The notes under the pieces: generated by a model
Told to the model about the DNA's origin: nothing
The model's database searches: none
Seen by the model: only the letters and a program-made list of their open reading frames with translations
Made by a program: the position numbers and the translations under genes
NCBI GenBank assembly: GCA_963665295.1
Contig: OY762209.1
Location: forward strand, 1,696,001-1,760,000
Direction: 5' to 3'
DNA: 64,000 nt
From: Syntrophorhabdaceae bacterium
GTDB lineage: Bacteria; Desulfobacterota; Syntrophorhabdia; Syntrophorhabdales; Syntrophorhabdaceae
Shown: positions 1-64,000 of the stretch, in pieces
How the letters are laid out: every line of letters starts with the position of its first letter
Numbering within the stretch: the first letter of the stretch is position 1

Positions 1-1
1 T

Positions 2-163
2 ATCAAACCGTCGGTAGCGGAGGACCAGATTTATCTGGTCCAACTCTTCTGCCGATTCCGGTTCTATAAGACATGGAAGGCGGACGCCTTTGGCATCCCG
101 GGATTGACTGAAGCGAAACTGCTGGCCTTCCAGGGGAAAAGCGCGAGCCTGCCCGCGGAGTGA
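2..163 (+). CDS. C-terminal end of a gene entering from the left edge (product unknown; possibly the AAA+ partner of the downstream vWA protein)
   Basis: Frame 2 is open from the window start (IKPSVAEDQIYLVQLFCRFRFYKTWKADAFGIPGLTEAKLLAFQGKSASLPAE) to TGA at 161-163, 4 nt before the next ATG. The product is inferred from context only. Confidence 0.55.
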   Translation: MKPSVAEDQIYLVQLFCRFRFYKTWKADAFGIPGLTEAKLLAFQGKSASLPAE

Positions 164-167
164 CGCC

Positions 168-1712
168 ATGTCGGAACCGCTCAGGCGCAAACCCGCAGGG
201 ATAGAATCGAAGCAGGTGGTCGAGAACGTATACGGCCGACCGAACAGCGCCAGGGGGCGCAACACCATCGAAGCCTTCCTGAAGAAGAGGGTCGGGAAGC
301 CCGCTCCTGTAGTCAAACCCCGTTTTGTCGAGGACGAGAACACCTACCGCATTGACCTCAGTCCCTATCAGGCGGTTAACAAACCGAGGGATATCAATGG
401 TCTCGTCGCCTTCCGGGCCGTAAAGGGCACTACCGAGTGCGTGGTGAACCAAAAGGGTGAAATAATAGGACGGGAGTATGATTTCGTGAGCGACCCCGTC
501 TCTGTAAACGGCAGGATATTCTTCCAGGCCGGCCTGGGAAAAAAACAGTTCGTCATTAACGAAAAAGGGAAGAGGATCGGGGGGAGCTACGACATGACGG
601 GCATTCCCCGCGAAGTGAAGGGTCGCCTTGTTTTCAGGGCCGGGCAGGGGAGCAGGGAGTTCATGGTCAACGAAAAGGGAGAAAAGGTGGGGGGTGAGTA
701 TGATTTTGTGGGAGACCCCCAGGACATGGGCGGACAACTCTTCTTCCGGGCGGGGCGGACCGGCAGGCAATTTGTCGTCAACGAAAAGGGAGAGAAGACG
801 GCGGGAGAGTATGACTTTGTGGGAGACCCCCGGTATATAGGCGGGCAGATCGTCTTCCAGGCAGGCGAGGGCGGCAGGCAGTTCATCGTCAACGAAAAGG
901 GAGAGAGGATAGGCGGGGACTATGAATTCGTGAGCACCCCCAGGGGTGTCCGGGGCCGGGTCGTATACTGGGCGAGAGAAGGGGTGAAATATTTCATCGT
1001 CAACGAAAAGGGAGAGAAGGTGGGGGGCGAGTATGATTTTGTGGGAGACCCCCAGGATATAGAGGGGCAGATCGTCTTCCGGGCCAAGGAAAGGATGAAA
1101 TGGTTCGTCATGACGGAAAAGGGGGAGAGGATCGGAGAAACGTACGACACTTTGCGCGACCCCGTGAGCATCGGAGGCCGCATTGCCTTCTGGGCGTTCC
1201 AGGGGAGCGAGTACGTAGCGATAAACGATCGGGACGATTCCCTCGCAGGGGAGTACATCGCGGCAGGTCAACGCCGTGACACGGAAAAAAGGATCGATTT
1301 CTGGACATTTCAAGTCGGTCAGTATTCCGTGGTCAACGAGAAGGGGGAAGCGGTGGGAGGAAAGTATGATTCCGTGGGAGACCCCCAGGATATTGACGGC
1401 CGGGTCGCGTTCAAAGCCGTTCGCGGCGATAGGGAGTTCGTAGTCAACGAAAAGGGAGAAAAGGTTGGGGGCGAATACGAGTATGTGAGCGTGCCCCAGA
1501 ATATCCACGGCCGCATCGCCTTCTGGGCAAGGGAGGGAACAGGGTTCTTTATCGTCGGCGAGGGAGGCCTCCGCGACGGTCGTCTCTTCGATGAGGTCTA
1601 CTTTCTCAAGCCCCTGCGGGGCGGCGCGGCGTACGTGATCGCGCGCAAAGACAACTGCTATGTGAAAGAGATTGTCGAGGCCTCTTTCTTTCTTAAGCAA
1701 GGAGAAATATGA
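168..1712 (+). CDS. Tandem 37-aa repeat protein (WG/KWG-like beta-repeat, probable propeller or solenoid)
   Basis: About 11 copies of VNEKGEKVGGEYDFVGDPQDIGGQIVFRAGEGGRQFI; the stop overlaps the next start (ATGA). Confidence 0.85.
   Translation: MSEPLRRKPAGIESKQVVENVYGRPNSARGRNTIEAFLKKRVGKPAPVVKPRFVEDENTYRIDLSPYQAVNKPRDINGLVAFRAVKGTTECVVNQKGEIIGREYDFVSDPVSVNGRIFFQAGLGKKQFVINEKGKRIGGSYDMTGIPREVKGRLVFRAGQGSREFMVNEKGEKVGGEYDFVGDPQDMGGQLFFRAGRTGRQFVVNEKGEKTAGEYDFVGDPRYIGGQIVFQAGEGGRQFIVNEKGERIGGDYEFVSTPRGVRGRVVYWAREGVKYFIVNEKGEKVGGEYDFVGDPQDIEGQIVFRAKERMKWFVMTEKGERIGETYDTLRDPVSIGGRIAFWAFQGSEYVAINDRDDSLAGEYIAAGQRRDTEKRIDFWTFQVGQYSVVNEKGEAVGGKYDSVGDPQDIDGRVAFKAVRGDREFVVNEKGEKVGGEYEYVSVPQNIHGRIAFWAREGTGFFIVGEGGLRDGRLFDEVYFLKPLRGGAAYVIARKDNCYVKEIVEASFFLKQGEI
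444..1600 (+). repeat. Intragenic tandem repeat, 111-bp period
   Basis: The equivalent codon of the (V/I/M)NEKG motif falls at 444, 555, 666, 777, 888, 999, 1110, 1221, 1332, 1443 and 1554. Confidence 0.9.
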
Positions 1713-3625
1713 ACCCCCGCAATCATGAAGGGAACCTGAAGACTGAGACCACACCGGCCGATGACAGGGGCGCGAAGAGGGCCGCCCGGTTTTTTGCCGA
1801 GCATCTGCGGGCTATCGCCGATTACGCGGGTCAGGCCGGGTTGACCTTCGAGCCGGGTGACAGCTGGACTTTTGACATGGAGAGACGTCGTGGGACCTTT
1901 GACCCATTGTTCTTCACCAAAAGGGGCTTCGGGGAAGCCGAAAGCATGTGGGCCGCCTGTCACGAGATAGAGCATTTCCTCGATTGGCTGAGGGACCCCG
2001 AAGGATATGCCGATCTCTATGGGAGAACGGAGAAGGAAAGACGGCTCGACCTCCTCTACCATTACATGAACGATATACTGGTCAACCGGGAAGAGGACAG
2101 GAGATTTCCCGCCCACATCGAGACAAGGGAATATCTTTACGAGGACAAACTCTTTCCCCGGATCGACTATTCCGGCGCACCCCGCCATCTCCAGTTCATC
2201 ACCGCCATTCTCAGGGAATCGATGCTTCCCCGTGAACCGGTCATGGTTTCGCCCGAAGTGAGGAACGCCATAAGGACGCTCAGGGATATAGACGGAGAGG
2301 GAACGAACCTCATCGACCTCGTGACCGATCCTACCGCGAGACCACGGGAGCGCTTCGGCCTGATCCGGGATTATATCGAACCCGTGTATGAAAAGTTCTT
2401 TCAGGAAGATGTGAAAGAGAGAAGGAACCGTCAAAAGGAAAGACCGGACAGGGAGAGCGAATCCACGAAGGAAGAGACCCCCGAAGGCGGATCGAGAGGA
2501 ACGGATAAAGGGTACATCCAGAACGACGCATCGAAGAACAGGAACAGGAAGACCAAAAGGGGCAAGGACAAACCCCATGACGACGAAGACTACTTCTCCC
2601 TTGAATATGATGAATCGAAGGAGAAGCTCCCCCAGGTTTTCTCCCCTCGCGAGGCCAGGGAGCAGATCGAGAAGGAGATGAAGCGCCGCAGGGAAGAAGA
2701 CCGGTCCGCCGAAGAGGTCGCGAAGGAACAGTTCAGGTCCGAGTACGGTGTTTCCGCCGAGGAAGTGGAAGACTACAGCGAAGAATACAAGAAGATAGGA
2801 CCCCATATCGAACCCCTGAGACACGTGTTCGAGCGCATCATCTCCACCAGGAAGGGAGTGAAACGCCGACTCAAGGAAAGGACCGATGAAGGGGTAATCA
2901 TCGATCCCTCGCTGATCGCCCAGGCTTATATCGACGCTCAAAGCGGCATCCTCAATTCGCGCACCCAGTTGAAGATCATGAGACAGGAATTTGATGAGAA
3001 CAAACCCAAGGATTTCGAATTTACCCTGGTCTGCGACCTCTCGGGTTCCATGAATGAGAACTGGCCGGGAGGCAAAAGCCATGAGCAGAAGTCTTCCGTA
3101 GTCCTCATCATCGAGGCCCTTGACGAATTTGAAAAGAAGCTCAAGGAGGAGAGGCTCGAACAGCTTGTCGACCTCCATGTGCTCACCGAGGTGCGAGGGT
3201 TCCATTCCGAGGACGAAGAGCTTAAACCCCTGAGCGACTCCATCGATTTCTCTACAAGGGTGGGCATTTCCCGGAGGCTGGATAGCTGCATCGGCGGCCG
3301 GACGGCGGACTACAAATCCCTGGTAAAAGTGGCGGCCACCATAGGCCATGAGACGAAGACACGGATCAAGGAGCGGGACCTGAAAAAGGTGCTCATCCTG
3401 ATTACCGATGGCGGGAGCGACGACGTTTCACTCACGCGGGAGGCCAAAAACAGGCTCGCGGCAACGGGGGTCATCGCCAAGGCAATCCAGATCGGTCAAC
3501 CGAGCAACCAGGATATAAAGAAATTCAGGCACGTGTGGCAACGGGACGGTTCTCCGTGCCGGGATGTCACTCAACTGGTAAGGACCATCGAAAAACTGCT
3601 GGAAGATTTCCTGAAGGACCTTTAG
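1709..3625 (+). CDS. vWA-domain protein with N-terminal HExxH motif and charged linker (CobT/DUF2201-like architecture)
   Basis: HEIEH near the N-terminus, an acidic/basic low-complexity linker, MIDAS motif DLSGSM, GRTAD and LILITDG. Confidence 0.8.
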   Translation: MNPRNHEGNLKTETTPADDRGAKRAARFFAEHLRAIADYAGQAGLTFEPGDSWTFDMERRRGTFDPLFFTKRGFGEAESMWAACHEIEHFLDWLRDPEGYADLYGRTEKERRLDLLYHYMNDILVNREEDRRFPAHIETREYLYEDKLFPRIDYSGAPRHLQFITAILRESMLPREPVMVSPEVRNAIRTLRDIDGEGTNLIDLVTDPTARPRERFGLIRDYIEPVYEKFFQEDVKERRNRQKERPDRESESTKEETPEGGSRGTDKGYIQNDASKNRNRKTKRGKDKPHDDEDYFSLEYDESKEKLPQVFSPREAREQIEKEMKRRREEDRSAEEVAKEQFRSEYGVSAEEVEDYSEEYKKIGPHIEPLRHVFERIISTRKGVKRRLKERTDEGVIIDPSLIAQAYIDAQSGILNSRTQLKIMRQEFDENKPKDFEFTLVCDLSGSMNENWPGGKSHEQKSSVVLIIEALDEFEKKLKEERLEQLVDLHVLTEVRGFHSEDEELKPLSDSIDFSTRVGISRRLDSCIGGRTADYKSLVKVAATIGHETKTRIKERDLKKVLILITDGGSDDVSLTREAKNRLAATGVIAKAIQIGQPSNQDIKKFRHVWQRDGSPCRDVTQLVRTIEKLLEDFLKDL

Positions 3626-3888
3626 AGGGCGTCCCTTCTCCAACAACATCTTTTCATGAGATGCCGAGGGGATTCGCAATGCAGGCTGCGACCCCGTATT
3701 CGCTCCCGGCTAAAGTACTTGCGCCGGATGGCGATAATGCCTTAGGGTGGACAGGTCCGGATTCCGCCGGACGGGAAGGTCCTGCCGCCTTGAGGAATAC
3801 GGATGATAACCGTGGACCGGTGGAAAAAGAAGGCAGGGTTGCGGGAATACCCGTCCGACCCGGCATTCAATATAAAGGAGTACCCTTG

Positions 3889-4956
3889 ATGGACGATGAC
3901 AAGTATATGACCATCCCTCCCGGGGCAATCATACCGGGGAGCCTGCCGAAGTTTAAAATTTACGTTCGTTCCCCGAAAGGGCAACATATTCTCTGGGCCA
4001 GGGACGGTAATGAGGTCACGCCGGAGCAATTCCGGAAGCTCTCCGAGAGCGGGCCAAAAGAGGTTTACATAGCCCTCGAGGAAGAGGTGAAATACGAGCA
4101 GTACCTGGAGAACCACCTGGGAACCATCCTGGAGAACAAGTTCCCGTCGGACGAGCAGAAGGCGGCTATCTTCAGCAAGGTTTCAACCAATGTAGTGAAG
4201 GGCGCCTTCGAAAAATCCTTCGGGCTCGGGTCTATGAGTGCGGACGCGCTGCATCGCACGGAATCGATGGTCAAGAACGCACTCCTGTTCATCACGGAGT
4301 CCAACTCCCTGCAAGCCCTTGCAAAGATGATCGGCCATGACTACCAGACGTACGAGCATGCCACAAAGGTCCTCTGGTTTACCGTGGCGTTTCTCAGGGA
4401 AACCCCGTACCTCCTTGAACGGATCGATCAGGATTATCAGACCTTCGATGAAGAGCGGAGGATGGAAATGTTGAGGCAGTGCGGCGTCGGCGCCCTGCTC
4501 CACGACATCGGAAAGGCCTTTGTTTCACAGCAGATACTCAACAAGAACGAGCCCCTCACCGACGTGGAATGGGAGGTCATGAAGCGCCATCCCCTAAACG
4601 GCCTCGCCATGCTCCTCGATACGGATATTCCCAATTTTGTCAAAAAGGCCGTATTGCACCATCATGAGGATTTTTGCGGCAGCGGCTATCCCCTGGGCCT
4701 CGAAGGGGAGAATATCGGTGTTCTCGCGAGGGTGCTCAGGATTGTGGATGTCTTTGACGCCATGACTTCCCGGCGCCCTTACAAAGACCCCATACCTCCC
4801 GGAAAGGCGATACAGATCATGGTCGGGGTCCCGCCGGACAGGAAAGGGGACGATCCCTCTTCGCCTGACGATCGCGACCGGGGCATGAGGCGGTGTTTCG
4901 ACGAGGAGCTTCTCCGAAAATTCATAGTATTTCTCGGAAGCGTGAGATTGACCTAA
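3889..4956 (+). CDS. HD-GYP domain phosphodiesterase
   Basis: YEH, LLHDIGK, HP, HHHEDFCGSGYP and DVFDAMTSRRPYK motifs; RBS AAAGGAG ahead of ATG 3889. Confidence 0.85.
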   Translation: MDDDKYMTIPPGAIIPGSLPKFKIYVRSPKGQHILWARDGNEVTPEQFRKLSESGPKEVYIALEEEVKYEQYLENHLGTILENKFPSDEQKAAIFSKVSTNVVKGAFEKSFGLGSMSADALHRTESMVKNALLFITESNSLQALAKMIGHDYQTYEHATKVLWFTVAFLRETPYLLERIDQDYQTFDEERRMEMLRQCGVGALLHDIGKAFVSQQILNKNEPLTDVEWEVMKRHPLNGLAMLLDTDIPNFVKKAVLHHHEDFCGSGYPLGLEGENIGVLARVLRIVDVFDAMTSRRPYKDPIPPGKAIQIMVGVPPDRKGDDPSSPDDRDRGMRRCFDEELLRKFIVFLGSVRLT

Positions 4957-6329
4957 CGATGGGCCGGTGCCTTGGGTTCCTGGCGGCCGGATGGAGCGGA
5001 TCCTCCCGGAAGGGGCTTCTTTTCCTTGAGGACCTGGAATGTCTCCACCACAGTCCCGTCCGGTCTCAAAACGGTCACGGTCAACGTGTTTCCCGCAATC
5101 TCAAAGCGGGCAAGGTGATAGGTTTTTTCGGCCCGCACCACAAACCGGGCGGAATCGGCGTTGCAGGGCGCGGGATCGGAAAGGGGCGCGCCTCCTCCAC
5201 CCAGGGTAAGGTAGGTGATGCCATAGGCCCCGTTGTCTCTCAGTACATGGGAGTAATAATTTCCGTGCCCCTGTATCACCAGGCGGACGTCTGATTCGGT
5301 CGATTCGATTATGGGGGTGAGCGCGTTTTGCAGGACTTTGGACTGAAAAGCGCAGTCCCAGACGGGGGTGTGGATCATCACGACCTTCCACGGTTTCTTC
5401 GATGCCTTGAGGTCCTGCTTCAGCCAGTCCATCTGCCTCGCATCGGGCAGTTGATCGCCCGGCGCGCCGGGATATGACCATGTATCCACCACCGCGACAT
5501 GGAGGGGGCCGTAGCTGAAAGAGTAATAATAACGATTGCTGAGCTTGTATGTGGCAAAAGGGAGATATTTTCTGAAATACTGTCCTATGTGTTGTTCGAG
5601 GAGGTACTCTTCGCCGAAGGACGCACTGAGGCCCTCGCTTTCCCCGAGCGCCCCCAAGAGAGGGAAATCCCGAAGGCAATTGTTGACGTAAGGGACTTTC
5701 GGGCCGAACAATTCCACGTCCCAGAAGTACTCGGTCAGGCCATAGCTCACATAATCCCCTGAATGGAGGATTATGGTCTGGCGGTGGTCCGGATCGGCAA
5801 GTTTGTCCTCCATGAGCCTTTGCATCAGGCGGTTGTGTGTGTCCGCGCCGTTTCTGCTCCCCCCGTAGCCATAGAATGTAAGGGATGTGGCGGAAGGGTC
5901 GGGGGCCGAAAGAAAGGACCCGGTGAACTGCTCGCCGTCCGCTGTTACGCGCCAGTAATATCTTTGGTCGGGGGAGAGGCCGCCGATCGTGTAGTCGAAC
6001 TGGTGCCCGTCCACGCCCATGCCGCGTTCAATGACAGGGACGGGAGGATGTCCGTAGGAGGGCGAAGGGCCCCACTCGACAGTCGTCTTCCGGGGTGTGC
6101 GCGAAGTCTGCCAGAAAAGGGTCATATTTGTATGCTTGTTGTTGTAGGAAAGATACGGCCCTTTTCTCATGATGGGGGCTGCCTTTGCCGGAGCAGCCGC
6201 TGTCTCGGAGGTCGGCTGCCCATCCTGGCCGGCCGGCTGAGCGTAGGATATCGGCGGGATGAGGCACAGGGCAAGGGCGCAGGCGAGGACGATAAGTCGT
6301 CCCGCGGCCCGGAGATGCTCCCCGTTCAT
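4953..6329 (-). CDS. Exported purple-acid-phosphatase-like protein (FN3-like + calcineurin-like domain) with degenerate metal ligands
   Basis: Signal peptide, KGPYL start of the PAP N-domain, HSGDYV, YYSFSYG, WKVVMIH and GH motifs; several canonical ligands are altered. Confidence 0.75.
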   Translation of the reverse strand: MNGEHLRAAGRLIVLACALALCLIPPISYAQPAGQDGQPTSETAAAPAKAAPIMRKGPYLSYNNKHTNMTLFWQTSRTPRKTTVEWGPSPSYGHPPVPVIERGMGVDGHQFDYTIGGLSPDQRYYWRVTADGEQFTGSFLSAPDPSATSLTFYGYGGSRNGADTHNRLMQRLMEDKLADPDHRQTIILHSGDYVSYGLTEYFWDVELFGPKVPYVNNCLRDFPLLGALGESEGLSASFGEEYLLEQHIGQYFRKYLPFATYKLSNRYYYSFSYGPLHVAVVDTWSYPGAPGDQLPDARQMDWLKQDLKASKKPWKVVMIHTPVWDCAFQSKVLQNALTPIIESTESDVRLVIQGHGNYYSHVLRDNGAYGITYLTLGGGGAPLSDPAPCNADSARFVVRAEKTYHLARFEIAGNTLTVTVLRPDGTVVETFQVLKEKKPLPGGSAPSGRQEPKAPAHR

Positions 6330-6462
6330 GGGGATACCTTTCTTTGACGCACCCCGGTTCCGAACCTGCCGGAGGGGATCACTTCCGCCGCAACCCGCCC
6401 TGAACCCCGACTTGCTTCGGACGCTTCCGCCCTGTCCCTTCCCATTTCCCCTGTTTCCGCGC

Positions 6463-8223
6463 TTACAGGAAGTACGCGTTCAGGACGTACTGCTGCAGCA
6501 TCCTGTGGGTGTTGAAGAAGGAGCCGTTGAGTGCGATCACGTGGCGCATGACGTCGATAAAGCGGGACCTGTTGTTGTAATACATGGGAATGATCACATC
6601 CTCCAGCTTGGCGTATAGGGACATGGCATCCTCGGTCCGGTCATCTTTTGCGGGGTCCTGCCCCCGCTCACCTATGGACCATCCCGTCACCCCCTCGATG
6701 TGCCCTTCTATCCACCAGCCGTCGAGGATACTCAAAGACGGAACGCCGTTCAGGACAGCCTTCATCCCGCTCGTGCCCGATGCCTCAAGGGGAGGCTGGG
6801 GCGTGTTCAACCACACATCCACCCCCGAGGTAATGAGTCTGCCGAGAGAAAAATCGTAGTTCTCGAGATACACGATCTTTATGCTGTCACGGAGCGATTC
6901 CTTGATTCGGAAAATGTGCTGTATGATCTCCTTTCCCCCCTGATCGTTGGGATGGGCCTTTCCCGCGTAAATGATCTGGATGGGACCAACGTCCCTACAG
7001 ATACTTTTCAGCCTCTCCGTATCCGTGAAGATAAGATCGCCTCTCTTGTAGGGCGCGGCGCGGCGCGCGAAGCCCAGGGTCAGCATATCAGGGTCCATCC
7101 CTTCGTTGGTCGCCCTGTTTACATATTGGAGGAGCCGTCTTTTTGCCGCCATATGGGCCTGCCATAACTCTTCCCTGGGGATGTTGAGCGAAGAGCGGAG
7201 GGAGAAATTATCCTGTCTCCATCCAGGTATGTACTGGTCGAAAAGGTCCTGAAAAGGCCTCGATGTCCAGGTGGCGGCATGGACGCCGTTGGTGATGGCG
7301 TCGATATGGTAACCGGCGAACATGAGGCTCGACACCTCTCCGTGCTTCTTTGCGACGCCGTTCACATAATGGCTCAGGTTCAAGGCGAGATAGGTCATGT
7401 TAAGGGTGAGGTCGCCCGGTGTAATATTGTAGAGGTCGGGAAGTTTCTGACCCGAGGAAAGGATACGGCTGAACACATCCACGCAAAGGACATCCTTGAA
7501 GTCGATGAAATTTTCGTGATGCCCGAGGATCTGATTCACCAAGGCTATAGGAAATTGATCGTGCCCCGCGGGCACGGGCGTATGGGTAGTGAAGATGCAT
7601 TTTTCCCTCACCGCCTCTATATCGTCGTGATTTACGGACTCCCTGCCCGCCTTTTGCGCCTCTTCTTCGAGAAGGGCAAGGGTGAGGAGGCTCGCATGAC
7701 CTTCGTTCATATGGTACCGTTGGATACTGTTGTAGCCCAGGGCTTCGAGCATTCTCACCCCGCCTATGCCGAGGATGGCCTCCTGGCTGAGCCGGTACTT
7801 CGGGTCGCCTCCATAGAGGTAATCGGTGAGCGATCGGACCCACTCAGGGTTTTCCGGGATATTCGTGTCGAGGAAGTATACGGGGACGACATGGCCGGTC
7901 ACGCCCTTGACCTCGTATTTCCATGCCCGTATCTTAATAGGCTGGCCTTCAAGCATCCCTGACGCCCTCTCGTCCATTTCGGACAGTAAATCCCCGACAA
8001 CCCACTCAACCGGCTGCTCCTGTTGCCATCCGCTCGCATCTATCTTTTGATAGAAATATCCTTTGCGGTAAAGGAGACTGATTGCTACCATGGGAAGTCC
8101 GAGGTCCGCCGCAGACCGTATCGTATCGCCTGCAAGGATGCCGAGACCGCCGCTGTAAGTCGGTATTTCCGGATCAACAGCAATCTCCATGGAAAAATAC
8201 GCTATCTTCCTCTCATCTACCAT
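6463..8223 (-). CDS. glgP: Alpha-glucan (glycogen/starch) phosphorylase
   Basis: [43 protein letters not shown] (PLP lysine) and DGWWIEG. Confidence 0.95.
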
Positions 8224-8331
8224 ATTTTGAACCCCTCCCCTGTTTTTTTGTCCCCTTGGTGCATCTCCTCCATTTTAAACTCTTTACACGGAATTTGAAA
8301 GATTTTGTACACCCCGCCGATCACTTTTCTT

Positions 8332-10914
8332 TCACCCCTCCATGGGTCCGGGCCTGTCGAGAATCCGGCGCACTTTGTGGAGGAGTTCGTGGGGAGACAG
8401 GGGTTTCGGGATGAAGTCAAATTGGCCTTCCTCGACACCCTTGTCAAGTACAACGTCCGTCGTATATCCGCTCATGAAGAGGGTCGGCACACCGGGCCGC
8501 AGCTTCTGTATGTCGTCGTAAGCCTCCCTCCCGTTCTTCTTCGGCATGACGGAATCCATAACTACGAGGGAAATGCCTTCGCTCTCCTCGAACTTTCTCA
8601 CCGCGTCGTGGCCGTCCACAGCAACAACCACTTCGTAGCCGTACTGGGCGAGGATGTCGGTGAGGAGGACGCGCACGTGCTCGTTGTCCTCGGCCACGAG
8701 TATCTTCTCCTTTCCTCTTGTGAGGAAAGAAGGGGAGATACGTTTCTTTTCGGCCGCGGTCTTCACTGCGGGAAAGTAGATATGGAAAACGCATCCCCGG
8801 CCTATCCCGGTATGCACGGTGATATACCCGCCATGTTGCTTGACGATCCCATAGACGGTGGAGAGGCCGAGTCCCGTACCCTTGCCCACGTCTTTGGTGG
8901 TGAAAAAGGGGTCGAAGATCTTTTCCTTTGTCTCCTCATCCATGCCGATTCCCGTATCGGCGACAGTGATGAGTGCGTATTGTCCCGTTTCTCCGAACCC
9001 GTGAACGAGCATGAATTCCCTGTCCAGTTCCACCTTCTTTGTGGTGATCGTGATGGTGCCGCCCCCAGGCATGGCGTCCCGCGCGTTGCCCACGAGGTTG
9101 AAAAGTATCTGGTCGATCTGCGTGGAGTCGGCCATGACTACCATATCTTCGTCGCCGAGGTGGGTTACGAGAGTGATATCCTCGGTGAGGAGCCTCGTGA
9201 GAAGGTTCCGCGTGTCACGGACAACAGTGTTCACATCCTGGGGATTCAACGTGATGGGCTGCCTCCTGCTGAAGGCGAGAAGGCTTTGGGTGAGGCTCGC
9301 CGCCTTATGGGACGCGGAGAGTATCTGGTCCGCATAGAGCTTAAGGGGGTTGCCTTCCCCCAGCTTCATCTGAAGAAGGGTCCCGTATCCCGTGAGGGCG
9401 GTAAGGATGTTGTTAAAATCGTGGGCGATGCCGCCTGCAAGGGTTCCTATGGCCTCCATCTTCTGGGACTGGCGGAGCTGGGATTCGAGGGTCACTTCTT
9501 TGGTGATATCGATGAGAGTGCCGAAAGCGGCGGGCCGTCCGTTGTAAGTGAAATAGCCCCCGAGGAACTTTACCGTAATGACCTTGCCATCTTTCCTGAC
9601 GGCCTTGATCTCATGTTCATTATCTATGGTTTCACCCTCCAGCTGCCTTCTCAGGTTGAGCCGCATCCTCTCCAGTTCATCGGGATGGACGAGGTTCAGA
9701 GGGCTCAAGGTGTCGACAATCTCCTCGTAGGAGTATCCGAAAAGGGTGCAGAACCGTGTGTTGACGAAGCGGAACAGGTCGTCCTGTACGACGTAGGATG
9801 CGACGAGAGAGCTTTCCACTACGCTCCGGTACTTCATCTCCGATTCATGAAGGGCGATTTCGGCCAATTTCCGCTTGGTAATGTCTTCCACGCTTCCCTC
9901 GAAATATGCGATCTCCCCGTTTTCGTCCCGGACCGTGTGGGCATTTATGGAGACCCACACAGTCGCCCCGTCCCTGCGGTGGAACTGTGTCTCGAAGCCT
10001 TCCATGCATCCTTGTTCTTCAAGGGCCTTCCGCATCTGCGCCCGGTTTTCCGGTTCGACCCAGAACCGTCTTCCCTCGTCGTGGTAATCGCTTTCGATCA
10101 GTTCGCGCGGAGACTCGTAGCCCCCCATGCGGGCCATGGAAGGGTTGACGCTCTTTATCGTCCCCGACGGGGTGACCTGAAAGATGCCTTCCTTTGCGTG
10201 CTCGAAGATGGCGCGGTACTGCGCCTCGCTCCTCCTCAGCTCGTTTTCCGCCGCGGTCCTCATGGATATTTCCGAATGAAGCCGCTCATTCATATCCTTC
10301 ATATCCTGAAGAGACCGGGCCATTCTCAGGTGCATACTGTTCACCGCGAGAATGAGGGGGATGACATACATGAGAAAAGAGGCGATTTGCACGACCCACA
10401 CCGTGGGCGTCGAAATGTATGCGGCCACGTCGGGCCTGGTGGCGATCACGCCTGTACATATGCCGGCGCCGATGAGGGACGCGGTGAGGGCGCCGATACC
10501 CACCGCTATTATCCCTGCCTTTATGCCGAGAAAGACCCCCGCAAAGGTGCAGAGCACGGTCAGGCTCAGCATGCCTTTGCTCGCGAGCCCCATCATAACA
10601 AGGGAATGGACGACGGTCACCGAAACAAGTCCCGCCATGGCGAAAAACATCCAGAGGGCAGGCAGGCGCCTGCGGAGCAGCAGTATGGCTATGGCGACGA
10701 GATAGAGACCTATGTGGAGCACAAGCACAGGATACCAGCCGTAGTGACGCGAACCTATGAGGGAAGCGACGAGGGCGATGCCCCCGAATACCATGCCCAC
10801 GGGATACATGATGTCAAAGAAACGGGTCAGCGCTATGCGCAGTTCCTCGCGAAGATTATGAAACACGGCAGGGTTATCCGATCTGCATGCAGGTCTGTCT
10901 GTGTCCGGCCTCAT
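8332..10914 (-). CDS. Membrane hybrid sensor kinase (TM region, 2 PAS, HisKA, HATPase, receiver)
   Basis: [43 protein letters not shown] and C-terminal receiver VAED...MD...FMSGY...KP. Confidence 0.92.
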
Positions 10915-11117
10915 GACTGCCCCCCCTCATGACGAAGAAACTCCTTGCACTCTATGGTTCAATATATGGTAATCGGCAGGACTGCGAAAATCCTGAAGCC
11001 TTTGCGTGCAGGTTTGTCGGACAAACAGTCGGGGAATGACGCCGCAGGGCATCACCCGCCCACCTGTTTGTCCGGGGTTCACCGCATATTTTTGCGGTGA
11101 ATTTCATCCTGGGCAGA

Positions 11118-12113
11118 TTAACCTGCCTGTTCCACTGCCACTGCCACTGCCACCGTGGCGCCTACCATGGGGTTGTTTCCCATACCGAGAAATCCCATCA
11201 TCTCCACGTGCGCGGGTACGGAGGACGAACCGGCGAACTGGGCGTCGCTGTGCATCCGTCCCATGGTGTCCGTCATGCCGTATGAGGCGGGGCCGGAACC
11301 CATGTTGTCGGGATGGAGCGTCCTCCCTGTGCCGCCGCCGGAGGCTACGGAAAAATACCGTTTCTTCGCCTCATTGCATTCCTTCTTGTAAGTGCCCGCC
11401 ACGGGATGCTGGAACCGTGTGGGGTTGGTCGAGTTGCCTGTGATGGAGACGTCAACATTTTCATTATGCATGATGGCGACGCCTTCCCTCACGTCGTCCG
11501 CCCCATAGCAGTTTACCGCGGCCTTCTCACCCTTTGAATAGGCCTTGCGTTCCACGATCTCGAGTTGCCCGGAGTAATAATCGAATTTTGTCCTCACATA
11601 GGTGAACCCGTTTATCCTCGCGATGATCTGGGCCGCATCCTTCCCGAGGCCGTTCAGAATAACCTTCAGGGGTTCTTTCCGCACCTTGTTTGCCGACTTG
11701 GCAATGCCTATGGCGCCTTCGGCGGCGGCGAAAGACTCGTGACCCGCGAGAAAGGCGAAACATTTCGTATCCTCCCTGAGGAGCATGGCAGCGAGGTTGC
11801 CGTGACCCAGCCCCACTTTCCGGTCGTCCGCGACGGAGCCGGGTATGCAGAAGGACTGCAACCCCTCACCTATGGCCTCGGCGGCATCGGCCGCCTTGGT
11901 ACAGCCTTTTTTTATGGCGAGGGCCGCGCCCACCACGTAGGCCCACCCCGCGTTCTCGAAGGAAATGGGCTGAATCTCCTTGGCGATCGTGTATGGGTCT
12001 ATCCCTTTGCCGTCGCACAACTGTTTTGCTTCCTCCAGGGAGGCGATGCCGTATTTATTCAATGTTTTGGTGATCTGCTCTATCCTTCTATCGTAATTTT
12101 CGAACAATGCCAT
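11118..12113 (-). CDS. GGGtGRT family protein
   Basis: Signature SGGGTGRTLHPDN; typically paired with an upstream NifU-like gene. Confidence 0.92.
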   Translation of the reverse strand: MALFENYDRRIEQITKTLNKYGIASLEEAKQLCDGKGIDPYTIAKEIQPISFENAGWAYVVGAALAIKKGCTKAADAAEAIGEGLQSFCIPGSVADDRKVGLGHGNLAAMLLREDTKCFAFLAGHESFAAAEGAIGIAKSANKVRKEPLKVILNGLGKDAAQIIARINGFTYVRTKFDYYSGQLEIVERKAYSKGEKAAVNCYGADDVREGVAIMHNENVDVSITGNSTNPTRFQHPVAGTYKKECNEAKKRYFSVASGGGTGRTLHPDNMGSGPASYGMTDTMGRMHSDAQFAGSSSVPAHVEMMGFLGMGNNPMVGATVAVAVAVEQAG

Positions 12114-12125
12114 ATCCTGCCCTCC

Positions 12126-12818
12126 TCATTCATGTCTTGGATCGATTAATCGCTTCGCTTCGGCAACGCGGCCGTATGCGCCGGACGCCTTCTTGAGCGC
12201 CTCATTGGCATCCATGCCTTTTGCGATCATGTCCATCATCCTGCCCAGACTCACGAATTCGTAGCCGATTATTTCATTGTCCTCGTCGAGGGCGATCTTT
12301 GTCACGTAGCCTTCGGCCATTTCCAGGTACCTCGGGCCTTTGGCCACAGTGCCGTACATGGTGCCTATCTGGCTGCGGAGTCCCTTGCCCAGGTCTTCGA
12401 GGCCTGCCCCTATGGGAAGGCCACCCTCAGAGAAGGCGGACTGACTTCTTCCGTAGGTGATCTGGAGAAAAAGTTCCCTCATGGCCGTGTTGATGGCATC
12501 GCACACCAGGTCTGTATTCAAAGCTTCGAGGATTGTTTTGCCCGGCAATATCTCGGCGGACATGGCGGCCGAGTGGGTCATGCCCGAACAGCCGATAGTT
12601 TCGACCAGGGCCTCCTGGATGACGCCGTCCTTCACGTTCAGGGTCAGCTTGCAGCCGCCCTGCTGCGGGGCGCACCAGCCTATGCCGTGGGTGAAGCCGG
12701 ATATGTCTTTCACCTCTTTTACCTTGGTCCACTTCCCTTCCTGCGGTATTGCCGCCGGGCCGTGATCCGCACCTTTTGTTACAGAACACATATTCTGTAC
12801 CTCATGTGAGTAAATCAT
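12126..12818 (-). CDS. NifU/IscU-like Fe-S scaffold-domain protein
   Basis: WCAPQQGGCK, GCSGMTHS and LVCDAIN cysteine pattern; co-oriented 12 nt upstream of the GGGtGRT gene. Confidence 0.85.
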   Translation of the reverse strand: MIYSHEVQNMCSVTKGADHGPAAIPQEGKWTKVKEVKDISGFTHGIGWCAPQQGGCKLTLNVKDGVIQEALVETIGCSGMTHSAAMSAEILPGKTILEALNTDLVCDAINTAMRELFLQITYGRSQSAFSEGGLPIGAGLEDLGKGLRSQIGTMYGTVAKGPRYLEMAEGYVTKIALDEDNEIIGYEFVSLGRMMDMIAKGMDANEALKKASGAYGRVAEAKRLIDPRHE

Positions 12819-13091
12819 ACGTCTCTATCTCCCTCCTGTTGATATAATTTCCCGTGATCCGTGTTTCCCGGACAGGCCTGTCCCATCATGCCATGAAACC
12901 GCCCAGTGTAATATAATAATGGGAAATAAGCATCAATTTAAAGAAAAAACGTAAAGGAATGTGGAAAACCCCGGTCCGGGCGGCCCTGATCGTTTTTGGG
13001 GGCGGGTGATCACTCATTCAGACTTCCATTGACAAACCCGGTGCACTGTAATAAGAGAAGGTATGAGGCGCACTGATGATGGGCAGGGCCC

Positions 13092-13898
13092 ATGACGGAT
13101 GTCGGAGTCTATTCATATTTCGGTTATAGCCTTCCCTTCGACGAACGGCTGGAAACCATAAGGCAGGCCGGTTTCAGGATCACTTCCATCGGCCTCGGCG
13201 AAGAAGAAGAGCTTGTGCGGGCCGGCCGTGAGGACGAAATGCCCGGCCGGGCGCGGTCAAAGGGACTCTTCGTCGAATACGCCCATGCTCCGGACGACCT
13301 CTGCAACAAGCTCTGGTCCGACTGCGGGGAGGAGAGGCGGGAGACAAGGAGGAAATACGTCTCCTATGTCAATTTCTGCGAAAAACATTCCATACCGACC
13401 CTCGTGGTCCATGTAAGCAGGAGCAAGGGCGACCAGCCTGCGCCGCCGGGTGTTGAGGGGCTGCAGGTCCTTGAGTATCTGGTGAAACATGGCGAAGGCT
13501 CGAATGTGAGGATTGCCGTAGAGAACACGCAGAAGCCGGAGTACCTCGATTACCTCTTTTCCCGGATCAGTTCCCCCTGTTTCGGGCTATGCTACGACAC
13601 TTCCCATGACTTCCTCTACAGCCCCCAGCCTGGCCTCCTCCTCGAACGATGGGGTCACCTGCTCCTTGCCACCCACATTTCGGACAATGACGGTCTGGCC
13701 GACAGGCACTGGCTTCCAAAAGAGGGCGTGGTCGATTGGAACAAAGTGAAGGCCTGCTTCCCTCTCAAAACGTATGCAGGTTCGTTGAACCTGGAAATCT
13801 TTCCGAAAGCCCCTGAAAGCGAAAGCCCCCTCGGTTTTCTGAAAAGGGCTCATGAGAGGATTACGTGGGTAGAGGACATGTTGCGTGCCGGGCGGTGA
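13092..13898 (+). CDS. Sugar-phosphate isomerase/epimerase (xylose-isomerase-like TIM barrel)
   Basis: IAVEN, CYDTSH, HISDNDG, DRHWLP and LNLE motifs. Confidence 0.85.
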   Translation: MTDVGVYSYFGYSLPFDERLETIRQAGFRITSIGLGEEEELVRAGREDEMPGRARSKGLFVEYAHAPDDLCNKLWSDCGEERRETRRKYVSYVNFCEKHSIPTLVVHVSRSKGDQPAPPGVEGLQVLEYLVKHGEGSNVRIAVENTQKPEYLDYLFSRISSPCFGLCYDTSHDFLYSPQPGLLLERWGHLLLATHISDNDGLADRHWLPKEGVVDWNKVKACFPLKTYAGSLNLEIFPKAPESESPLGFLKRAHERITWVEDMLRAGR

Positions 13899-13954
13899 CC
13901 CGGTTTCCTCATGAAGGGGAATTTACCCCCACCCTTTGAGTACCCCTGGCTGCA

Positions 13955-15334
13955 TCAGCTCCAAATTTTCCCTGGATTCATGATATTGTGGGGATCGATC
14001 AGGTTTTTGATCTTCTTCATGAAATGTATCGCCACGGGATCAACGTATTTCGTGAAGAACTTTGCCTTTTCAAGACCTATCCCATGCTCCCCCGAGATCA
14101 CGCCGCCGAGGCCAAGGGCGGTTTCAAAGATTTCATCCATTGCCCGGATGGCCCGACTGTAGTGCCCGGTGTCGGTGATGTCGGTGAGGATGGCAGGATG
14201 CAGATTGCCATCCCCCGCATGGCCCAGGACGACGATCTGCAAATTGTGCCGTCGTGCGAGTTCTTTGCATTTTTCCGCCAGTTCCGGTATCCTGCCCCTC
14301 GGGACCGTAACGTCTTCCGCCAGGACCGTTTTGGCGGCTCCGAACACGGCGGCGAAGCCTGCTTTTCTGCCCATCCAGTATCTGTCGGCTTCATGGGCGT
14401 CTTTTGCCACTCTTACTTCCCGGGCACCATATGCGGCGGCTATTTCGGCGATCTTGCCGGTTTCCTGCCGGACCGCTTCGCGTTGGCCGTCGGTCTCCAC
14501 GAGAAGCACCGCGTCCGCATCCCGGGGCAGTCCTATTTGCATCATATCTTCGAATTTGTTTATGACCCAATTGTCGATAAACTCGATCTTTGCCGGAACG
14601 ACCCCGTTTTCAAGGATTCTGAAAACCGCTTCCCCGGCCGCCTTCGAATCGTTGAATACCCCCACGATTGTGTTTTTTGCAGGGGGAACCCTCATAATTT
14701 TCAATTCTGCTTGTGTAATCACACCGAGGGTTCCCTCGGAACCGATAAACAGGTGAAGCAGGTCATAACCGACTACGTTGTTCAGCGTTTTGCCTCCCAA
14801 ATGAACGGTTTCGCCTGTGGGGAGCACCACCTCGATGCCGAGGACGTATTGTTTGGTCACTCCGTATTTCAGGCAGGCCGGCCCTCCGGCATTTTCGGCG
14901 ATCATGCCTCCGAGGGTTGCGCTAAGCATGCTTTGAGGATCGGGCGGGAAGAAGAGCCCCTCCTTTGCGAGGGCCAGATTCAGATGCTGCAGGACTACTC
15001 CCGGTTCAACGCCGACGGTCATGCCCTCCGTGTCGATGTTCAGGATTCTGTTCATCCCGGCGACACACAGGACGATGCCGCCCTGAATGGGAACGGGACC
15101 CCCGCTAAGGCAGGTGCCTGCGCCGCGAGGCGTAACCGGAATCCTTGCTGCGCCGGCGATCTTCATCACCGACGCCACCTGCCGGACCGTCGTCGGGAAG
15201 AGGACCACGTCCGGTTCTTTCACCCAACTTGTCGTACCATCGTAGGAGTAGGCTTTCAAGGCCTCTCCGGAAAGAAGAATATTTTCCTTACCGACTGTTT
15301 CCGTAAGTTTCTTCAGTGTATCTTTTCCAATCAT
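13955..15334 (-). CDS. FAD-linked 2-hydroxyacid oxidoreductase (GlcD/D-lactate dehydrogenase family)
   Basis: PRGAGTCLSGG, FFPPDP, KYGVT, HAGDGNLHP, GEHGIG and NPGK; AGGAGG RBS before ATG 15334. Confidence 0.9.
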   Translation of the reverse strand: MIGKDTLKKLTETVGKENILLSGEALKAYSYDGTTSWVKEPDVVLFPTTVRQVASVMKIAGAARIPVTPRGAGTCLSGGPVPIQGGIVLCVAGMNRILNIDTEGMTVGVEPGVVLQHLNLALAKEGLFFPPDPQSMLSATLGGMIAENAGGPACLKYGVTKQYVLGIEVVLPTGETVHLGGKTLNNVVGYDLLHLFIGSEGTLGVITQAELKIMRVPPAKNTIVGVFNDSKAAGEAVFRILENGVVPAKIEFIDNWVINKFEDMMQIGLPRDADAVLLVETDGQREAVRQETGKIAEIAAAYGAREVRVAKDAHEADRYWMGRKAGFAAVFGAAKTVLAEDVTVPRGRIPELAEKCKELARRHNLQIVVLGHAGDGNLHPAILTDITDTGHYSRAIRAMDEIFETALGLGGVISGEHGIGLEKAKFFTKYVDPVAIHFMKKIKNLIDPHNIMNPGKIWS

Positions 15335-15447
15335 CCGAGGCCTCCTGCTCTTAAAGGGTGTCTGAAGTCCTTGATGAAGTATAGAAAAGGAACGAATTGC
15401 ATGACAATCACCCGAATGGGTGATATGAGGCAAGAAAAGAGGGGATA

Positions 15448-16290
15448 CTACTGGATCTTATAGGTTATCGGCAGCGTAACTACTACCCGGTGCGGCATTT
15501 TCTTGCGCATTACCGTGTTTTCCACCCCCTCTTTTGCGTTTTCGTCGAGGACGCTGAAACCGGAACCGCTCACTACCCTGACTTCCCTGGTAGCGCCGTT
15601 TTCAAGGACAACGAAGGAAAGGACCACCTTCCCCTCCAGGCCCATCCTTCTCGCCCGTTCCGGGTATCTGATGTTTTTCATTACCGTGTCGCGGATATAG
15701 TAATAATCGCTTCCCCCTTGAATCGCTTCCCCTTGACCATTGCCCGGCCCCCCGTTGCCCTTTCCGGAGCCCCCGGAGCGCGGACTGCCTCCTGTTCCTG
15801 TCCCTTCCGAACGTCCGGAGCCATGACCATCTTCGCGCCCCTCGCCGCCGGCAGACCCATAGGGCGGTATCGATGCCGCCGAATCCGCCTGGGGGGACGG
15901 GACTTGGTCCATGACAGGAACAACGGATTGCCTTCTTCCGGGATCGGGTGAAGCCGCCTGTCCGGAAGGGGCGGGGCTGCGGCTTGGAGAAGGCGCGTTT
16001 CTCTTCCCGCCCGGTCTCCCGCCCTCTTTTTGCCCTGGACCCTCCTTTACACTTCCCGGTCCCGTAACAAGCGTGAGGTCCGCCACGACGATTTCCGCAC
16101 CTTTGCGCGGCTCCGAGACCAGAACGGCGAAGATCAGTACGATGGAAAGATGAAGAATTACGGACACGGCCAAAGCGAAGTGAAGGTCCTTCATCCGTCC
16201 CGGGAGCGTATTCCGCCGCTTAGGGCGAAGACTTGCCATCCCGTCGCCTGCGACGGGGCAGCTTATCATGTCTGTTGCCGAGTTTCGCAT
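15448..16290 (-). CDS. tonB: Energy transducer TonB
   Basis: TM anchor SVILH, Pro/Gly-rich linker, C-terminal YPERARRMGLEGKV...SGSGFSVLD. Start codon uncertain. Confidence 0.85.
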   Translation of the reverse strand: MRNSATDMISCPVAGDGMASLRPKRRNTLPGRMKDLHFALAVSVILHLSIVLIFAVLVSEPRKGAEIVVADLTLVTGPGSVKEGPGQKEGGRPGGKRNAPSPSRSPAPSGQAASPDPGRRQSVVPVMDQVPSPQADSAASIPPYGSAGGEGREDGHGSGRSEGTGTGGSPRSGGSGKGNGGPGNGQGEAIQGGSDYYYIRDTVMKNIRYPERARRMGLEGKVVLSFVVLENGATREVRVVSGSGFSVLDENAKEGVENTVMRKKMPHRVVVTLPITYKIQ

Positions 16291-16460
16291 GTTCCTCAAA
16301 AATGTAACACTATCATATCCGGAGTCCTTCCACCTCCGTCCTAATCTATTACAAAAACGATTCCTTGTCAAAGAAGCTGTTGCCGCAGGCAATGGGCTCC
16401 TGCGGTTATGTTCCCTGCCGGGATTCATCACGACGAAAAGATTTGACATGGATATCCATG

Positions 16461-16489
16461 AATGCTACGATTCATGTGATAGTAGCATT
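16461..16489. promoter_or_regulatory. Putative NikR operator 1 (perfect dyad AATGCTAC-N13-GTAGCATT) abutting the nikR RBS
   Basis: Perfect 8-bp inverted repeat with a 13-bp spacer; same geometry as the GTGCTAC-N13 operators described for Geobacter NikR. Confidence 0.8.
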
Positions 16490-16499
16490 AAGGAGGGGT

Positions 16500-16916
16500 A
16501 TGTCGGAGCTTGTGCGATTCGGAGTTTCCTTAAGCAGAGAGTTGCTCGAAAAGTTCGACAGCCTCATCAGGGAGAGAAACTACACCAACCGGTCCGAGGC
16601 CTTCCGGGATCTCATACGCCAGGAACTGATAAAGAAACAGTGGCAGGAGGGAGAGGACATCGCAGGGGCCATTACCCTCATCTACGATCACCACAGGAAA
16701 GACCTTCTCAGCAAGATAACCGACATACAGCACAACTTTCAGACAACGATCATCTGCACTCAGCATATACACCTGGACCATGATAATTGCCTGGAAATAC
16801 TGGCGGTAAAGGGTAGCCCCGTCGAAGTCAAGAAGCTGGCCAATACCTTGACCTCAATCAAGGGGGTGAAACATGGAACCTTGAGCATGTCGGGCACCGG
16901 CGAGGCAATCGACTGA
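16500..16916 (+). CDS. nikR: Nickel-responsive regulator NikR
   Basis: RHH domain RFGVSL, NRSEAFRDLIR, YDHH and HIHLDHDNCLE; AGGAGG RBS. Confidence 0.97.
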   Translation: MSELVRFGVSLSRELLEKFDSLIRERNYTNRSEAFRDLIRQELIKKQWQEGEDIAGAITLIYDHHRKDLLSKITDIQHNFQTTIICTQHIHLDHDNCLEILAVKGSPVEVKKLANTLTSIKGVKHGTLSMSGTGEAID

Positions 16917-16939
16917 CCCGTGCTCTTTTTTTCTCCATG

Positions 16940-16966
16940 GTGGCACGATATATATAGTAGTAGCAC
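16940..16966. promoter_or_regulatory. Putative NikR operator 2 (GTGGCAC-N13-GTAGCAC)
   Basis: Same half-site and 13-bp AT-rich spacer as operator 1; upstream of the receptor operon. Confidence 0.7.
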
Positions 16967-17056
16967 CAAGTGGTTTTGTAGCTGGAGAATAGGACGGGCA
17001 GTAAAAAGAGAATCGAAGATAAATAAGGCTATTGGATGCCGGAGCAAAAATATGTA

Positions 17057-17083
17057 GTGGCACGATTAGTTATTTCGTTATAT
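17057..17083. promoter_or_regulatory. Putative NikR operator 3 (GTGGCAC-N13-GTTATAT)
   Basis: Left half-site GTGGCACGAT is identical to that of operator 2; 13-bp spacer; weaker right half. Confidence 0.55.
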
Positions 17084-17311
17084 GTGACCATCACGGAATC
17101 AGGTAGGTCGCATCGCGCCATAGAGGAACGGCGGGAAGCGGCCCGTGTTGCAGCCACAGGGTGAAAAGATACAAGTATCGGAGGAACAGGGTCGACCTTG
17201 GCGGGAGAACCCCTGCCCCCCCGATGAGAGAAAGCGATGTGTGCCACCGCCTGCCCTTTGTCTACCATTATAGCAGAGGAGGTGGTGAAGGAAAAGGAGG
17301 AGAAGGGTTTT

Positions 17312-19411
17312 ATGGGGAATATTGTCAAAATCATGATATGTCTTCTTGCCTTCGTCTTTGCCGTAAGCATACCGGCGCCGGCGCAAGAGCCGAAGAAAGG
17401 GCATGGGGAGGGGAAGATCAAAGAGGAAAAGGCTGCATTGGAAGAGATTACCGTGACGGCTCAGCCGCACGATAACCCGGCCGTTCCAATCGATACTCAG
17501 TACGGCACCCAGTACAATGTGGTGACGGAGGACCAGATCAAGGAGCAGAATTCATACGATCTCCCGTCCGCCTTGCGCGATGTGCCGGGTGTCATGTCTC
17601 AGAGCAGGAACATGATAGGAAGCCAGACGAGCCACAGCATTTACATCCGGGGCAGGGGCGCAAGCCACCCCGGTTCCGATCTTGTCATCGAGTTCGACGG
17701 CGCGCCCCGTTATGGCGCATTGTTCGGCCAGGCGCTCGCCGACGGCATTCCCGTAACCGCCATCGGGGGGATAGAGATTTTCAAGAGTCCCCAGCCCGCT
17801 CAGTTCGGAAGCGGTTACGCCCTTATCAATATCCTGCCTAAATACCTGACTAAAGAAGGGCGGGAGGCGGTGCTCAACTCCAGCGCAGGGAGTTATCACA
17901 CGTACAACGAGAGTTTTTCCACCGGCATCAGGAAGGGGCCTTTCGACATCTACGCCGCCCAGAGCTGGTTGCAGACGCAGGGGGATCGCGCCAATTCAGG
18001 CACCTGGCAGCAAAGCTATTACGCCAATACCGGTTACCGGCTTACGAACGAGTGGAATGTGAGGATACTGGCAAACTATGTAAAAGGCAGCACCGACGCT
18101 CCCATGCCGAACAAGATACCCAGCGCGACAAACGGGGTGAGCTGGCCTATGGCGGAAAGCTTCGACACGGAGACCTTTTTCGGCACCTTCACGGTGAACC
18201 ATAAATACGAGCACGCGACGGGCTACCTCAAGGCCTATGTGAACCGCACGGACTTTGACCTCCTGCAGGAATTAACGGGCAGCGGCCAGCGTTACGCAGG
18301 GGGCACCGGGGGTTTGAGGTCCCGTCAGGAGATCAGGCTTCAGGGATTCCGGGGCAGGGAGACACTCAACCTCTGGAAGAACGGGGAACTTCGGTTCGGG
18401 GCGGATTTCGATATGACCGATGTGGAGAACACAGAATCGACGTACAATGGAAACGCCGCGCCGGGGATCAACGGGGGCTTATGCAAAAGAGAGTGGAATT
18501 TCCCCAATACCAGGCTCTTCTCCCCCTATGCGGCCATAAGTCAGGCATTCGGCCGACCGGAGGGTTTCCACATCACCCCCTCCGCGGGGGGGCGCTATTA
18601 TGACCATAACGAGTTCAGGAGCAAGTCCGCGGGACAGGCAGGTGTGGTTGCGGGCTACGCCAATACCGATCTTCGCCTCAATTATTCCCGTGGCGTGAAC
18701 TACCCGACCCCCATAGCGCTCATGAATTTCGTGAACAGCGCTTCGCCTGTACCCAATCCCAGCCAATACTGGAAGGATCTGAAGCCTGAAGTCGTGGACC
18801 ATTATGAAGCGGGCCTGACCCATGCCTGGTCCACGACGGCTACCGCCTCCGCCACGGCCTTTTATGACAAAGGGAAGGACCGTTTCCAGGCCTATATGTT
18901 CGGACCCGTCCCCGTTCAGTTCAATGACCCCATCGGCGACTACGAGATCCGGGGGTTGGAGCTTGCGGGAACCGCAAAGCCCGCAAAGAACCTTGAGTTC
19001 TTTGCCGGAACCACCTGGATGCAGGCAAAAGCCACCGGCAGCAACGGGATTGAACGTGATCATATGCCTTATACTCCCGGCTTTCAATTACAGGCCGGCG
19101 CCAAATGGGCATTCCTTCGGAGCTTCCGGCTCTTCGCGGACATGCAGCATCTTGCCAATCTGTACCAGGGCACCGCGTCCCGGGCGGGCACCCTCAATAT
19201 CAGTAATCCGGGCTCTATCAACAAGCTGGACGACATCACCCTGTTCAATGCCCGTTTAAGCTATCATTTCGACTATAAACCGTGGCACTTCAGTGATTCG
19301 GAAGTCTTTTTGGCGGTAAACAACATCTTCAACCAGAGCTATGAATACGCCAAGGGCTACCCCATGCCGGGGACCACGATATTTGCGGGATTCATCGTGA
19401 AAGTGCAATGA
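17312..19411 (+). CDS. TonB-dependent outer-membrane receptor (probably nickel or Ni-chelate)
   Basis: Signal peptide, TonB box EEITVTA, plug LRDVPGV/IYIRG, C-terminal VNNIFN...GYPMPG; downstream of NikR boxes. Confidence 0.88.
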   Translation: MGNIVKIMICLLAFVFAVSIPAPAQEPKKGHGEGKIKEEKAALEEITVTAQPHDNPAVPIDTQYGTQYNVVTEDQIKEQNSYDLPSALRDVPGVMSQSRNMIGSQTSHSIYIRGRGASHPGSDLVIEFDGAPRYGALFGQALADGIPVTAIGGIEIFKSPQPAQFGSGYALINILPKYLTKEGREAVLNSSAGSYHTYNESFSTGIRKGPFDIYAAQSWLQTQGDRANSGTWQQSYYANTGYRLTNEWNVRILANYVKGSTDAPMPNKIPSATNGVSWPMAESFDTETFFGTFTVNHKYEHATGYLKAYVNRTDFDLLQELTGSGQRYAGGTGGLRSRQEIRLQGFRGRETLNLWKNGELRFGADFDMTDVENTESTYNGNAAPGINGGLCKREWNFPNTRLFSPYAAISQAFGRPEGFHITPSAGGRYYDHNEFRSKSAGQAGVVAGYANTDLRLNYSRGVNYPTPIALMNFVNSASPVPNPSQYWKDLKPEVVDHYEAGLTHAWSTTATASATAFYDKGKDRFQAYMFGPVPVQFNDPIGDYEIRGLELAGTAKPAKNLEFFAGTTWMQAKATGSNGIERDHMPYTPGFQLQAGAKWAFLRSFRLFADMQHLANLYQGTASRAGTLNISNPGSINKLDDITLFNARLSYHFDYKPWHFSDSEVFLAVNNIFNQSYEYAKGYPMPGTTIFAGFIVKVQ

Positions 19412-20283
19412 GGTCATTCTCTATGAGAAAAGGTGCATTATTTCTTGTTGTGGCGGCAATAGGGCTCCTATGTTTCTTTGGCGGCTGTTCCGATAAATCG
19501 AAAGACGAGGGCGCAACGGGTCCGCGTATTATCATGGCATCGGACACAATCCTGTCAGGCATGATCGCCTCTCTCCTGCCTTCCCATCGTTACCGCGTGG
19601 AAGCCATCCTCCCGCCCGGACAGTGCCCCGGCCACTATGATGTAAAGCTCACGGATATCGCGAAAATGAAGCAGGCTGTCCTCGTCGTCTCATTCAGGGA
19701 CATGCCCTTCATGGGCAAGGCCGTGGCGGACGGCGGAGCGCAGCTTCTTCTGGACACGGGCGGGCGTAACTGGATGGCCCCGGATTCCTATGTGTATGGG
19801 GTGGGCATCCTCGCCGATGAGCTTACGAAAGTATTCCCCGAAGACAAGGCCGCAATAATGACCGGGAAAGAAAGAACGGTCCGCGAGGTGAAAGCCGAGG
19901 CGGAGCGCCTCACTGAAAGGATCAGGCAGCGGGGACTAATAGGAAGGTCTGGTATCGCCTCCTTCATGCAGAAGGAAACGCTTGAGTGGATGGGCATCCG
20001 TGTGGTGGGGGAATACGGCAGACAGGAAGCGATGTCCACAAGGGAGGTTGTACGCCTTTGCGAAATAGGGAAAAATCACCATGCGGTCATGGTAGTAGAC
20101 AACCTCCAATCCGGCCCGGACACGGGGAAGGGAATTGCCGAGACATTGAAGGTGCCCCATGTCGTGCTGACGAATTTTCCATCGGAAAAAGGCTATCTCC
20201 CCACCCTCGAAGAGAACGTGGATGCCGTGCTGAAGAGCGTCGCGAAGATGACGCTGAATCCACTGCCCAGGGACCGGCCATGA
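19408..20283 (+). CDS. Metal ABC transporter substrate-binding lipoprotein (ZnuA/TroA-like)
   Basis: Lipobox-like FGGC, ILPPGQCPGHYD and WMAP; coupled to the ATPase and permease genes. Confidence 0.8.
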   Translation: MRSFSMRKGALFLVVAAIGLLCFFGGCSDKSKDEGATGPRIIMASDTILSGMIASLLPSHRYRVEAILPPGQCPGHYDVKLTDIAKMKQAVLVVSFRDMPFMGKAVADGGAQLLLDTGGRNWMAPDSYVYGVGILADELTKVFPEDKAAIMTGKERTVREVKAEAERLTERIRQRGLIGRSGIASFMQKETLEWMGIRVVGEYGRQEAMSTREVVRLCEIGKNHHAVMVVDNLQSGPDTGKGIAETLKVPHVVLTNFPSEKGYLPTLEENVDAVLKSVAKMTLNPLPRDRP

Positions 20284-21056
20284 GCGGGTACGTGATAGAA
20301 CTCAACGGCGTAACGGTCCGAAAAGGAAAAGGTTTGCTCCTGGACACCTTCAGCCTCGCCGTGTCGCAGGGCGAGTTCGTCGGGGTAATAGGACCCAATG
20401 GCGCAGGGAAGACTACCCTTCTCAATGTGATTGCCGGTCTTGAGAGGTTCGAGGGAACGGTCAATCTTTTCGGACGCCGCGAAACGTGGACTCGCTCCCG
20501 TAAAACGCGGCTCCGCGTCGGCTATGTCCCACAATCATTCCAGATTGATCCGGCCTTCCCGATGCGGGTGACTGAGGCGGTAATGACCGGTGCGACCGGC
20601 CGGATAGGACTCTTTCGCTCTCCCGGCAGGAGGGAGAGGGAAAGAGCTGCACGCCTGATGGAAACGATGCGTGTGGCCCATCTCGCGGACAGACCGCTCG
20701 GCCGGCTTTCCGGCGGTGAATTGCAGAAAGTCTCTCTGGCTCGGGCCATCCTTCAGAAGCCGGATATCCTTCTCATGGACGAGCCGACGGCAGGCCTGGA
20801 TATCGCCATCCAGAGGGAAGTCTTGAACCTCATAAATGAAATTCATGAGCGTGAATCCTTGACCTTGCTTTTTGTCACCCACGATTTCACAATGCTCCCC
20901 ACTGCGATGCGGCGCGCCGTACTCGTGAAACACGGGAAGACCGTTTTCGACGGTGACACAAGCGAGGCATTGTCGGGCGAGACGCTAAGCAGGCTCTTTC
21001 AGTACCCCCTTGAGACTTTTGAGCGAAAAGGGAGGAGGTTTGTTTCCTATGGTTGA
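20280..21056 (+). CDS. Metal ABC transporter ATPase (ZnuC-like)
   Basis: GPNGAGKT, GYVPQ, LSGGE, LLMDEP and VTHD. Confidence 0.92.
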   Translation: MSGYVIELNGVTVRKGKGLLLDTFSLAVSQGEFVGVIGPNGAGKTTLLNVIAGLERFEGTVNLFGRRETWTRSRKTRLRVGYVPQSFQIDPAFPMRVTEAVMTGATGRIGLFRSPGRRERERAARLMETMRVAHLADRPLGRLSGGELQKVSLARAILQKPDILLMDEPTAGLDIAIQREVLNLINEIHERESLTLLFVTHDFTMLPTAMRRAVLVKHGKTVFDGDTSEALSGETLSRLFQYPLETFERKGRRFVSYG

Positions 21057-21921
21057 ACATCTGGCGGACGCGTTTGCGTATCCTCCCATCCAGCGCGCCG
21101 CTCTTGCCTGCGTACTCTGCGGAGTGAGTTGCTCCGTGCTCTCCGTGTTTATCGTTCTCATGAAGATGCCCCTCATAGGGGTCGCCATGTCCCACGCCGC
21201 CCTCGCGGGCGCCGTGCTGGGCATGCTCATTGGTGTCAACCCGTTCCTCAGCGGGTTTGCCTTGTGCCTTGCGGTGGCGGGACTGATAGGCCCCCTTTCG
21301 GACCGTACGGATATGGCGCCGGAGAACGTGCTCGGAATCATATTCTCCTTTCTCATGGGGCTTGCCTTCCTCGGAATGGGAGTCCTCACGAGGACAAAGG
21401 CCGGGGCCTTGAACCTCATGTGGGGAAGCCTGCTCAGCCTCACCGGAGCGGACATCATGGTGCTCACTGCCGTCGCATCGGTTCTCGTACTTTTTGTAGT
21501 AATGTTCTTCAAGGAGATCCGTTCCGTGATGTTCAACAGGCGGCTTGCCGGGGCAAGCGGCGTCCGTGAGCGGTTTATCTATTATGCCCTTCTCTTTCTC
21601 ACCGGGGCCGTGGTCTCTTCCAACCTCGCGACGGTCGGCGGTCTTCTTATCTTCGCGCTGCTCGTGCAGCCGGGGGCCACAGCGCTCCAATTGACGTATA
21701 ACCTGAATCACTTCTTCTTCATTTCCGTGGCTTCAGGGACCGGGGCCTGTGTCTCCGGTCTCATAGTATCGTATATCTTTGATCTTCCGTCCGGCGCGTC
21801 GGTTGTTCTCATGGCGACAGCCATCTTTACGGTCTCTTACATCTTTTCGCCCAAACGCCGTGCGGCAAGAATCACGAAAAGGAGCACATCTTATGAAAAT
21901 GACACCCGACGAAATCTATAG
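21049..21921 (+). CDS. Metal ABC transporter permease (ZnuB/ABC-3)
   Basis: MSHAALAG, WGSLL, GGLLIFALLVQP and DLPSG; multi-TM. Confidence 0.9.
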   Translation: MVEHLADAFAYPPIQRAALACVLCGVSCSVLSVFIVLMKMPLIGVAMSHAALAGAVLGMLIGVNPFLSGFALCLAVAGLIGPLSDRTDMAPENVLGIIFSFLMGLAFLGMGVLTRTKAGALNLMWGSLLSLTGADIMVLTAVASVLVLFVVMFFKEIRSVMFNRRLAGASGVRERFIYYALLFLTGAVVSSNLATVGGLLIFALLVQPGATALQLTYNLNHFFFISVASGTGACVSGLIVSYIFDLPSGASVVLMATAIFTVSYIFSPKRRAARITKRSTSYENDTRRNL

Positions 21922-22531
21922 GACGCGTAAGAGGTTCTTCAACGACCACGCCGAAAGCTGGCGCGATATGTGGTACAAAGACCCGGCTACCGGGCGTCAC
22001 GATAAACATGTGAAGGATTTTGAGCGGCTCTTTTCGCTCCTGCCTCTCAAGCCGGGAGACCACGTACTGGACGTGGGGTGTGGAACGGGGGTACTGGTCA
22101 CACCAATTCTTGACCGCATCTCCGTAACCGGCATGCTCTACGAACTTGACTTCGCGGATAAGATGATAGAGGCCAATCGGCACCTCCATGGTGAAGACAA
22201 CATTCGATTCATCGTTTCGGACGCGGAAGACGCGCCGCTCGATGACGTCTCTTGCGATGTGGTTATCTGCTTCTCTTGCTTTCCACACTTTCAGGACAAG
22301 GGAAAGGCCTTGACGAACCTTTCGCGCATCCTCAAACCGGGCGGGGTTTTTGCCGTGGCGCATTTCGACTCGTCGGTAGGTATAAACAAACACCACGGAT
22401 CATGCCATGCCGTCATGCACGACCATCTACCCGACGAGACTGCCATGCGCTCTTTGCTGCACGCAGCGGGCCTGGCCATTGATCTGTTTATCGATGAACC
22501 TGGTTTCTATTGCATTCTTGCAGGGAAATAG
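21893..22531 (+). CDS. Class I SAM-dependent methyltransferase
   Basis: VLDVGCGTG, CFPHF, RILKPGG and a His-rich C-terminal patch; overlaps the permease stop. Confidence 0.9.
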   Translation: MKMTPDEIYRTRKRFFNDHAESWRDMWYKDPATGRHDKHVKDFERLFSLLPLKPGDHVLDVGCGTGVLVTPILDRISVTGMLYELDFADKMIEANRHLHGEDNIRFIVSDAEDAPLDDVSCDVVICFSCFPHFQDKGKALTNLSRILKPGGVFAVAHFDSSVGINKHHGSCHAVMHDHLPDETAMRSLLHAAGLAIDLFIDEPGFYCILAGK

Positions 22532-22775
22532 TCCGCGAAGGATGCCGCAACGACAGAGATAGTCTCAGGATATCAGCTCGGTAAATAGCCGGTCGCGGCG
22601 TGAAAATCGAGTTTGGCAAAAAACTCACCACGTATACCTTCAAAAAGCGTAGACTATACATTGCCGTATTTGGTTGCCGGTGCAGTAAGATGTGAAGGCC
22701 GGATAATGACGGCCGCCCGTATTATGTTCAGTAAAGCGCAGTTGAAGCAAAAAAAGAATGGGGAGATAAGAACAT

Positions 22776-22991
22776 ATGGATGAAGAATTGAGAAAATTAG
22801 ATGTATTTCTGGATTACCTGATTCAGCATAACAGAGACCATGCGGAGGAGATTACTGTTCTGGCACAAAAGGCAAAGAACCTTGGAGAGGCCGTGGTGTA
22901 CGACGACCTGGCAAGGGGGATTGAACATATGAAGCGGTTGAACGAAAGTCTGGAACATGCCCTCGTCGTATTGAGGGAAAAAGGGAGGTAG
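22776..22991 (+). CDS. Small helical protein with HNxxH motif (putative metal-binding)
   Basis: LDYLIQHNRDHAEE; GGGAG RBS; 3 nt upstream of a CooT-like gene. Confidence 0.65.
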   Translation: MDEELRKLDVFLDYLIQHNRDHAEEITVLAQKAKNLGEAVVYDDLARGIEHMKRLNESLEHALVVLREKGR

Positions 22992-22994
22992 AAT

Positions 22995-23180
22995 ATGTGC
23001 TTGGCAAAGGCATATCTAAAGAAGGACGATGGGAATGAGATCCTCTTAAAGGACATAGCTTATTTGGAGATATCGGAGAAAACTATCACTCTCACCACCC
23101 TTTTGCGGGAGACAGAAACGATAGAGGCAAGCATAAAAAGTATAAATTTTGTCCGGGGAAGCATCCTCCTTGAAAAATAG
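22995..23180 (+). CDS. cooT: CooT-family nickel-binding protein
   Basis: 61 aa beginning MCLAKAY (Cys2 typical of CooT), TTLL and IKSINF beta-rich pattern; GGAGG RBS. Confidence 0.8.
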   Translation: MCLAKAYLKKDDGNEILLKDIAYLEISEKTITLTTLLRETETIEASIKSINFVRGSILLEK

Positions 23181-23304
23181 GGCGGTGTAAATCGGTGAGC
23201 CCCATTACGGCGCAGGATCAAGCTCTTCTTTCGAAAAAATACCTTGCGCCTATGGCATTCCCACAAAAACCTGTTGCAAATCGGAAGAGCTTTATGTCAA
23301 ACTC

Positions 23305-23475
23305 AAACAATAAACGCGTAGCCGGTCTTCAAGGGAAGGAAGTGAGAATCTTCCGCTGTCCCGCAACTGTGAAGGTCAAGGCGGCACGCATGGGTCATTG
23401 ACCCGGCCACTACCCTCAAACGGGTGGGAAGGCGCGACAAGCCGCGATACCTAAGCCAGGATACCTTGGATCGGT
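23305..23475 (+). ncRNA. Cobalamin (AdoCbl) riboswitch
   Basis: AAGGGAA..GTGAGAATC..GCTGTCCCGCAACTGT, GCCACT..GGGAAGG and AAGCCAGGATACC (B12 box) upstream of a btuB-like gene. Boundaries approximate. Confidence 0.92.
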
Positions 23476-23605
23476 CTAAATCCACACGCAATTCCTTACG
23501 AGGCATAAGGAGGGGCACATGAGAACCGATCCACCCTAAATCCTTCATTTCACGTCAACAAACCAATTCGAAATTCTATCCGTGTTGTCATGAAAAGGAG
23601 GAGCC

Positions 23606-25606
23606 ATGCGCATTTTCGCTACAGCGGCCATTTGTCTTTGTCTATCGGCCTACACCTTTCTACCCTCACATGCAGGAGAGACGCCCTATAAGCTCGATGA
23701 TATCGTGGTGACGGCATCGAGGACGCCGTCCCATATCATAGAGGCCCCCGCGAATATCTCGATTATCACCAAAGAAGACATCGAGGAGATGGGGGCGACC
23801 ACCATCATCGATATATTCAAGCGAGAGCCCGGTGTCTTTACGTCCAATCTCTTAGGCAACCCCAAGGGCGCCCAGATAGACATACGGGGCTACGGGGAGA
23901 CAGCCCCTCAGAACGTCCTTTTCCTTGTGGACGGGAGGCGTATCAACAGTGTCGAAATGTCCGGACCCGACCTCGCGCAGGTCCCCATCGAGATGATAGA
24001 GCGGGTGGAGATTTACAGGGGACCCGCCACAGCCCTTTACGGAGACAATGCCGTGGCAGGGGCGGTGAATATCATCACAAAGAGGGGAGAGGGCAAGCCC
24101 ACGGTCAAGGCGGGCATGATGGCAGGAAGTTACGCCACCTACTCGTCTACTCTGAGCACGTCGGGAAGAGCGGAGAAACTCAGCTACTACACCCTCGGGT
24201 CGTCCTATGACACGAACGGATACCGGCAGAACAACAACCTTCAGATGAAGGACCTCTTCGGCGGCTTCACCTTCGACGCCTTCCGGAGCCTCTCCTTCTC
24301 CCTTAAGGCGGGCTACCACAAGGACCGTTACGGCATGCCGGGGTCGTTGTCCACCGCTGATCTTTGGAGCGGCAAATATGACCGTCAGAACTCCAAGACC
24401 CCTTTCGACTACGCCTTTACGGAGGACAGCTTTACCGATATGGGAACGGATATAAAGCTTCCCCATGAGATCACGGTCTCACTCTATGGCTCCTACAGGA
24501 ACCGCCACGCCGGGTATCGCTACGACGCATCCTCTTACGATGGTAGAAACACGCTTGAGACCTATGGGCTCACTCCCAAGTTGACCGTGGCGACCCCTGT
24601 CTTTGGACTCAGAAACACCCTTGTCGCCGGTTTCGACTATTATAACTCTCCCGCTACCATGGGGAGTTTCAGCCCCTCTTACTTTATCAGCTCCACTACG
24701 AGGATCAGAAAGACGGACGGGGCCTTCTACGTCAATGACGATTTCTCTCTCCTCAAGGACCTGACCCTGGGCTTTGGCTACAGGTTCCAGAAAACATCAT
24801 ATGACATAGACTATTTCGACGATTACGGCTTCATCAAACCCGTGAACGACACGACCCATGAACAAAAGGACGCCTACCGGGCTCACGTAAACTACCTCCT
24901 CGGCAAGGACGGAAACCTTTTCCTCACGTGGGCGAAAGGCTTCAGGATGCCAACCACCGATGAACTTTTCAGCCCCTATTCATCACCGCCCATAAACCAG
25001 AACCTCGTTCCCCAGGTGACCAAGGAGGTGGACGCAGGCATCCGTTATAACATCACGAACCGGATCGGGGGGAGCCTCACCTGTTTCCAGGCGAGGACGG
25101 ATAATGAAATCTATTACAACCCTTACACCTATACGAACGGCAACTACGACAAGACAAAAAGAGAAGGCGTGGAGGCGGCGGTATACCTGACCCTCACGAA
25201 GGATCTGAGCCTCGACCTCCTCTATTCATACACGGACGCGAGGTTTGACGGAGGAGCCTTTGACGGGAACCGCATACCCCTTGTCCCGAGGGACAAGTTT
25301 TCATCCAAGCTTACGTACACGTGGAGCGGTTTTACCGCCAACGCCATTCTGACCTATGTGGGTCCCCGGTACCTCATAAGCGATCAGCAGAACCAGCTTC
25401 CCATGCTTCCGGGGGTCACTCTGCTCGACCTTACCGCGAAGTATGTCTTCAAAGGCGTACAGGTATACTTCGGTACAAAGAACGTGACGGGAAAGCAGTA
25501 CAGCGAATATGGAGTGGCGAGCTACAGTTATACCGGCAAAGCCACAGCCAATTTCTATCCGTCCGCTGAGAGGCAGTTCGTGGGTGGGGTATCGTATGCG
25601 TTTTAG
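23606..25606 (+). CDS. btuB: TonB-dependent cobalamin receptor (BtuB-like)
   Basis: DDIVVTASR TonB box, IDIRG, IERVEIYRGP..LYG and terminal Phe; riboswitch upstream. Confidence 0.85.
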   Translation: MRIFATAAICLCLSAYTFLPSHAGETPYKLDDIVVTASRTPSHIIEAPANISIITKEDIEEMGATTIIDIFKREPGVFTSNLLGNPKGAQIDIRGYGETAPQNVLFLVDGRRINSVEMSGPDLAQVPIEMIERVEIYRGPATALYGDNAVAGAVNIITKRGEGKPTVKAGMMAGSYATYSSTLSTSGRAEKLSYYTLGSSYDTNGYRQNNNLQMKDLFGGFTFDAFRSLSFSLKAGYHKDRYGMPGSLSTADLWSGKYDRQNSKTPFDYAFTEDSFTDMGTDIKLPHEITVSLYGSYRNRHAGYRYDASSYDGRNTLETYGLTPKLTVATPVFGLRNTLVAGFDYYNSPATMGSFSPSYFISSTTRIRKTDGAFYVNDDFSLLKDLTLGFGYRFQKTSYDIDYFDDYGFIKPVNDTTHEQKDAYRAHVNYLLGKDGNLFLTWAKGFRMPTTDELFSPYSSPPINQNLVPQVTKEVDAGIRYNITNRIGGSLTCFQARTDNEIYYNPYTYTNGNYDKTKREGVEAAVYLTLTKDLSLDLLYSYTDARFDGGAFDGNRIPLVPRDKFSSKLTYTWSGFTANAILTYVGPRYLISDQQNQLPMLPGVTLLDLTAKYVFKGVQVYFGTKNVTGKQYSEYGVASYSYTGKATANFYPSAERQFVGGVSYAF

Positions 25607-25631
25607 AAGAAGGGGGCACGGGGCCGCGAAG

Positions 25632-26564
25632 ATGAAAGCCGTCGTCAGTGAAGAGTCGTGCCGTAAAGGCGGGAATGGTAAAAACGGAGTCAGCGCCCGG
25701 CTCCGGCGCGTACCGGGCGCGCTTCTCTGCCTCTTCGCGTGCCTCATGGCGGTGGCAGTCCACTGCGCCGCTGCCGCGAGGGCCGTTCCCCAAAGAATAG
25801 TCTCGTGCGGCCCGGCAATTACGGAGAAACTCTATCTCCTCGGCGTGGAGAAAAACATCGCAGGGGTCACCGTTTATTGTCAGAGACCCTATGAAGCACG
25901 GGAGAAACCCAAGGTCGGGAGCGTGACCCAAATAAACGTAGAAAAGGTGGCAGCCTTGAGGCCCGACCTCGTACTTGCCACCTCCCTCACCGACCCCTGT
26001 TCCGTCAGGAGACTAAAGAGCCTGAGGTTAAGGGTGGTCGTCTTCAAGGAGCCCAAGTCCTTTGAGGAGATGAATGAGCAGTTCGTGGAAATGGGCAGGC
26101 TCACGGGAAAGGAGCACGTTGCCCTGGAGATTGTCCGGGCAAGCCGGAAGCAGGTAGGGCATATCAGGGCAGGAGTCAAAAAGCTCACGAGACCGAGGGT
26201 TTTCATTCAGGTAGGGGCAAATCCCCTCTTTACCGCCTCGAAAGAGTCTCTTTTTAACGACTTCCTCGAATTCTCCGGCGGCATCAACGTCGCTCAAGAT
26301 TCCAAGGGAGGATTCTATAGCAGGGAGCAGGTACTCACCGGTAACCCCGATATCATCCTCATAGTTGCAATGGAAGGCCCCGTAGCGGATAGAGAGAAAA
26401 CGAGATGGCAGAGATTTGACACGGTAAAGGCGGTGAGGGATCGCGCGGTGTACGTGATGGACCCTTATAAGATGTGCAGTCCTACTCCGGTTAGCTTTGT
26501 GGAAGCCCTGGAGACCGTGGCAAATCTTCTTCATCCGGGACGCGGGAAAGGGGGCGAACAGTGA
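25632..26564 (+). CDS. btuF: Cobalamin ABC substrate-binding protein (BtuF-like)
   Basis: PQRIVS..P..TE.LY.LG, NVEKV.ALRPDLV and SRE..L..NPD. Start uncertain. Confidence 0.8.
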   Translation: MKAVVSEESCRKGGNGKNGVSARLRRVPGALLCLFACLMAVAVHCAAAARAVPQRIVSCGPAITEKLYLLGVEKNIAGVTVYCQRPYEAREKPKVGSVTQINVEKVAALRPDLVLATSLTDPCSVRRLKSLRLRVVVFKEPKSFEEMNEQFVEMGRLTGKEHVALEIVRASRKQVGHIRAGVKKLTRPRVFIQVGANPLFTASKESLFNDFLEFSGGINVAQDSKGGFYSREQVLTGNPDIILIVAMEGPVADREKTRWQRFDTVKAVRDRAVYVMDPYKMCSPTPVSFVEALETVANLLHPGRGKGGEQ

Positions 26565-27577
26565 CAAGAAAGCGCACTCGGCATATCGCTGTAATCCTGA
26601 TTCTCTTCCTTATGCTTATCGGGGTATCTCTTCTCTCTCTGTCCACGGGGGCCGCACCCATTTCTCCGGGACAGATCGTCCCTTTGCTTGTGAACGGCCA
26701 GGGGAGTCCGGCCTACAGCATACTCGTCGATATCCGCCTGCCCCGCTTGGTCCTCGGGTTCGCGGTAGGCGGGGCACTGAGCCTCGCCGGAGTGATCCTT
26801 CAGGGTATGTTTCGTAACAGTCTGGTTGAGCCCTATACTTTAGGCATATCGGGCGGAGCGGCCTCAGGGGTCTCGGTGACGACCGTCCTGGGGCTCGGTC
26901 ATGTTCTCGGCCTCTATGCTCTTCCCATCTCAGGGTTCGCGGGCGGCCTCCTGGTGATCCTGTTCCTGTACTCGGCGGGCACCAGGAGGGGAACCCTCAA
27001 GGCCCCGAGCCTCCTCCTCACCGGGGTCATGGTAAACTTCATCTCTTCTTCTTTTGTCCTTCTTATTATGTCGGTCTCCAGGGCCGAAGACCTCCATGAT
27101 ATTCTCTTTTGGATCATGGGTTCCCTCGGGGAGACGGACCGGATCCTCGTGATCCTTGCTTTATGTGCCGCCCTTTCGGGATTGGCGGTCTCCTGTTTCT
27201 TCTCGGTGAGCCTCAATGCTTTGGCTTTGGGCGAGGAGGAGGCGCTCCATCTGGGCATCAACGTGGAAAGGACAAAACGGGCGGTCCTTGTTGTCGCGTC
27301 TCTCCTCACCGGAGTCTCGGTCTCTATCTCCGGGGCTATCGGGTTTGTAGGGCTCGTCGTGCCCCATTTTGTTCGCATGTGCGTGGGCGTGGACCACCGG
27401 ATCGTGATGACCGGTTCCTTCCTGTCAGGGGCGGTCTTCCTGATCCTTTGCGATACGGTGGCGAGGACCGTAGCCCTGCCCATGGAGTTGCCGGTGGGCG
27501 CAATAACGGGGATCCTCGGCGGCCTTCTCTTCATTTATGCGCTCGCAAAAAACGAATTGTCCATAGGGAGGCAATAG
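26561..27577 (+). CDS. btuC: FecCD/BtuC-family permease
   Basis: IRLPR, FRNSLVEPYTLGISGGA, GEEEALHLG, IGFVGLVVPH and ELPVG. Confidence 0.85.
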   Translation: MTRKRTRHIAVILILFLMLIGVSLLSLSTGAAPISPGQIVPLLVNGQGSPAYSILVDIRLPRLVLGFAVGGALSLAGVILQGMFRNSLVEPYTLGISGGAASGVSVTTVLGLGHVLGLYALPISGFAGGLLVILFLYSAGTRRGTLKAPSLLLTGVMVNFISSSFVLLIMSVSRAEDLHDILFWIMGSLGETDRILVILALCAALSGLAVSCFFSVSLNALALGEEEALHLGINVERTKRAVLVVASLLTGVSVSISGAIGFVGLVVPHFVRMCVGVDHRIVMTGSFLSGAVFLILCDTVARTVALPMELPVGAITGILGGLLFIYALAKNELSIGRQ

Positions 27578-28380
27578 TGCTTGAGATACGCAACGTTACG
27601 TGTGGTTATGGAAAAGAACCGGTCCTTCGGGATCTGAGTGTGAAGGTAGGGGCGGGAGAATTCGTCGCAATTCTGGGACCGAACGGCTCCGGAAAGACAA
27701 CGCTCATGAGGGCTCTCTCCAGGGTGATAAGGCCCGTCAAGGGTCTTATTCTCTTCAATGGTCGGGATATGGGAGAAATGAGCTTCGGGGCGTTTGCGCG
27801 GAAGATTGCGGTGGTAAGCAACCTCCGGGATGCGGATCTCCCCATGTCGGTTGAAGAGTTGGTGCTTCTGGGGAGAATACCCCACCGGGCAGGGCCGGCG
27901 TTGTGGGAGACAGAGGAAGACCTCCGGCATGTTCATCACGCCATGACCCTTACCGGCACCTCAGGGTTCAAAAGACGGCGGGTCGATACCCTGAGCAGCG
28001 GAGAGAGGCAGATGGTTTCCATCGCCCGGGCCCTGGCCCAGGAACCGAGCCTTCTTCTGCTCGATGAACCGACAAGTCATCTCGACATAGCCCATCAGGG
28101 CAAGGTAATGGACCTCGTCAGGAGACTCAATCGGGAAGGGGCGCTTACCGTGGTCACCGTCCTTCACGATCTCAACCTGGCAAGCCAATACTGCGACAGG
28201 CTCCTTCTTTTGAAAGGAGGCTCCATGGTAAAGGACGGCCCTCCGGGAAAAGTGTTGACCGATGAGATTATACGGCACGTTTATGGAATCCCGGCAAAAG
28301 TCGTTGATAGTCCATCGCCAGAGAGGCCCTATGTTCTGCTTGTCCCGGAAACCCGCGATGCGGGTCTTTATAGACGGTGA
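27577..28380 (+). CDS. btuD: Cobalamin/Fe-siderophore ABC ATPase (BtuD-like)
   Basis: GPNGSGKT, LSSGERQ, LLLDEPTSHLD and HDLN; GTG start overlaps the permease stop. Confidence 0.85.
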   Translation: MLEIRNVTCGYGKEPVLRDLSVKVGAGEFVAILGPNGSGKTTLMRALSRVIRPVKGLILFNGRDMGEMSFGAFARKIAVVSNLRDADLPMSVEELVLLGRIPHRAGPALWETEEDLRHVHHAMTLTGTSGFKRRRVDTLSSGERQMVSIARALAQEPSLLLLDEPTSHLDIAHQGKVMDLVRRLNREGALTVVTVLHDLNLASQYCDRLLLLKGGSMVKDGPPGKVLTDEIIRHVYGIPAKVVDSPSPERPYVLLVPETRDAGLYRR

Positions 28381-28498
28381 GTTTCAACGCTTCCTCTTCG
28401 TCAATGGTGATGCCCACCTTTTCCTGATCGGCAAGGAGACTTCTTCCCGGCTTTGGATAAGGCGGCGGTCTTTCTCTTTGCGGGTCAGGTGACCCCCA

Positions 28499-29023
28499 TC
28501 ACCACTCGATGCCTTTCCGGGCCTTTACACCGGAGTTGTAAGGGTGTTTTACTTCACACATCTCGGTGACGAGGTCCGCCGTTTCCATGAGGCGCTTCGG
28601 GGCGTCCCGGCCCGTGACGAGCACGTTCAGGTTCCCGGGCCTGTTGCGGAGGACTTCCAGAGCCTCATCTTCGCTTAGCATGCCGTAGTTGATGACGTAG
28701 GTGAATTCATCGAGGATCACGAGGTGGTGGCGTCCCGCGGCAATGATCGATTTCGCGAGGTTCCATCCGTCCCGGGCCGCCTGGCGGTCCTTGTCAAGGT
28801 CGTCCGATTTCCAGGTAAAACCGTGGCCCGTAACGTGGACCTCGAGGAGATCTTTAAACCGTTCGGCGCTTATCAATTCCCCGTATTTCCAACTGCCCTT
28901 GATGAACTGTATCACGCACACTTTCAGGCCGTGGCCCATTGCGCGGAATGCGAGGCCCAGGGCCGCGGTGGTCTTGCCCTTGCCGTTGCCCGTATGCACC
29001 ATCAATAATCCTTTGTTTGCCAT
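28499..29023 (-). CDS. cobO: Cob(I)yrinic acid a,c-diamide adenosyltransferase (CobO/BtuR)
   Basis: TGNGKGKTTAALG, QFIKG, LDE, TGR and KHP motifs. Confidence 0.95.
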   Translation of the reverse strand: MANKGLLMVHTGNGKGKTTAALGLAFRAMGHGLKVCVIQFIKGSWKYGELISAERFKDLLEVHVTGHGFTWKSDDLDKDRQAARDGWNLAKSIIAAGRHHLVILDEFTYVINYGMLSEDEALEVLRNRPGNLNVLVTGRDAPKRLMETADLVTEMCEVKHPYNSGVKARKGIEW

Positions 29024-29052
29024 TGTTTTTGTCCTCTCCCGTTATATTTCCG

Positions 29053-30519
29053 CTACTTTTCCTTTACGCCGTTGATCCCCGCGATGCGCCCGAAGACGAT
29101 GCAATCGGGAATGGCGTTTCCCCCGAGTCTGTTTGACCCGTGGACGCCGCCCGCCACTTCGCCCGCCGCGTAGAGCCTCGGTATGGGCCTGCCCTGGATA
29201 TCGATCACCCGGGCGTTCCGGTCGATCCTCAAGCCCCCCATGCAGTGATGGATGGCGGGCCACTGGGCGATCGCATAAAAGGGTCCTTCCGTGAGGAGGA
29301 CCATGGCGCCTGTCATGGGCTTATTAAACCACGGGTCTTTGCCTTCCGCGACGCAGGTGTTGTGTTTTACCATGGAATCGTGAAGGGCCTCCGTGGGCAT
29401 GCCGAGCCTGAGGGCAATCCCGGTGATGGTCTCTGTCATTGTCACTCGTCCCCTTGCCACCCCGCTTCGCACCTCCCGGGGGGACACGGCGAGTTTGTCG
29501 AATATCGCGTCGTTGAGGACCGCGTATGTCGGTCTTCCCTCTGACATGACCTGGGCGTTCGAGACCGCGTCGCGGCGGTCCAGTTCATTTACGAACCTCT
29601 CGCCCCGGCCGTTTACGTAGAAGAGTCCGTAACCCGTGCCCGAGTAAGCATGGAGGGCGAAGGAGTCGATGGCGCCCGTTTCCGGCTCCGCGCAGGGGAA
29701 GAGCTGGACGAATTCCATGTGGAGCACGTCCGCGCCTATGGCCCTCGCGTACCGGATGATCTCACCCGTGGCGCCCCGGTGGTTCGTGCAGCCGTAACCT
29801 GCCGTGAGGCTCGGGTTGAAGTCCATCCGCATCTTCACGTCCTGTGCGAACCCTCCGGACGCGAGGATGAGGGCCCGCCCGATCCTGATGTTCTTCTTCT
29901 GCCCGCCTGTGGCCACCTCTACCCCGAGGACAGGCCCCCCGCAGCCCTTGCGATGGATGCGGGTGACTTCCTTGCCCAGGCGGATCTCCGCGCCGCGGCT
30001 CAGGGCAAGCTTCCTGAGGGGGTCGGTGAAACCTCTGCCCGATGACCGGGATTCGAGGTGGCTCCGGTGGGCCGAATGGCCTCCTATGCGCGGGAGTGTC
30101 TCCCGAAGGCTCGCCCCGGCGTCGATGAGCCAGTTAAGACCGTCGGGCGCTCCTTTCACCATCACCTCCGCCAAAGCGGGGATGCTGTAATAGTCCCCGC
30201 CCTTCAAGGTGTCCGCAAGGTGTAACTGCCACCCGTCATCACCGAGGCCGAGTTTCTGCCTGAGATGGAGCTTGCTGTCGGAGGCGCAGTAGCCACCGCC
30301 GGATATGAGGGAGTTGCCTCCGTATCTCCGCATTTTTTCGAGGACCACTACCCCGGCGCCCGCCCCTGCTGCCTCGGCAGCTGCGGCGAGACCGGCAAAA
30401 CCCGAGCCCACCACGACTATATCGACCTCTTCATCCCACAGTTCCGGGATTTTGCCTGTGGTGTCGCCTTCCTTTGTTCGTCTTGGGACCTGCCTCTTCA
30501 TACGCTCCTTTTCCGGCAA
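29053..30519 (-). CDS. Flavocytochrome-c-type flavin reductase (FAD_binding_2), no export signal
   Basis: GSGFAG, GGNS, ASGGF, RFVNE..RRD, HHCMGG and GGVHGSNRLGGN. Confidence 0.9.
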   Translation of the reverse strand: MPEKERMKRQVPRRTKEGDTTGKIPELWDEEVDIVVVGSGFAGLAAAAEAAGAGAGVVVLEKMRRYGGNSLISGGGYCASDSKLHLRQKLGLGDDGWQLHLADTLKGGDYYSIPALAEVMVKGAPDGLNWLIDAGASLRETLPRIGGHSAHRSHLESRSSGRGFTDPLRKLALSRGAEIRLGKEVTRIHRKGCGGPVLGVEVATGGQKKNIRIGRALILASGGFAQDVKMRMDFNPSLTAGYGCTNHRGATGEIIRYARAIGADVLHMEFVQLFPCAEPETGAIDSFALHAYSGTGYGLFYVNGRGERFVNELDRRDAVSNAQVMSEGRPTYAVLNDAIFDKLAVSPREVRSGVARGRVTMTETITGIALRLGMPTEALHDSMVKHNTCVAEGKDPWFNKPMTGAMVLLTEGPFYAIAQWPAIHHCMGGLRIDRNARVIDIQGRPIPRLYAAGEVAGGVHGSNRLGGNAIPDCIVFGRIAGINGVKEK

Positions 30520-30565
30520 CGGCCGCTCCCTCCGGGCGGCCTCACCGTATCATAATATCACCATA

Positions 30566-31933
30566 TTACTCCAGGAGGAGTAAAGGGATCAGTCTCCTTA
30601 TATCGTCCATCCTTTCGAGGTGGTCCACGGAGGTGATGATGTTTTCGACCTTGTCCTCGGGAAAGGGTTTCGTCGCGAATGCGACGCAGTCCCGGAACCT
30701 CCGCCCCTGCTCTTCGTCGGTGAGGGGCCTTTCCGGGAAGCCGGGGGCAAAATCTATCTTCCTCACATACTCCTTTCCCCCCTTCGTGAGGACCCGCATA
30801 TCAAGGGGTGTATGGCCCCTGAGTTCCATGATGGGGTCGGAAATCACCTCGACCTTTTCAGAGAGTTTCAGGACCTCGGGGTTCCTTATGGCGGACTCCT
30901 CGAAATGGGCGAGTTTCGACCCCTTCCTCACGAGGGCGTTGGCCACGCAGTAGCGGATGCTGAACTGGGCATTTACCTTGGGGTTGCTGCCCACCTCGAA
31001 AGGATGGCCTACGAGCTTGTATGTGTAGGGCGGCACAATAACCTCTACACGTTCCACGTCGGAGGCCCTGAACCCTTCCTCTCTCATGAGGTCCAGGATT
31101 AGGTCCGTGCTTCCCTGGGTGAGCCCGCAACTCGGATATTTTTTGAACACCAGTTTGGTAACCTCGTGGGATGCGCCGAGGCCCGTGAGTACCCTCTCCG
31201 GGGAGAGGCGGTCCCTGCCGAAGAGATGAAAATAACCGTATACCCCTTCGAGGAAATTTGCAGGGCCCGTGATGCCGAGCCCCGCGAGGCGGGCGCAGGT
31301 GACGCCGCTTTCCGCGACCCAGCCCTCGATCACCCTCACCGCGAGAGACCCGTCCACATTCGCCTGAAAGCTGCCTCCGCACCTGTTGAAGGCAAGGGCC
31401 AGGGCATTCCAGGTCTCCTTTTCGGAAAGGTGAAGCATCCTTGAGGCTGCGGCTGTTGCCGCGAAGACAACGCAGACGCCCGTGGGATCGAACCCGTCAT
31501 ACTCGGTTTCCCCCAGGTTAAGCCTCACCGCGATTTCAGTGCCCGCGGCAACGGCGGCAAGGAAGTCCCTGCCCCTCGCCCCTCCCGCCAACTCGGCCGC
31601 GGCCAGGGCAGCCGGGACCGTGGCCGAACCGATGTGGGCCCCCGGGGCAAGGGCGTCGCAGAAGTCCAGGGCGCGGCCCATGACGCCGTTCACAAAGGCG
31701 GCCTGGGGGGCCGGAACCTTGCCCCCATGGACGAGGATAGATGCCTCTTCCCTGCCTCCCACCTCTTTCGCCAATCTCATCACCGTTTCGCAACCCTCGG
31801 CGAAAGCCCCGGCGATCGTGGTGCCGAGGACGGCGAGGACCTGGTTTTTGATCACCTTCAGGACCGCCGACGGTAGATCGTCGAAGGCGGAGCGGCACAC
31901 ATACTCCACAACCTTCCGTTCCGTTTCCATCAT
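30566..31933 (-). CDS. MmgE/PrpD family protein
   Basis: AAFVNG..GRALDFCD, FLEG.YG, KKYPSC, QFSI.YC and GFPERP. Confidence 0.9.
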   Translation of the reverse strand: MMETERKVVEYVCRSAFDDLPSAVLKVIKNQVLAVLGTTIAGAFAEGCETVMRLAKEVGGREEASILVHGGKVPAPQAAFVNGVMGRALDFCDALAPGAHIGSATVPAALAAAELAGGARGRDFLAAVAAGTEIAVRLNLGETEYDGFDPTGVCVVFAATAAASRMLHLSEKETWNALALAFNRCGGSFQANVDGSLAVRVIEGWVAESGVTCARLAGLGITGPANFLEGVYGYFHLFGRDRLSPERVLTGLGASHEVTKLVFKKYPSCGLTQGSTDLILDLMREEGFRASDVERVEVIVPPYTYKLVGHPFEVGSNPKVNAQFSIRYCVANALVRKGSKLAHFEESAIRNPEVLKLSEKVEVISDPIMELRGHTPLDMRVLTKGGKEYVRKIDFAPGFPERPLTDEEQGRRFRDCVAFATKPFPEDKVENIITSVDHLERMDDIRRLIPLLLLE

Positions 31934-32350
31934 CTGCCCCCTGCGGTGTTCACGGATTTTCTCTTCATACCATCCTCCTTGAGTACTTATCGGCATGCGG
32001 CGTGTTCTCATGGTTTTTCTTGCGAAATAATGGAATAGTTGGTTTACCGCCTGCGTCAACCGCGACGATATAGGACGAGTATCGGCGTGACTTTGTGTGC
32101 ACTTCCAGGGCGATTGGCATCGTAGTTATTGCACTTGTAAGCATCCATAGGGTCGGAAAAAGACCGACTGGTTGGATTATTCTAACCGCCTCCCGCAACG
32201 GGTGTCAAGGAAAAAGGAGGAAAAGAGCGGCCGCCCTCCCGGAACGCACGGGTTACCGGGCGCGCGACGCGACGCGCCGGCGCCTTTGACCCCGCCGGCC
32301 TATTTATGCTAATCTGTGTCGTTTCGAAAGACAATGAAGGTTTGGAGAAT

Positions 32351-32896
32351 ATGGGAAAGAACCGACAACGGGCAAAGGCCTTCCTTCTCGCGGCCCTACT
32401 GTGGGTAGCCCCATGCATGCCGGTCCATGGGGGTAACAGCATCGAGGCAGCCGGCGAAGTGCTCACCCTGCTCCTGCCTGCCACGGCAGCAGGGATGACG
32501 GTGGGATTCAAGGATAAGGAGGGTGCCATTCAACTCGGAAAGTCGGGGGCCCTCACCCTTGGGGTCACGTACGGCATAAAATATGCGCTGGACGAGACGG
32601 CGCCGAACGGTGACAAGTATTCCTTTCCATCGGCGCATACCTCCGTTTCTTTTACTTCCGCTGAGTTTATGCGCGCCCGTTACGGCTGGGAGTACGGCAT
32701 ACCCGCCTACGTGGCGGCCACGTTCGTGGCCGTGAGCAGGGTGGAGGCGAGAGACCATTACGTCCACGACGTGATAGCAGGGGCAGCCATCGGCGTCATA
32801 TCGAGCTATATCTTTACCCGGCCGTATAAGGGCTTGCACGTTCAGCCCGACGTGGGCCGCGACTACTACGGCATAAGGCTGAGCCGCGTCTGGTAG
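32351..32896 (+). CDS. PAP2-family phosphatase
   Basis: SFPSAHTS and SRV...HYVHDV motifs; the first motif (K..RP) is degenerate (ETAP). Confidence 0.8.
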   Translation: MGKNRQRAKAFLLAALLWVAPCMPVHGGNSIEAAGEVLTLLLPATAAGMTVGFKDKEGAIQLGKSGALTLGVTYGIKYALDETAPNGDKYSFPSAHTSVSFTSAEFMRARYGWEYGIPAYVAATFVAVSRVEARDHYVHDVIAGAAIGVISSYIFTRPYKGLHVQPDVGRDYYGIRLSRVW

Positions 32897-33099
32897 CGCC
32901 GGGTCTCCTCCGTCTCTCCCTTTGACGAGTATCCGGACGGGCCCTGAGTAATGCCGGGGGCTTGCGCTTTCCTTCCCGTCTTCGTATAATAAAGCATATT
33001 GGCACGAACGTGGTGTATGCATCAAACGGGAGGTTTGTCCTTGTGTCGGGCGAAGAGCGGCATCATAAATCATGTATACAAGGTTAGGGCCCCGGTAAG

Positions 33100-36090
33100 G
33101 TGTCCAGGGTAAGGCACGACCGGATCGCCGCGACCCGGCTCATGGGGCCGCACTCCTTCACGGCCGTCGCGGTGGCACTGTTCCTCATCACCTTCGGAGC
33201 GGGCCTTTTTGTGTGGCAGTTGCACTTCAAGGGCGATCTGCAAAGCGCCCTGAATTCGGACAGGACTGCCGCGAACCTCCTCTCGGAGCTTCTCTCGGAA
33301 CACGAGAGGACCACCATCGCCCTCCTTCAATCCTACGCGAGTCGCCCTTTGTTCATCCGCGCCGTTCGGGAAAAAGACTCCCGCAGCGTCCTTCCCCACC
33401 TTACACAACTAAAGGACAGCAGCAGGAAGATAGATATATTGTTCGTGACGGACAAGGACGGGACGCTTTGGGTGAGCTATCCCGGCGACCCTTCGCCTCT
33501 CGGGAAGAATTTTTCTTACCGGGACTGGTACAAAGGGGTGAGCAAGGGCTGGAAACCGTATATTTCGAACGTCTACAGGAGGGCTATCGGCAGCCGGGAT
33601 CTGGCCGTGGCGACCTGTGTGCCCGTTTTTGACGACAGGGGCCGCCCCATAGGCATCCTCGCAACCCCCCAATCACTGCCGTTCCTCGCTTCCCTCATCA
33701 GGCAAGTGCCTTTCGACAGACATACGGACGTAACCCTCATCGACCATGAGGGATATATCATCTATCGAAGCGATTTGCCTTCCGGAGTGGAACCGGGCCT
33801 GTACTCCCATTCCTCTCTCGTCCGGGACGGCCTCAGGGATAAGGAATATTTCATTGAAACGATCCGTTCCGGCAAGGGCGAGGGGAAAAGCTATCTCACC
33901 GTTGCCCCTTTACCCGGTATGGGCTGGACCCTTGTCGTGGAAAGGACCCGCATGGACGTGCTGGCCGCAAATTGGGGATATACCCTTGCGACCGGGGGGT
34001 TTTCGCTTCTTTTCTTCGTTCTTCTCCTCTTGTCCGTACTCTATATAAGAAAAAGACTCCAGCTCGCCGAGACCGAGGAGTTGCTGGATCTGGAGAAGAA
34101 ACTTCGGGAAGACGAGGAGAAGTTCGGGGAGCTCTTCGAGCACATGAGCAGCGGCGTCGCGGTTTACGACGCGGTTGACGGCGGCAAGGATTTTATCATT
34201 CACAGTTTCAACGCCGCCTCGGAGAAGATCGAGCATGTGTCGAGAACGGAGGTTATAGGAAAACGGCTCCTCGAAGCCTTCCCGGGCGCCGGAGACTTCG
34301 GCCTTTTCGATGTCCTCAGCCGCGTGTACCGGACGGGCCGGGCGGAGGAATATCCCGCCAGGTTCTACACGGACGGGCACATCAGCGGCTGGCGTGAAAA
34401 CTACGTGTACAAATTAGCCACCGGAGAGGTGGTGGCCATATACGACGATGTGACGGAACGCAAAGTGGGTGAGAAAAGACAGGAAATCACCAACAGGATA
34501 CTGGAGGCATTGAACAGGCCCAATGAGATTGTTCTTCTCACGCACCACATCCTGCTTCTCCTGAAGGAGCACATCGGCGCCGGGGCCGTGGGTATCCGGC
34601 TGCGCGAGGGCGAGGATTACCCCTACATGGAGACCGCGGGATTATCGGAAGACTTCGTTGAAAAAGAGAACCACCTCTGTGAGCGTGACCTGGAAGGCAT
34701 GATCGTCCGCGACGCCGCAGGCAATCCGACCCTCGAGTGCATGTGCGGCAACGTGATACTGGGACGGACCGATCCCTCCTTTCCTTTCTTCACCAAAGGG
34801 GGGAGTTTCTGGACGAACAGCACCACCAGGCTTCTCGCGAGTACGACGGATGAGGACCGCCAAACGCGCACACGGAACCGTTGCAATGGCGAAGGGTACG
34901 AGTCCGTCGCCCTTATCCCGCTCAAGGCAGGCGATAAGACAGTGGGACTCATGCAATTCAACGACCGGCGGCCCGGACTCTTTTCCCTCGATACCATCGA
35001 ATTCCTTGAAGGGATTGCGGCAAGCGTGGGGGTCGCTGTCTTAAGAAAACAGGCGGCTGATCTCATTCGCAAAAGCGAGGAGAATTACCGGTCCATTTTC
35101 GAAAATGCCGTGGAGGGAATGTTCAGAACTTCCCCCCAGGGACGCATATTGAGCGCCAACCCCGCGGTTGCCCGCATACACGGGTACGACACCCCGGAGG
35201 AGATGATGGCCCTTGTTACCGACACAGGGCGGCAGCTTTATGTAAACCCCGACGATAAGGAGAGGTACAAGGCGGTCCTTCAGGAGAAAGGGGAGATAAA
35301 GGGGTTCGAGGCGCAATACCGGAGAAAAGACGGCAGCGTCTTCTGGGGCAGCATGGATGCCCGCGCGGCCAGGGATGCAACGGGCAAGGTCCTCTACTAC
35401 GAGGGTGCCATAGAAGATATCACATCCCGCAAACTTGCGGAGGAAGAACTTACCCGGACCCTGGAAAAACTGCAAAAGAGCCTTGTCGGCACCATTCAGG
35501 CCATATCGTTGATGGTGGAGACGAGAGACCCCTATACAGCGGGCCACCAGAGGAGGGTATCCGACCTTGCCCGGGCCATCGCCGAGGAGATGGGCCTGCC
35601 CGAAAGCACCGTTGACACCATCCGCATGGCGAGCCTCATCCATGACATAGGAAAGATGTCGGTGCCCGCCGAGATACTGAGTAAGCCCACCAGGCTTACC
35701 GAAATGGAGTACGGCCTCATCAAGGTGCATCCCGCCTCCGGGTTTGACATCCTGAAAGGGGCGGAGCTGCCCTATCCCGTCGCGGAAATAGTGCTTCAAC
35801 ACCATGAGCGGCTGGACGGGTCAGGTTACCCCGATGGCATAAAAGGCGGACAGATCCTGCTCGAAGCCGAGATCGTTGCCGTGGCCGACGTGGTGGAAGC
35901 AATCGCCTCCCACCGTCCATACAGGCCCGCCCACGGGATCGACGCCGCCCTCGATGAGATCAAGAGGCACGAGGGCGTTCTCTACAACGTCGAGGCGGTC
36001 GAGGCGTGCTTGAGGCTGTTCAGGGAAAAGGGGTTTACCCTCGACCAGACCCGGGGTTCCATGTCAAATCTCCCGGCGAAGGAGAAATGA
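33100..36090 (+). CDS. Membrane Cache-PAS-GAF-PAS-HD-GYP cyclic dinucleotide phosphodiesterase
   Basis: TM, Cache RDWY..PYIS, TM, PAS, Cys-rich GAF, PAS, RDPYTAGH, HDIGK, HHERLDGSGYP and HRPYR. Confidence 0.9.
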   Translation: MSRVRHDRIAATRLMGPHSFTAVAVALFLITFGAGLFVWQLHFKGDLQSALNSDRTAANLLSELLSEHERTTIALLQSYASRPLFIRAVREKDSRSVLPHLTQLKDSSRKIDILFVTDKDGTLWVSYPGDPSPLGKNFSYRDWYKGVSKGWKPYISNVYRRAIGSRDLAVATCVPVFDDRGRPIGILATPQSLPFLASLIRQVPFDRHTDVTLIDHEGYIIYRSDLPSGVEPGLYSHSSLVRDGLRDKEYFIETIRSGKGEGKSYLTVAPLPGMGWTLVVERTRMDVLAANWGYTLATGGFSLLFFVLLLLSVLYIRKRLQLAETEELLDLEKKLREDEEKFGELFEHMSSGVAVYDAVDGGKDFIIHSFNAASEKIEHVSRTEVIGKRLLEAFPGAGDFGLFDVLSRVYRTGRAEEYPARFYTDGHISGWRENYVYKLATGEVVAIYDDVTERKVGEKRQEITNRILEALNRPNEIVLLTHHILLLLKEHIGAGAVGIRLREGEDYPYMETAGLSEDFVEKENHLCERDLEGMIVRDAAGNPTLECMCGNVILGRTDPSFPFFTKGGSFWTNSTTRLLASTTDEDRQTRTRNRCNGEGYESVALIPLKAGDKTVGLMQFNDRRPGLFSLDTIEFLEGIAASVGVAVLRKQAADLIRKSEENYRSIFENAVEGMFRTSPQGRILSANPAVARIHGYDTPEEMMALVTDTGRQLYVNPDDKERYKAVLQEKGEIKGFEAQYRRKDGSVFWGSMDARAARDATGKVLYYEGAIEDITSRKLAEEELTRTLEKLQKSLVGTIQAISLMVETRDPYTAGHQRRVSDLARAIAEEMGLPESTVDTIRMASLIHDIGKMSVPAEILSKPTRLTEMEYGLIKVHPASGFDILKGAELPYPVAEIVLQHHERLDGSGYPDGIKGGQILLEAEIVAVADVVEAIASHRPYRPAHGIDAALDEIKRHEGVLYNVEAVEACLRLFREKGFTLDQTRGSMSNLPAKEK

Positions 36091-36219
36091 GGCGGTTATC
36101 GGCGTTCGCAGACGTGGCGGCACAGGCTTCCTTCGATGGGCGGCCCCGGCCGGGCAAAGGAACGTATCAGGGTTATGCGCGTTGCACCCGGCGCGCCTCA
36201 GGGCGCGTATTTGCCTGCT

Positions 36220-37038
36220 TTACTTGTGGTATGGTGTAAGCATCTCGTCGGGCCTGTCGGGATTGACGTATCCGCCCCTTGCCGCGTTATAGTCTCCGAG
36301 AGGCGTATTGCGCTGCTTCCCTGTTTTCGGGTCGATAGTAGGTTCCGTGCCCATCATCCCCTCACGCCATCCCTCACTCGCGTGCTCCCTTACCCGGTCA
36401 CGGTTCTTCCCTGCCTGGATTATCGCGGAGTTGTCGAGGGGGTTGTTCCTGGGGCGTATGACCGTGTTGTTCCCATTCGCCTCAGCCGCGTTGGTAAGGA
36501 TAATGCTCTCCGCTATCCGGGGCAGGAAGGACCGGGCCCCCTCGAAGTCGACCTTTGCCGCCCGGTAGCCCGTGATCATGGCGTCGTTCATCCCGTAGTA
36601 ATTCGCCGTTCCCACCTTGTAGACGCCTGTCACGGGGAGGCCCTTGTCCGTGTAGGAGACCTTCGCTTCTATAAACCGCCATACCTGGTAGGACATGCGT
36701 TGGGCGGGCATATTCTTTACAGAGATGACCCTTGCCTTCGTATAGGCCGGAACATGGCTGAAGACCCACCTCAGGAACTCCTCGGGCGTCCTGGTCCCCC
36801 GGGAGCGGAGCAGCGTGGCAAGAGAGGCGCTCAGCCTGCCGTCGGGCGAGGTGAGTGTCACCCCCGAGTTGGTTTCGCTTACCCGCCAATCCGGCGGAGC
36901 GGCCCACTTGAAGTATCTCCCCTGGCGAGGCTGGTGGGAGGCCCCGGATGAGGCCGCCTGTCCGGGATACCCGCCTATGACCACGGCAAGAAGAACCACT
37001 GCCGATAACAGGAAGAACGCAATAGAACGGCCCCTCAT
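36220..37038 (-). CDS. Exported hypothetical protein
   Basis: N-terminal signal or TM segment; AGGAGG RBS; 10 nt downstream of the motA-like gene. Confidence 0.7.
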   Translation of the reverse strand: MRGRSIAFFLLSAVVLLAVVIGGYPGQAASSGASHQPRQGRYFKWAAPPDWRVSETNSGVTLTSPDGRLSASLATLLRSRGTRTPEEFLRWVFSHVPAYTKARVISVKNMPAQRMSYQVWRFIEAKVSYTDKGLPVTGVYKVGTANYYGMNDAMITGYRAAKVDFEGARSFLPRIAESIILTNAAEANGNNTVIRPRNNPLDNSAIIQAGKNRDRVREHASEGWREGMMGTEPTIDPKTGKQRNTPLGDYNAARGGYVNPDRPDEMLTPYHK

Positions 37039-37048
37039 GTAGCCTCCT

Positions 37049-37876
37049 TTACTTGCCGGCAGCCTTTTTCATCGCCACGTACCGCCTCTGGATCTGCCGG
37101 ATGCTCTGTCCCGCGTCTTCCCTTAGAGAGGGGGTGAGGAATATGGAGAGTTTCTTTTCCAATTTGTACACATTCTTTTCCCGCGCTATCTCCATCACTC
37201 CTTCGCTGATTATACTCTGGAGATAGAGTTCCCGCTGGGTCTTGGAATAAATGGCTTCCGCAATGGGTATGAGGATGAAATAACTGAGTATTATGGCATA
37301 AAGGGTTGAGGTGAGCGCGAGGGGGATGGTCTTCAGGATAATCCCCGTATCACCCATGCCCACGAGCATCCCGATGAGGCCGATGATGCTCCCCGCTACC
37401 CCGAAGGGGGGCGCCACCGCCGCCATGGTCCTGAAAACCCTTTCGGACTGCTGCCGCCTCAGTTTGAAGAAGTACATCTCCGTATGGAGTATGTCTTTTA
37501 TCTCCTCGTCCGAGTACCCGTCCACCAGCATGGCGAGGGCATCCTTGAGAAAGGAGACGGTAATCTGTTTTTCATATTTTTCGAGAGAGAGTATGCCGTC
37601 GTATTTTGACCGGACGGCGAGGTCGAGGAGTATGTTCACCACCTCGTCCGAGGAAGAGATGATGTCTTTCGAGTACACGTTCTTGGCAACCTTGAAGGCG
37701 CTGCTGAGCCTGCTGAAGGGGTGGCTCAGGAAGACGGCCCCCAGGGTCCCCGACACTACCACGAGGAGGCTCACCATGTTGAGGTAGAAGACGACCGTGC
37801 CGCCTTCGCCCCAGAAGAAGCAGCCCACGAATATGAGGAGGCAGATGAGCGCCCCGAGGTAATTATGCTTGATCAT
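37049..37876 (-). CDS. motA: MotA/PomA-family stator protein
   Basis: SLLVVVSGT, KYDGILSLE, FLKDALAMLVDG, APPFG..G.IIGLI and LTSTLY. Confidence 0.85.
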   Translation of the reverse strand: MIKHNYLGALICLLIFVGCFFWGEGGTVVFYLNMVSLLVVVSGTLGAVFLSHPFSRLSSAFKVAKNVYSKDIISSSDEVVNILLDLAVRSKYDGILSLEKYEKQITVSFLKDALAMLVDGYSDEEIKDILHTEMYFFKLRRQQSERVFRTMAAVAPPFGVAGSIIGLIGMLVGMGDTGIILKTIPLALTSTLYAIILSYFILIPIAEAIYSKTQRELYLQSIISEGVMEIAREKNVYKLEKKLSIFLTPSLREDAGQSIRQIQRRYVAMKKAAGK

Positions 37877-37891
37877 GACGCGGGGCCCCGC

Positions 37892-38641
37892 TCATTGCGC
37901 GATTTTATCCTTTGTAATGACAATCTCCACTCTCCTGTTTTTCGCCTTGTTTCTTGTCGTGGAATTGGGGACGACCGGCTTGTACATGGCGTAGCCCGTG
38001 ACGCTGAAACGCTCCGGTTCAAGCCCCCCGTCCTCCATGAGGAACCGGGCCACATTGATGGCCCTTATTGCCGACAACTCCCAGTTGGTGGGAAAGGCCG
38101 TGTTGTGGACGGGGAAGGAATCCGTATGGCCTTCGACCGCTATCTTGTACTTCGTGTCCCGCACCTTGTCGGCCAGTCTCACGAGGAAACGTTTGGATTC
38201 GGGCTTGAGGTCGGCCCGTCCGAGATCGAATATCATGTGCTCGCTCACGCTCACCTTGATGCTCCTGTTCTGGTCGAGGGCCACCGTCACATCGTCCACG
38301 TTCGCCACGGTGACCGTGCTCCGGAGGGCCTCGTAAAGATCCTCCATGGGGATGTTGCCGGGCGCGTTCACCTCGTGAGACTTGCCCGTGAGAGGGTCCG
38401 GCGGCACGTTGGGGACCTTGGGCAGGGCGTTGATGGGTGATCTGGAGACCATGTTCTTCGAAGGCCTTGCGAGGGCGTCGCCCAGCTCCCGGTGGGACAG
38501 CACATAGGAGTAGAGGACGGCAAAGAGGACAAAGGCCACCATCATCAGGTCGGACCAAGGGACCGCCCAATGGCTTGACGGCATGGAATCTTCGTCAAGG
38601 TCGAAGATCTTCCTCTCGTAAGTCTCCCTTTTCTCTCTCAT
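37892..38641 (-). CDS. motB: MotB/OmpA-family stator protein
   Basis: WAVPWSDLMM (conserved Asp), VEGHTD, NWELSAIRA and NRRVEI. Confidence 0.88.
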   Translation of the reverse strand: MREKRETYERKIFDLDEDSMPSSHWAVPWSDLMMVAFVLFAVLYSYVLSHRELGDALARPSKNMVSRSPINALPKVPNVPPDPLTGKSHEVNAPGNIPMEDLYEALRSTVTVANVDDVTVALDQNRSIKVSVSEHMIFDLGRADLKPESKRFLVRLADKVRDTKYKIAVEGHTDSFPVHNTAFPTNWELSAIRAINVARFLMEDGGLEPERFSVTGYAMYKPVVPNSTTRNKAKNRRVEIVITKDKIAQ

Positions 38642-38815
38642 CTTTCCCGTTTTTTTACCACGCACATAGTAAATCAACGGGCACAAGAAATCAAGGCGTT
38701 CCGCGGGTTCCGGGTGATGGAAGGAGGCGGGAGGACCCGAAATTGAGCCGCCCTGTTGACGGGGCCGAAACGACGGGCGTATATTCAAACCATACCAAAG
38801 ACAAAGGAGGCGGCC

Positions 38816-40351
38816 ATGGCGGATGACAAGAATGACGGTCGGGAGAAAAAGAAACACCTGGTGACGCGGAGGCAGTTCATTACCCGGGCAGGAGTGCTTA
38901 CTGCGGGGGCAATGGCGGTGAATCAGGCTTTTCCGGGAGAGTTGAAAGCGGTGCCTCCGCCCCGGAAGTGGGACAAACAGACGGACGTCGTCATAGTGGG
39001 TACCGGATATGCGGGTCTGTCGGCGGCCATAGAGGCTCACGACGGGGGCGCCAAGGTTGTAGTCATCGACAAGGCCAAGATAATGGGAGGCAACTCGGCC
39101 ATTGCAAGCGGGGCGTATAATGCGGTGGACCCCGAAAGGCAGAAGAAGCAGGGTATCGAAGATTCCATCGAACTGCACTACAAGCAGACACTCGAGGGAG
39201 GAGATTACAAAGCTGATCCCGAAAAGGTCAAATACCTGGTCGATCACGCGTTGGAAGGCCTCCAATGGCTGGAGAGACAGGGCGTCGAGTTTGAACCGAC
39301 GGTGTATACGGTGGTGGGCGCATTGTGGCCCCGGAGCCATGACCCGGTGAAGAAGGGAAGGGGCGGCGCCATTATCAGGACCCTCAAGGAGCAGTGCGAC
39401 AAGCGGTCGATCCCCGTGCTCATGCAACATACCATGACGGGGATTGTGAGGGAAAAGCCCCTCACCGGTGCGGTGCTGGGCGTGCAGGTAGAGACAGGCG
39501 GCAAGAAGATGTTCCTCAAGGCGAAGAAAGCCGTGGTCCTCGGTTCGGGCGGGTTCGGGGCGGATGTGCCCATGCGGAGCAAGTACGACCCTCGCCTGGG
39601 ACCCGACATTCCCACCACGAATGTGCCGACAGCGACGGGAGAAGCCATCACCTTCGCGGAAGACACGGGCGCCGACGTAATTGGAATGGATTATATCCAA
39701 CTCCTCATCGCATGTAATTACTACACCAGGAAATACGGTTCACTCACGAACCTGGGGATCGACTCCGCTATCTACGTCAACACGAAGGGCGTGAGATTCG
39801 TAGCCGAGGACGCGCGGCGCGACGTGATGGCCGCCGGCGTGTTGAAGCAGCCCAAGAGCGTGCTTCTCTGGGTGGCGGACGAGAAGTGCACCAAGAGATT
39901 CGACCCGGCCACCACGGAAAGGATATTGAAGGACGGCCTGTCCTTCCGGGCGAACACCCTGGAGGAACTGGCTAAGATACTCAACGAGAAGTTTCAGGTA
40001 CCCGTGGATACCTTTCTCGCGACCGTGGCAAAATACAATGACTATGCGAAGGCGGGGAAGGACCCGGACTTCGGGAAACAGGCGCGGAACCTGAAACCTA
40101 TCGTGGAGCCGCCTTTCTACGCGAGCCCCACCCAGGCGGGGGTGCACCATACTATGGGAGGGCTCAGGACAAAAGGGACCACAGGGCAGGTGATCGACAG
40201 GTACGATAGGCCTATCCCCCGGCTTTATGCGGCAGGCGAGGTAACAGGCGGGGTACATGGAACGAACCGGCTCGGCGGCAATGCCACGGCCGATTGCATA
40301 GTCTTCGGGAGAGAGGTGGGCAGGAAGGCGGCGGCGGAAAAGAGCCTGTAA
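38816..40351 (+). CDS. Tat-exported flavocytochrome-c-type flavin reductase
   Basis: TRRQFI twin-arginine leader, GTGYAG, RRD, HHTMGG and HGTNRLGGN; AAGGAGG RBS. Confidence 0.9.
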   Translation: MADDKNDGREKKKHLVTRRQFITRAGVLTAGAMAVNQAFPGELKAVPPPRKWDKQTDVVIVGTGYAGLSAAIEAHDGGAKVVVIDKAKIMGGNSAIASGAYNAVDPERQKKQGIEDSIELHYKQTLEGGDYKADPEKVKYLVDHALEGLQWLERQGVEFEPTVYTVVGALWPRSHDPVKKGRGGAIIRTLKEQCDKRSIPVLMQHTMTGIVREKPLTGAVLGVQVETGGKKMFLKAKKAVVLGSGGFGADVPMRSKYDPRLGPDIPTTNVPTATGEAITFAEDTGADVIGMDYIQLLIACNYYTRKYGSLTNLGIDSAIYVNTKGVRFVAEDARRDVMAAGVLKQPKSVLLWVADEKCTKRFDPATTERILKDGLSFRANTLEELAKILNEKFQVPVDTFLATVAKYNDYAKAGKDPDFGKQARNLKPIVEPPFYASPTQAGVHHTMGGLRTKGTTGQVIDRYDRPIPRLYAAGEVTGGVHGTNRLGGNATADCIVFGREVGRKAAAEKSL

Positions 40352-40396
40352 AGGAATGGTTTCCCCGCACCATCGGTCAGGCGGGTTTGAGGGCTA

Positions 40397-40426
40397 TTGA
40401 CACTCCGGGGGCCATTGCCTTAGAAT
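40397..40426 (+). promoter_or_regulatory. Sigma70-type promoter
   Basis: TTGACA-N18-TAGAAT upstream of the PEGA-domain gene. Confidence 0.55.
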
Positions 40427-40503
40427 TGTGCTTATCCACGCGCCGTTCCTGAAACGATGAAACGGGCGCAACGGAGACGTTCCGGTTCTTCAGGAGGATC
40501 CAG

Positions 40504-41094
40504 ATGCTCAATGGAAAACTACCCGCCTTGCTTCTTGCAACCGCCCTTTTCGGGTTCGGTTGCGCTCCCTCAGTCCTGAGGCAGGATGTGCCCGTGAGCA
40601 CCAACCCCATGGGGGCGAAGATCTACGCGAACGGGCAACTGGTGGGGCAGACGCCTTCCACGGTTTCCCTTGAACGCAACCGCGACCACATTCTCACACT
40701 GGTGAGGGAAGATTACCGGCAGGCCGACGTGATAATCAAGAGAGAGTACCAATCAGACAAGGTGCTCCTGAAGGCCATCGGGGCCGGGGTTAACGCGGGG
40801 ACCTTCTTCAAGGACGCGGGGATGGGACTTAACAGCGGTTTCAGTTCCATCTCCCGGCAGGAAGAATCAGGGGAGGCCTACCTCCTTGTACCGCGCGCGG
40901 TAAAGGTGAATCTTGTGCCTGTCTCCGCCCCGTCAACGGACGTTCCGGGAGACCGGGACGCCCTCACGGAACAGCCCGGTCTTATCCCGAGGAGCGGTTC
41001 TCCGGGCGCCCGGCAGGACCTTCAGGATGCCCTCGAAGCGGCTGCTGCCGCAGTAGCCGGAGCCACCGAGGCGAGACCGGTTGAAAAGAAATGA
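40504..41094 (+). CDS. PEGA-domain lipoprotein
   Basis: Lipobox FGFGC; STNPMGAKIYANG...GQTP PEGA pattern. Confidence 0.8.
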   Translation: MLNGKLPALLLATALFGFGCAPSVLRQDVPVSTNPMGAKIYANGQLVGQTPSTVSLERNRDHILTLVREDYRQADVIIKREYQSDKVLLKAIGAGVNAGTFFKDAGMGLNSGFSSISRQEESGEAYLLVPRAVKVNLVPVSAPSTDVPGDRDALTEQPGLIPRSGSPGARQDLQDALEAAAAAVAGATEARPVEKK

Positions 41095-41160
41095 GGACTA
41101 TTGTCCCCCCATGGGCCGTATCCCTGGGGACACAGGCAGGAATATAAGGAGGTAGGTGCC

Positions 41161-41451
41161 ATGTTTATCGTTCTGATCGATTTCCCGCCTGTAAAGCCGG
41201 GAAAAGAGGGTGAGTTCAAGGAATGGTTTGTCTGGTCGAACCGGGAGTTCGCTACGTTCAAGGGTTTTATCGGGCGTCGCCTGCTGAAGCCGCGGGATGG
41301 GGAGAACTACGCGTCCCTTGTGGAGTTCGAAAGCGGGGAGGACTTCGCCGCCTTGCAAACGAGTCCCCTCCACAAAGAAGCGGCCGCCAGGGTTGCGCCC
41401 TTGCTCGACGGCGGCCCGACCCCTCATTTCTACGATGTGCTCACGGAATGA
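41161..41451 (+). CDS. Antibiotic biosynthesis monooxygenase (ABM) family protein
   Basis: VKPGKEGEF, GFIGRRL and FES..DF....SP.H pattern; AAGGAGG RBS. Confidence 0.8.
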   Translation: MFIVLIDFPPVKPGKEGEFKEWFVWSNREFATFKGFIGRRLLKPRDGENYASLVEFESGEDFAALQTSPLHKEAAARVAPLLDGGPTPHFYDVLTE

Positions 41452-41677
41452 GAAACAGGGTACGTCGCGCCTGCGTCAGGCGGCCTTTCTCTTTTTTCCA
41501 AACGTTCTCACAAGACCCTATTAATCAATTCCACGTAACGGACGATAACGTTGAGAGAGGGACAGATATGTCCATGTAATTCGTGAGGAAGGCACCGGGG
41601 CCGTCTGTCACAGGAAGCCCGGCCGGCGGCGTCTTTCTCCGGCGGCGATTATACTGTAGTCTCTTTCAGGAGGGGAT

Positions 41678-41938
41678 ATGTTGAGGATGTTGAAGTCAAG
41701 CAGGGTCATCGTGTTGGTAGCCATGATGTCGTTCGTGTGTGCTTTTGTGATCCCCACATTAAGTTTTGCCGAAGATACGGCGGGGAAAGGGGAAAGCACG
41801 GCAGACCGAGGCTCCGGATCGACAGGTGCGGCGGCGGACGCCGGTGCGGCCGCGAATGTGACAAGTGACACATGGACCTGGGTCGCCTTGATCGTGGCGG
41901 CCATTCTGGCAGGTCTGGCAGCGGCGACCGGGGGCTGA
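41678..41938 (+). CDS. Small protein with signal peptide, Gly/Ala linker and C-terminal TM
   Basis: AGGAGG RBS; two hydrophobic segments. Confidence 0.65.
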   Translation: MLRMLKSSRVIVLVAMMSFVCAFVIPTLSFAEDTAGKGESTADRGSGSTGAAADAGAAANVTSDTWTWVALIVAAILAGLAAATGG

Positions 41939-42058
41939 AAGGGCGACGGAGAAATTGCGCCACGCTATGAACTGCCTTTATACCCGGAGGCTTTCCGCGA
42001 ACTGAAGCCCGCATTGTCGCGATGGACACAAACCGGCGCGGACATTTTCCGTATCTCC

Positions 42059-43909
42059 CTAATTGTCCCTGAACGTCGTGCCCGGGCTATCAACCTTCGA
42101 GTCGAGTGGAAAATACGCATGAATTATCGTGCCTTTGCCGGGCTTTGACGTGAGTTCCAGGCGTCCCCCCGCAAGAGAAGCACGCTCGCGCATACCAAGC
42201 AGGCCGAAGCTCTCGCCCTTTGACGCCCTTATGCGGGATTCGTCGATGTTAAAGCCTTTTCCGTCATCCCTCACGGTAAGACGAAGCTCTCCGCTCATTA
42301 CTTCGAGATGGACGTGCACGGTCTTCGCGTCGGAGTGCCGGGCCACGTTCGTGAGCGCTTCCTGGGTAATTCGAAAACATGTCAGTTCAAGAACGGGGGA
42401 GAATCGTTCCTCCGTGAGGGCGGTATCGAATACCGCCCTGAACCCCGCCTTGGCGGACAGCCGGTTGACGTACCAGTCCAGCGCCGCAGTCAAACCAAAG
42501 TCGTCAAGTACGGAAGGGCGAAGTTCGATGGAAAGGTTGCGTACCTTATTTATCAGTTCCCCCACTGTGGGTGTGTTTTCATGTATCGAGGCCAGTGCCG
42601 ATGCCAGAGTCTTGGAACGCTCCGTCCGCTTGAGGCCGATCCTGAGCGCGGTAAGGGCCTGGCCGATTTCATCGTGAAGCTCGAGGGCTATATAACGACG
42701 CTCTGTCTCCTGTATTTCGAGAAGACGGTGCGAAAGGGTTCTCAACTGCTCCATGGTGCGCTGGAGTCTCTCCTCGGTCATCCTTTTCTTGGTCACGTCC
42801 TCCACCGTTCCGTCCAAATGATGGGGGACACCGTTCTCGTCATTGATTATGCGCATAGTGAGATGGCCTATCCCCTTTCCGCCGTCTTTACGGAGATACT
42901 CGTTCTCGTATATTGTCCGTCCCCCGTTGCCCCGTATCCGGCCAAGAATTCCCGCCCGGGCTTCCGGGTCGGCATAGACCTGTCCGGCGATGTCGGAGAT
43001 GGAGCCGATCAGGTCCCCAGGCGATTCATACCCCAGAATGGCGGCAAGGGCGGGGTTTACTCTCAGGAACCTGCCTTCGAAGGTGGACTGAAATATTCCA
43101 AGGGGGGAGTTCTCGAATATGCTGCGGTATCTTTCTTCACTTTCTTTCAGAGCTGCCTCAACATGTTTGCGCTCGGTGATGTCATGAACGGTCCCTATTG
43201 AACCGAGCGGGGTCCCGTCCGGGCTGTAGGTGGTCTCGCAGAGTTCATGGACATATTTCAAGCGTCCCCCGGAGAGCAACAACCGGTAGGCGATGTCATA
43301 GGGCTCCTTTGTTCTGAGGGAGGTAGTGTAAGCCTGGTTGACAAATTCCCGGTCCTCCGGATGAACCGCATCCAAAAAGGCTTCGCGGGTTGCAGTGAAT
43401 CCCTGCGGGTCCAACTCGAGCATGCGGTAGATCTCGTCCGACCAGATCAACACATTCCGGACAAGGTCCAACCCCCAGTTGCCGATGTGGGCAATTCTCT
43501 GCGCCTCCTTCAGGCTGTTCTCACTGCGACGCAGCGCAGCTTCCATCTTCTTGTTCTTGTCAAGCTCCAGGATGCAGTCCGTCACTTTCCTCTCCAGTTC
43601 CTCCTGAGTTTTCAAAAGCTCATCCTGAACGCGATAGAGGGAACGGGTCACATTGAGAATTGTCGAGCAGACTATGGGCACAAGTATTGCGGGGATGAAG
43701 AGGGAGCCGAATATACCCATGGGGCGGATAGAACCAACGGAAAGGGCTGCTATGAGGTAGATGCCGAAGGACAGGAGGACAACGAATGGAGTGAGAATGA
43801 GTGTGAGGGTTGTCACACTGAACCGCTTGATCACGCTCTGCACAAACACGGTACACTCCTGCAATGAAATTAGTACATTGTCGGATTTCGGGTTGCTCCT
43901 GTCAAGCAT
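42059..43909 (-). CDS. PAS-domain sensor kinase, NarX/UhpB (HisKA_3) type
   Basis: ERRYIALELHDEIGQ, ELRPSVLDD, QEALTNVARH, DDGKGF and GLLGMRER. Confidence 0.9.
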   Translation of the reverse strand: MLDRSNPKSDNVLISLQECTVFVQSVIKRFSVTTLTLILTPFVVLLSFGIYLIAALSVGSIRPMGIFGSLFIPAILVPIVCSTILNVTRSLYRVQDELLKTQEELERKVTDCILELDKNKKMEAALRRSENSLKEAQRIAHIGNWGLDLVRNVLIWSDEIYRMLELDPQGFTATREAFLDAVHPEDREFVNQAYTTSLRTKEPYDIAYRLLLSGGRLKYVHELCETTYSPDGTPLGSIGTVHDITERKHVEAALKESEERYRSIFENSPLGIFQSTFEGRFLRVNPALAAILGYESPGDLIGSISDIAGQVYADPEARAGILGRIRGNGGRTIYENEYLRKDGGKGIGHLTMRIINDENGVPHHLDGTVEDVTKKRMTEERLQRTMEQLRTLSHRLLEIQETERRYIALELHDEIGQALTALRIGLKRTERSKTLASALASIHENTPTVGELINKVRNLSIELRPSVLDDFGLTAALDWYVNRLSAKAGFRAVFDTALTEERFSPVLELTCFRITQEALTNVARHSDAKTVHVHLEVMSGELRLTVRDDGKGFNIDESRIRASKGESFGLLGMRERASLAGGRLELTSKPGKGTIIHAYFPLDSKVDSPGTTFRDN

Positions 43910-44012
43910 TGTCTCGATCCCACTGCCTCAAAAGAACCTGATTGAGCCGATCGCGCGTCCGGCCATGCCCCTATTCCGGAGGCCCATGCGGATAATTGCC
44001 GGTTTTGCCCTG

Positions 44013-44789
44013 TCATGCCAGTCTGGTGACATCCTCGGCCACCAACGGGTAATTGTTGAGCATCAGCGCATCGTGGCCCGGGAATATAAGGTCCGTGGAG
44101 GCCCGGGCCCTCAACTTGTCATATGTCTTCATCAAGGCTGCCAGGTCCGTGATGAAATAGCTCGGTATGTCGTCCCTGAAGCTCTTTGCGACATGGGCGC
44201 AATCCGACGCGACAATCGCGGGGCCTGCCGCTGTTGTGACCGCCACCGCCTGCATTCCGACGGTGTGTCCCGGGGCAAGGAGGAGTTCCATGCCGGGCAT
44301 GATCTCCCTGTCTCCATCCACCAGCACCAGACGATTCGATGCTTCCATGGAGACAAGGGTTTCGATGGCCATATCGTCTGTAACGGCCGCGAAGGGAGCC
44401 TTTTTCGCGATAGGGTTCCTGGTCCAGAATGCGAATTCCTTTCTTTGAACGTAGAATACAGCCCGTGGAAAGGCCGCGGGGAACATCTCCATGCCGCCGG
44501 CATGGTCGAAATGGATATGGGTGATGACTACCTTTGTCACCTTCGATTCATCGGCGCCTATCCTTGCCAGGACGTCGACGGGGTTCACATATCCCTTCAG
44601 TTTCATGGCCGCCGCCATGGTTATTCCGACGCCCGTATCCACTACTGTGAACCCCTCTTTGCCTTTGATCGCCCAGATATAGTAATTCCTCTCCACTTCC
44701 TCTTCCCAGCCTTCGTTCCATCGGAGCAGTGCGAGCTTACTCAGGAAAGGCCCCGCATATTTAAGGGCATAGATTTCATATATGGGCAC
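44013..44789 (-). CDS. Metallo-beta-lactamase-fold hydrolase (AHL-lactonase-like family)
   Basis: THIHFDHAGG, PGHT, ASD and PGHD. GTG start. Confidence 0.88.
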   Translation of the reverse strand: MPIYEIYALKYAGPFLSKLALLRWNEGWEEEVERNYYIWAIKGKEGFTVVDTGVGITMAAAMKLKGYVNPVDVLARIGADESKVTKVVITHIHFDHAGGMEMFPAAFPRAVFYVQRKEFAFWTRNPIAKKAPFAAVTDDMAIETLVSMEASNRLVLVDGDREIMPGMELLLAPGHTVGMQAVAVTTAAGPAIVASDCAHVAKSFRDDIPSYFITDLAALMKTYDKLRARASTDLIFPGHDALMLNNYPLVAEDVTRLA

Positions 44790-45159
44790 AGTCTCTCCTT
44801 TTGCGTATCAGAGTCTTGTCCGGTCCGACCGCTCACTCATTTTCCCGCTAATCCGGATATTTCTCAAGCAAAAATGAGGGTCCCGGCGCACATTATTTGA
44901 AATCACCCATATGGTGAAGGGTCCCGGAACAGGACTTTCAGTGAAGTTCCATCGGCTTCACGGACCTCCATGGCGGCCCGGCAATATGGCCTCTACAGCA
45001 AAATAGCCGGATTACTACGAGAACGGTCAAACTTCAACTACAGACAGGAAGAGGCCGCCGGGTTACCCTATGTCTGCCGGAGCGCACCGGGGACTGCCGG
45101 GCGGAAGAGCCCGCCGGACAAGACCCGGTGCGAATAAAGAATAAAAGGGGGTCACCGAT

Positions 45160-45870
45160 TTGAAGGACGTGAAGTTTACCCACATCATATGGGACTGGAA
45201 CGGGACCCTTCTGAACGACGCCCCTTTTTCCTTTTTTCGTACATGCGAGGTTCTCCGGAAGAACGGGTTGCCTTTCCCGAGTTTTGATTACTATCTCGAC
45301 CATTTCACCTTTCCCGTTGAGAGTTTCCTGGCTCCTCTACTCGCGGGAGAACCGTCAGCGTCCGTGGGCAGGCTGGTAAGGGAATTCAACGATCTGTATA
45401 ACAGAGGGTTTCGTTATAATTGCGCCCTGCACCCGGGGGTAGAACCGGTCCTCTCCCGGTTGAAGGAGCAGGGAATCGTGCAGCATGTTCTTTCCTCGCG
45501 GGATCACGGCTCGCTTGTGGATGATCTCCGCCACTACGGGATTGCCCCTTACTTCGATTGCATCCTGGGAAGCGAAAAGAGGTCACGCTGCGGCAAAATG
45601 GCCCAGGGACGTAAGTTGATCGCGTCAATCGCGGAAGCGCCGTCCGACACGGTCCTTATCGGCGACACCGTGCATGATTTTGCCGTGTCCCAAGAACTGG
45701 GAACGGATTGTATTCTTCTGGCCACGGGCAGCAACTCGTTCAGAGTCTTGAGCAAGACAGGGGCTCCTGTCGTTGTAAGGGAGCATGAAGAGTTGATGGA
45801 CCATCTCTCGTTGCACCGGTCTCCCAACGGGAAGAGAATTTCCATGGAATACACGTGCAGCGCAGGGTAG
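45160..45870 (+). CDS. HAD-family hydrolase (phosphoglycolate phosphatase-like)
   Basis: WDWNGTL, LSS, K and IGDTVHD motifs. Confidence 0.85.
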   Translation: MKDVKFTHIIWDWNGTLLNDAPFSFFRTCEVLRKNGLPFPSFDYYLDHFTFPVESFLAPLLAGEPSASVGRLVREFNDLYNRGFRYNCALHPGVEPVLSRLKEQGIVQHVLSSRDHGSLVDDLRHYGIAPYFDCILGSEKRSRCGKMAQGRKLIASIAEAPSDTVLIGDTVHDFAVSQELGTDCILLATGSNSFRVLSKTGAPVVVREHEELMDHLSLHRSPNGKRISMEYTCSAG

Positions 45871-46168
45871 CGGCATGGGAGCCGCCTTCTTTTACGCCGG
45901 CCACGCCAAAGGCCGGTAAAGGCTAAGCCTCTCTTTTCGGCGTGGCGTGTGGACATCCAGTCCGGCGCCCGTCGTTTTTTATCACAGTCCCAACCCCGGA
46001 CTGGCCATAGCAGAACCAGGCCGGGAGGGAAGCAACGACAACGCTGAGACGCAGTTCCCTGAGCTTCCCTTCCGGCACATCTGTTCGTCTGAAGAACTCC
46101 ATAATAACCGTGTCGCGACCTCCGGCCGCTCTTCCGGAATGAAGTGACCCCTGTTTCGCCCCTTGACC

Positions 46169-46999
46169 TCACCTCAGGAATTCGAGGAGCGCCTCATTGA
46201 CTTCCGCCGCGTGGGTCCAGTTGAGACCGTGGGGTCCGCCTTCCACCTCCACGAGCCTGCTTCCCCTGACTGCCTCATGGGTGCGTTTCCCCGTGGCGGC
46301 AATGGGGAGTATCCTGTCCGAATCCCCATGGATGACGAGGGTAGGTATGTCGATCCGTGCGAGGTCCTGCCGGAAGTCCGTGAGCCACGCCTGGACACAG
46401 TCGAGAGTGCCTTTCGCGGAGGCCGAGGCCGCCACGTTCCAGCACATCCGGACCACGTCGTCGCTCACCCTCGTGCCCTTCAGCACATCGACATTGAAGA
46501 AATCCGCGATAAAGGCGGACAGGAGGGCCGGCCGGTCTTTTTGAACGGCTTCCTTGATCCCGTCGAAGATGCTGCCGTCCACTCCGTCAGGGTTACCGGG
46601 TGTCTTGAGCAGGAATGGCGGAATGGCGGCCATGAACACGGCCTTGCTTACCCGTTCGGCGCCGTAAGCGCCGAGATAGCGGGCCACTTCGCCTCCGCCC
46701 ATGGAAAAGCCCACGAGGGTCACGTCGCTAAGCGCCAGTTTGGTCATGAGTATATTGAGGTCTTCGGCAAGAGTATCGTAGTCGTAACCGGAGAAGGGCC
46801 TGCTCGATCTACCGAATCCCCTGCGGTCATAGGTGATGACCCTGTAGCCCGCATCGACGAGGGCGGGCGCTTGTCTCTCCCAGGAATCGCCCGAGAGGGG
46901 CCAGCCGTGGATCAGCACTACGGGCCTTCCCGCACCGTGGTCCTCGTAGTAAAGGTCGATGGCGCCGGAGTTCTCTTTACCGACATTGATGTAATTCAT
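46169..46999 (-). CDS. Non-heme haloperoxidase/arylesterase (alpha/beta hydrolase)
   Basis: HGWP, YDRRGFGRS, GFSMGG, HGDSD and GPHG. Confidence 0.92.
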   Translation of the reverse strand: MNYINVGKENSGAIDLYYEDHGAGRPVVLIHGWPLSGDSWERQAPALVDAGYRVITYDRRGFGRSSRPFSGYDYDTLAEDLNILMTKLALSDVTLVGFSMGGGEVARYLGAYGAERVSKAVFMAAIPPFLLKTPGNPDGVDGSIFDGIKEAVQKDRPALLSAFIADFFNVDVLKGTRVSDDVVRMCWNVAASASAKGTLDCVQAWLTDFRQDLARIDIPTLVIHGDSDRILPIAATGKRTHEAVRGSRLVEVEGGPHGLNWTHAAEVNEALLEFLR

Positions 47000-47288
47000 T
47001 GGAGCCTCCTTGGGTTTTGCGAACGGATTCGCGGATGCGCCTGTGTCCGCGCAGGCGGGTACAGGCGTGGATGCGGGCCTGTTTTGACATTCCGGACAAA
47101 GAAGACAGGTGGGGGGACCGGCAACCTTATAGAGGAAGCCTAAGCACGGGCGTCCCGGCAGTCAAGCAGGAGGACACCTGCCGTGGAAAACCACTTTTTT
47201 CAACCCCTTTGGACGACGCGGAAGGCCTGATACCGTAGACTCTTCCCATGAGCGCGTTACCAAAAACAGATTACGAAAGGACGGCATT

Positions 47289-47756
47289 ATGAAAGAGAAT
47301 TTTGAATCCACGGTCCGGTTCATCCTGAAAGAGGAAGGGGGCTACGTGACGGACCACGCGGGGGCCACGAAGATGGGCCTTACCGTCGGACTTATGAAGG
47401 CGCTGAAGCTTGACCTTAACCACGACGGGGCGGTGGACGGGAAAGACGTCACCCTTGTGGACGAGGAACTTGTGAGAAAGGTGTTCCTGGAGCAGTTCTG
47501 GAACCCTGTAGGCGGAGACGACCTCCCTCCCGGCATGGACCTCATGGCAGCGGATTTCGCCTATAACGCGGGCCCCAAGGCGGCGAGAGGGCTCCTTGCC
47601 CATGGGGACGTGAGGGATTATACCCTCGGGCGCATCAGGTATTACTGGCAGCTCAGGTGCAAGAATCCCGGGAAGTACAGGGATGATTTCGACGGCTGGA
47701 TAGGCCGCTCGATCCGTGCCTGGCAGAAGGCCGTGGAAATGCGGGCGGGGTCGTAA
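47289..47756 (+). CDS. Glycoside hydrolase family 108 endolysin
   Basis: EGGY, GATKMG, FW....D.LP, DFAYNAG and C-terminal GW..R. Confidence 0.88.
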   Translation: MKENFESTVRFILKEEGGYVTDHAGATKMGLTVGLMKALKLDLNHDGAVDGKDVTLVDEELVRKVFLEQFWNPVGGDDLPPGMDLMAADFAYNAGPKAARGLLAHGDVRDYTLGRIRYYWQLRCKNPGKYRDDFDGWIGRSIRAWQKAVEMRAGS

Positions 47757-47827
47757 GGTAAAGAAAAGTTTGCCGGGGCCTTCCCGGTGTGAAGGACACA
47801 TCAAATACCATACACGGAGGTTACTAC

Positions 47828-48277
47828 ATGGTGAAGGTTTTGGAAAGCTGGTTCGAGGAAGGGTTGCGGTTCGTGGAACACGATATTCTGCCTGTCGCGG
47901 GTCTTGCCCTCAATTTCATCCCCGCCGTCCCGAAGGTGGTGCCCGCAATCCTCTCAAAGATGCCGGAGCTTATCGCCACAGCGGAGAAGATGTTTCCGGG
48001 CAGCGGCAAGGGCGGACTCAAGCAGGATTTCTTCATGAAAACCGCGGAGCTTGTGGCAGCCGATGTGGAGAGCCTTTCCACAGGCGGTCAGGCGGGCACA
48101 TGGAAAGCTCTTCAGCCGAAGATAGAGCCCATCCTCTCCATGGCGATCACAGCCATCAACAGGTTCAGGCCCGGGACTTTCGATTGTGAGGCTGCGGATG
48201 ACGGCGCGGCCCTGTCGGTCGAGAGGCGCCAGGAGGATGAAATGAGGCGTGAGGAAGACCGGGGGCTCTCCCGGTGA
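47828..48277 (+). CDS. Phage protein, LL-H-holin-like motif
   Basis: Hydrophobic segment followed by AEKMFPGSGKGGLK; next to the endolysin; GGAGG RBS. Confidence 0.5.
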   Translation: MVKVLESWFEEGLRFVEHDILPVAGLALNFIPAVPKVVPAILSKMPELIATAEKMFPGSGKGGLKQDFFMKTAELVAADVESLSTGGQAGTWKALQPKIEPILSMAITAINRFRPGTFDCEAADDGAALSVERRQEDEMRREEDRGLSR

Positions 48278-48570
48278 GCTGGGCGGAGGTGTTGAAATCC
48301 CTCTCATTCTGGGGGCCGGGCATGGTGATCGCGGGGACTATGGTCGCCGCACTTTACAAACTTGCGGACAAGTATCTCGGCGAATTCATCAAAGCCCAGC
48401 AGGGACAGGCCTCCTCCCTCGCGGCCCTTGCTCAGGGCACGGAGGGCCTGCGGGATTCGGTGCAGGGTTTTGTAGCCGGGGATAACCGGGAGCACCGGGA
48501 AATGATCATTCTTCTCAAATGTGTGACGGAGAAACTGGAACGAATCGAGGAGCAAGTCTATGGATGTTAA
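48274..48570 (+). CDS. Phage membrane protein (single TM + coiled coil, possibly holin-like)
   Basis: N-terminal TM, heptad-like C-terminus; GTGA overlap with the previous gene. Confidence 0.6.
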   Translation: MSWAEVLKSLSFWGPGMVIAGTMVAALYKLADKYLGEFIKAQQGQASSLAALAQGTEGLRDSVQGFVAGDNREHREMIILLKCVTEKLERIEEQVYGC

Positions 48571-48859
48571 GAGAGAAAAATACCGCAGGATCAGGGGGGC
48601 CATGCTCAAATTCCTTGCCAAGGCCCACCCCGGCACCATCGACTCCAGGGTCCTCTACTACCTGCTGGACGACGTGAGATACACCATGACGGAGGACGAG
48701 TTCCTAAGCCACGTGATCTATCTCTCGGAACTCGGATACATGAGGATTGAGAGGCGGGAAGCGACGGGCGTGGAGGTGACCATGTATGTCATCACGCCCC
48801 AGGGTCTGAACCTTCTCGACGGCTTTGTCGCCGACGTCGGTGTGGACGTGAGGTTCTGA
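48560..48859 (+). CDS. Phage winged-helix protein (Mu gp26-like position)
   Basis: R..IRG.ML, YLSELGY and ITPQG.NLLDG pattern; precedes the terminase genes. Confidence 0.65.
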   Translation: MDVKREKYRRIRGAMLKFLAKAHPGTIDSRVLYYLLDDVRYTMTEDEFLSHVIYLSELGYMRIERREATGVEVTMYVITPQGLNLLDGFVADVGVDVRF

Positions 48860-48911
48860 TGGGCTGTCCAGGGTGCGCCGCACTTCCTGCGGCCTTGCAA
48901 GGCGGCGATGA

Positions 48912-49448
48912 ATGACCCGGAAGGCCTATGGGACGAAAGTACGGGAAGAGGCATACAGGATATGGCTCTCCTCGGGGAAAGACATGGCGAAAACGGTTCG
49001 GGAACTGGAGAAAAAATGCCTCCCTGTGGCGAGGCGGACGGTGGCGGCCTGGAGAGACCGGTATGGCTGGAGGGACCGCGCCCCCGCAATAAAGGAAGAG
49101 CCGGAGGAGGCCCGGACCGATGACGCGGCCCGCCTGATCGCCGACCTGGAGAAACAGAAGGCGAGATACGACAGTTTCTTTGACAGCCTCGGAGAAGCGG
49201 GGATCGACAATCAGGCCACCTACGCCTATACGACCCTCGTGAAAACCATTGCCGAGGTGCGCAAGAAAGCGGCGGAAAAGCCCGACCTCTATGCCATGAC
49301 GCCCGTGGTCATGGATGAGTTCGTGAAGTTCATCAAGGGAAAGGCTTCGAAGGGTTCAGGCAGTCCCGGCGGTTTGAACGGGAAGGACCTGACTGCCTTA
49401 GTCTTCGACCTTATCGACCGGTTTTTCGAAGAGGTCAAACCGGGCTGA
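48912..49448 (+). CDS. Putative terminase small subunit
   Basis: N-terminal HTH (VARRTVAAWRDRYGW), helical C-terminus; directly before terL. Confidence 0.7.
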   Translation: MTRKAYGTKVREEAYRIWLSSGKDMAKTVRELEKKCLPVARRTVAAWRDRYGWRDRAPAIKEEPEEARTDDAARLIADLEKQKARYDSFFDSLGEAGIDNQATYAYTTLVKTIAEVRKKAAEKPDLYAMTPVVMDEFVKFIKGKASKGSGSPGGLNGKDLTALVFDLIDRFFEEVKPG

Positions 49449-49526
49449 AGACGGCGGCGAGCCCGGAGCCTGAAAGACGGGCGGAAGTCATGAGCCGGAA
49501 GAGGCAAAAGATAGTGAAGAGTATGA

Positions 49527-51053
49527 ATGAAAGGGGTAGTGAGGACGGCTATGGCGAGTAAAATGGAGATCAAGCGAAAGATCGAGGCGGTTCGGGCCCA
49601 TATGCGCGCGGAGGCGACGCCCTTCGGGAACACCTCGGCGGAGGCGCGGGACGAAAGGGTCAGGAGGTGCCGGGCGGAAGACGGGTATTTCGCGAGGACC
49701 TATCTTCCCCATTACTTCAACCGCCCGTCGCCCGCGTTTCACCGGGAGATCTACGAGTTCGCGAAGGTAGAAGACGAGCCTGTCTTCATCGCGGCCCCGC
49801 GGGAGCATGCGAAGTCTACCATTGTGAGTTTCGAGACCCCTATCGAGGACATCTGTCTCGAGCGGAAGCAGTTCATCATCCTCATTTCCGACACGGAGGA
49901 CCTTGCCGCGGATTTCAATGTCTTCATCATGCTCGAACTGGAAGAAAACGAGCGGATAAGGGCGGACTTCGGGGATTTGAAAGGTCGTCAATGGAAAGCG
50001 GAGGATTTTACCACGAAAAACGGCATCCGGGTCAAGGCGCGGGGCCGCGGACAGCGACTGAGGGGCTTGAGAAACAGGCAGTACAGGCCGGACAGGGTTA
50101 TCATCGACGACCTGGAAAATGACAAGAACGTGAAAAACCCGAAGCTCGTCAAAGAGACGGTCAACTGGATTCTCACCACCGTCATGGGGTCCCTGGAAAG
50201 AAACTTTTCCATGATGATGATCGGGACCATCCTCGCGAGGAATTCCGTCCTCTCCCGGTTTATCGACGCCCTTGACGAGAAGGGGCGGGCCCTCTACCTG
50301 AGCCGGATATACCGCGCCGTCAGGGAAGACGGGACGCCCCTGTGGCCTGACAAGTGGCCCCTCGAAAGGCTCGAAAAGAAGAAGCGGCAGATAGGCTCCG
50401 TCAACTTCAACCAGGAATTCATGAACGACCCCAGGGACGATGAGGGCATGTTCCGGGAGGAATGGATCAGGCCCTACTATCCGGAGGAACTGTCAGGCAG
50501 GCAGCTCAGGGCATACACCTACATCGACCCGTCCATGGAGAATGGGGCGTCCACGGACTACAAGGCAATTATCACCATCGGCATGGACGGGGAAGGCGTA
50601 ATCTACATCCTCGACGCCTTCATCGGCCGGTGCAGTATAGACGCCATGGCGCGGATCGGCTATTCCCGGTACGAGGAATTCCGGCCCCTCGGGTTCGGCA
50701 TGGAAGAAAACGCCCTCGGAGAATTTGCACGGAGCCCTTTCAAGCTTGTGGCAAGGGAGAAGAACTACCAGCTCCCCATACGGGGGATCAAACACTCCAC
50801 ATCCAAGGAAGCCCGGATCGGGAGGCTGTCGGCCTTTGTGGAGAGGGGCATTATAAGGTTCCGGAGGGGCCAGGGGAACCAGGACCTCCTGGTGGAACAG
50901 CTTATCGCCTTTCCGTCGTCCACTGTCAATGACGACGGTCCCGATGCCCTGGAAGGGGCGGTGGCCATGGCCGAAGAAGGCGCGGGAGGCGTGGTGGAGT
51001 TCCAGTCCACGGGCAGGAGAAGGGAATCGACACGAATGGAGGCATATTTTTGA
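49527..51053 (+). CDS. terL: Terminase large subunit
   Basis: Walker A APREHAKST, Walker B IIDDLE, IGT coupling motif, nuclease YIDPS and DDGPDALE. Confidence 0.93.
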   Translation: MKGVVRTAMASKMEIKRKIEAVRAHMRAEATPFGNTSAEARDERVRRCRAEDGYFARTYLPHYFNRPSPAFHREIYEFAKVEDEPVFIAAPREHAKSTIVSFETPIEDICLERKQFIILISDTEDLAADFNVFIMLELEENERIRADFGDLKGRQWKAEDFTTKNGIRVKARGRGQRLRGLRNRQYRPDRVIIDDLENDKNVKNPKLVKETVNWILTTVMGSLERNFSMMMIGTILARNSVLSRFIDALDEKGRALYLSRIYRAVREDGTPLWPDKWPLERLEKKKRQIGSVNFNQEFMNDPRDDEGMFREEWIRPYYPEELSGRQLRAYTYIDPSMENGASTDYKAIITIGMDGEGVIYILDAFIGRCSIDAMARIGYSRYEEFRPLGFGMEENALGEFARSPFKLVAREKNYQLPIRGIKHSTSKEARIGRLSAFVERGIIRFRRGQGNQDLLVEQLIAFPSSTVNDDGPDALEGAVAMAEEGAGGVVEFQSTGRRRESTRMEAYF

Positions 51054-52393
51054 AAGACCGGATATTGAGACCTGTGACCGATGAAATCGCGACCGCGGAG
51101 AAGGACATCTACCAGGACTATATGGGAAAGATCAGGATCAACCCCGACCGGTTGCTCAGGCGGGAGTCCGGCGGAAAAGGCATCGAGCTTTACGAAGACC
51201 TGCTTCGCGACGACCAGGTGGGATCGAACCTCAATACGCGCAAGCTCGCGGTGGTGGGAAAGGAATGGGAGGTTGTCCCCGCCTCGGAAAGAAAACAGGA
51301 CCAGCGGATCGCGGGGTTCGTCAAAGAGGTGCTCCTCAGATGCAATTACGACGATGCCCGAAGGACTCTCCTCTCCGGCCTCGTCCTCGGGTTCAAACCC
51401 GTGGAGGTCATGTGGGAATATTCAGAAGGTGACGTCTGGATCAGGGAGATCATCGGCAAGGCTTCCCGGCGGTTTGTATTCGACCTCGCGGGACGGCTCC
51501 GCCTCCTGACGACCCGGGATATGGTCCAGGGCGAGGAGGTGCCGGAGAGGAAATTCATGGTCTACGCGAATGCCTCCGACAACGGTTCGCCCTACGGCGA
51601 CGGCCTGGGGAGGCTCCTTTACTGGCCCGTGTGGTTCAAGAAGAACGCCATCAAGTTCTGGATGACCTTTGCCGACAAGTTCGGGAGTCCCACTGCCATA
51701 GGAAAGTATCCGCCCGGCACGCCCGAGGCTCAGCAGGACCAGCTTTTGTGGGCCATTGACGCCATACAGCAGGAATCGGCCATCAAAATACCGAACAACG
51801 TGGAGATCGGTTTCCTGGAAGCGACCCGCTCCGGGTCGGTGAACACCTACGAGAGCCTTTGCGCATTCATGAACGCCGCCATATCCAAGGTGCTCCTCGG
51901 CCAAACCCTCACCACGGAGGTGGGCGCAGCAGGGAGCTACGCGGCCTCGCGCACCCACGAGACGGTGCGGGAGGATTACGTCAAGGCCGACGCGGACTCC
52001 CTGTGCGCCGCCCTCAACCGTCAACTCGTGCGCTGGATCGTGGACTACAACTTCCCCGGCGTGACCCGGTACCCCTTGGTCTGGATCAGGACGGAGGCGG
52101 AAAAGGACCTTAAACTCCTTGCCGACCGGGACAAGGTGATCATCGTAGACATGGGGGTGCCTGTAACCGCCGATTACATCTATAACACCTATGGAATCCC
52201 GAAGCCCGAGGACGGCGAGAAGCTTATAAATGCCCCTGCAAAAGGGCCTGTAAGCCCACAACCGGATCAGCCAAACCCGCAAAATGATAGGTCCGCAAGT
52301 TTTGCAGAACAGACCCCTGGGAACTCCGCGCTCATCGAGGCGCAACGGAACATAGACACTCTCGCGGGTAATGCCGTGAAACAGGCAGAATAG
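51050..52393 (+). CDS. Portal protein (DUF935, Mu gp29-like)
   Basis: FKKNA..FW..FADKFGSP..IGKY, ISKVLLGQTLTT and GSYA...H..VR. Confidence 0.93.
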   Translation: MKDRILRPVTDEIATAEKDIYQDYMGKIRINPDRLLRRESGGKGIELYEDLLRDDQVGSNLNTRKLAVVGKEWEVVPASERKQDQRIAGFVKEVLLRCNYDDARRTLLSGLVLGFKPVEVMWEYSEGDVWIREIIGKASRRFVFDLAGRLRLLTTRDMVQGEEVPERKFMVYANASDNGSPYGDGLGRLLYWPVWFKKNAIKFWMTFADKFGSPTAIGKYPPGTPEAQQDQLLWAIDAIQQESAIKIPNNVEIGFLEATRSGSVNTYESLCAFMNAAISKVLLGQTLTTEVGAAGSYAASRTHETVREDYVKADADSLCAALNRQLVRWIVDYNFPGVTRYPLVWIRTEAEKDLKLLADRDKVIIVDMGVPVTADYIYNTYGIPKPEDGEKLINAPAKGPVSPQPDQPNPQNDRSASFAEQTPGNSALIEAQRNIDTLAGNAVKQAE

Positions 52394-52653
52394 TCATGAG
52401 AAAACGTTATGTTTCGTCTATCGATGCGGGCGGAAATCGGCAGATGCTGCTTGTCGCGGAGAGCGCCCGAGGGCAATGGACGGGGTACACAGCCTTCTAT
52501 ACGCGGAATTACGGCTACATTGACGGCATTCGGAACGGGGTATTGCTCTATGGAAAATAGACGGGGTCAGGCGTCCCCCGTGCGGAACGTGGCCGGTCTT
52601 TGCTGTGTCGGGTGCACGGCCCACAGCATCGACATCACAAGTATAACACAGCA

Positions 52654-52899
52654 AAAGGACGTGTCAAGGGGCCGATCGACACCGCCCGGCTTCGGAACGC
52701 CACAAATTACAGAGCCTATGCGAACAGGGTGAAAATAGGCACGAATGCAGTGTATTCCGCCATTCATCAGTTCGGAGGCAAGACAGGCAGGAGCCCTAAA
52801 GTTACGATTCCCGCCCGGCCGTATCTCGCGGTCCACGATGAGGATTGGCCGGAGATCAAAAGGGTAATTGAGAACTATCTCACGAGGAGGAACGCATAA
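52654..52899 (+). pseudogene. C-terminal half of a Mu gpG-like virion morphogenesis gene
   Basis: DTARLRNA..Y....VKIGTN.VYSAIHQFGG..IPARPYL motif; no recognisable N-terminal half or RBS. Left boundary approximate. Confidence 0.75.
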
Positions 52900-54062
52900 T
52901 GCCAAACTACATCGAGCGCCGATTCCCCGTCTTTAAGGCGGGCACACACACGGATTCGGGAGGGCAGCAAAGAACCTGGACCCCTGCCGATCTCGACCAT
53001 ATGGCTTCGGCCTACGATCCCGCTCACCACGAAGCCCCCGTGGTGATAGGTCACCCCAAAGACAATTCACCGGCCTTCGGCTGGGTCAAGGGCTTGAGCC
53101 ACGAGGACGGCATGATCTACGCCCGGGCGGAACTTGTTCCGGAATTCGATGAAATGGTGCGGAAGGGCCTTTTCAAGAAGCGTTCCATCTCGCTCTATGA
53201 AGACGGCTCGCTGAGACATATCGGGTTCCTCGGGGCAAGGCCGCCCGCGGTAAAGGGGCTCCCTGATATCCGGTTCAACGACGGGAAGGAGGCTGCGGTC
53301 GTCATCGTGACGAACAGTCTCCAGGGACCGAACGGAAACGAAGTGCCCCGCGGCAAACCAAGGGGTTTCAAAGGCGATTACCCCGCCTTGACACTGTTTC
53401 GAAGCACGCTTCGGGGTATGGGCCCGCGGGGCAATCAACCACAAGGAGGTAGAGAAATGAAATTTTTCGAATGGGCCAGACAACTGGCCGGCAAGGAAGG
53501 GGTCACCCTCGAAGACCTGCCCCCGTCCTTTTCCGAGGCGGAGATTGAGAAGAGGATCGAAAAGGCCTTGACGGAGGAGCGAACGAGGATTGCCACGGGG
53601 TTTGCCGAGGCGCGGAAGGCGGAGGAGGAAAAACTGAGAAAGAGGGAAGAGGACCTCAACGCAAAGGAAAGAGAGGCGAGAAACAAGGGCATCGCCTCAT
53701 TCTGCGAGGCCCTGGAAAGGGAGGGGAGGCTTACCCCGGCTATGATGAAGGCGGGTATGGGCATGACGAACTTCCTCACCGCCATCGGTTCCATGGATGG
53801 GACCATCGAGTTCGGGGAGACAGACCACAAGACCTCGCAGACCCCCCTCGAGTTCATGGAGATGTTTCTCCGAGGGCTCCCCAAAGCCATAGAATTCGGC
53901 GAAGTGGCCTTTGCGGGCAAGGACCCCGGGGCAAAGGGGGACTCCGGGAAATGGGAAAGGCTCGTGGAGAGCTACATGGAAAAGAATCCCTCGGCGTCAT
54001 ACAGGGAAGCGATACTCATTGTGTCGAAGGAGAACCCGGAGCTTTTTCAGGAAAGGGAGTAG
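52899..54062 (+). CDS. Prohead protease/scaffold (Mu gpI/Z-like)
   Basis: FKAGTH, APVVIGHP, PAFGWV, KKRSIS and LRHIGFLGA.PPAVKGL, followed by a coiled-coil scaffold region. Confidence 0.9.
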   Translation: MPNYIERRFPVFKAGTHTDSGGQQRTWTPADLDHMASAYDPAHHEAPVVIGHPKDNSPAFGWVKGLSHEDGMIYARAELVPEFDEMVRKGLFKKRSISLYEDGSLRHIGFLGARPPAVKGLPDIRFNDGKEAAVVIVTNSLQGPNGNEVPRGKPRGFKGDYPALTLFRSTLRGMGPRGNQPQGGREMKFFEWARQLAGKEGVTLEDLPPSFSEAEIEKRIEKALTEERTRIATGFAEARKAEEEKLRKREEDLNAKEREARNKGIASFCEALEREGRLTPAMMKAGMGMTNFLTAIGSMDGTIEFGETDHKTSQTPLEFMEMFLRGLPKAIEFGEVAFAGKDPGAKGDSGKWERLVESYMEKNPSASYREAILIVSKENPELFQERE

Positions 54063-54109
54063 AGGGTCCGCGGTTCCAACGACCTAAAGGGTTAATACAA
54101 GGAGGCAAT

Positions 54110-54493
54110 ATGATAGGACAGACCACAGGATTGGAGAAATCGGTAAAGTGCGGGGCAGCCGTACCTGAGGCGTATACCATCGCCAAATTCGGCGCGGACG
54201 ACGATACCATGTCCCTTGCCACAGGGGCATCGGACATGCTCGCCGGTGTTTTCCAGCATACCACCACGGAGGCGGGAGAAGAGGTGCGCCTTATGATGGG
54301 AGGGGTGACGAAGATCAGACTCGGCGGGTCGGTCACCAGGGGGCATGCCCTCACGTCCGACGCGTCGGGCCGGGGAATCTCCGCCGCCCCCGCAACGGGA
54401 AGCAACGCCCGCGTTATTGGTGTGAGTCTCGCGAGCGGTGCCTCGGGAGACATTGTCACCATGCTCATCGCCCCGTCCGTAATACAGGGGTAA
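54110..54493 (+). CDS. Capsid decoration/cement protein (DUF2190-like)
   Basis: Gly/Ala-rich; GGSVTRG..LTSDASGR and ASGDIV; between scaffold and capsid; AAGGAGG RBS. Confidence 0.75.
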   Translation: MIGQTTGLEKSVKCGAAVPEAYTIAKFGADDDTMSLATGASDMLAGVFQHTTTEAGEEVRLMMGGVTKIRLGGSVTRGHALTSDASGRGISAAPATGSNARVIGVSLASGASGDIVTMLIAPSVIQG

Positions 54494-54549
54494 GAGCCAT
54501 TCAGGCGGCTTAAAGACGTTCGAGGGATTAAGAAAAGGAGGAAGACCAC

Positions 54550-55488
54550 ATGTCCGAACCGAGACAATTGCACGTAGACAGCGTATTATCGAATCTTTCC
54601 ATCAAATACAGGAACGAAGCCATGATCTGGCCCAGGGTCCTGCCCCAGGTTAAAGTGGGTTTCCGGTCAAACAAGTTCGACAGGTATAACAAAGAGGACA
54701 GCTACCGCCTCGCCGCCGACCATATCGGCCCGAAATCTCTCCCCAACGAAGCGGAGTGGGGAGTGACCCAGGACAACTATTCCGTGAAGGACCACGCCCT
54801 CGGGGAATGGCTCCCTCAGGAAAGCATAGACAACGCGGACAATCCCCTTCAGCCGGAGATGGATACCAACGATTTCCTGAACCTTCTCCTCGATATTGCC
54901 CAGGAGAGAAGAGTGGCGAACCTGGTTTTCAGCGCCGCCGCCTATCCCACGGGGAACAGGGTCAGCCTCTCGGGTACCTCCCAGTGGGGCGGGTCCGCGG
55001 ACGACCCCATAGGGAACCTCCTCACTGCGGTGGAATCCTGTTTCATCCGGGCCAACACAGTGGTAATGGGGGCGGAAACGTGGCTCACCTTCCGCAAGTT
55101 GCCGGAAATCCTCGACGCGGTAAAAGGAGGGTCCCGCTACCAGGGGAGCCCCGGAGGGCTTGCCACCACAGACGAGTGCCGGGGCCTCTTCGAAGTGGAG
55201 AACTGGCTCGTGGGGAGGGGCCGCTACATTACCTCTCCCGAAGGGCAGACCTCCGCGTTTTCAAGGCTGTGGGGCAAGCATTGCGCGGCCCTCTACGTGG
55301 ACCCGAACCCGGGGGTTAAGACCGTCACTTTCGGGGTTACCTTTTCCGAGATGCTCCGCCAGACCCAGCGCGATTTCGACCCCAAAAGGGGCATTAAGGG
55401 TGCCCACTATTTCAAGGTAGCCTGGAACTCGGACGAGAAGATCATCGCAAGCGACCTGGGGTATTTGATCGAGAACGCGGTACCGTAA
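54550..55488 (+). CDS. Major capsid protein
   Basis: VDSVLSNLSI.Y.N, ERRVA, W....DPI, WG...L.Y and FGVTF...GYLIENAV pattern; position in the head module. Confidence 0.88.
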   Translation: MSEPRQLHVDSVLSNLSIKYRNEAMIWPRVLPQVKVGFRSNKFDRYNKEDSYRLAADHIGPKSLPNEAEWGVTQDNYSVKDHALGEWLPQESIDNADNPLQPEMDTNDFLNLLLDIAQERRVANLVFSAAAYPTGNRVSLSGTSQWGGSADDPIGNLLTAVESCFIRANTVVMGAETWLTFRKLPEILDAVKGGSRYQGSPGGLATTDECRGLFEVENWLVGRGRYITSPEGQTSAFSRLWGKHCAALYVDPNPGVKTVTFGVTFSEMLRQTQRDFDPKRGIKGAHYFKVAWNSDEKIIASDLGYLIENAVP

Positions 55489-55504
55489 GAAAGGAGCTGA
55501 TCGA

Positions 55505-55669
55505 ATGCCCGCATACAGAGTGTTGGATGCACATATATACCACGACGGGGCCATGTACGGTCCCGGCGACATGGTGGAGCTTACGGAGGAACAGGCGGAA
55601 AAACTTCGTGTGGCAAAGGTGGCGGAGGGCCGGAAGAATCAGGAAAAGGGCGGCACGAGGAAACGATAG
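55505..55669 (+). CDS. Small phage protein following the capsid gene
   Basis: 54 aa MPAYRVLDAHIYHDGAMYGPGDMVELTEEQAEKL...; AAGGAG RBS; below the ORF-track length cutoff. Confidence 0.75.
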   Translation: MPAYRVLDAHIYHDGAMYGPGDMVELTEEQAEKLRVAKVAEGRKNQEKGGTRKR

Positions 55670-55686
55670 CGCGTCCCGGAGGAACC

Positions 55687-56118
55687 ATGTACAGTACCAT
55701 CGATGATTTGAAAAAACTGATCCCGGAGGAAACCCTCATCCAACTCACGGACGACGAGGGGAAAGGGGTGGTAGTGGTCACCCGGGCGGAAGAGGCTATA
55801 GCGCAGGCGGATGGGGAGATTGATTCGTATTGCGCCGTGAAATACGCGGTTCCCCTCGTCCCCGTCCCCGGGATCGTGAAGAAATGTTCCGTCGACATGG
55901 CCCTCTATAACCTTTACAGTCGTCGCGTGGAGGAGATCCCTTCCACCCGCGCCGACCGTTACCGGAATGCGGTCCGCCTTCTCGAGGGAATAGTGAAAGG
56001 GACCGTATCCCTCGGAGAGGTCCCCGGAGCGGAGGCTCCAAGGCAGGGCGATTGGATCGAATCGACCCGGGAGGAAAGTGAAAGGACCGTGACGAGGTCG
56101 AGGCTGGAGGGATTCTGA
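55687..56118 (+). CDS. Head-tail adaptor (DUF1320, Mu gp36-like)
   Basis: MYSTIDDL, LIQLTD, ADGEIDSY...Y.VPL and RY..AVR.LE.I.KG.VSLG. Confidence 0.9.
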   Translation: MYSTIDDLKKLIPEETLIQLTDDEGKGVVVVTRAEEAIAQADGEIDSYCAVKYAVPLVPVPGIVKKCSVDMALYNLYSRRVEEIPSTRADRYRNAVRLLEGIVKGTVSLGEVPGAEAPRQGDWIESTREESERTVTRSRLEGF

Positions 56119-56120
56119 CA

Positions 56121-56627
56121 ATGAGGACAGACACGGACGCGGGATGGGGGAGGGATGAATGGGCCGACCAGCCCTACGGCGGGTTATTGGATACCGTTGT
56201 CGCCATAGAAGAGGCGATAAAGGCCGGGATCAGGGATGCCATGCCCTATGTGAAGACGGTGGATACCTACGCGGGCCAGCTCGAAGAGGATATCTCCCGC
56301 CTTGTCCAACCCTTTCCCGCGGTCTTCGTTACTTACGGAGGCTCGGCGTTTGAGTGGGTGGACGGCCGCAGTTTCAGCGCTGCACCGGATTTTTCGGTTA
56401 TCGTGGCGGCCAGGGATTTGAGGGGCAAAGAGGATTTGAGGAAGGCCGAATACGGTTGCTACCGGATGGTCGCAGACGCCCTCGCCGCCATCGCCAACCA
56501 GACCTTCGGGCTGGACATCCTGCCCATGAAGCCCGTCAAGGTGGCGCTCATGCTGGTTTCAAGGACCGTGGCAGCCTATGGCATAGATTTTCAGACCGCC
56601 TTCGACACCGTCTATCCCCCGCAATAG
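56121..56627 (+). CDS. Tail terminator-like protein (Mu gp37/DUF1834-like)
   Basis: IEEAI, V.TY.GQ, PAVFV.Y.G and AY.IDF.T; follows the gp36-like gene. Confidence 0.8.
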   Translation: MRTDTDAGWGRDEWADQPYGGLLDTVVAIEEAIKAGIRDAMPYVKTVDTYAGQLEEDISRLVQPFPAVFVTYGGSAFEWVDGRSFSAAPDFSVIVAARDLRGKEDLRKAEYGCYRMVADALAAIANQTFGLDILPMKPVKVALMLVSRTVAAYGIDFQTAFDTVYPPQ

Positions 56628-56763
56628 AAGAAAGAGGAGGAAAGATAAGGAATATGAAGGAGGCGGAACCCGGTTCAGGGACGAGGTATTTGAAAGAGCC
56701 GCGAATACGGGGAATGCGACTGAAGGCAGCGATGATATGACAAGTTCAGAGGAGGGATAAACC

Positions 56764-57825
56764 ATGCCAAGCGGAGTGGCGGGAGTAGAAGTAAGAGGGG
56801 CATTGAAAAAGGCCTCGGCGTGGGGCGCGGCGGTGGCGTGCGCAACGGGTGACGGAATACTGATGTTGCCGTCGAGCCTCAGGAAGGACGCACCGATCGA
56901 AATCGACGATTCAATGGGCACATTTTTCAGCAAGGACGGCCTTCCCGGCACCATCAAGGTGGAGGGGGACCTTCTCGCGTATTTGAGGTATGACGGCCTG
57001 GACGTGCCCATCGCCCTTGCCATGGGCATTGCGGGCGCGCCGGCCCAGCAGGGGGCTGCCGCCGCCTATGGGTTCACCTACAGGTTCGCCACGTCGGTGG
57101 ATGGTTTGTTCGCGAGCTTCGCGCAACACATGAAGAACTACATCATGGAAATCCCGTCCCTCAAGGTGACCGGATTCACCATCAAGGGGGAAACGGGCAA
57201 AGCCGTGGAGATCACCTTTCACACGATCTCAATCAACAAGGTCTATGACTCGGCAGTCAATACGACTGCCACATTCGATAATGTCACCTATTTCGAGCAG
57301 CAGAACCGTATAAAGTTCTCCGAGTCGGTGTTCCGGATGAACGACCAGGGCGGCGCGGCCCTCGGCTCCGGTGACAGGATATACCCGAGTTCCTTTGAGC
57401 TTTCAGTGAAGAGGAAGCTGAAAGGAGAGTATACGGGGGAGTTCAAATACACCGGCGGCTCGAATGTGCAGGATTTGATTGATGAGCCCACCAATGACGG
57501 CATGCCGGAAATCAGTCTGAAAATAGTTTTTCCGAGGCACACGGGCACGACGTATCTCGCGGCCCTCGGCACGGATACGCGAAAGAAGATGGACATTACC
57601 TTTACGGGAGCGAATATCGCCTCCGCCTACAACAGGACTTTTGCGCTCCGGTTCCCCCACCTGCAACTCAGGAACGACGATCCCGCGGATGCGGCGGGGA
57701 TCATCAGGGAACCCCTGGAATTTATCGTTCACGGGGCAGTGACCGCGCCCGTGGGTATGACGGGGTGTACGGACCCCCTGTGGATAAGCGGGATCAATAA
57801 GCGCTCCACCGACCCTCTGGCATAG
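56764..57825 (+). CDS. Tail tube protein (non-contractile tail)
   Basis: Beta-rich 353 aa protein between terminator and chaperone; no sheath gene present. Confidence 0.75.
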   Translation: MPSGVAGVEVRGALKKASAWGAAVACATGDGILMLPSSLRKDAPIEIDDSMGTFFSKDGLPGTIKVEGDLLAYLRYDGLDVPIALAMGIAGAPAQQGAAAAYGFTYRFATSVDGLFASFAQHMKNYIMEIPSLKVTGFTIKGETGKAVEITFHTISINKVYDSAVNTTATFDNVTYFEQQNRIKFSESVFRMNDQGGAALGSGDRIYPSSFELSVKRKLKGEYTGEFKYTGGSNVQDLIDEPTNDGMPEISLKIVFPRHTGTTYLAALGTDTRKKMDITFTGANIASAYNRTFALRFPHLQLRNDDPADAAGIIREPLEFIVHGAVTAPVGMTGCTDPLWISGINKRSTDPLA

Positions 57826-57950
57826 GTGGCGTGTCTGAGGCGCATCCTCGATCGTTCCCTCGCGGACCGTGCCGTTTCGACCTTTGTCGTACCCACGGTG
57901 CCGGGGACTTAGGGGTTTCACGGAATAAGAACTGTCATAAGGAGGTATAC

Positions 57951-58364
57951 ATGGAGTTACGGGGATTGAAGAATGAAAGTTTACAGGGTTGGGTGCCCTT
58001 TGATGATGATACGGAGATACTCATTGCCTATGTGTCGAGGGAGGACCTGAGGGTGCTCAGAAAAGAGGCTACTTCCCTGAAGTTCATGAGGCACGGGAAG
58101 TCGGAAGAGACCGATGCGAAAGAGGCGGACAGGCTCCTGGGAAGAAAGGCCGTCAAGGACTGGCGGGCGCTTCCCGGGAGAAAGGGTTTTACCATGGGTG
58201 GAGAGCCCTTCAGGTATTCTCCGGAGAACTGTGATTTCCTCATGGAGAGGTTCAACGAATTCGCGAATTTCGTGAATGAGACCGCCATCGATTTTGTGAC
58301 CTTCGTGGAGGAGGAGAAGGAAGAAACGCTAAAAAACTCCTCAGCCACATCAGGGCAAGGATAG
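57951..58364 (+). CDS. Tail assembly chaperone (lambda G-like)
   Basis: AVKDW, YSPEN and acidic end EEEKEETLKN; AAGGAGG RBS; slippery site at the 3' end. Confidence 0.8.
   Translation: MELRGLKNESLQGWVPFDDDTEILIAYVSREDLRVLRKEATSLKFMRHGKSEETDAKEADRLLGRKAVKDWRALPGRKGFTMGGEPFRYSPENCDFLMERFNEFANFVNETAIDFVTFVEEEKEETLKNSSATSGQG
58331..58337 (+). other. Programmed -1 frameshift heptamer A AAA AAC
   Basis: X XXY YYZ in the correct frame; the -1 frame is open into the 58376-58645 ORF. Confidence 0.85.
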
Positions 58365-58645
58365 ACTTTCCTGGTGTGTCGTGCGAGGAATGCGAGCGGG
58401 GCCGGCAGATCGACGGCGACGTGCCCCGTTGCGAGACGGAGCAGGGCTGCATCATTCCGTCCCTGGAGGGGACGGGCGCGCGGGTCATGGCGATGAGGGA
58501 AAGATTGACAAGCCTCAAGGGCCTGGTCGACAGCGGAACTGTCCTGGCCTTATACGAAGCGACGAGGGAAGACCTGGAAATGCTTGCGAAGGTGGAAGAG
58601 GCGATGGGAACAATGAAACAACCGGGGAGTATGAAAAATGGCTGA
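58337..58645 (+). CDS. Frameshift extension of the tail chaperone (GT-like C-terminal part)
   Basis: LLSHIRARIDFPGVSCEECE...C...C...; no convincing RBS of its own; ends overlapping the tape-measure start. Confidence 0.75.
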   Translation, partial: LLSHIRARIDFPGVSCEECERGRQIDGDVPRCETEQGCIIPSLEGTGARVMAMRERLTSLKGLVDSGTVLALYEATREDLEMLAKVEEAMGTMKQPGSMKNG

Positions 58646-60338
58646 GCTGAGGATCACAGGCACCGGGGACAAGGACATCCGGAGAGGGCCCTTAGCGGTG
58701 AAGGACAACCTGCCATCTGCCTTTCGCCGGGCGGGGTGCGCCAGGTTCATCTCCGCTTTCGACATGCTGAAGACCGGGTTCGGCCCAATCATCACGGCCG
58801 GTCCCGTGTCTGCGCCCCTTATGATCGATTTGCCGGCCAGGCCAATGGATGATGTGGTGGAGGCGCAAATGCCCGACGCCATAATCAGTGCGCCCCGCAA
58901 CAGGGGATGTGGCACGCAGCAGGGCGGGCAACATGGGAATCCGCCAAAGGAGAAGGGCGTGGATTTCGTGTCACCCCTCTCTGTGGTGACGTCCACGGAC
59001 CGGCCGTGCGCCGGGACCCGTGGGTTGACCGGCGGCCGTATATGGGCCGCGCCGGGTGTGGCTGTACCAGGGGATACCCGCATATTACAGGCGACGGAAA
59101 CGTGCGGCCGTGACGGGCAATCCCGAAGAAGGGAGCCCACCGGATGCACGGGCATCGATACGGGGAGGGACCGGGCATGTCACGAGCCTGTCCTGTTCCT
59201 CGATAGGCGGGCGGCCGCGCCTCGGGTGACGGAGAAAGGCGTGACGAGTTGGATGGTCCCGAAAAACCCGGGCAGGACGTCTTCCAAAGTCCGTGTCCCG
59301 GCCATGGACAGGGTGGAGACGGAGGCTCGGGAGCCTTCCGGGTATCGCACCCGGTCCGGAGGATTGGGCGAGGCTGCCAACGGGACTGTCCGCCTCTTTG
59401 CCCCCTCTCCCGTCGCCCGCCTTGACGCGGGTGCGCCCAGACCCGAACACCGGTCCAGGTCCGGCAATATTGAAACAAGGGGCGTCAAAACAAGCCTTGC
59501 AGTCGATAGGCGGGCGGCCGGGACGGACCGGATCAGCCGGGCCTTTTCGAAATCCCCCAACCAGGCCAAGGAAGCGCTTGTGCATCAAATTCCCGCGCCG
59601 AGCCGCATCCTTCGGGAAAGAGGGGGCGTCCGGCACGTCGAGCTCCCGGAATTGAAGGGTGGAGAGGGGGCAAGGACGCCTGAAGGCTTCCGGAGAAGGA
59701 CCTTTGCCTCGTTGAGGGAGGTATTTCGTGTTGAAAGGGAAAAACTTCCTGCGAAAGGAAGAGCGGGTTTGGACGTCTTCGGGGAATTCCGGGACCCCGG
59801 GATGGCGGGGGCATACCAAACGATGGTGAAACAGGACAAGGGAGAGGTTTACAGGAAGGGTTATGACCCCATGTCCTTCCATGAACAATACGGTCTCCGG
59901 GGCAAGGTCCCGGAGTCGTCCCGTGTTATCGGCTCTCAGAAAACGGGCTCGACCGACCGGTTCGGGCGAATGGGCGTCCCTCCTCTTCGCGAGGGGGCGC
60001 ACATCGTGCCCGTGAAGAAAGACGTGAGGTCCGCGGTTATCGAGGTCCACGGGACGATTGAGACCACAGGGCTTATAACGGGCTATGCCGCGGGCACGGA
60101 CTATGTGCCCCGGACAGGCCTCTATCAGCTCCACAAAGGCGAGGCGGTAATACCCGCGAAAGAAAACAGGCGGGGCGGTTCGGGCCGTTCGGAGGACCCG
60201 CGCTCCCCGGCACCTTCCATTATCCTGTCGCCGGGGGCCATAGTCATCAATGGCGCCGACAAATCGCCCGAGGAACTGGCCCGCCTCATCGTAAAGCCTC
60301 TTGACAGGGAACTCAAAAGACTGGGGTATAGGTCATGA
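58638..60338 (+). CDS. Tape-measure-position protein, strongly degenerate interior
   Basis: TMP-like start MAELRI and end GYAAGTDYVP.TGLYQLHKGEAVIP...; the interior is Arg/Pro/Gly-rich rather than helical. Confidence 0.65.
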   Translation: MAELRITGTGDKDIRRGPLAVKDNLPSAFRRAGCARFISAFDMLKTGFGPIITAGPVSAPLMIDLPARPMDDVVEAQMPDAIISAPRNRGCGTQQGGQHGNPPKEKGVDFVSPLSVVTSTDRPCAGTRGLTGGRIWAAPGVAVPGDTRILQATETCGRDGQSRRREPTGCTGIDTGRDRACHEPVLFLDRRAAAPRVTEKGVTSWMVPKNPGRTSSKVRVPAMDRVETEAREPSGYRTRSGGLGEAANGTVRLFAPSPVARLDAGAPRPEHRSRSGNIETRGVKTSLAVDRRAAGTDRISRAFSKSPNQAKEALVHQIPAPSRILRERGGVRHVELPELKGGEGARTPEGFRRRTFASLREVFRVEREKLPAKGRAGLDVFGEFRDPGMAGAYQTMVKQDKGEVYRKGYDPMSFHEQYGLRGKVPESSRVIGSQKTGSTDRFGRMGVPPLREGAHIVPVKKDVRSAVIEVHGTIETTGLITGYAAGTDYVPRTGLYQLHKGEAVIPAKENRRGGSGRSEDPRSPAPSIILSPGAIVINGADKSPEELARLIVKPLDRELKRLGYRS

Positions 60339-62521
60339 AGACCTTTCCTGCAAATTTTACCGCAGAAAAGGACAGGAAGACAGGCGCGGCCCCCGTGTGG
60401 ATACTCAAGTGCCCTTTCACAACCGGCACCGTCTATCTGAGCGACATGGTCTTTTCCCTTTCGTCCTGGAATGGGGGTATCACCACGAAGTCGTGGGTAA
60501 AAGAGTGGGGCGTGATCGATGAGGACATCTCCGGAGACCTGAGCCTCACCAAGGTGTCCGATTTCTCACTGGAGGTGATTATAGACCCCCACGCCTCGCC
60601 TCACATCGAGACGATCCTCGACGACCCCGCGAACAGTATCGAAACCACGGACATTGAACTCTACCTGTGGTTTCGGGGCCTCGATCCTTCGACGGACCCG
60701 CCCCAATTGATGTGGGTCGGGAACATCACGGACTACACAAAGCTCAATGAACTGGTCTACCGGCTCGATCTCGTGGACCAGTCAATGAAGCTCAACAAAT
60801 ACGTGGGCACCCTTCTGAACCAGGACCTTTTTCCGAGGATGGACCCGGCCGACGTGGGGAAGACAGCCAACATCATGATGGGGGAGGTGAAAGGGGTCCC
60901 CTGCCACGCGATAATCGCCGGGGGTGTGAGCACTCTCACCCAGGATATGAGCGCAACCTTTACAGGTACGAGGACCGTTGCGGACGGTTCACGGTTTCCC
61001 GACACGGATACCTTCTGGGTGAAGATAGGAGACGAGATCATCCGATGCTCCGGAGCGAGCGCCACCTATATCTACGTGACTGCCAGGGGAGAATACAACA
61101 CGACCCCCGCGGCCCATGGGATGGATGAGACCGTGATCGAATACACCCCGTCCGGTTTCACGTACCTCGTGGCCGATCACCAGGTTATCGATATCGAAAA
61201 TATCTATGTGGACGGGGAACTGGTGACAGAGGGCGTGACAAAGTATCCGTCCGGCCACGGCGCATGGACCACGAAGGCACAGGTTCTCCTGGCCCATGGC
61301 CCCTATAACCCCAACCCGGAGTATCTGAGCCCTGCGAGTACGGAGAGCAACAACATGACTGCGGGAAACCCCTCATACGCGATCGACGGGGATGAACACA
61401 CCCGCGCCGCATTCCCTGTGGCAGGCTATACCGCTTGGCTCCAGATCAACTTTTCCGCATCCCCGAGGAAGGATACGGTGATAAAACAGGAAGTGGAAGT
61501 ACTTCTTGAAGTGCCCTCGGGGTTGACTATTACGGTTACAGGGTGGACGCCCTCAAGCGTGGCCAACACGTCGGGCGTGAAACGGATGACCTTCACAAAG
61601 ACGGGCGGGGCGAGGACCGACCCCATTAACTTCACCAAGGCCACAAGTGCTCAGCCTGCGGGATACATCTACGAGGTTAAGCCCAAAAAGGTCTACGCCT
61701 ACAAGATCAGCCCGGGGGCCGGGACGGCCGCGAAAGTCAGCGTGGGGAGCGTGGTCACGGCGGATGTCCTCGCGACGGCCACGAACCTCCATTATCCGGA
61801 CATGGTGATCAGGAATTTCTTGAGCACCTATGGGGGATGGCCGGCCGACAATTTCGTTACCGACGTAGCCGCCCTGTTTGTCGCAAAGGGGTACCGGCTT
61901 TCCGTGGTAATCAACGAGTACAGGACCCTCAAGCAGTGGCTTTCAAGGATGGCCTTTCAGTGCCGGTGCTACTTCCGTTTCGCCCACGGCAAGGCGTACC
62001 TCCTCTATCGTCCCGACGCGATCACGAGCGGCAAGACGATCACCGACGCCATGGTCCGCATGGAAGAGAATTACAAGACCACGGTAAGGCTCGAAAGGTC
62101 CCGCCTCGATGAGGTGATAAACAAGATCAACCTCAGATTCTGTCGGGACTGGGCAAAATCGGGCAATGCCGCCTACAGGTATCTCTGCCGGGGGGACTCG
62201 ACCCACACGGACGGCTACGATGCGGCGAGCGTGACCCGCTATGGAGAAAAGGAACGGGCTGATCTCTTCAACTTCGATTTCGTGACCGTCTCCGCCATGG
62301 CCCGGGACCTCCAGGCCTTTTATCTGGCCCGGTATAAGGACAGAAAGCGGATCGTGACCGTGGAGGTCTTTCTTGACAACGGGGAACTTGAATTCGGGGA
62401 CGGCGTCGCCTTCGCTTCCATGGGAGATATGGCCGGGGAAGTCCAAAAGGTAAACATCACACCCGGAAGCGGGAGGGACATGAGAAACGACAAAATACAG
62501 TTAGTGATAAAGGAGTATTGA
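60335..62521 (+). CDS. Tail tip/hub-like protein
   Basis: 728 aa, ATGA-coupled to the TMP; C-terminal INKINL...SVTRYG...LEFGD pattern of siphoviral tail-tip proteins. Confidence 0.7.
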   Translation: MKTFPANFTAEKDRKTGAAPVWILKCPFTTGTVYLSDMVFSLSSWNGGITTKSWVKEWGVIDEDISGDLSLTKVSDFSLEVIIDPHASPHIETILDDPANSIETTDIELYLWFRGLDPSTDPPQLMWVGNITDYTKLNELVYRLDLVDQSMKLNKYVGTLLNQDLFPRMDPADVGKTANIMMGEVKGVPCHAIIAGGVSTLTQDMSATFTGTRTVADGSRFPDTDTFWVKIGDEIIRCSGASATYIYVTARGEYNTTPAAHGMDETVIEYTPSGFTYLVADHQVIDIENIYVDGELVTEGVTKYPSGHGAWTTKAQVLLAHGPYNPNPEYLSPASTESNNMTAGNPSYAIDGDEHTRAAFPVAGYTAWLQINFSASPRKDTVIKQEVEVLLEVPSGLTITVTGWTPSSVANTSGVKRMTFTKTGGARTDPINFTKATSAQPAGYIYEVKPKKVYAYKISPGAGTAAKVSVGSVVTADVLATATNLHYPDMVIRNFLSTYGGWPADNFVTDVAALFVAKGYRLSVVINEYRTLKQWLSRMAFQCRCYFRFAHGKAYLLYRPDAITSGKTITDAMVRMEENYKTTVRLERSRLDEVINKINLRFCRDWAKSGNAAYRYLCRGDSTHTDGYDAASVTRYGEKERADLFNFDFVTVSAMARDLQAFYLARYKDRKRIVTVEVFLDNGELEFGDGVAFASMGDMAGEVQKVNITPGSGRDMRNDKIQLVIKEY

Positions 62522-62955
62522 TGGCATTACCGGCAGATTCGGACTGGGGTGAAAGCGCCTGGGGAGGCTTCCTGTACGGAGCGGGGGGCCGGGGGATATT
62601 CGGCCATCCTGCCGATGATCCCACGGTGACGGTCGCAGTGAGGGTGCTCAGGGCATATCGTGACCCCGTGAAGAAGAAACAGCCCGTGGACTATTCCAAC
62701 GGGAACGACCCCTACATCTACGACAAGGGACTTACGGAGTATTCTTTCGTCGCACCCCTCAAGCTTTCCAGGGCGGATAAGACTGCGCTCAAAGCGTTTT
62801 ACGATACCTCGGCAAACGGCAAGGCCAACCAGGTCTATTACGCCGATCCGGAGGGAAATGAGCACGTGGTGCGCATCATGAACGATGAATTCGACTTCCC
62901 CGAAGAGGCATATGACAAATTCACGGGAACTCTCAACTTACGCAAGGAGGGATAA
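62521..62955 (+). CDS. Distal-tail (Dit/lambda gpM-like) protein
   Basis: ALKAFY....GKAN..YY.DP.G..HVVR pattern; AAGGAG RBS. Confidence 0.55.
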   Translation: MALPADSDWGESAWGGFLYGAGGRGIFGHPADDPTVTVAVRVLRAYRDPVKKKQPVDYSNGNDPYIYDKGLTEYSFVAPLKLSRADKTALKAFYDTSANGKANQVYYADPEGNEHVVRIMNDEFDFPEEAYDKFTGTLNLRKEG

Positions 62956-64000
62956 ATGGGATACGACGAAACAACAAATTTGAAGCTCAAGAAACCCACG
63001 GTGGGCACGGTGAAAACCGAGTGGCCCGGCTATATTAACGGCAATTTCGACACCTTGGACGCAGAGGTAGCCTCCCGGCACAAATCGGGAGACACATTCC
63101 CGGAGAATATAGTTCCCGACGCCGACAATACCCGCTCCGTAGGCTCGGCGATCAGGCGGTTTCTCGGCGGCTTCTTCAACGAGATTACCCTGGGCGGCGT
63201 GACGCGTTCGACTTGGCCATCTCCCGGATCAGGATCACAGAGCATGGACGATACGTATAACAACGGGAGTCAGGTGGATGTGGACAACACGGACGAAGTG
63301 CGCCGCCTGGGAGCGGGCAAAAAGTGGAAACTGGTGAACGCTGACGGGTCAATCACCTACATGGAAGCGGAGGGAGGGGCCGGGATTACCCTCACCCCTC
63401 ACAATGACGTAACCCATGCCAATGAGATCGCCGGTGCGCGATTCGGGGAGTGGAGCCAGGGAACCCTCGAAAACGTGGGGGCTGATCTCGCCTCGAACGG
63501 GGGATTCACGGCCGATACAACGGGCTGGACCCCTGACCTTGCCGCCCTTGCGAGCATAGCCGGGGGGCAAAGCGGAAACTGCCTCGAATTGACCCGGTCG
63601 AGTTGGAGCATTCAGACGGCAAGGACAGCGCTGACAGGGCTCACCATAGGGAAGCTGTACCGGATGACCGTGTATGTCAAGAGCGGTACTTCCGGCAATG
63701 AACCGTTCAATATATCCGTCCTCGATGCTTCGGGCGCTACGCGTTATGGTCTCACATCCGGAGTATCATCCGGTTCCTGGGTGTCATATTCAGTGACAAT
63801 CACCGCCCCCGCGACAACCGCCATGCTCTCCCTGGAGAAGAACACCGCCACTGCCGGGACCATGCTGTTCGATTCGGTATCCTTCTACGAAGTGACGCCC
63901 GGCTGCGTGGGAGCCGACACTAAAGGGCCTGATGGCTGGCTCAAAAGCGTGGGACTGACAATCTACAGGGAGCATCCGGGGACAAACACGCAAAGCGGGT
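62956..64000 (+). CDS. Tail fibre/receptor-binding protein with carbohydrate-binding-like module (truncated by window end)
   Basis: Open from ATG 62956 (AAGGAGG RBS) to the window end: TTNLKLKKP..W...IN.NFD.LD N-terminus, then NGGF..GW..LYRMTVYVKS..W..YSVT..FDSVSF. Absent from the ORF track because it has no stop. Confidence 0.75.
   Translation, partial: MGYDETTNLKLKKPTVGTVKTEWPGYINGNFDTLDAEVASRHKSGDTFPENIVPDADNTRSVGSAIRRFLGGFFNEITLGGVTRSTWPSPGSGSQSMDDTYNNGSQVDVDNTDEVRRLGAGKKWKLVNADGSITYMEAEGGAGITLTPHNDVTHANEIAGARFGEWSQGTLENVGADLASNGGFTADTTGWTPDLAALASIAGGQSGNCLELTRSSWSIQTARTALTGLTIGKLYRMTVYVKSGTSGNEPFNISVLDASGATRYGLTSGVSSGSWVSYSVTITAPATTAMLSLEKNTATAGTMLFDSVSFYEVTPGCVGADTKGPDGWLKSVGLTIYREHPGTNTQSG

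What the first reader, a model, noticed from the sequence alone, without database searches (positions are those of the whole stretch)
47289..64000. Mu-like lysis-head-tail cluster with no early genes: candidate domesticated phage or gene transfer agent
Seen: the module starts at the endolysin only 289 bp from a divergent host hydrolase gene. No transposase, integrase, repressor, late activator, replication gene or tRNA/att site lies anywhere in the 47 kb upstream. Terminase motifs, portal, protease, capsid, neck, tube, chaperone frameshift and tail-tip genes are intact, with RBSs or overlapping starts. gpF is missing, gpG is halved and the tape measure is eroded. Known: in Mu-like phages the early/transposition region lies immediately upstream of lysis, and GTAs are structural clusters stripped of replication genes. 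Inference: selective retention suggests a host-maintained particle packaging host DNA, of a Mu-like lineage unlike RcGTA. A decaying prophage is the alternative explanation.
Basis: partly seen in the sequence, partly recalled or inferred. Interest (0 to 1): 0.72.

Follow-up and report, generated by a model that had tools for sequence, protein, structure and literature searches.

The report
Domesticated Mu-phage particle with remote switch
This bacterium keeps the particle-building and cell-bursting genes of a once-jumping phage, with the on/off switch genes parked 51 kb away and the jumping genes gone; a sister species has inherited both pieces intact, which suggests the host now uses the particles, most likely to package its own DNA, though this has not been tested.

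Summary
Confirmed: a 19.9-kb Mu-like siphophage lysis-head-tail operon (47289 to 67187) with host genes on both sides, no transposase and no room for a right end. New: its missing regulators lie 51 kb upstream, just left of the window, as a transposase-free repressor (CI/S24), Gam and Mor module. That module sits at the orthologous host locus in congener G001 (70-84% identity, synonymous sites saturated like host genes). G001 also carries a reduced cluster behind the same promoter, sister to ours in 8 of 11 gene trees, though with different flanks. Protein searches suggest 11-21 further lineages. Against: found in 2 of 4 genus genomes; some genes were refreshed by recombination with a resident prophage; TerS keeps its N-terminal domain; the tape measure's middle is low-complexity; no particle data. 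Five Nitrospirota genomes show the same split architecture, probably independently; three such clusters checked have GTA-type truncated TerS. Best reading: a domesticated, damage-inducible particle that packages host DNA, working like a gene transfer agent (0.5); domestication itself about 0.85. The scan noted similar Mu-derived clusters on other DNA before; ten literature searches found none described.

The parts
47185..47250 (+). Late-promoter-like element: GGxAAACxxxTTTTxTCAxxCCCTTT, 25 nt, TAGACT (-10-like), CATG. Its inferred regulators lie OUTSIDE the window, 4-6 kb left of base 1, in genome coordinates G000:C1: repressor (HTH + S24, 244 aa) 1689851-1690585 (-); candidate operator palindrome TTGACAA-N3-TTGTCAA 1690601-1690617; Gam 1691073-1691573 (+); Mor 1691687-1692001 (+), 51,288 bp before the endolysin
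   Evidence: Promoter colinear without gaps with the G001 cluster's upstream region; best 75-nt window 41 identities against at most 38 in 200 shuffles; intact prophages have a GAAGTnCTTC palindrome here instead. Switch module: Pfam PF07022+PF00717, PF07352, PF08765; 70%, 69%, 84% to G001 at the orthologous locus; Ser/Lys dyad in 6 of 6 module repressors, Ala-Gly site in 5 of 6; one perfect and one 1-mismatch operator copy in the genome, and the distance
47289..47756 (+). Endolysin, glycoside hydrolase 108
47828..48277 (+). 149-aa lysis-region gene, possible holin (resemblance to LL-H holins recalled; no family hit)
   Evidence: no hit; 33% to G001
48274..48859 (+). Two small genes in the positions of Mu gp25 and gp26 (names recalled from Mu gene order)
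   Evidence: 86% and 79% to G001; phrog_436/NF050184 for the second
48912..49448 (+). Small terminase by position and homology; keeps an N-terminal three-helix domain
   Evidence: AlphaFold helices 8-20, 25-34, 41-50 at pLDDT about 90; no significant fold match; 41% to G001, 60% to G002
49551..51053 (+). Large terminase, ATPase and nuclease motifs intact
   Evidence: nearest cultured phages D3112/JBD30-like, 33%
51050..52393 (+). Mu-type portal
   Evidence: PF06074; 83% to resident prophage p2, 76-78% to G001
52375..52899 (+). Remnants: 3' end of gpF (PBECR2 part) and 3' half of gpG
52899..55669 (+). Protease/scaffold, 127-aa head protein, major capsid protein (54550-55488), 54-aa gene
   Evidence: capsid 87% to G001
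55687..58645 (+). Mu gp36 adaptor, gp37, tail tube, tail chaperone with -1 frameshift extension
58638..60338 (+). Tape-measure gene: start and last 60-90 aa kept, about 440-470 aa low-complexity middle, frame open
   Evidence: intact relatives have 908 and 1034 aa; G001 has 197 aa
60335..64000 (+). Tail-tip genes (728 aa, 145 aa) and a fibre/receptor-binding gene with CBM4/9 that continues to 64749; two more tail genes end at 67187, outside the window
   Evidence: 79-93% to prophage p2

Best explanation
A Mu-like (transposable) siphophage lysogenised an ancestor of this Syntrophorhabdaceae lineage and was cut down to two host-kept loci. SHOWN: a switch locus (repressor facing away from Gam and Mor) and a lysis-head-tail operon behind its own conserved promoter; the transposase, B protein and room for phage ends are gone; both loci are intact and diverged like host genes. 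INFERRED mechanism: the repressor silences the Gam-Mor promoter; DNA damage and activated RecA cleave it; Mor acts in trans on the operon's promoter; heads assemble and TerL, with no phage end or replicated phage DNA to act on, cuts and headful-packages host chromosome, while Gam shields the free ends; a short or abnormal tail is added, and endolysin releases the particles. They would work like a gene transfer agent, probably delivering DNA only as far as the periplasm for uptake by competence machinery (by analogy with RcGTA, recalled). I put domestication at about 0.85 and the host-DNA-packaging, GTA-like role at about 0.5.
For: Switch at the orthologous locus in G001 between the same PAS/HD-GYP and tpx genes: repressor 70%, Gam 69%, Mor 84%, neighbours 66-78%; pS 0.69-0.85 as in 11 host genes (0.63-0.85), dN 0.09-0.22. 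G001 (100% complete) has one Mor, one Gam, one capsid, no gpF, and no match to either transposase query, so this cluster is the only Mu-type late operon found for its only Mor. The clusters share a promoter unlike that of intact prophages, and module Mor has a distinct recognition helix. G000+G001 clusters are sisters in 8 of 11 trees. 20 ORFs (5958 codons) stay open, where about 31 stops would be expected at only 0.05 neutral substitutions per site. 21 other Mor clusters (71-97%) and 11 repressor clusters (65-71%) form a tight group; 15 listed capsid-cluster members are 85-100% alike while the best of 31 viral-contig loci is 78%; equal contig lengths put Mor, repressor and capsid on one 680,306-bp contig. 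The same split architecture occurs in 5 Nitrospirota genomes, and 3 of 3 aligned TerS of such clusters lack the N-terminal domain, the proposed GTA hallmark (PMC6854486).
Against: Found in 2 of 4 genus genomes and not, as a reduced cluster, in the other 65 family genomes searched. Immediate flanks of the cluster differ between G000 and G001. Portal, gp37 and chaperone group with resident prophage p2, some genes have dS only 0.25-0.59 to it, and 17 exact tracts of 30 bp or more are shared, so part of the intactness may be borrowed from active phages. Tree supports are low for three of the eight sister pairs (54-58). The window's TerS keeps its N-terminal helical domain. The tape-measure middle looks unable to form a normal ruler or channel, and Nitrospirota relatives lack the tape measure (G085) or the tube (G088), so DNA delivery may not be the selected trait. 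Genomic context of the extra capsid, Mor and repressor proteins was not seen. A portal-protease junction without gpF also occurs in G201, whose Mor lies on the same contig, so gpF loss is not diagnostic.
Confidence: 0.5

Rival explanations
1. Domesticated particle whose job is not gene transfer: a PBSX-like DNA-filled particle that kills or blocks neighbours through its tail tip and fibres, a receptor decoy, or a lysis route to extracellular DNA.
For: Tape measure, gpF and gpG (ejection and tail-completion parts, roles recalled) are the parts lost, while fibres and tip are kept and recently refreshed from p2; G085 lacks the tape measure, G088 the tube; the repressor-activator switch resembles the prtR/prtN pyocin switch (recalled; only the reference title seen). 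PBSX is described as packaging but not injecting DNA (PMC12946183).
Against: Tailocins drop the head (PMC4542187 passage); here capsid, portal and TerL are among the most conserved parts (76-87%). No toxin or immunity gene was recognised in the operon.
Confidence: 0.2
2. Anti-phage device: the repressor gives immunity to related Mu-like phages, and the operon, when tripped by infection damage, lyses the cell early or poisons the invader's assembly with a faulty tape measure and a second capsid and terminase.
For: The genome holds related Mu-like prophages p1 and p2; the switch has an intact S24 dyad; the tape measure keeps only its docking ends.
Against: Module repressor is only 41% like the G002 phage repressor over 81 aa and has its own operator candidate; p1 and p2 coexist with it; interference would not need 20 intact genes.
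Confidence: 0.12
3. Slowly decaying prophage: only the switch (or Gam) is useful; the structural block is debris of successive related phages, patched by recombination.
For: Different flanks in G000 and G001; mosaic trees; gpF and gpG remnants; patchy distribution. Pairwise dN/dS between phage genes is low whatever their later fate.
Against: Shared derived promoter, shared start at the endolysin and shared losses; genes p2 cannot supply (TerL, capsid, gp25, gp26, head protein) are intact and, in trees, sister to G001's; Mor is more conserved (84%) than most host neighbours, which implies a target; the tape-measure frame stays open through about 440 non-homologous codons.
Confidence: 0.13
4. 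Resident helper exploited by satellites or by prophages p1/p2, i.e. kept by selfish elements and not by the host.
For: Two orphan TerS copies (43% to the cluster's TerS, 96% to each other over 926 bp) lie at 0.688 and 0.813 Mb.
Against: No integrase or replication gene was recognised beside them by eye (no family scan run); G001 keeps the system with no other Mu-like prophage found.
Confidence: 0.05

Closest known systems
Caulobacter GTA (CcGTA) with RogA and GafYZ; RcGTA (Alphaproteobacteria)
   Same: Multi-locus domesticated phage: structural cluster plus unlinked regulators (PMC11841831, part 1 of 5 read); a LexA/cI-like repressor silences the direct activators (PMC9632790, abstract and section 6 read); no replication genes.
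   Different: Ancestor here is a transposable Mu-like phage (Mu portal, gp36, gp37, Gam, Mor); the activator is Mor/C family; RogA lacks the cleavage residues, this repressor keeps them; TerS of the window keeps its N-terminal domain; host is Syntrophorhabdaceae; function untested.
Transposable siphophages: D3112/JBD30-like and B3-like Pseudomonas phages; intact prophages in G002 and in this genome (p2)
   Same: Gene order repressor ... gam, gemA, mor, endolysin, terS, terL, portal, gpF, gpG, protease, capsid, gp36, gp37, tube, chaperone, tape measure, tip; TerL 33% and portal 36-42% to cultured phages, 73-83% to the intact prophages.
   Different: No A/B transposition genes, ner or gemA, and no room for ends; gpF and gpG cut; tape measure 566 aa with replaced middle against 908 and 1034 aa; mor separated from its operon by 51 kb; different late-promoter motif.
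PBSX of Bacillus subtilis and FpGTA of Faecalibacterium
   Same: Defective phage-derived particles that package host DNA; FpGTA is split over two operons about 125 kb apart and has little or no tail (PMC12946183 passages).
   Different: Other phage lineages and Gram-positive hosts; FpGTA TerS lacks a DNA-binding domain; those systems have particles shown.
R-type syringacin and pyocins (tailocins)
   Same: Host-kept phage module with a Mu-like tail in syringacin (PMC4542187 passages); damage-inducible repressor-activator control (recalled for PrtR/PrtN).
   Different: They lack head and packaging genes and are contractile; this one keeps them and has a non-contractile tube.

Membership tests
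Gene transfer agent (functional class) | Phage-derived head, packaging and tail genes without replication or integration functions | tested here: met
Gene transfer agent (functional class) | Vertical inheritance under purifying selection | tested here: inconclusive
   met for the switch locus; for the cluster 8 of 11 trees and shared promoter, but different flanks, recombination with p2, and 2 of 4 genus genomes
Gene transfer agent (functional class) | Multi-locus organisation with unlinked dedicated regulators | tested here: met
   switch 51 kb away in G000, on another contig in G001; that Mor acts on the cluster is inferred
Gene transfer agent (functional class) | Small terminase without N-terminal DNA-binding domain (proposed hallmark, PMC6854486) | tested here: not met
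   window and G001 TerS keep it; 3 of 3 aligned Nitrospirota cluster TerS lack it
Gene transfer agent (functional class) | Particles package random host DNA without preference for their own genes | not testable with these tools
   no particle-DNA data; the runs held are contigs of unrecorded library type
Gene transfer agent (functional class) | DNA is delivered to recipient cells | not testable with these tools
   needs culture
RcGTA-type GTAs of Alphaproteobacteria | Homology to the RcGTA structural cluster | tested here: not met
   family scans gave Mu-type portal, gp36, gp37 and no GTA-named family; capsid's only PDB sequence hit is 3bjq
Active transposable (Mu-like) prophage | Mu-type virion and regulatory genes in Mu order | tested here: met
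Active transposable (Mu-like) prophage | Transposase A and B beside the repressor | tested here: not met
   none in the module in G000 or G001; G002-type A not found in G000 or G001; the first 196 aa of p2-type A match only p1 and p2
Active transposable (Mu-like) prophage | Terminal sequences with transposase sites and pac | tested here: inconclusive
   only 30 and 34 bp separate the outer genes from host stops, too little for Mu-sized ends (size recalled); the true ends of p2 and G002 were not mapped for comparison
Tailocin | Absence of head and packaging genes | tested here: not met

The most novel reading that the evidence does not exclude
Transposable Mu-like phages have been domesticated again and again, in several phyla, by the same route: loss of transposition genes and ends, separation of a RecA-cleavable repressor-Mor switch from a relocatable lysis-head-tail operon that carries its own Mor promoter, loss of gpF and shrinkage of the tape measure, and in the older cases loss of the TerS DNA-binding domain. 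The result is an undescribed class of damage-inducible gene transfer agents in anaerobes, and this genome shows an intermediate stage that still swaps tail and portal modules with live prophages.
Probability: 0.35. Interest if true: 0.88.

Novelty: new variant of a known kind. Interest (0 to 1): 0.7.

Why it matters
GTAs cannot yet be told from prophage debris by sequence (PMC11841831), and the genes behind several non-alphaproteobacterial GTA-like particles are unidentified (PMC12946183). This case offers a sequence signature (orphan repressor-Mor switch at a fixed host locus, plus a transposase-less operon behind a lineage-specific Mor promoter) and, unusually, a predicted inducer (DNA damage, or Mor over-expression), so the idea can be tested in E. 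coli reporters and in induced enrichment cultures. If right, these anaerobes have their own host-controlled route of DNA exchange, and Mu-like phages, known to package flanking host DNA (recalled), are a recurrent source of such machines.

Tried and rejected
Early genes just downstream: none; host arcC, cfa, cysE follow. Assembly artefact: rejected, two runs' contigs cross the left junction with 0 differences. Same flanks in congeners: not found; no match to the hydrolase or arcC was listed for G001-G003 at E 1e-15, but five G000 1.77-1.81 Mb orthologs including gap-pgk-tpi lie on the G001 cluster's contig. Pfam DDE_2 search rang nowhere, controls included, so it is uninformative. No RNA holder listed; runs X4 and X5 were too fragmented to use, and no strain variation could be read. 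IQ-TREE run timed out; FastTree supports used instead. Host tree from RpoB does not resolve G000, G001, G002 (88-90%, support 53). Tail-tip model too poor to search (pLDDT 40); TerS fold search gave no significant match. ComEC is present in 5 of 5 genomes but also in 10 of 14 controls, so it does not discriminate. Tape-measure middle: no homolog in p2, G002 or elsewhere in the genome and only two short direct repeats. Module-type Mor and repressor in viral contigs: best Mor 67% of 5 loci, no repressor; these pattern scans find close relatives only. Best viral TerL 64% of 32 loci. The Nitrospirota promoter pattern was written from the same five sequences, so its 5 of 5 match is by construction; it gave 0 in four other loci and in G000. 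gpF loss as a marker: rejected as sufficient. Supplements of the papers were not read and could hold lists of candidate GTAs.
Full report
Setting. The window is G000:C1:1696001-1760000 of a single-contig 5.51-Mb genome, 98% complete. The closest capsid homolog is named Syntrophorhabdaceae by its source; I take that as the host family. Handles G001-G003 are the other three genus members held.

The observation. The cluster is real and at the stated place. The endolysin starts 289 bp from a divergent alpha/beta hydrolase. Family scans name a GH108 endolysin, TerL, Mu portal, half of gpG, protease, capsid, Mu gp36 and gp37, tube and chaperone. TerL's ATPase and nuclease motifs are identical to those of an intact prophage in G002, and the chaperone frameshift opens a conserved 104-codon frame. 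The operon runs past the window to 67187 and stops 34 bp from host arcC; no early gene follows. The ORFs scanned in the 47 kb upstream are host genes or have no family, and there is no tRNA in the window. GC matches the flanks. Contigs of runs X1 and X3 cross the left junction without a difference. gpF survives only as a 3' remnant. The tape measure is an open 566-codon frame whose start and last 60-90 residues are kept; its middle has no homolog, but has no in-frame stop, the best codon score of six frames and host-like GC3.

What it came from. Congener G002 carries an intact prophage with the same head: repressor, ner-like gene, transposase A, B, Gam, GemA, Mor, endolysin, TerS, TerL (78%), portal, full gpF and gpG, capsid (76%) and a 908-aa tape measure. 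This genome itself holds two more Mu-like prophages, p1 (0.43-0.47 Mb) and p2 (5.43-5.47 Mb; portal 83%, tail tip 79-93%, 1034-aa tape measure). Nearest cultured phages are D3112/JBD30-like for TerL (33%) and B3-like among the portal hits (36-42%).

The missing regulators. Searching the genome with G002's early genes found a three-gene module 4-6 kb left of the window (genome 1689851-1692001): a CI-type repressor with S24 domain, then, facing away, Gam and Mor, with no transposase. It has the prophage's order and orientation, 51,288 bp before the endolysin. G001 has the same module between the same two host genes, at 70%, 69% and 84% identity against 66-78% for the neighbours. Synonymous sites are saturated as in 11 host genes, with dN 0.09-0.22. 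The simplest reading is that the transposase was lost before the two species split (RpoB 90%) and that the module has been under purifying selection since. The repressor's Ser/Lys dyad and Ala-Gly site (roles recalled) are kept, and a palindrome over the rightward promoter is shared; it has one perfect copy in the genome.

Is the cluster part of the same system? G001 has a 15-kb cluster that also starts at the endolysin, lacks gpF and gpG, has a 197-aa tape measure and is flanked by host genes. It is that genome's only match for capsid and TerL; Mor and Gam match only the module; gpF and two transposase queries found nothing (100% complete, 140 contigs). The two clusters share an ungapped upstream element (41 of 75 identities; 0 of 200 shuffles reach it) that differs from the GAAGTnCTTC palindrome behind mor in the three intact prophages, and the module Mor's recognition helix differs from theirs. 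They are sisters in 8 of 11 protein trees (supports 84, 99, 58, 54, 73, 95, 56, 99); portal, gp37 and chaperone group with p2 (36, 76, 69) (p2's capsid, of another type, and rows under 60% coverage were left out). Against a simple story: immediate flanks differ, only the neighbourhood is shared; gpG and two tail genes have dS 0.25-0.59 to p2, with 17 exact tracts of 30 bp or more. The cluster has therefore probably been moved in one lineage and patched by recombination. Low pairwise dN/dS alone would not separate domestication from phage ancestry; the argument rests on the shared transposase-free ancestor, the shared promoter, and genes that p2 cannot supply.

How far it reaches. In GTDB the system was found in 2 of 4 genus genomes; G002 has the intact prophage instead, and G003 (93% complete) had no match. 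Close capsids occur in 4 of 69 family genomes, the fourth (G017) in a rearranged prophage with A and B homologs. The protein collection holds 21 other Mor clusters at 71-97% that form one clade with the module Mor (support 88), 11 repressor clusters at 65-71% followed by a drop to 54% (partial matches aside), and a 17-member capsid cluster whose 14 other listed members are 86-89% to ours. Equal contig lengths pair Mor with repressor six times, place Mor, repressor and capsid on one 680,306-bp contig, and repressor with capsid on a 5,627,377-bp contig; this is inference, and their gene context was not seen. Viral contigs gave at best 78% for the capsid (31 loci), 67% for Mor (5 loci) and nothing for the repressor.

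A parallel case. Capsid relatives in Nitrospirae MAGs and one metagenome contig (L100, L106, L107, L108, L114) lie in clusters that begin right after host genes (with an M15 endolysin in the three scanned), lack gpF behind the portal and have short or missing tape measures where the locus reaches that far. The four of these held as genomes each have one Mor, in an orphan repressor-Mor pair; with G133 this pair sits beside cysK in 5 genomes. In an even sample of 151 genomes of that class, 26 had a Mu portal, 25 a Mor, and 3 the orphan pair among the Mor loci fetched (30 of 31 matches); 9 of 27 portal loci had gpF behind them. The five clusters share a promoter motif, and L106 has it at a different host locus. 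Three aligned TerS lack the N-terminal 55 or so residues present in two prophage relatives, as described for RcGTA TerS (PMC6854486 passages). G085's cluster has no tape measure and G088 no tube. Repressors only 27-29% like ours, another TerL type and separate tree positions point to an independent domestication. After reaching this reading I looked at earlier notes of the scan: eight describe similar Mu-derived clusters in other genomes, two in Nitrospirota. They are unchecked and are not counted as support.

How it most likely works. Shown: parts, order, conservation, absence of mobility genes. Inferred: damage cleaves the repressor, Mor turns on the distant operon, TerL packages whatever DNA it meets because no phage end or replicated phage genome exists, Gam guards cut ends, the cell lyses. 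This parallels RogA-GafYZ control of the Caulobacter GTA (PMC9632790, abstract and section 6), except that RogA lacks the cleavage residues. The weak step is delivery: the parts lost are those tied to ejection and tail length (roles recalled), and the window's TerS keeps a confident three-helix N-terminal domain. I give 0.5 to a GTA-like role, 0.2 to a killing or decoy particle, 0.12 to anti-phage defence, 0.13 to decay and 0.05 to a helper for satellites.

Comparison and novelty. It works like a GTA on paper but fails the TerS hallmark and cannot be tested for packaging or transfer here; it is not RcGTA-type, not an active transposable prophage and not a tailocin. Papers seen: PMC11841831 (part 1 of 5 of the text); PMC9632790 (abstract, outline, section 6); passages only of PMC12946183, PMC12724379, PMC8987985, PMC13626063, PMC4542187, PMC6854486; no supplements. 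Ten searches, judged mostly from listings and abstract starts, showed no Mu-derived GTA or orphan repressor-Mor switch; the library lacks most subscription papers. Recalled and not from any call: Mu gene numbers gp25-gp27, Mu end and pac anatomy, Mor/C promoter logic, PrtR/PrtN mechanism, RcGTA uptake by competence proteins, the holin resemblance. Verdict: a new variant of a known kind, interest 0.7.

Noticed in passing
G000:C1:5432343-5466215 (L018-L020) and 434632-474379 (L021-L023): Two intact-looking Mu-like prophages with transposase A/B, Mor and lysis genes: p2 with a non-contractile tube, p1 with a sheath-like tail region.
   Followed up: partly
G000:C1:687808-688314 and 813271-813777 (L221, L222): Two stand-alone small-terminase-like genes, 43% to the cluster's TerS and 96% to each other over 926 bp, amid host genes and IS-like debris, one beside a reverse-transcriptase-like ORF (labels from the look of the sequences); no integrase seen.
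   Followed up: partly
   Followed up: no
G002:C53:85116-86962 (L016): An insertion sequence with a TnpB-like and a serine-resolvase-like ORF (names from the look of the sequences) splits the gp26-position gene of the G002 prophage.
   Followed up: no
G002:C53:90832-91962 (L017:3832-4962): gpF is a MuF-PBECR2 nuclease fusion; p2's gpF has a different C-terminus; the window keeps only the end of the PBECR2 part.
   Followed up: partly
G000:C1:1693925-1694015: ARAGORN calls an odd 91-nt tRNA-Gly(ACC) between the switch module and the window start; probably a false or pseudo call.
   Followed up: no
L114:15247-19420: Chaperone and short tape-measure-like genes appear twice in tandem in this Nitrospirota-type cluster.
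   Followed up: no
L202, L205, L216, L217, L218 (G099, G143, G213, G180, G145): Mor genes 44-62% like the Nitrospirota module Mor but with no repressor match within 1.5 kb; possibly further arrangements of the same system.
   Followed up: no
G000:C1:819822-823582 (L222): A 506-aa ORF and a 116-aa ORF occur twice in direct tandem.
   Followed up: no
window 15448-29023: Metal-uptake region: TonB, NikR, two TonB-dependent receptors, two ABC transporters, CobA.
   Followed up: no
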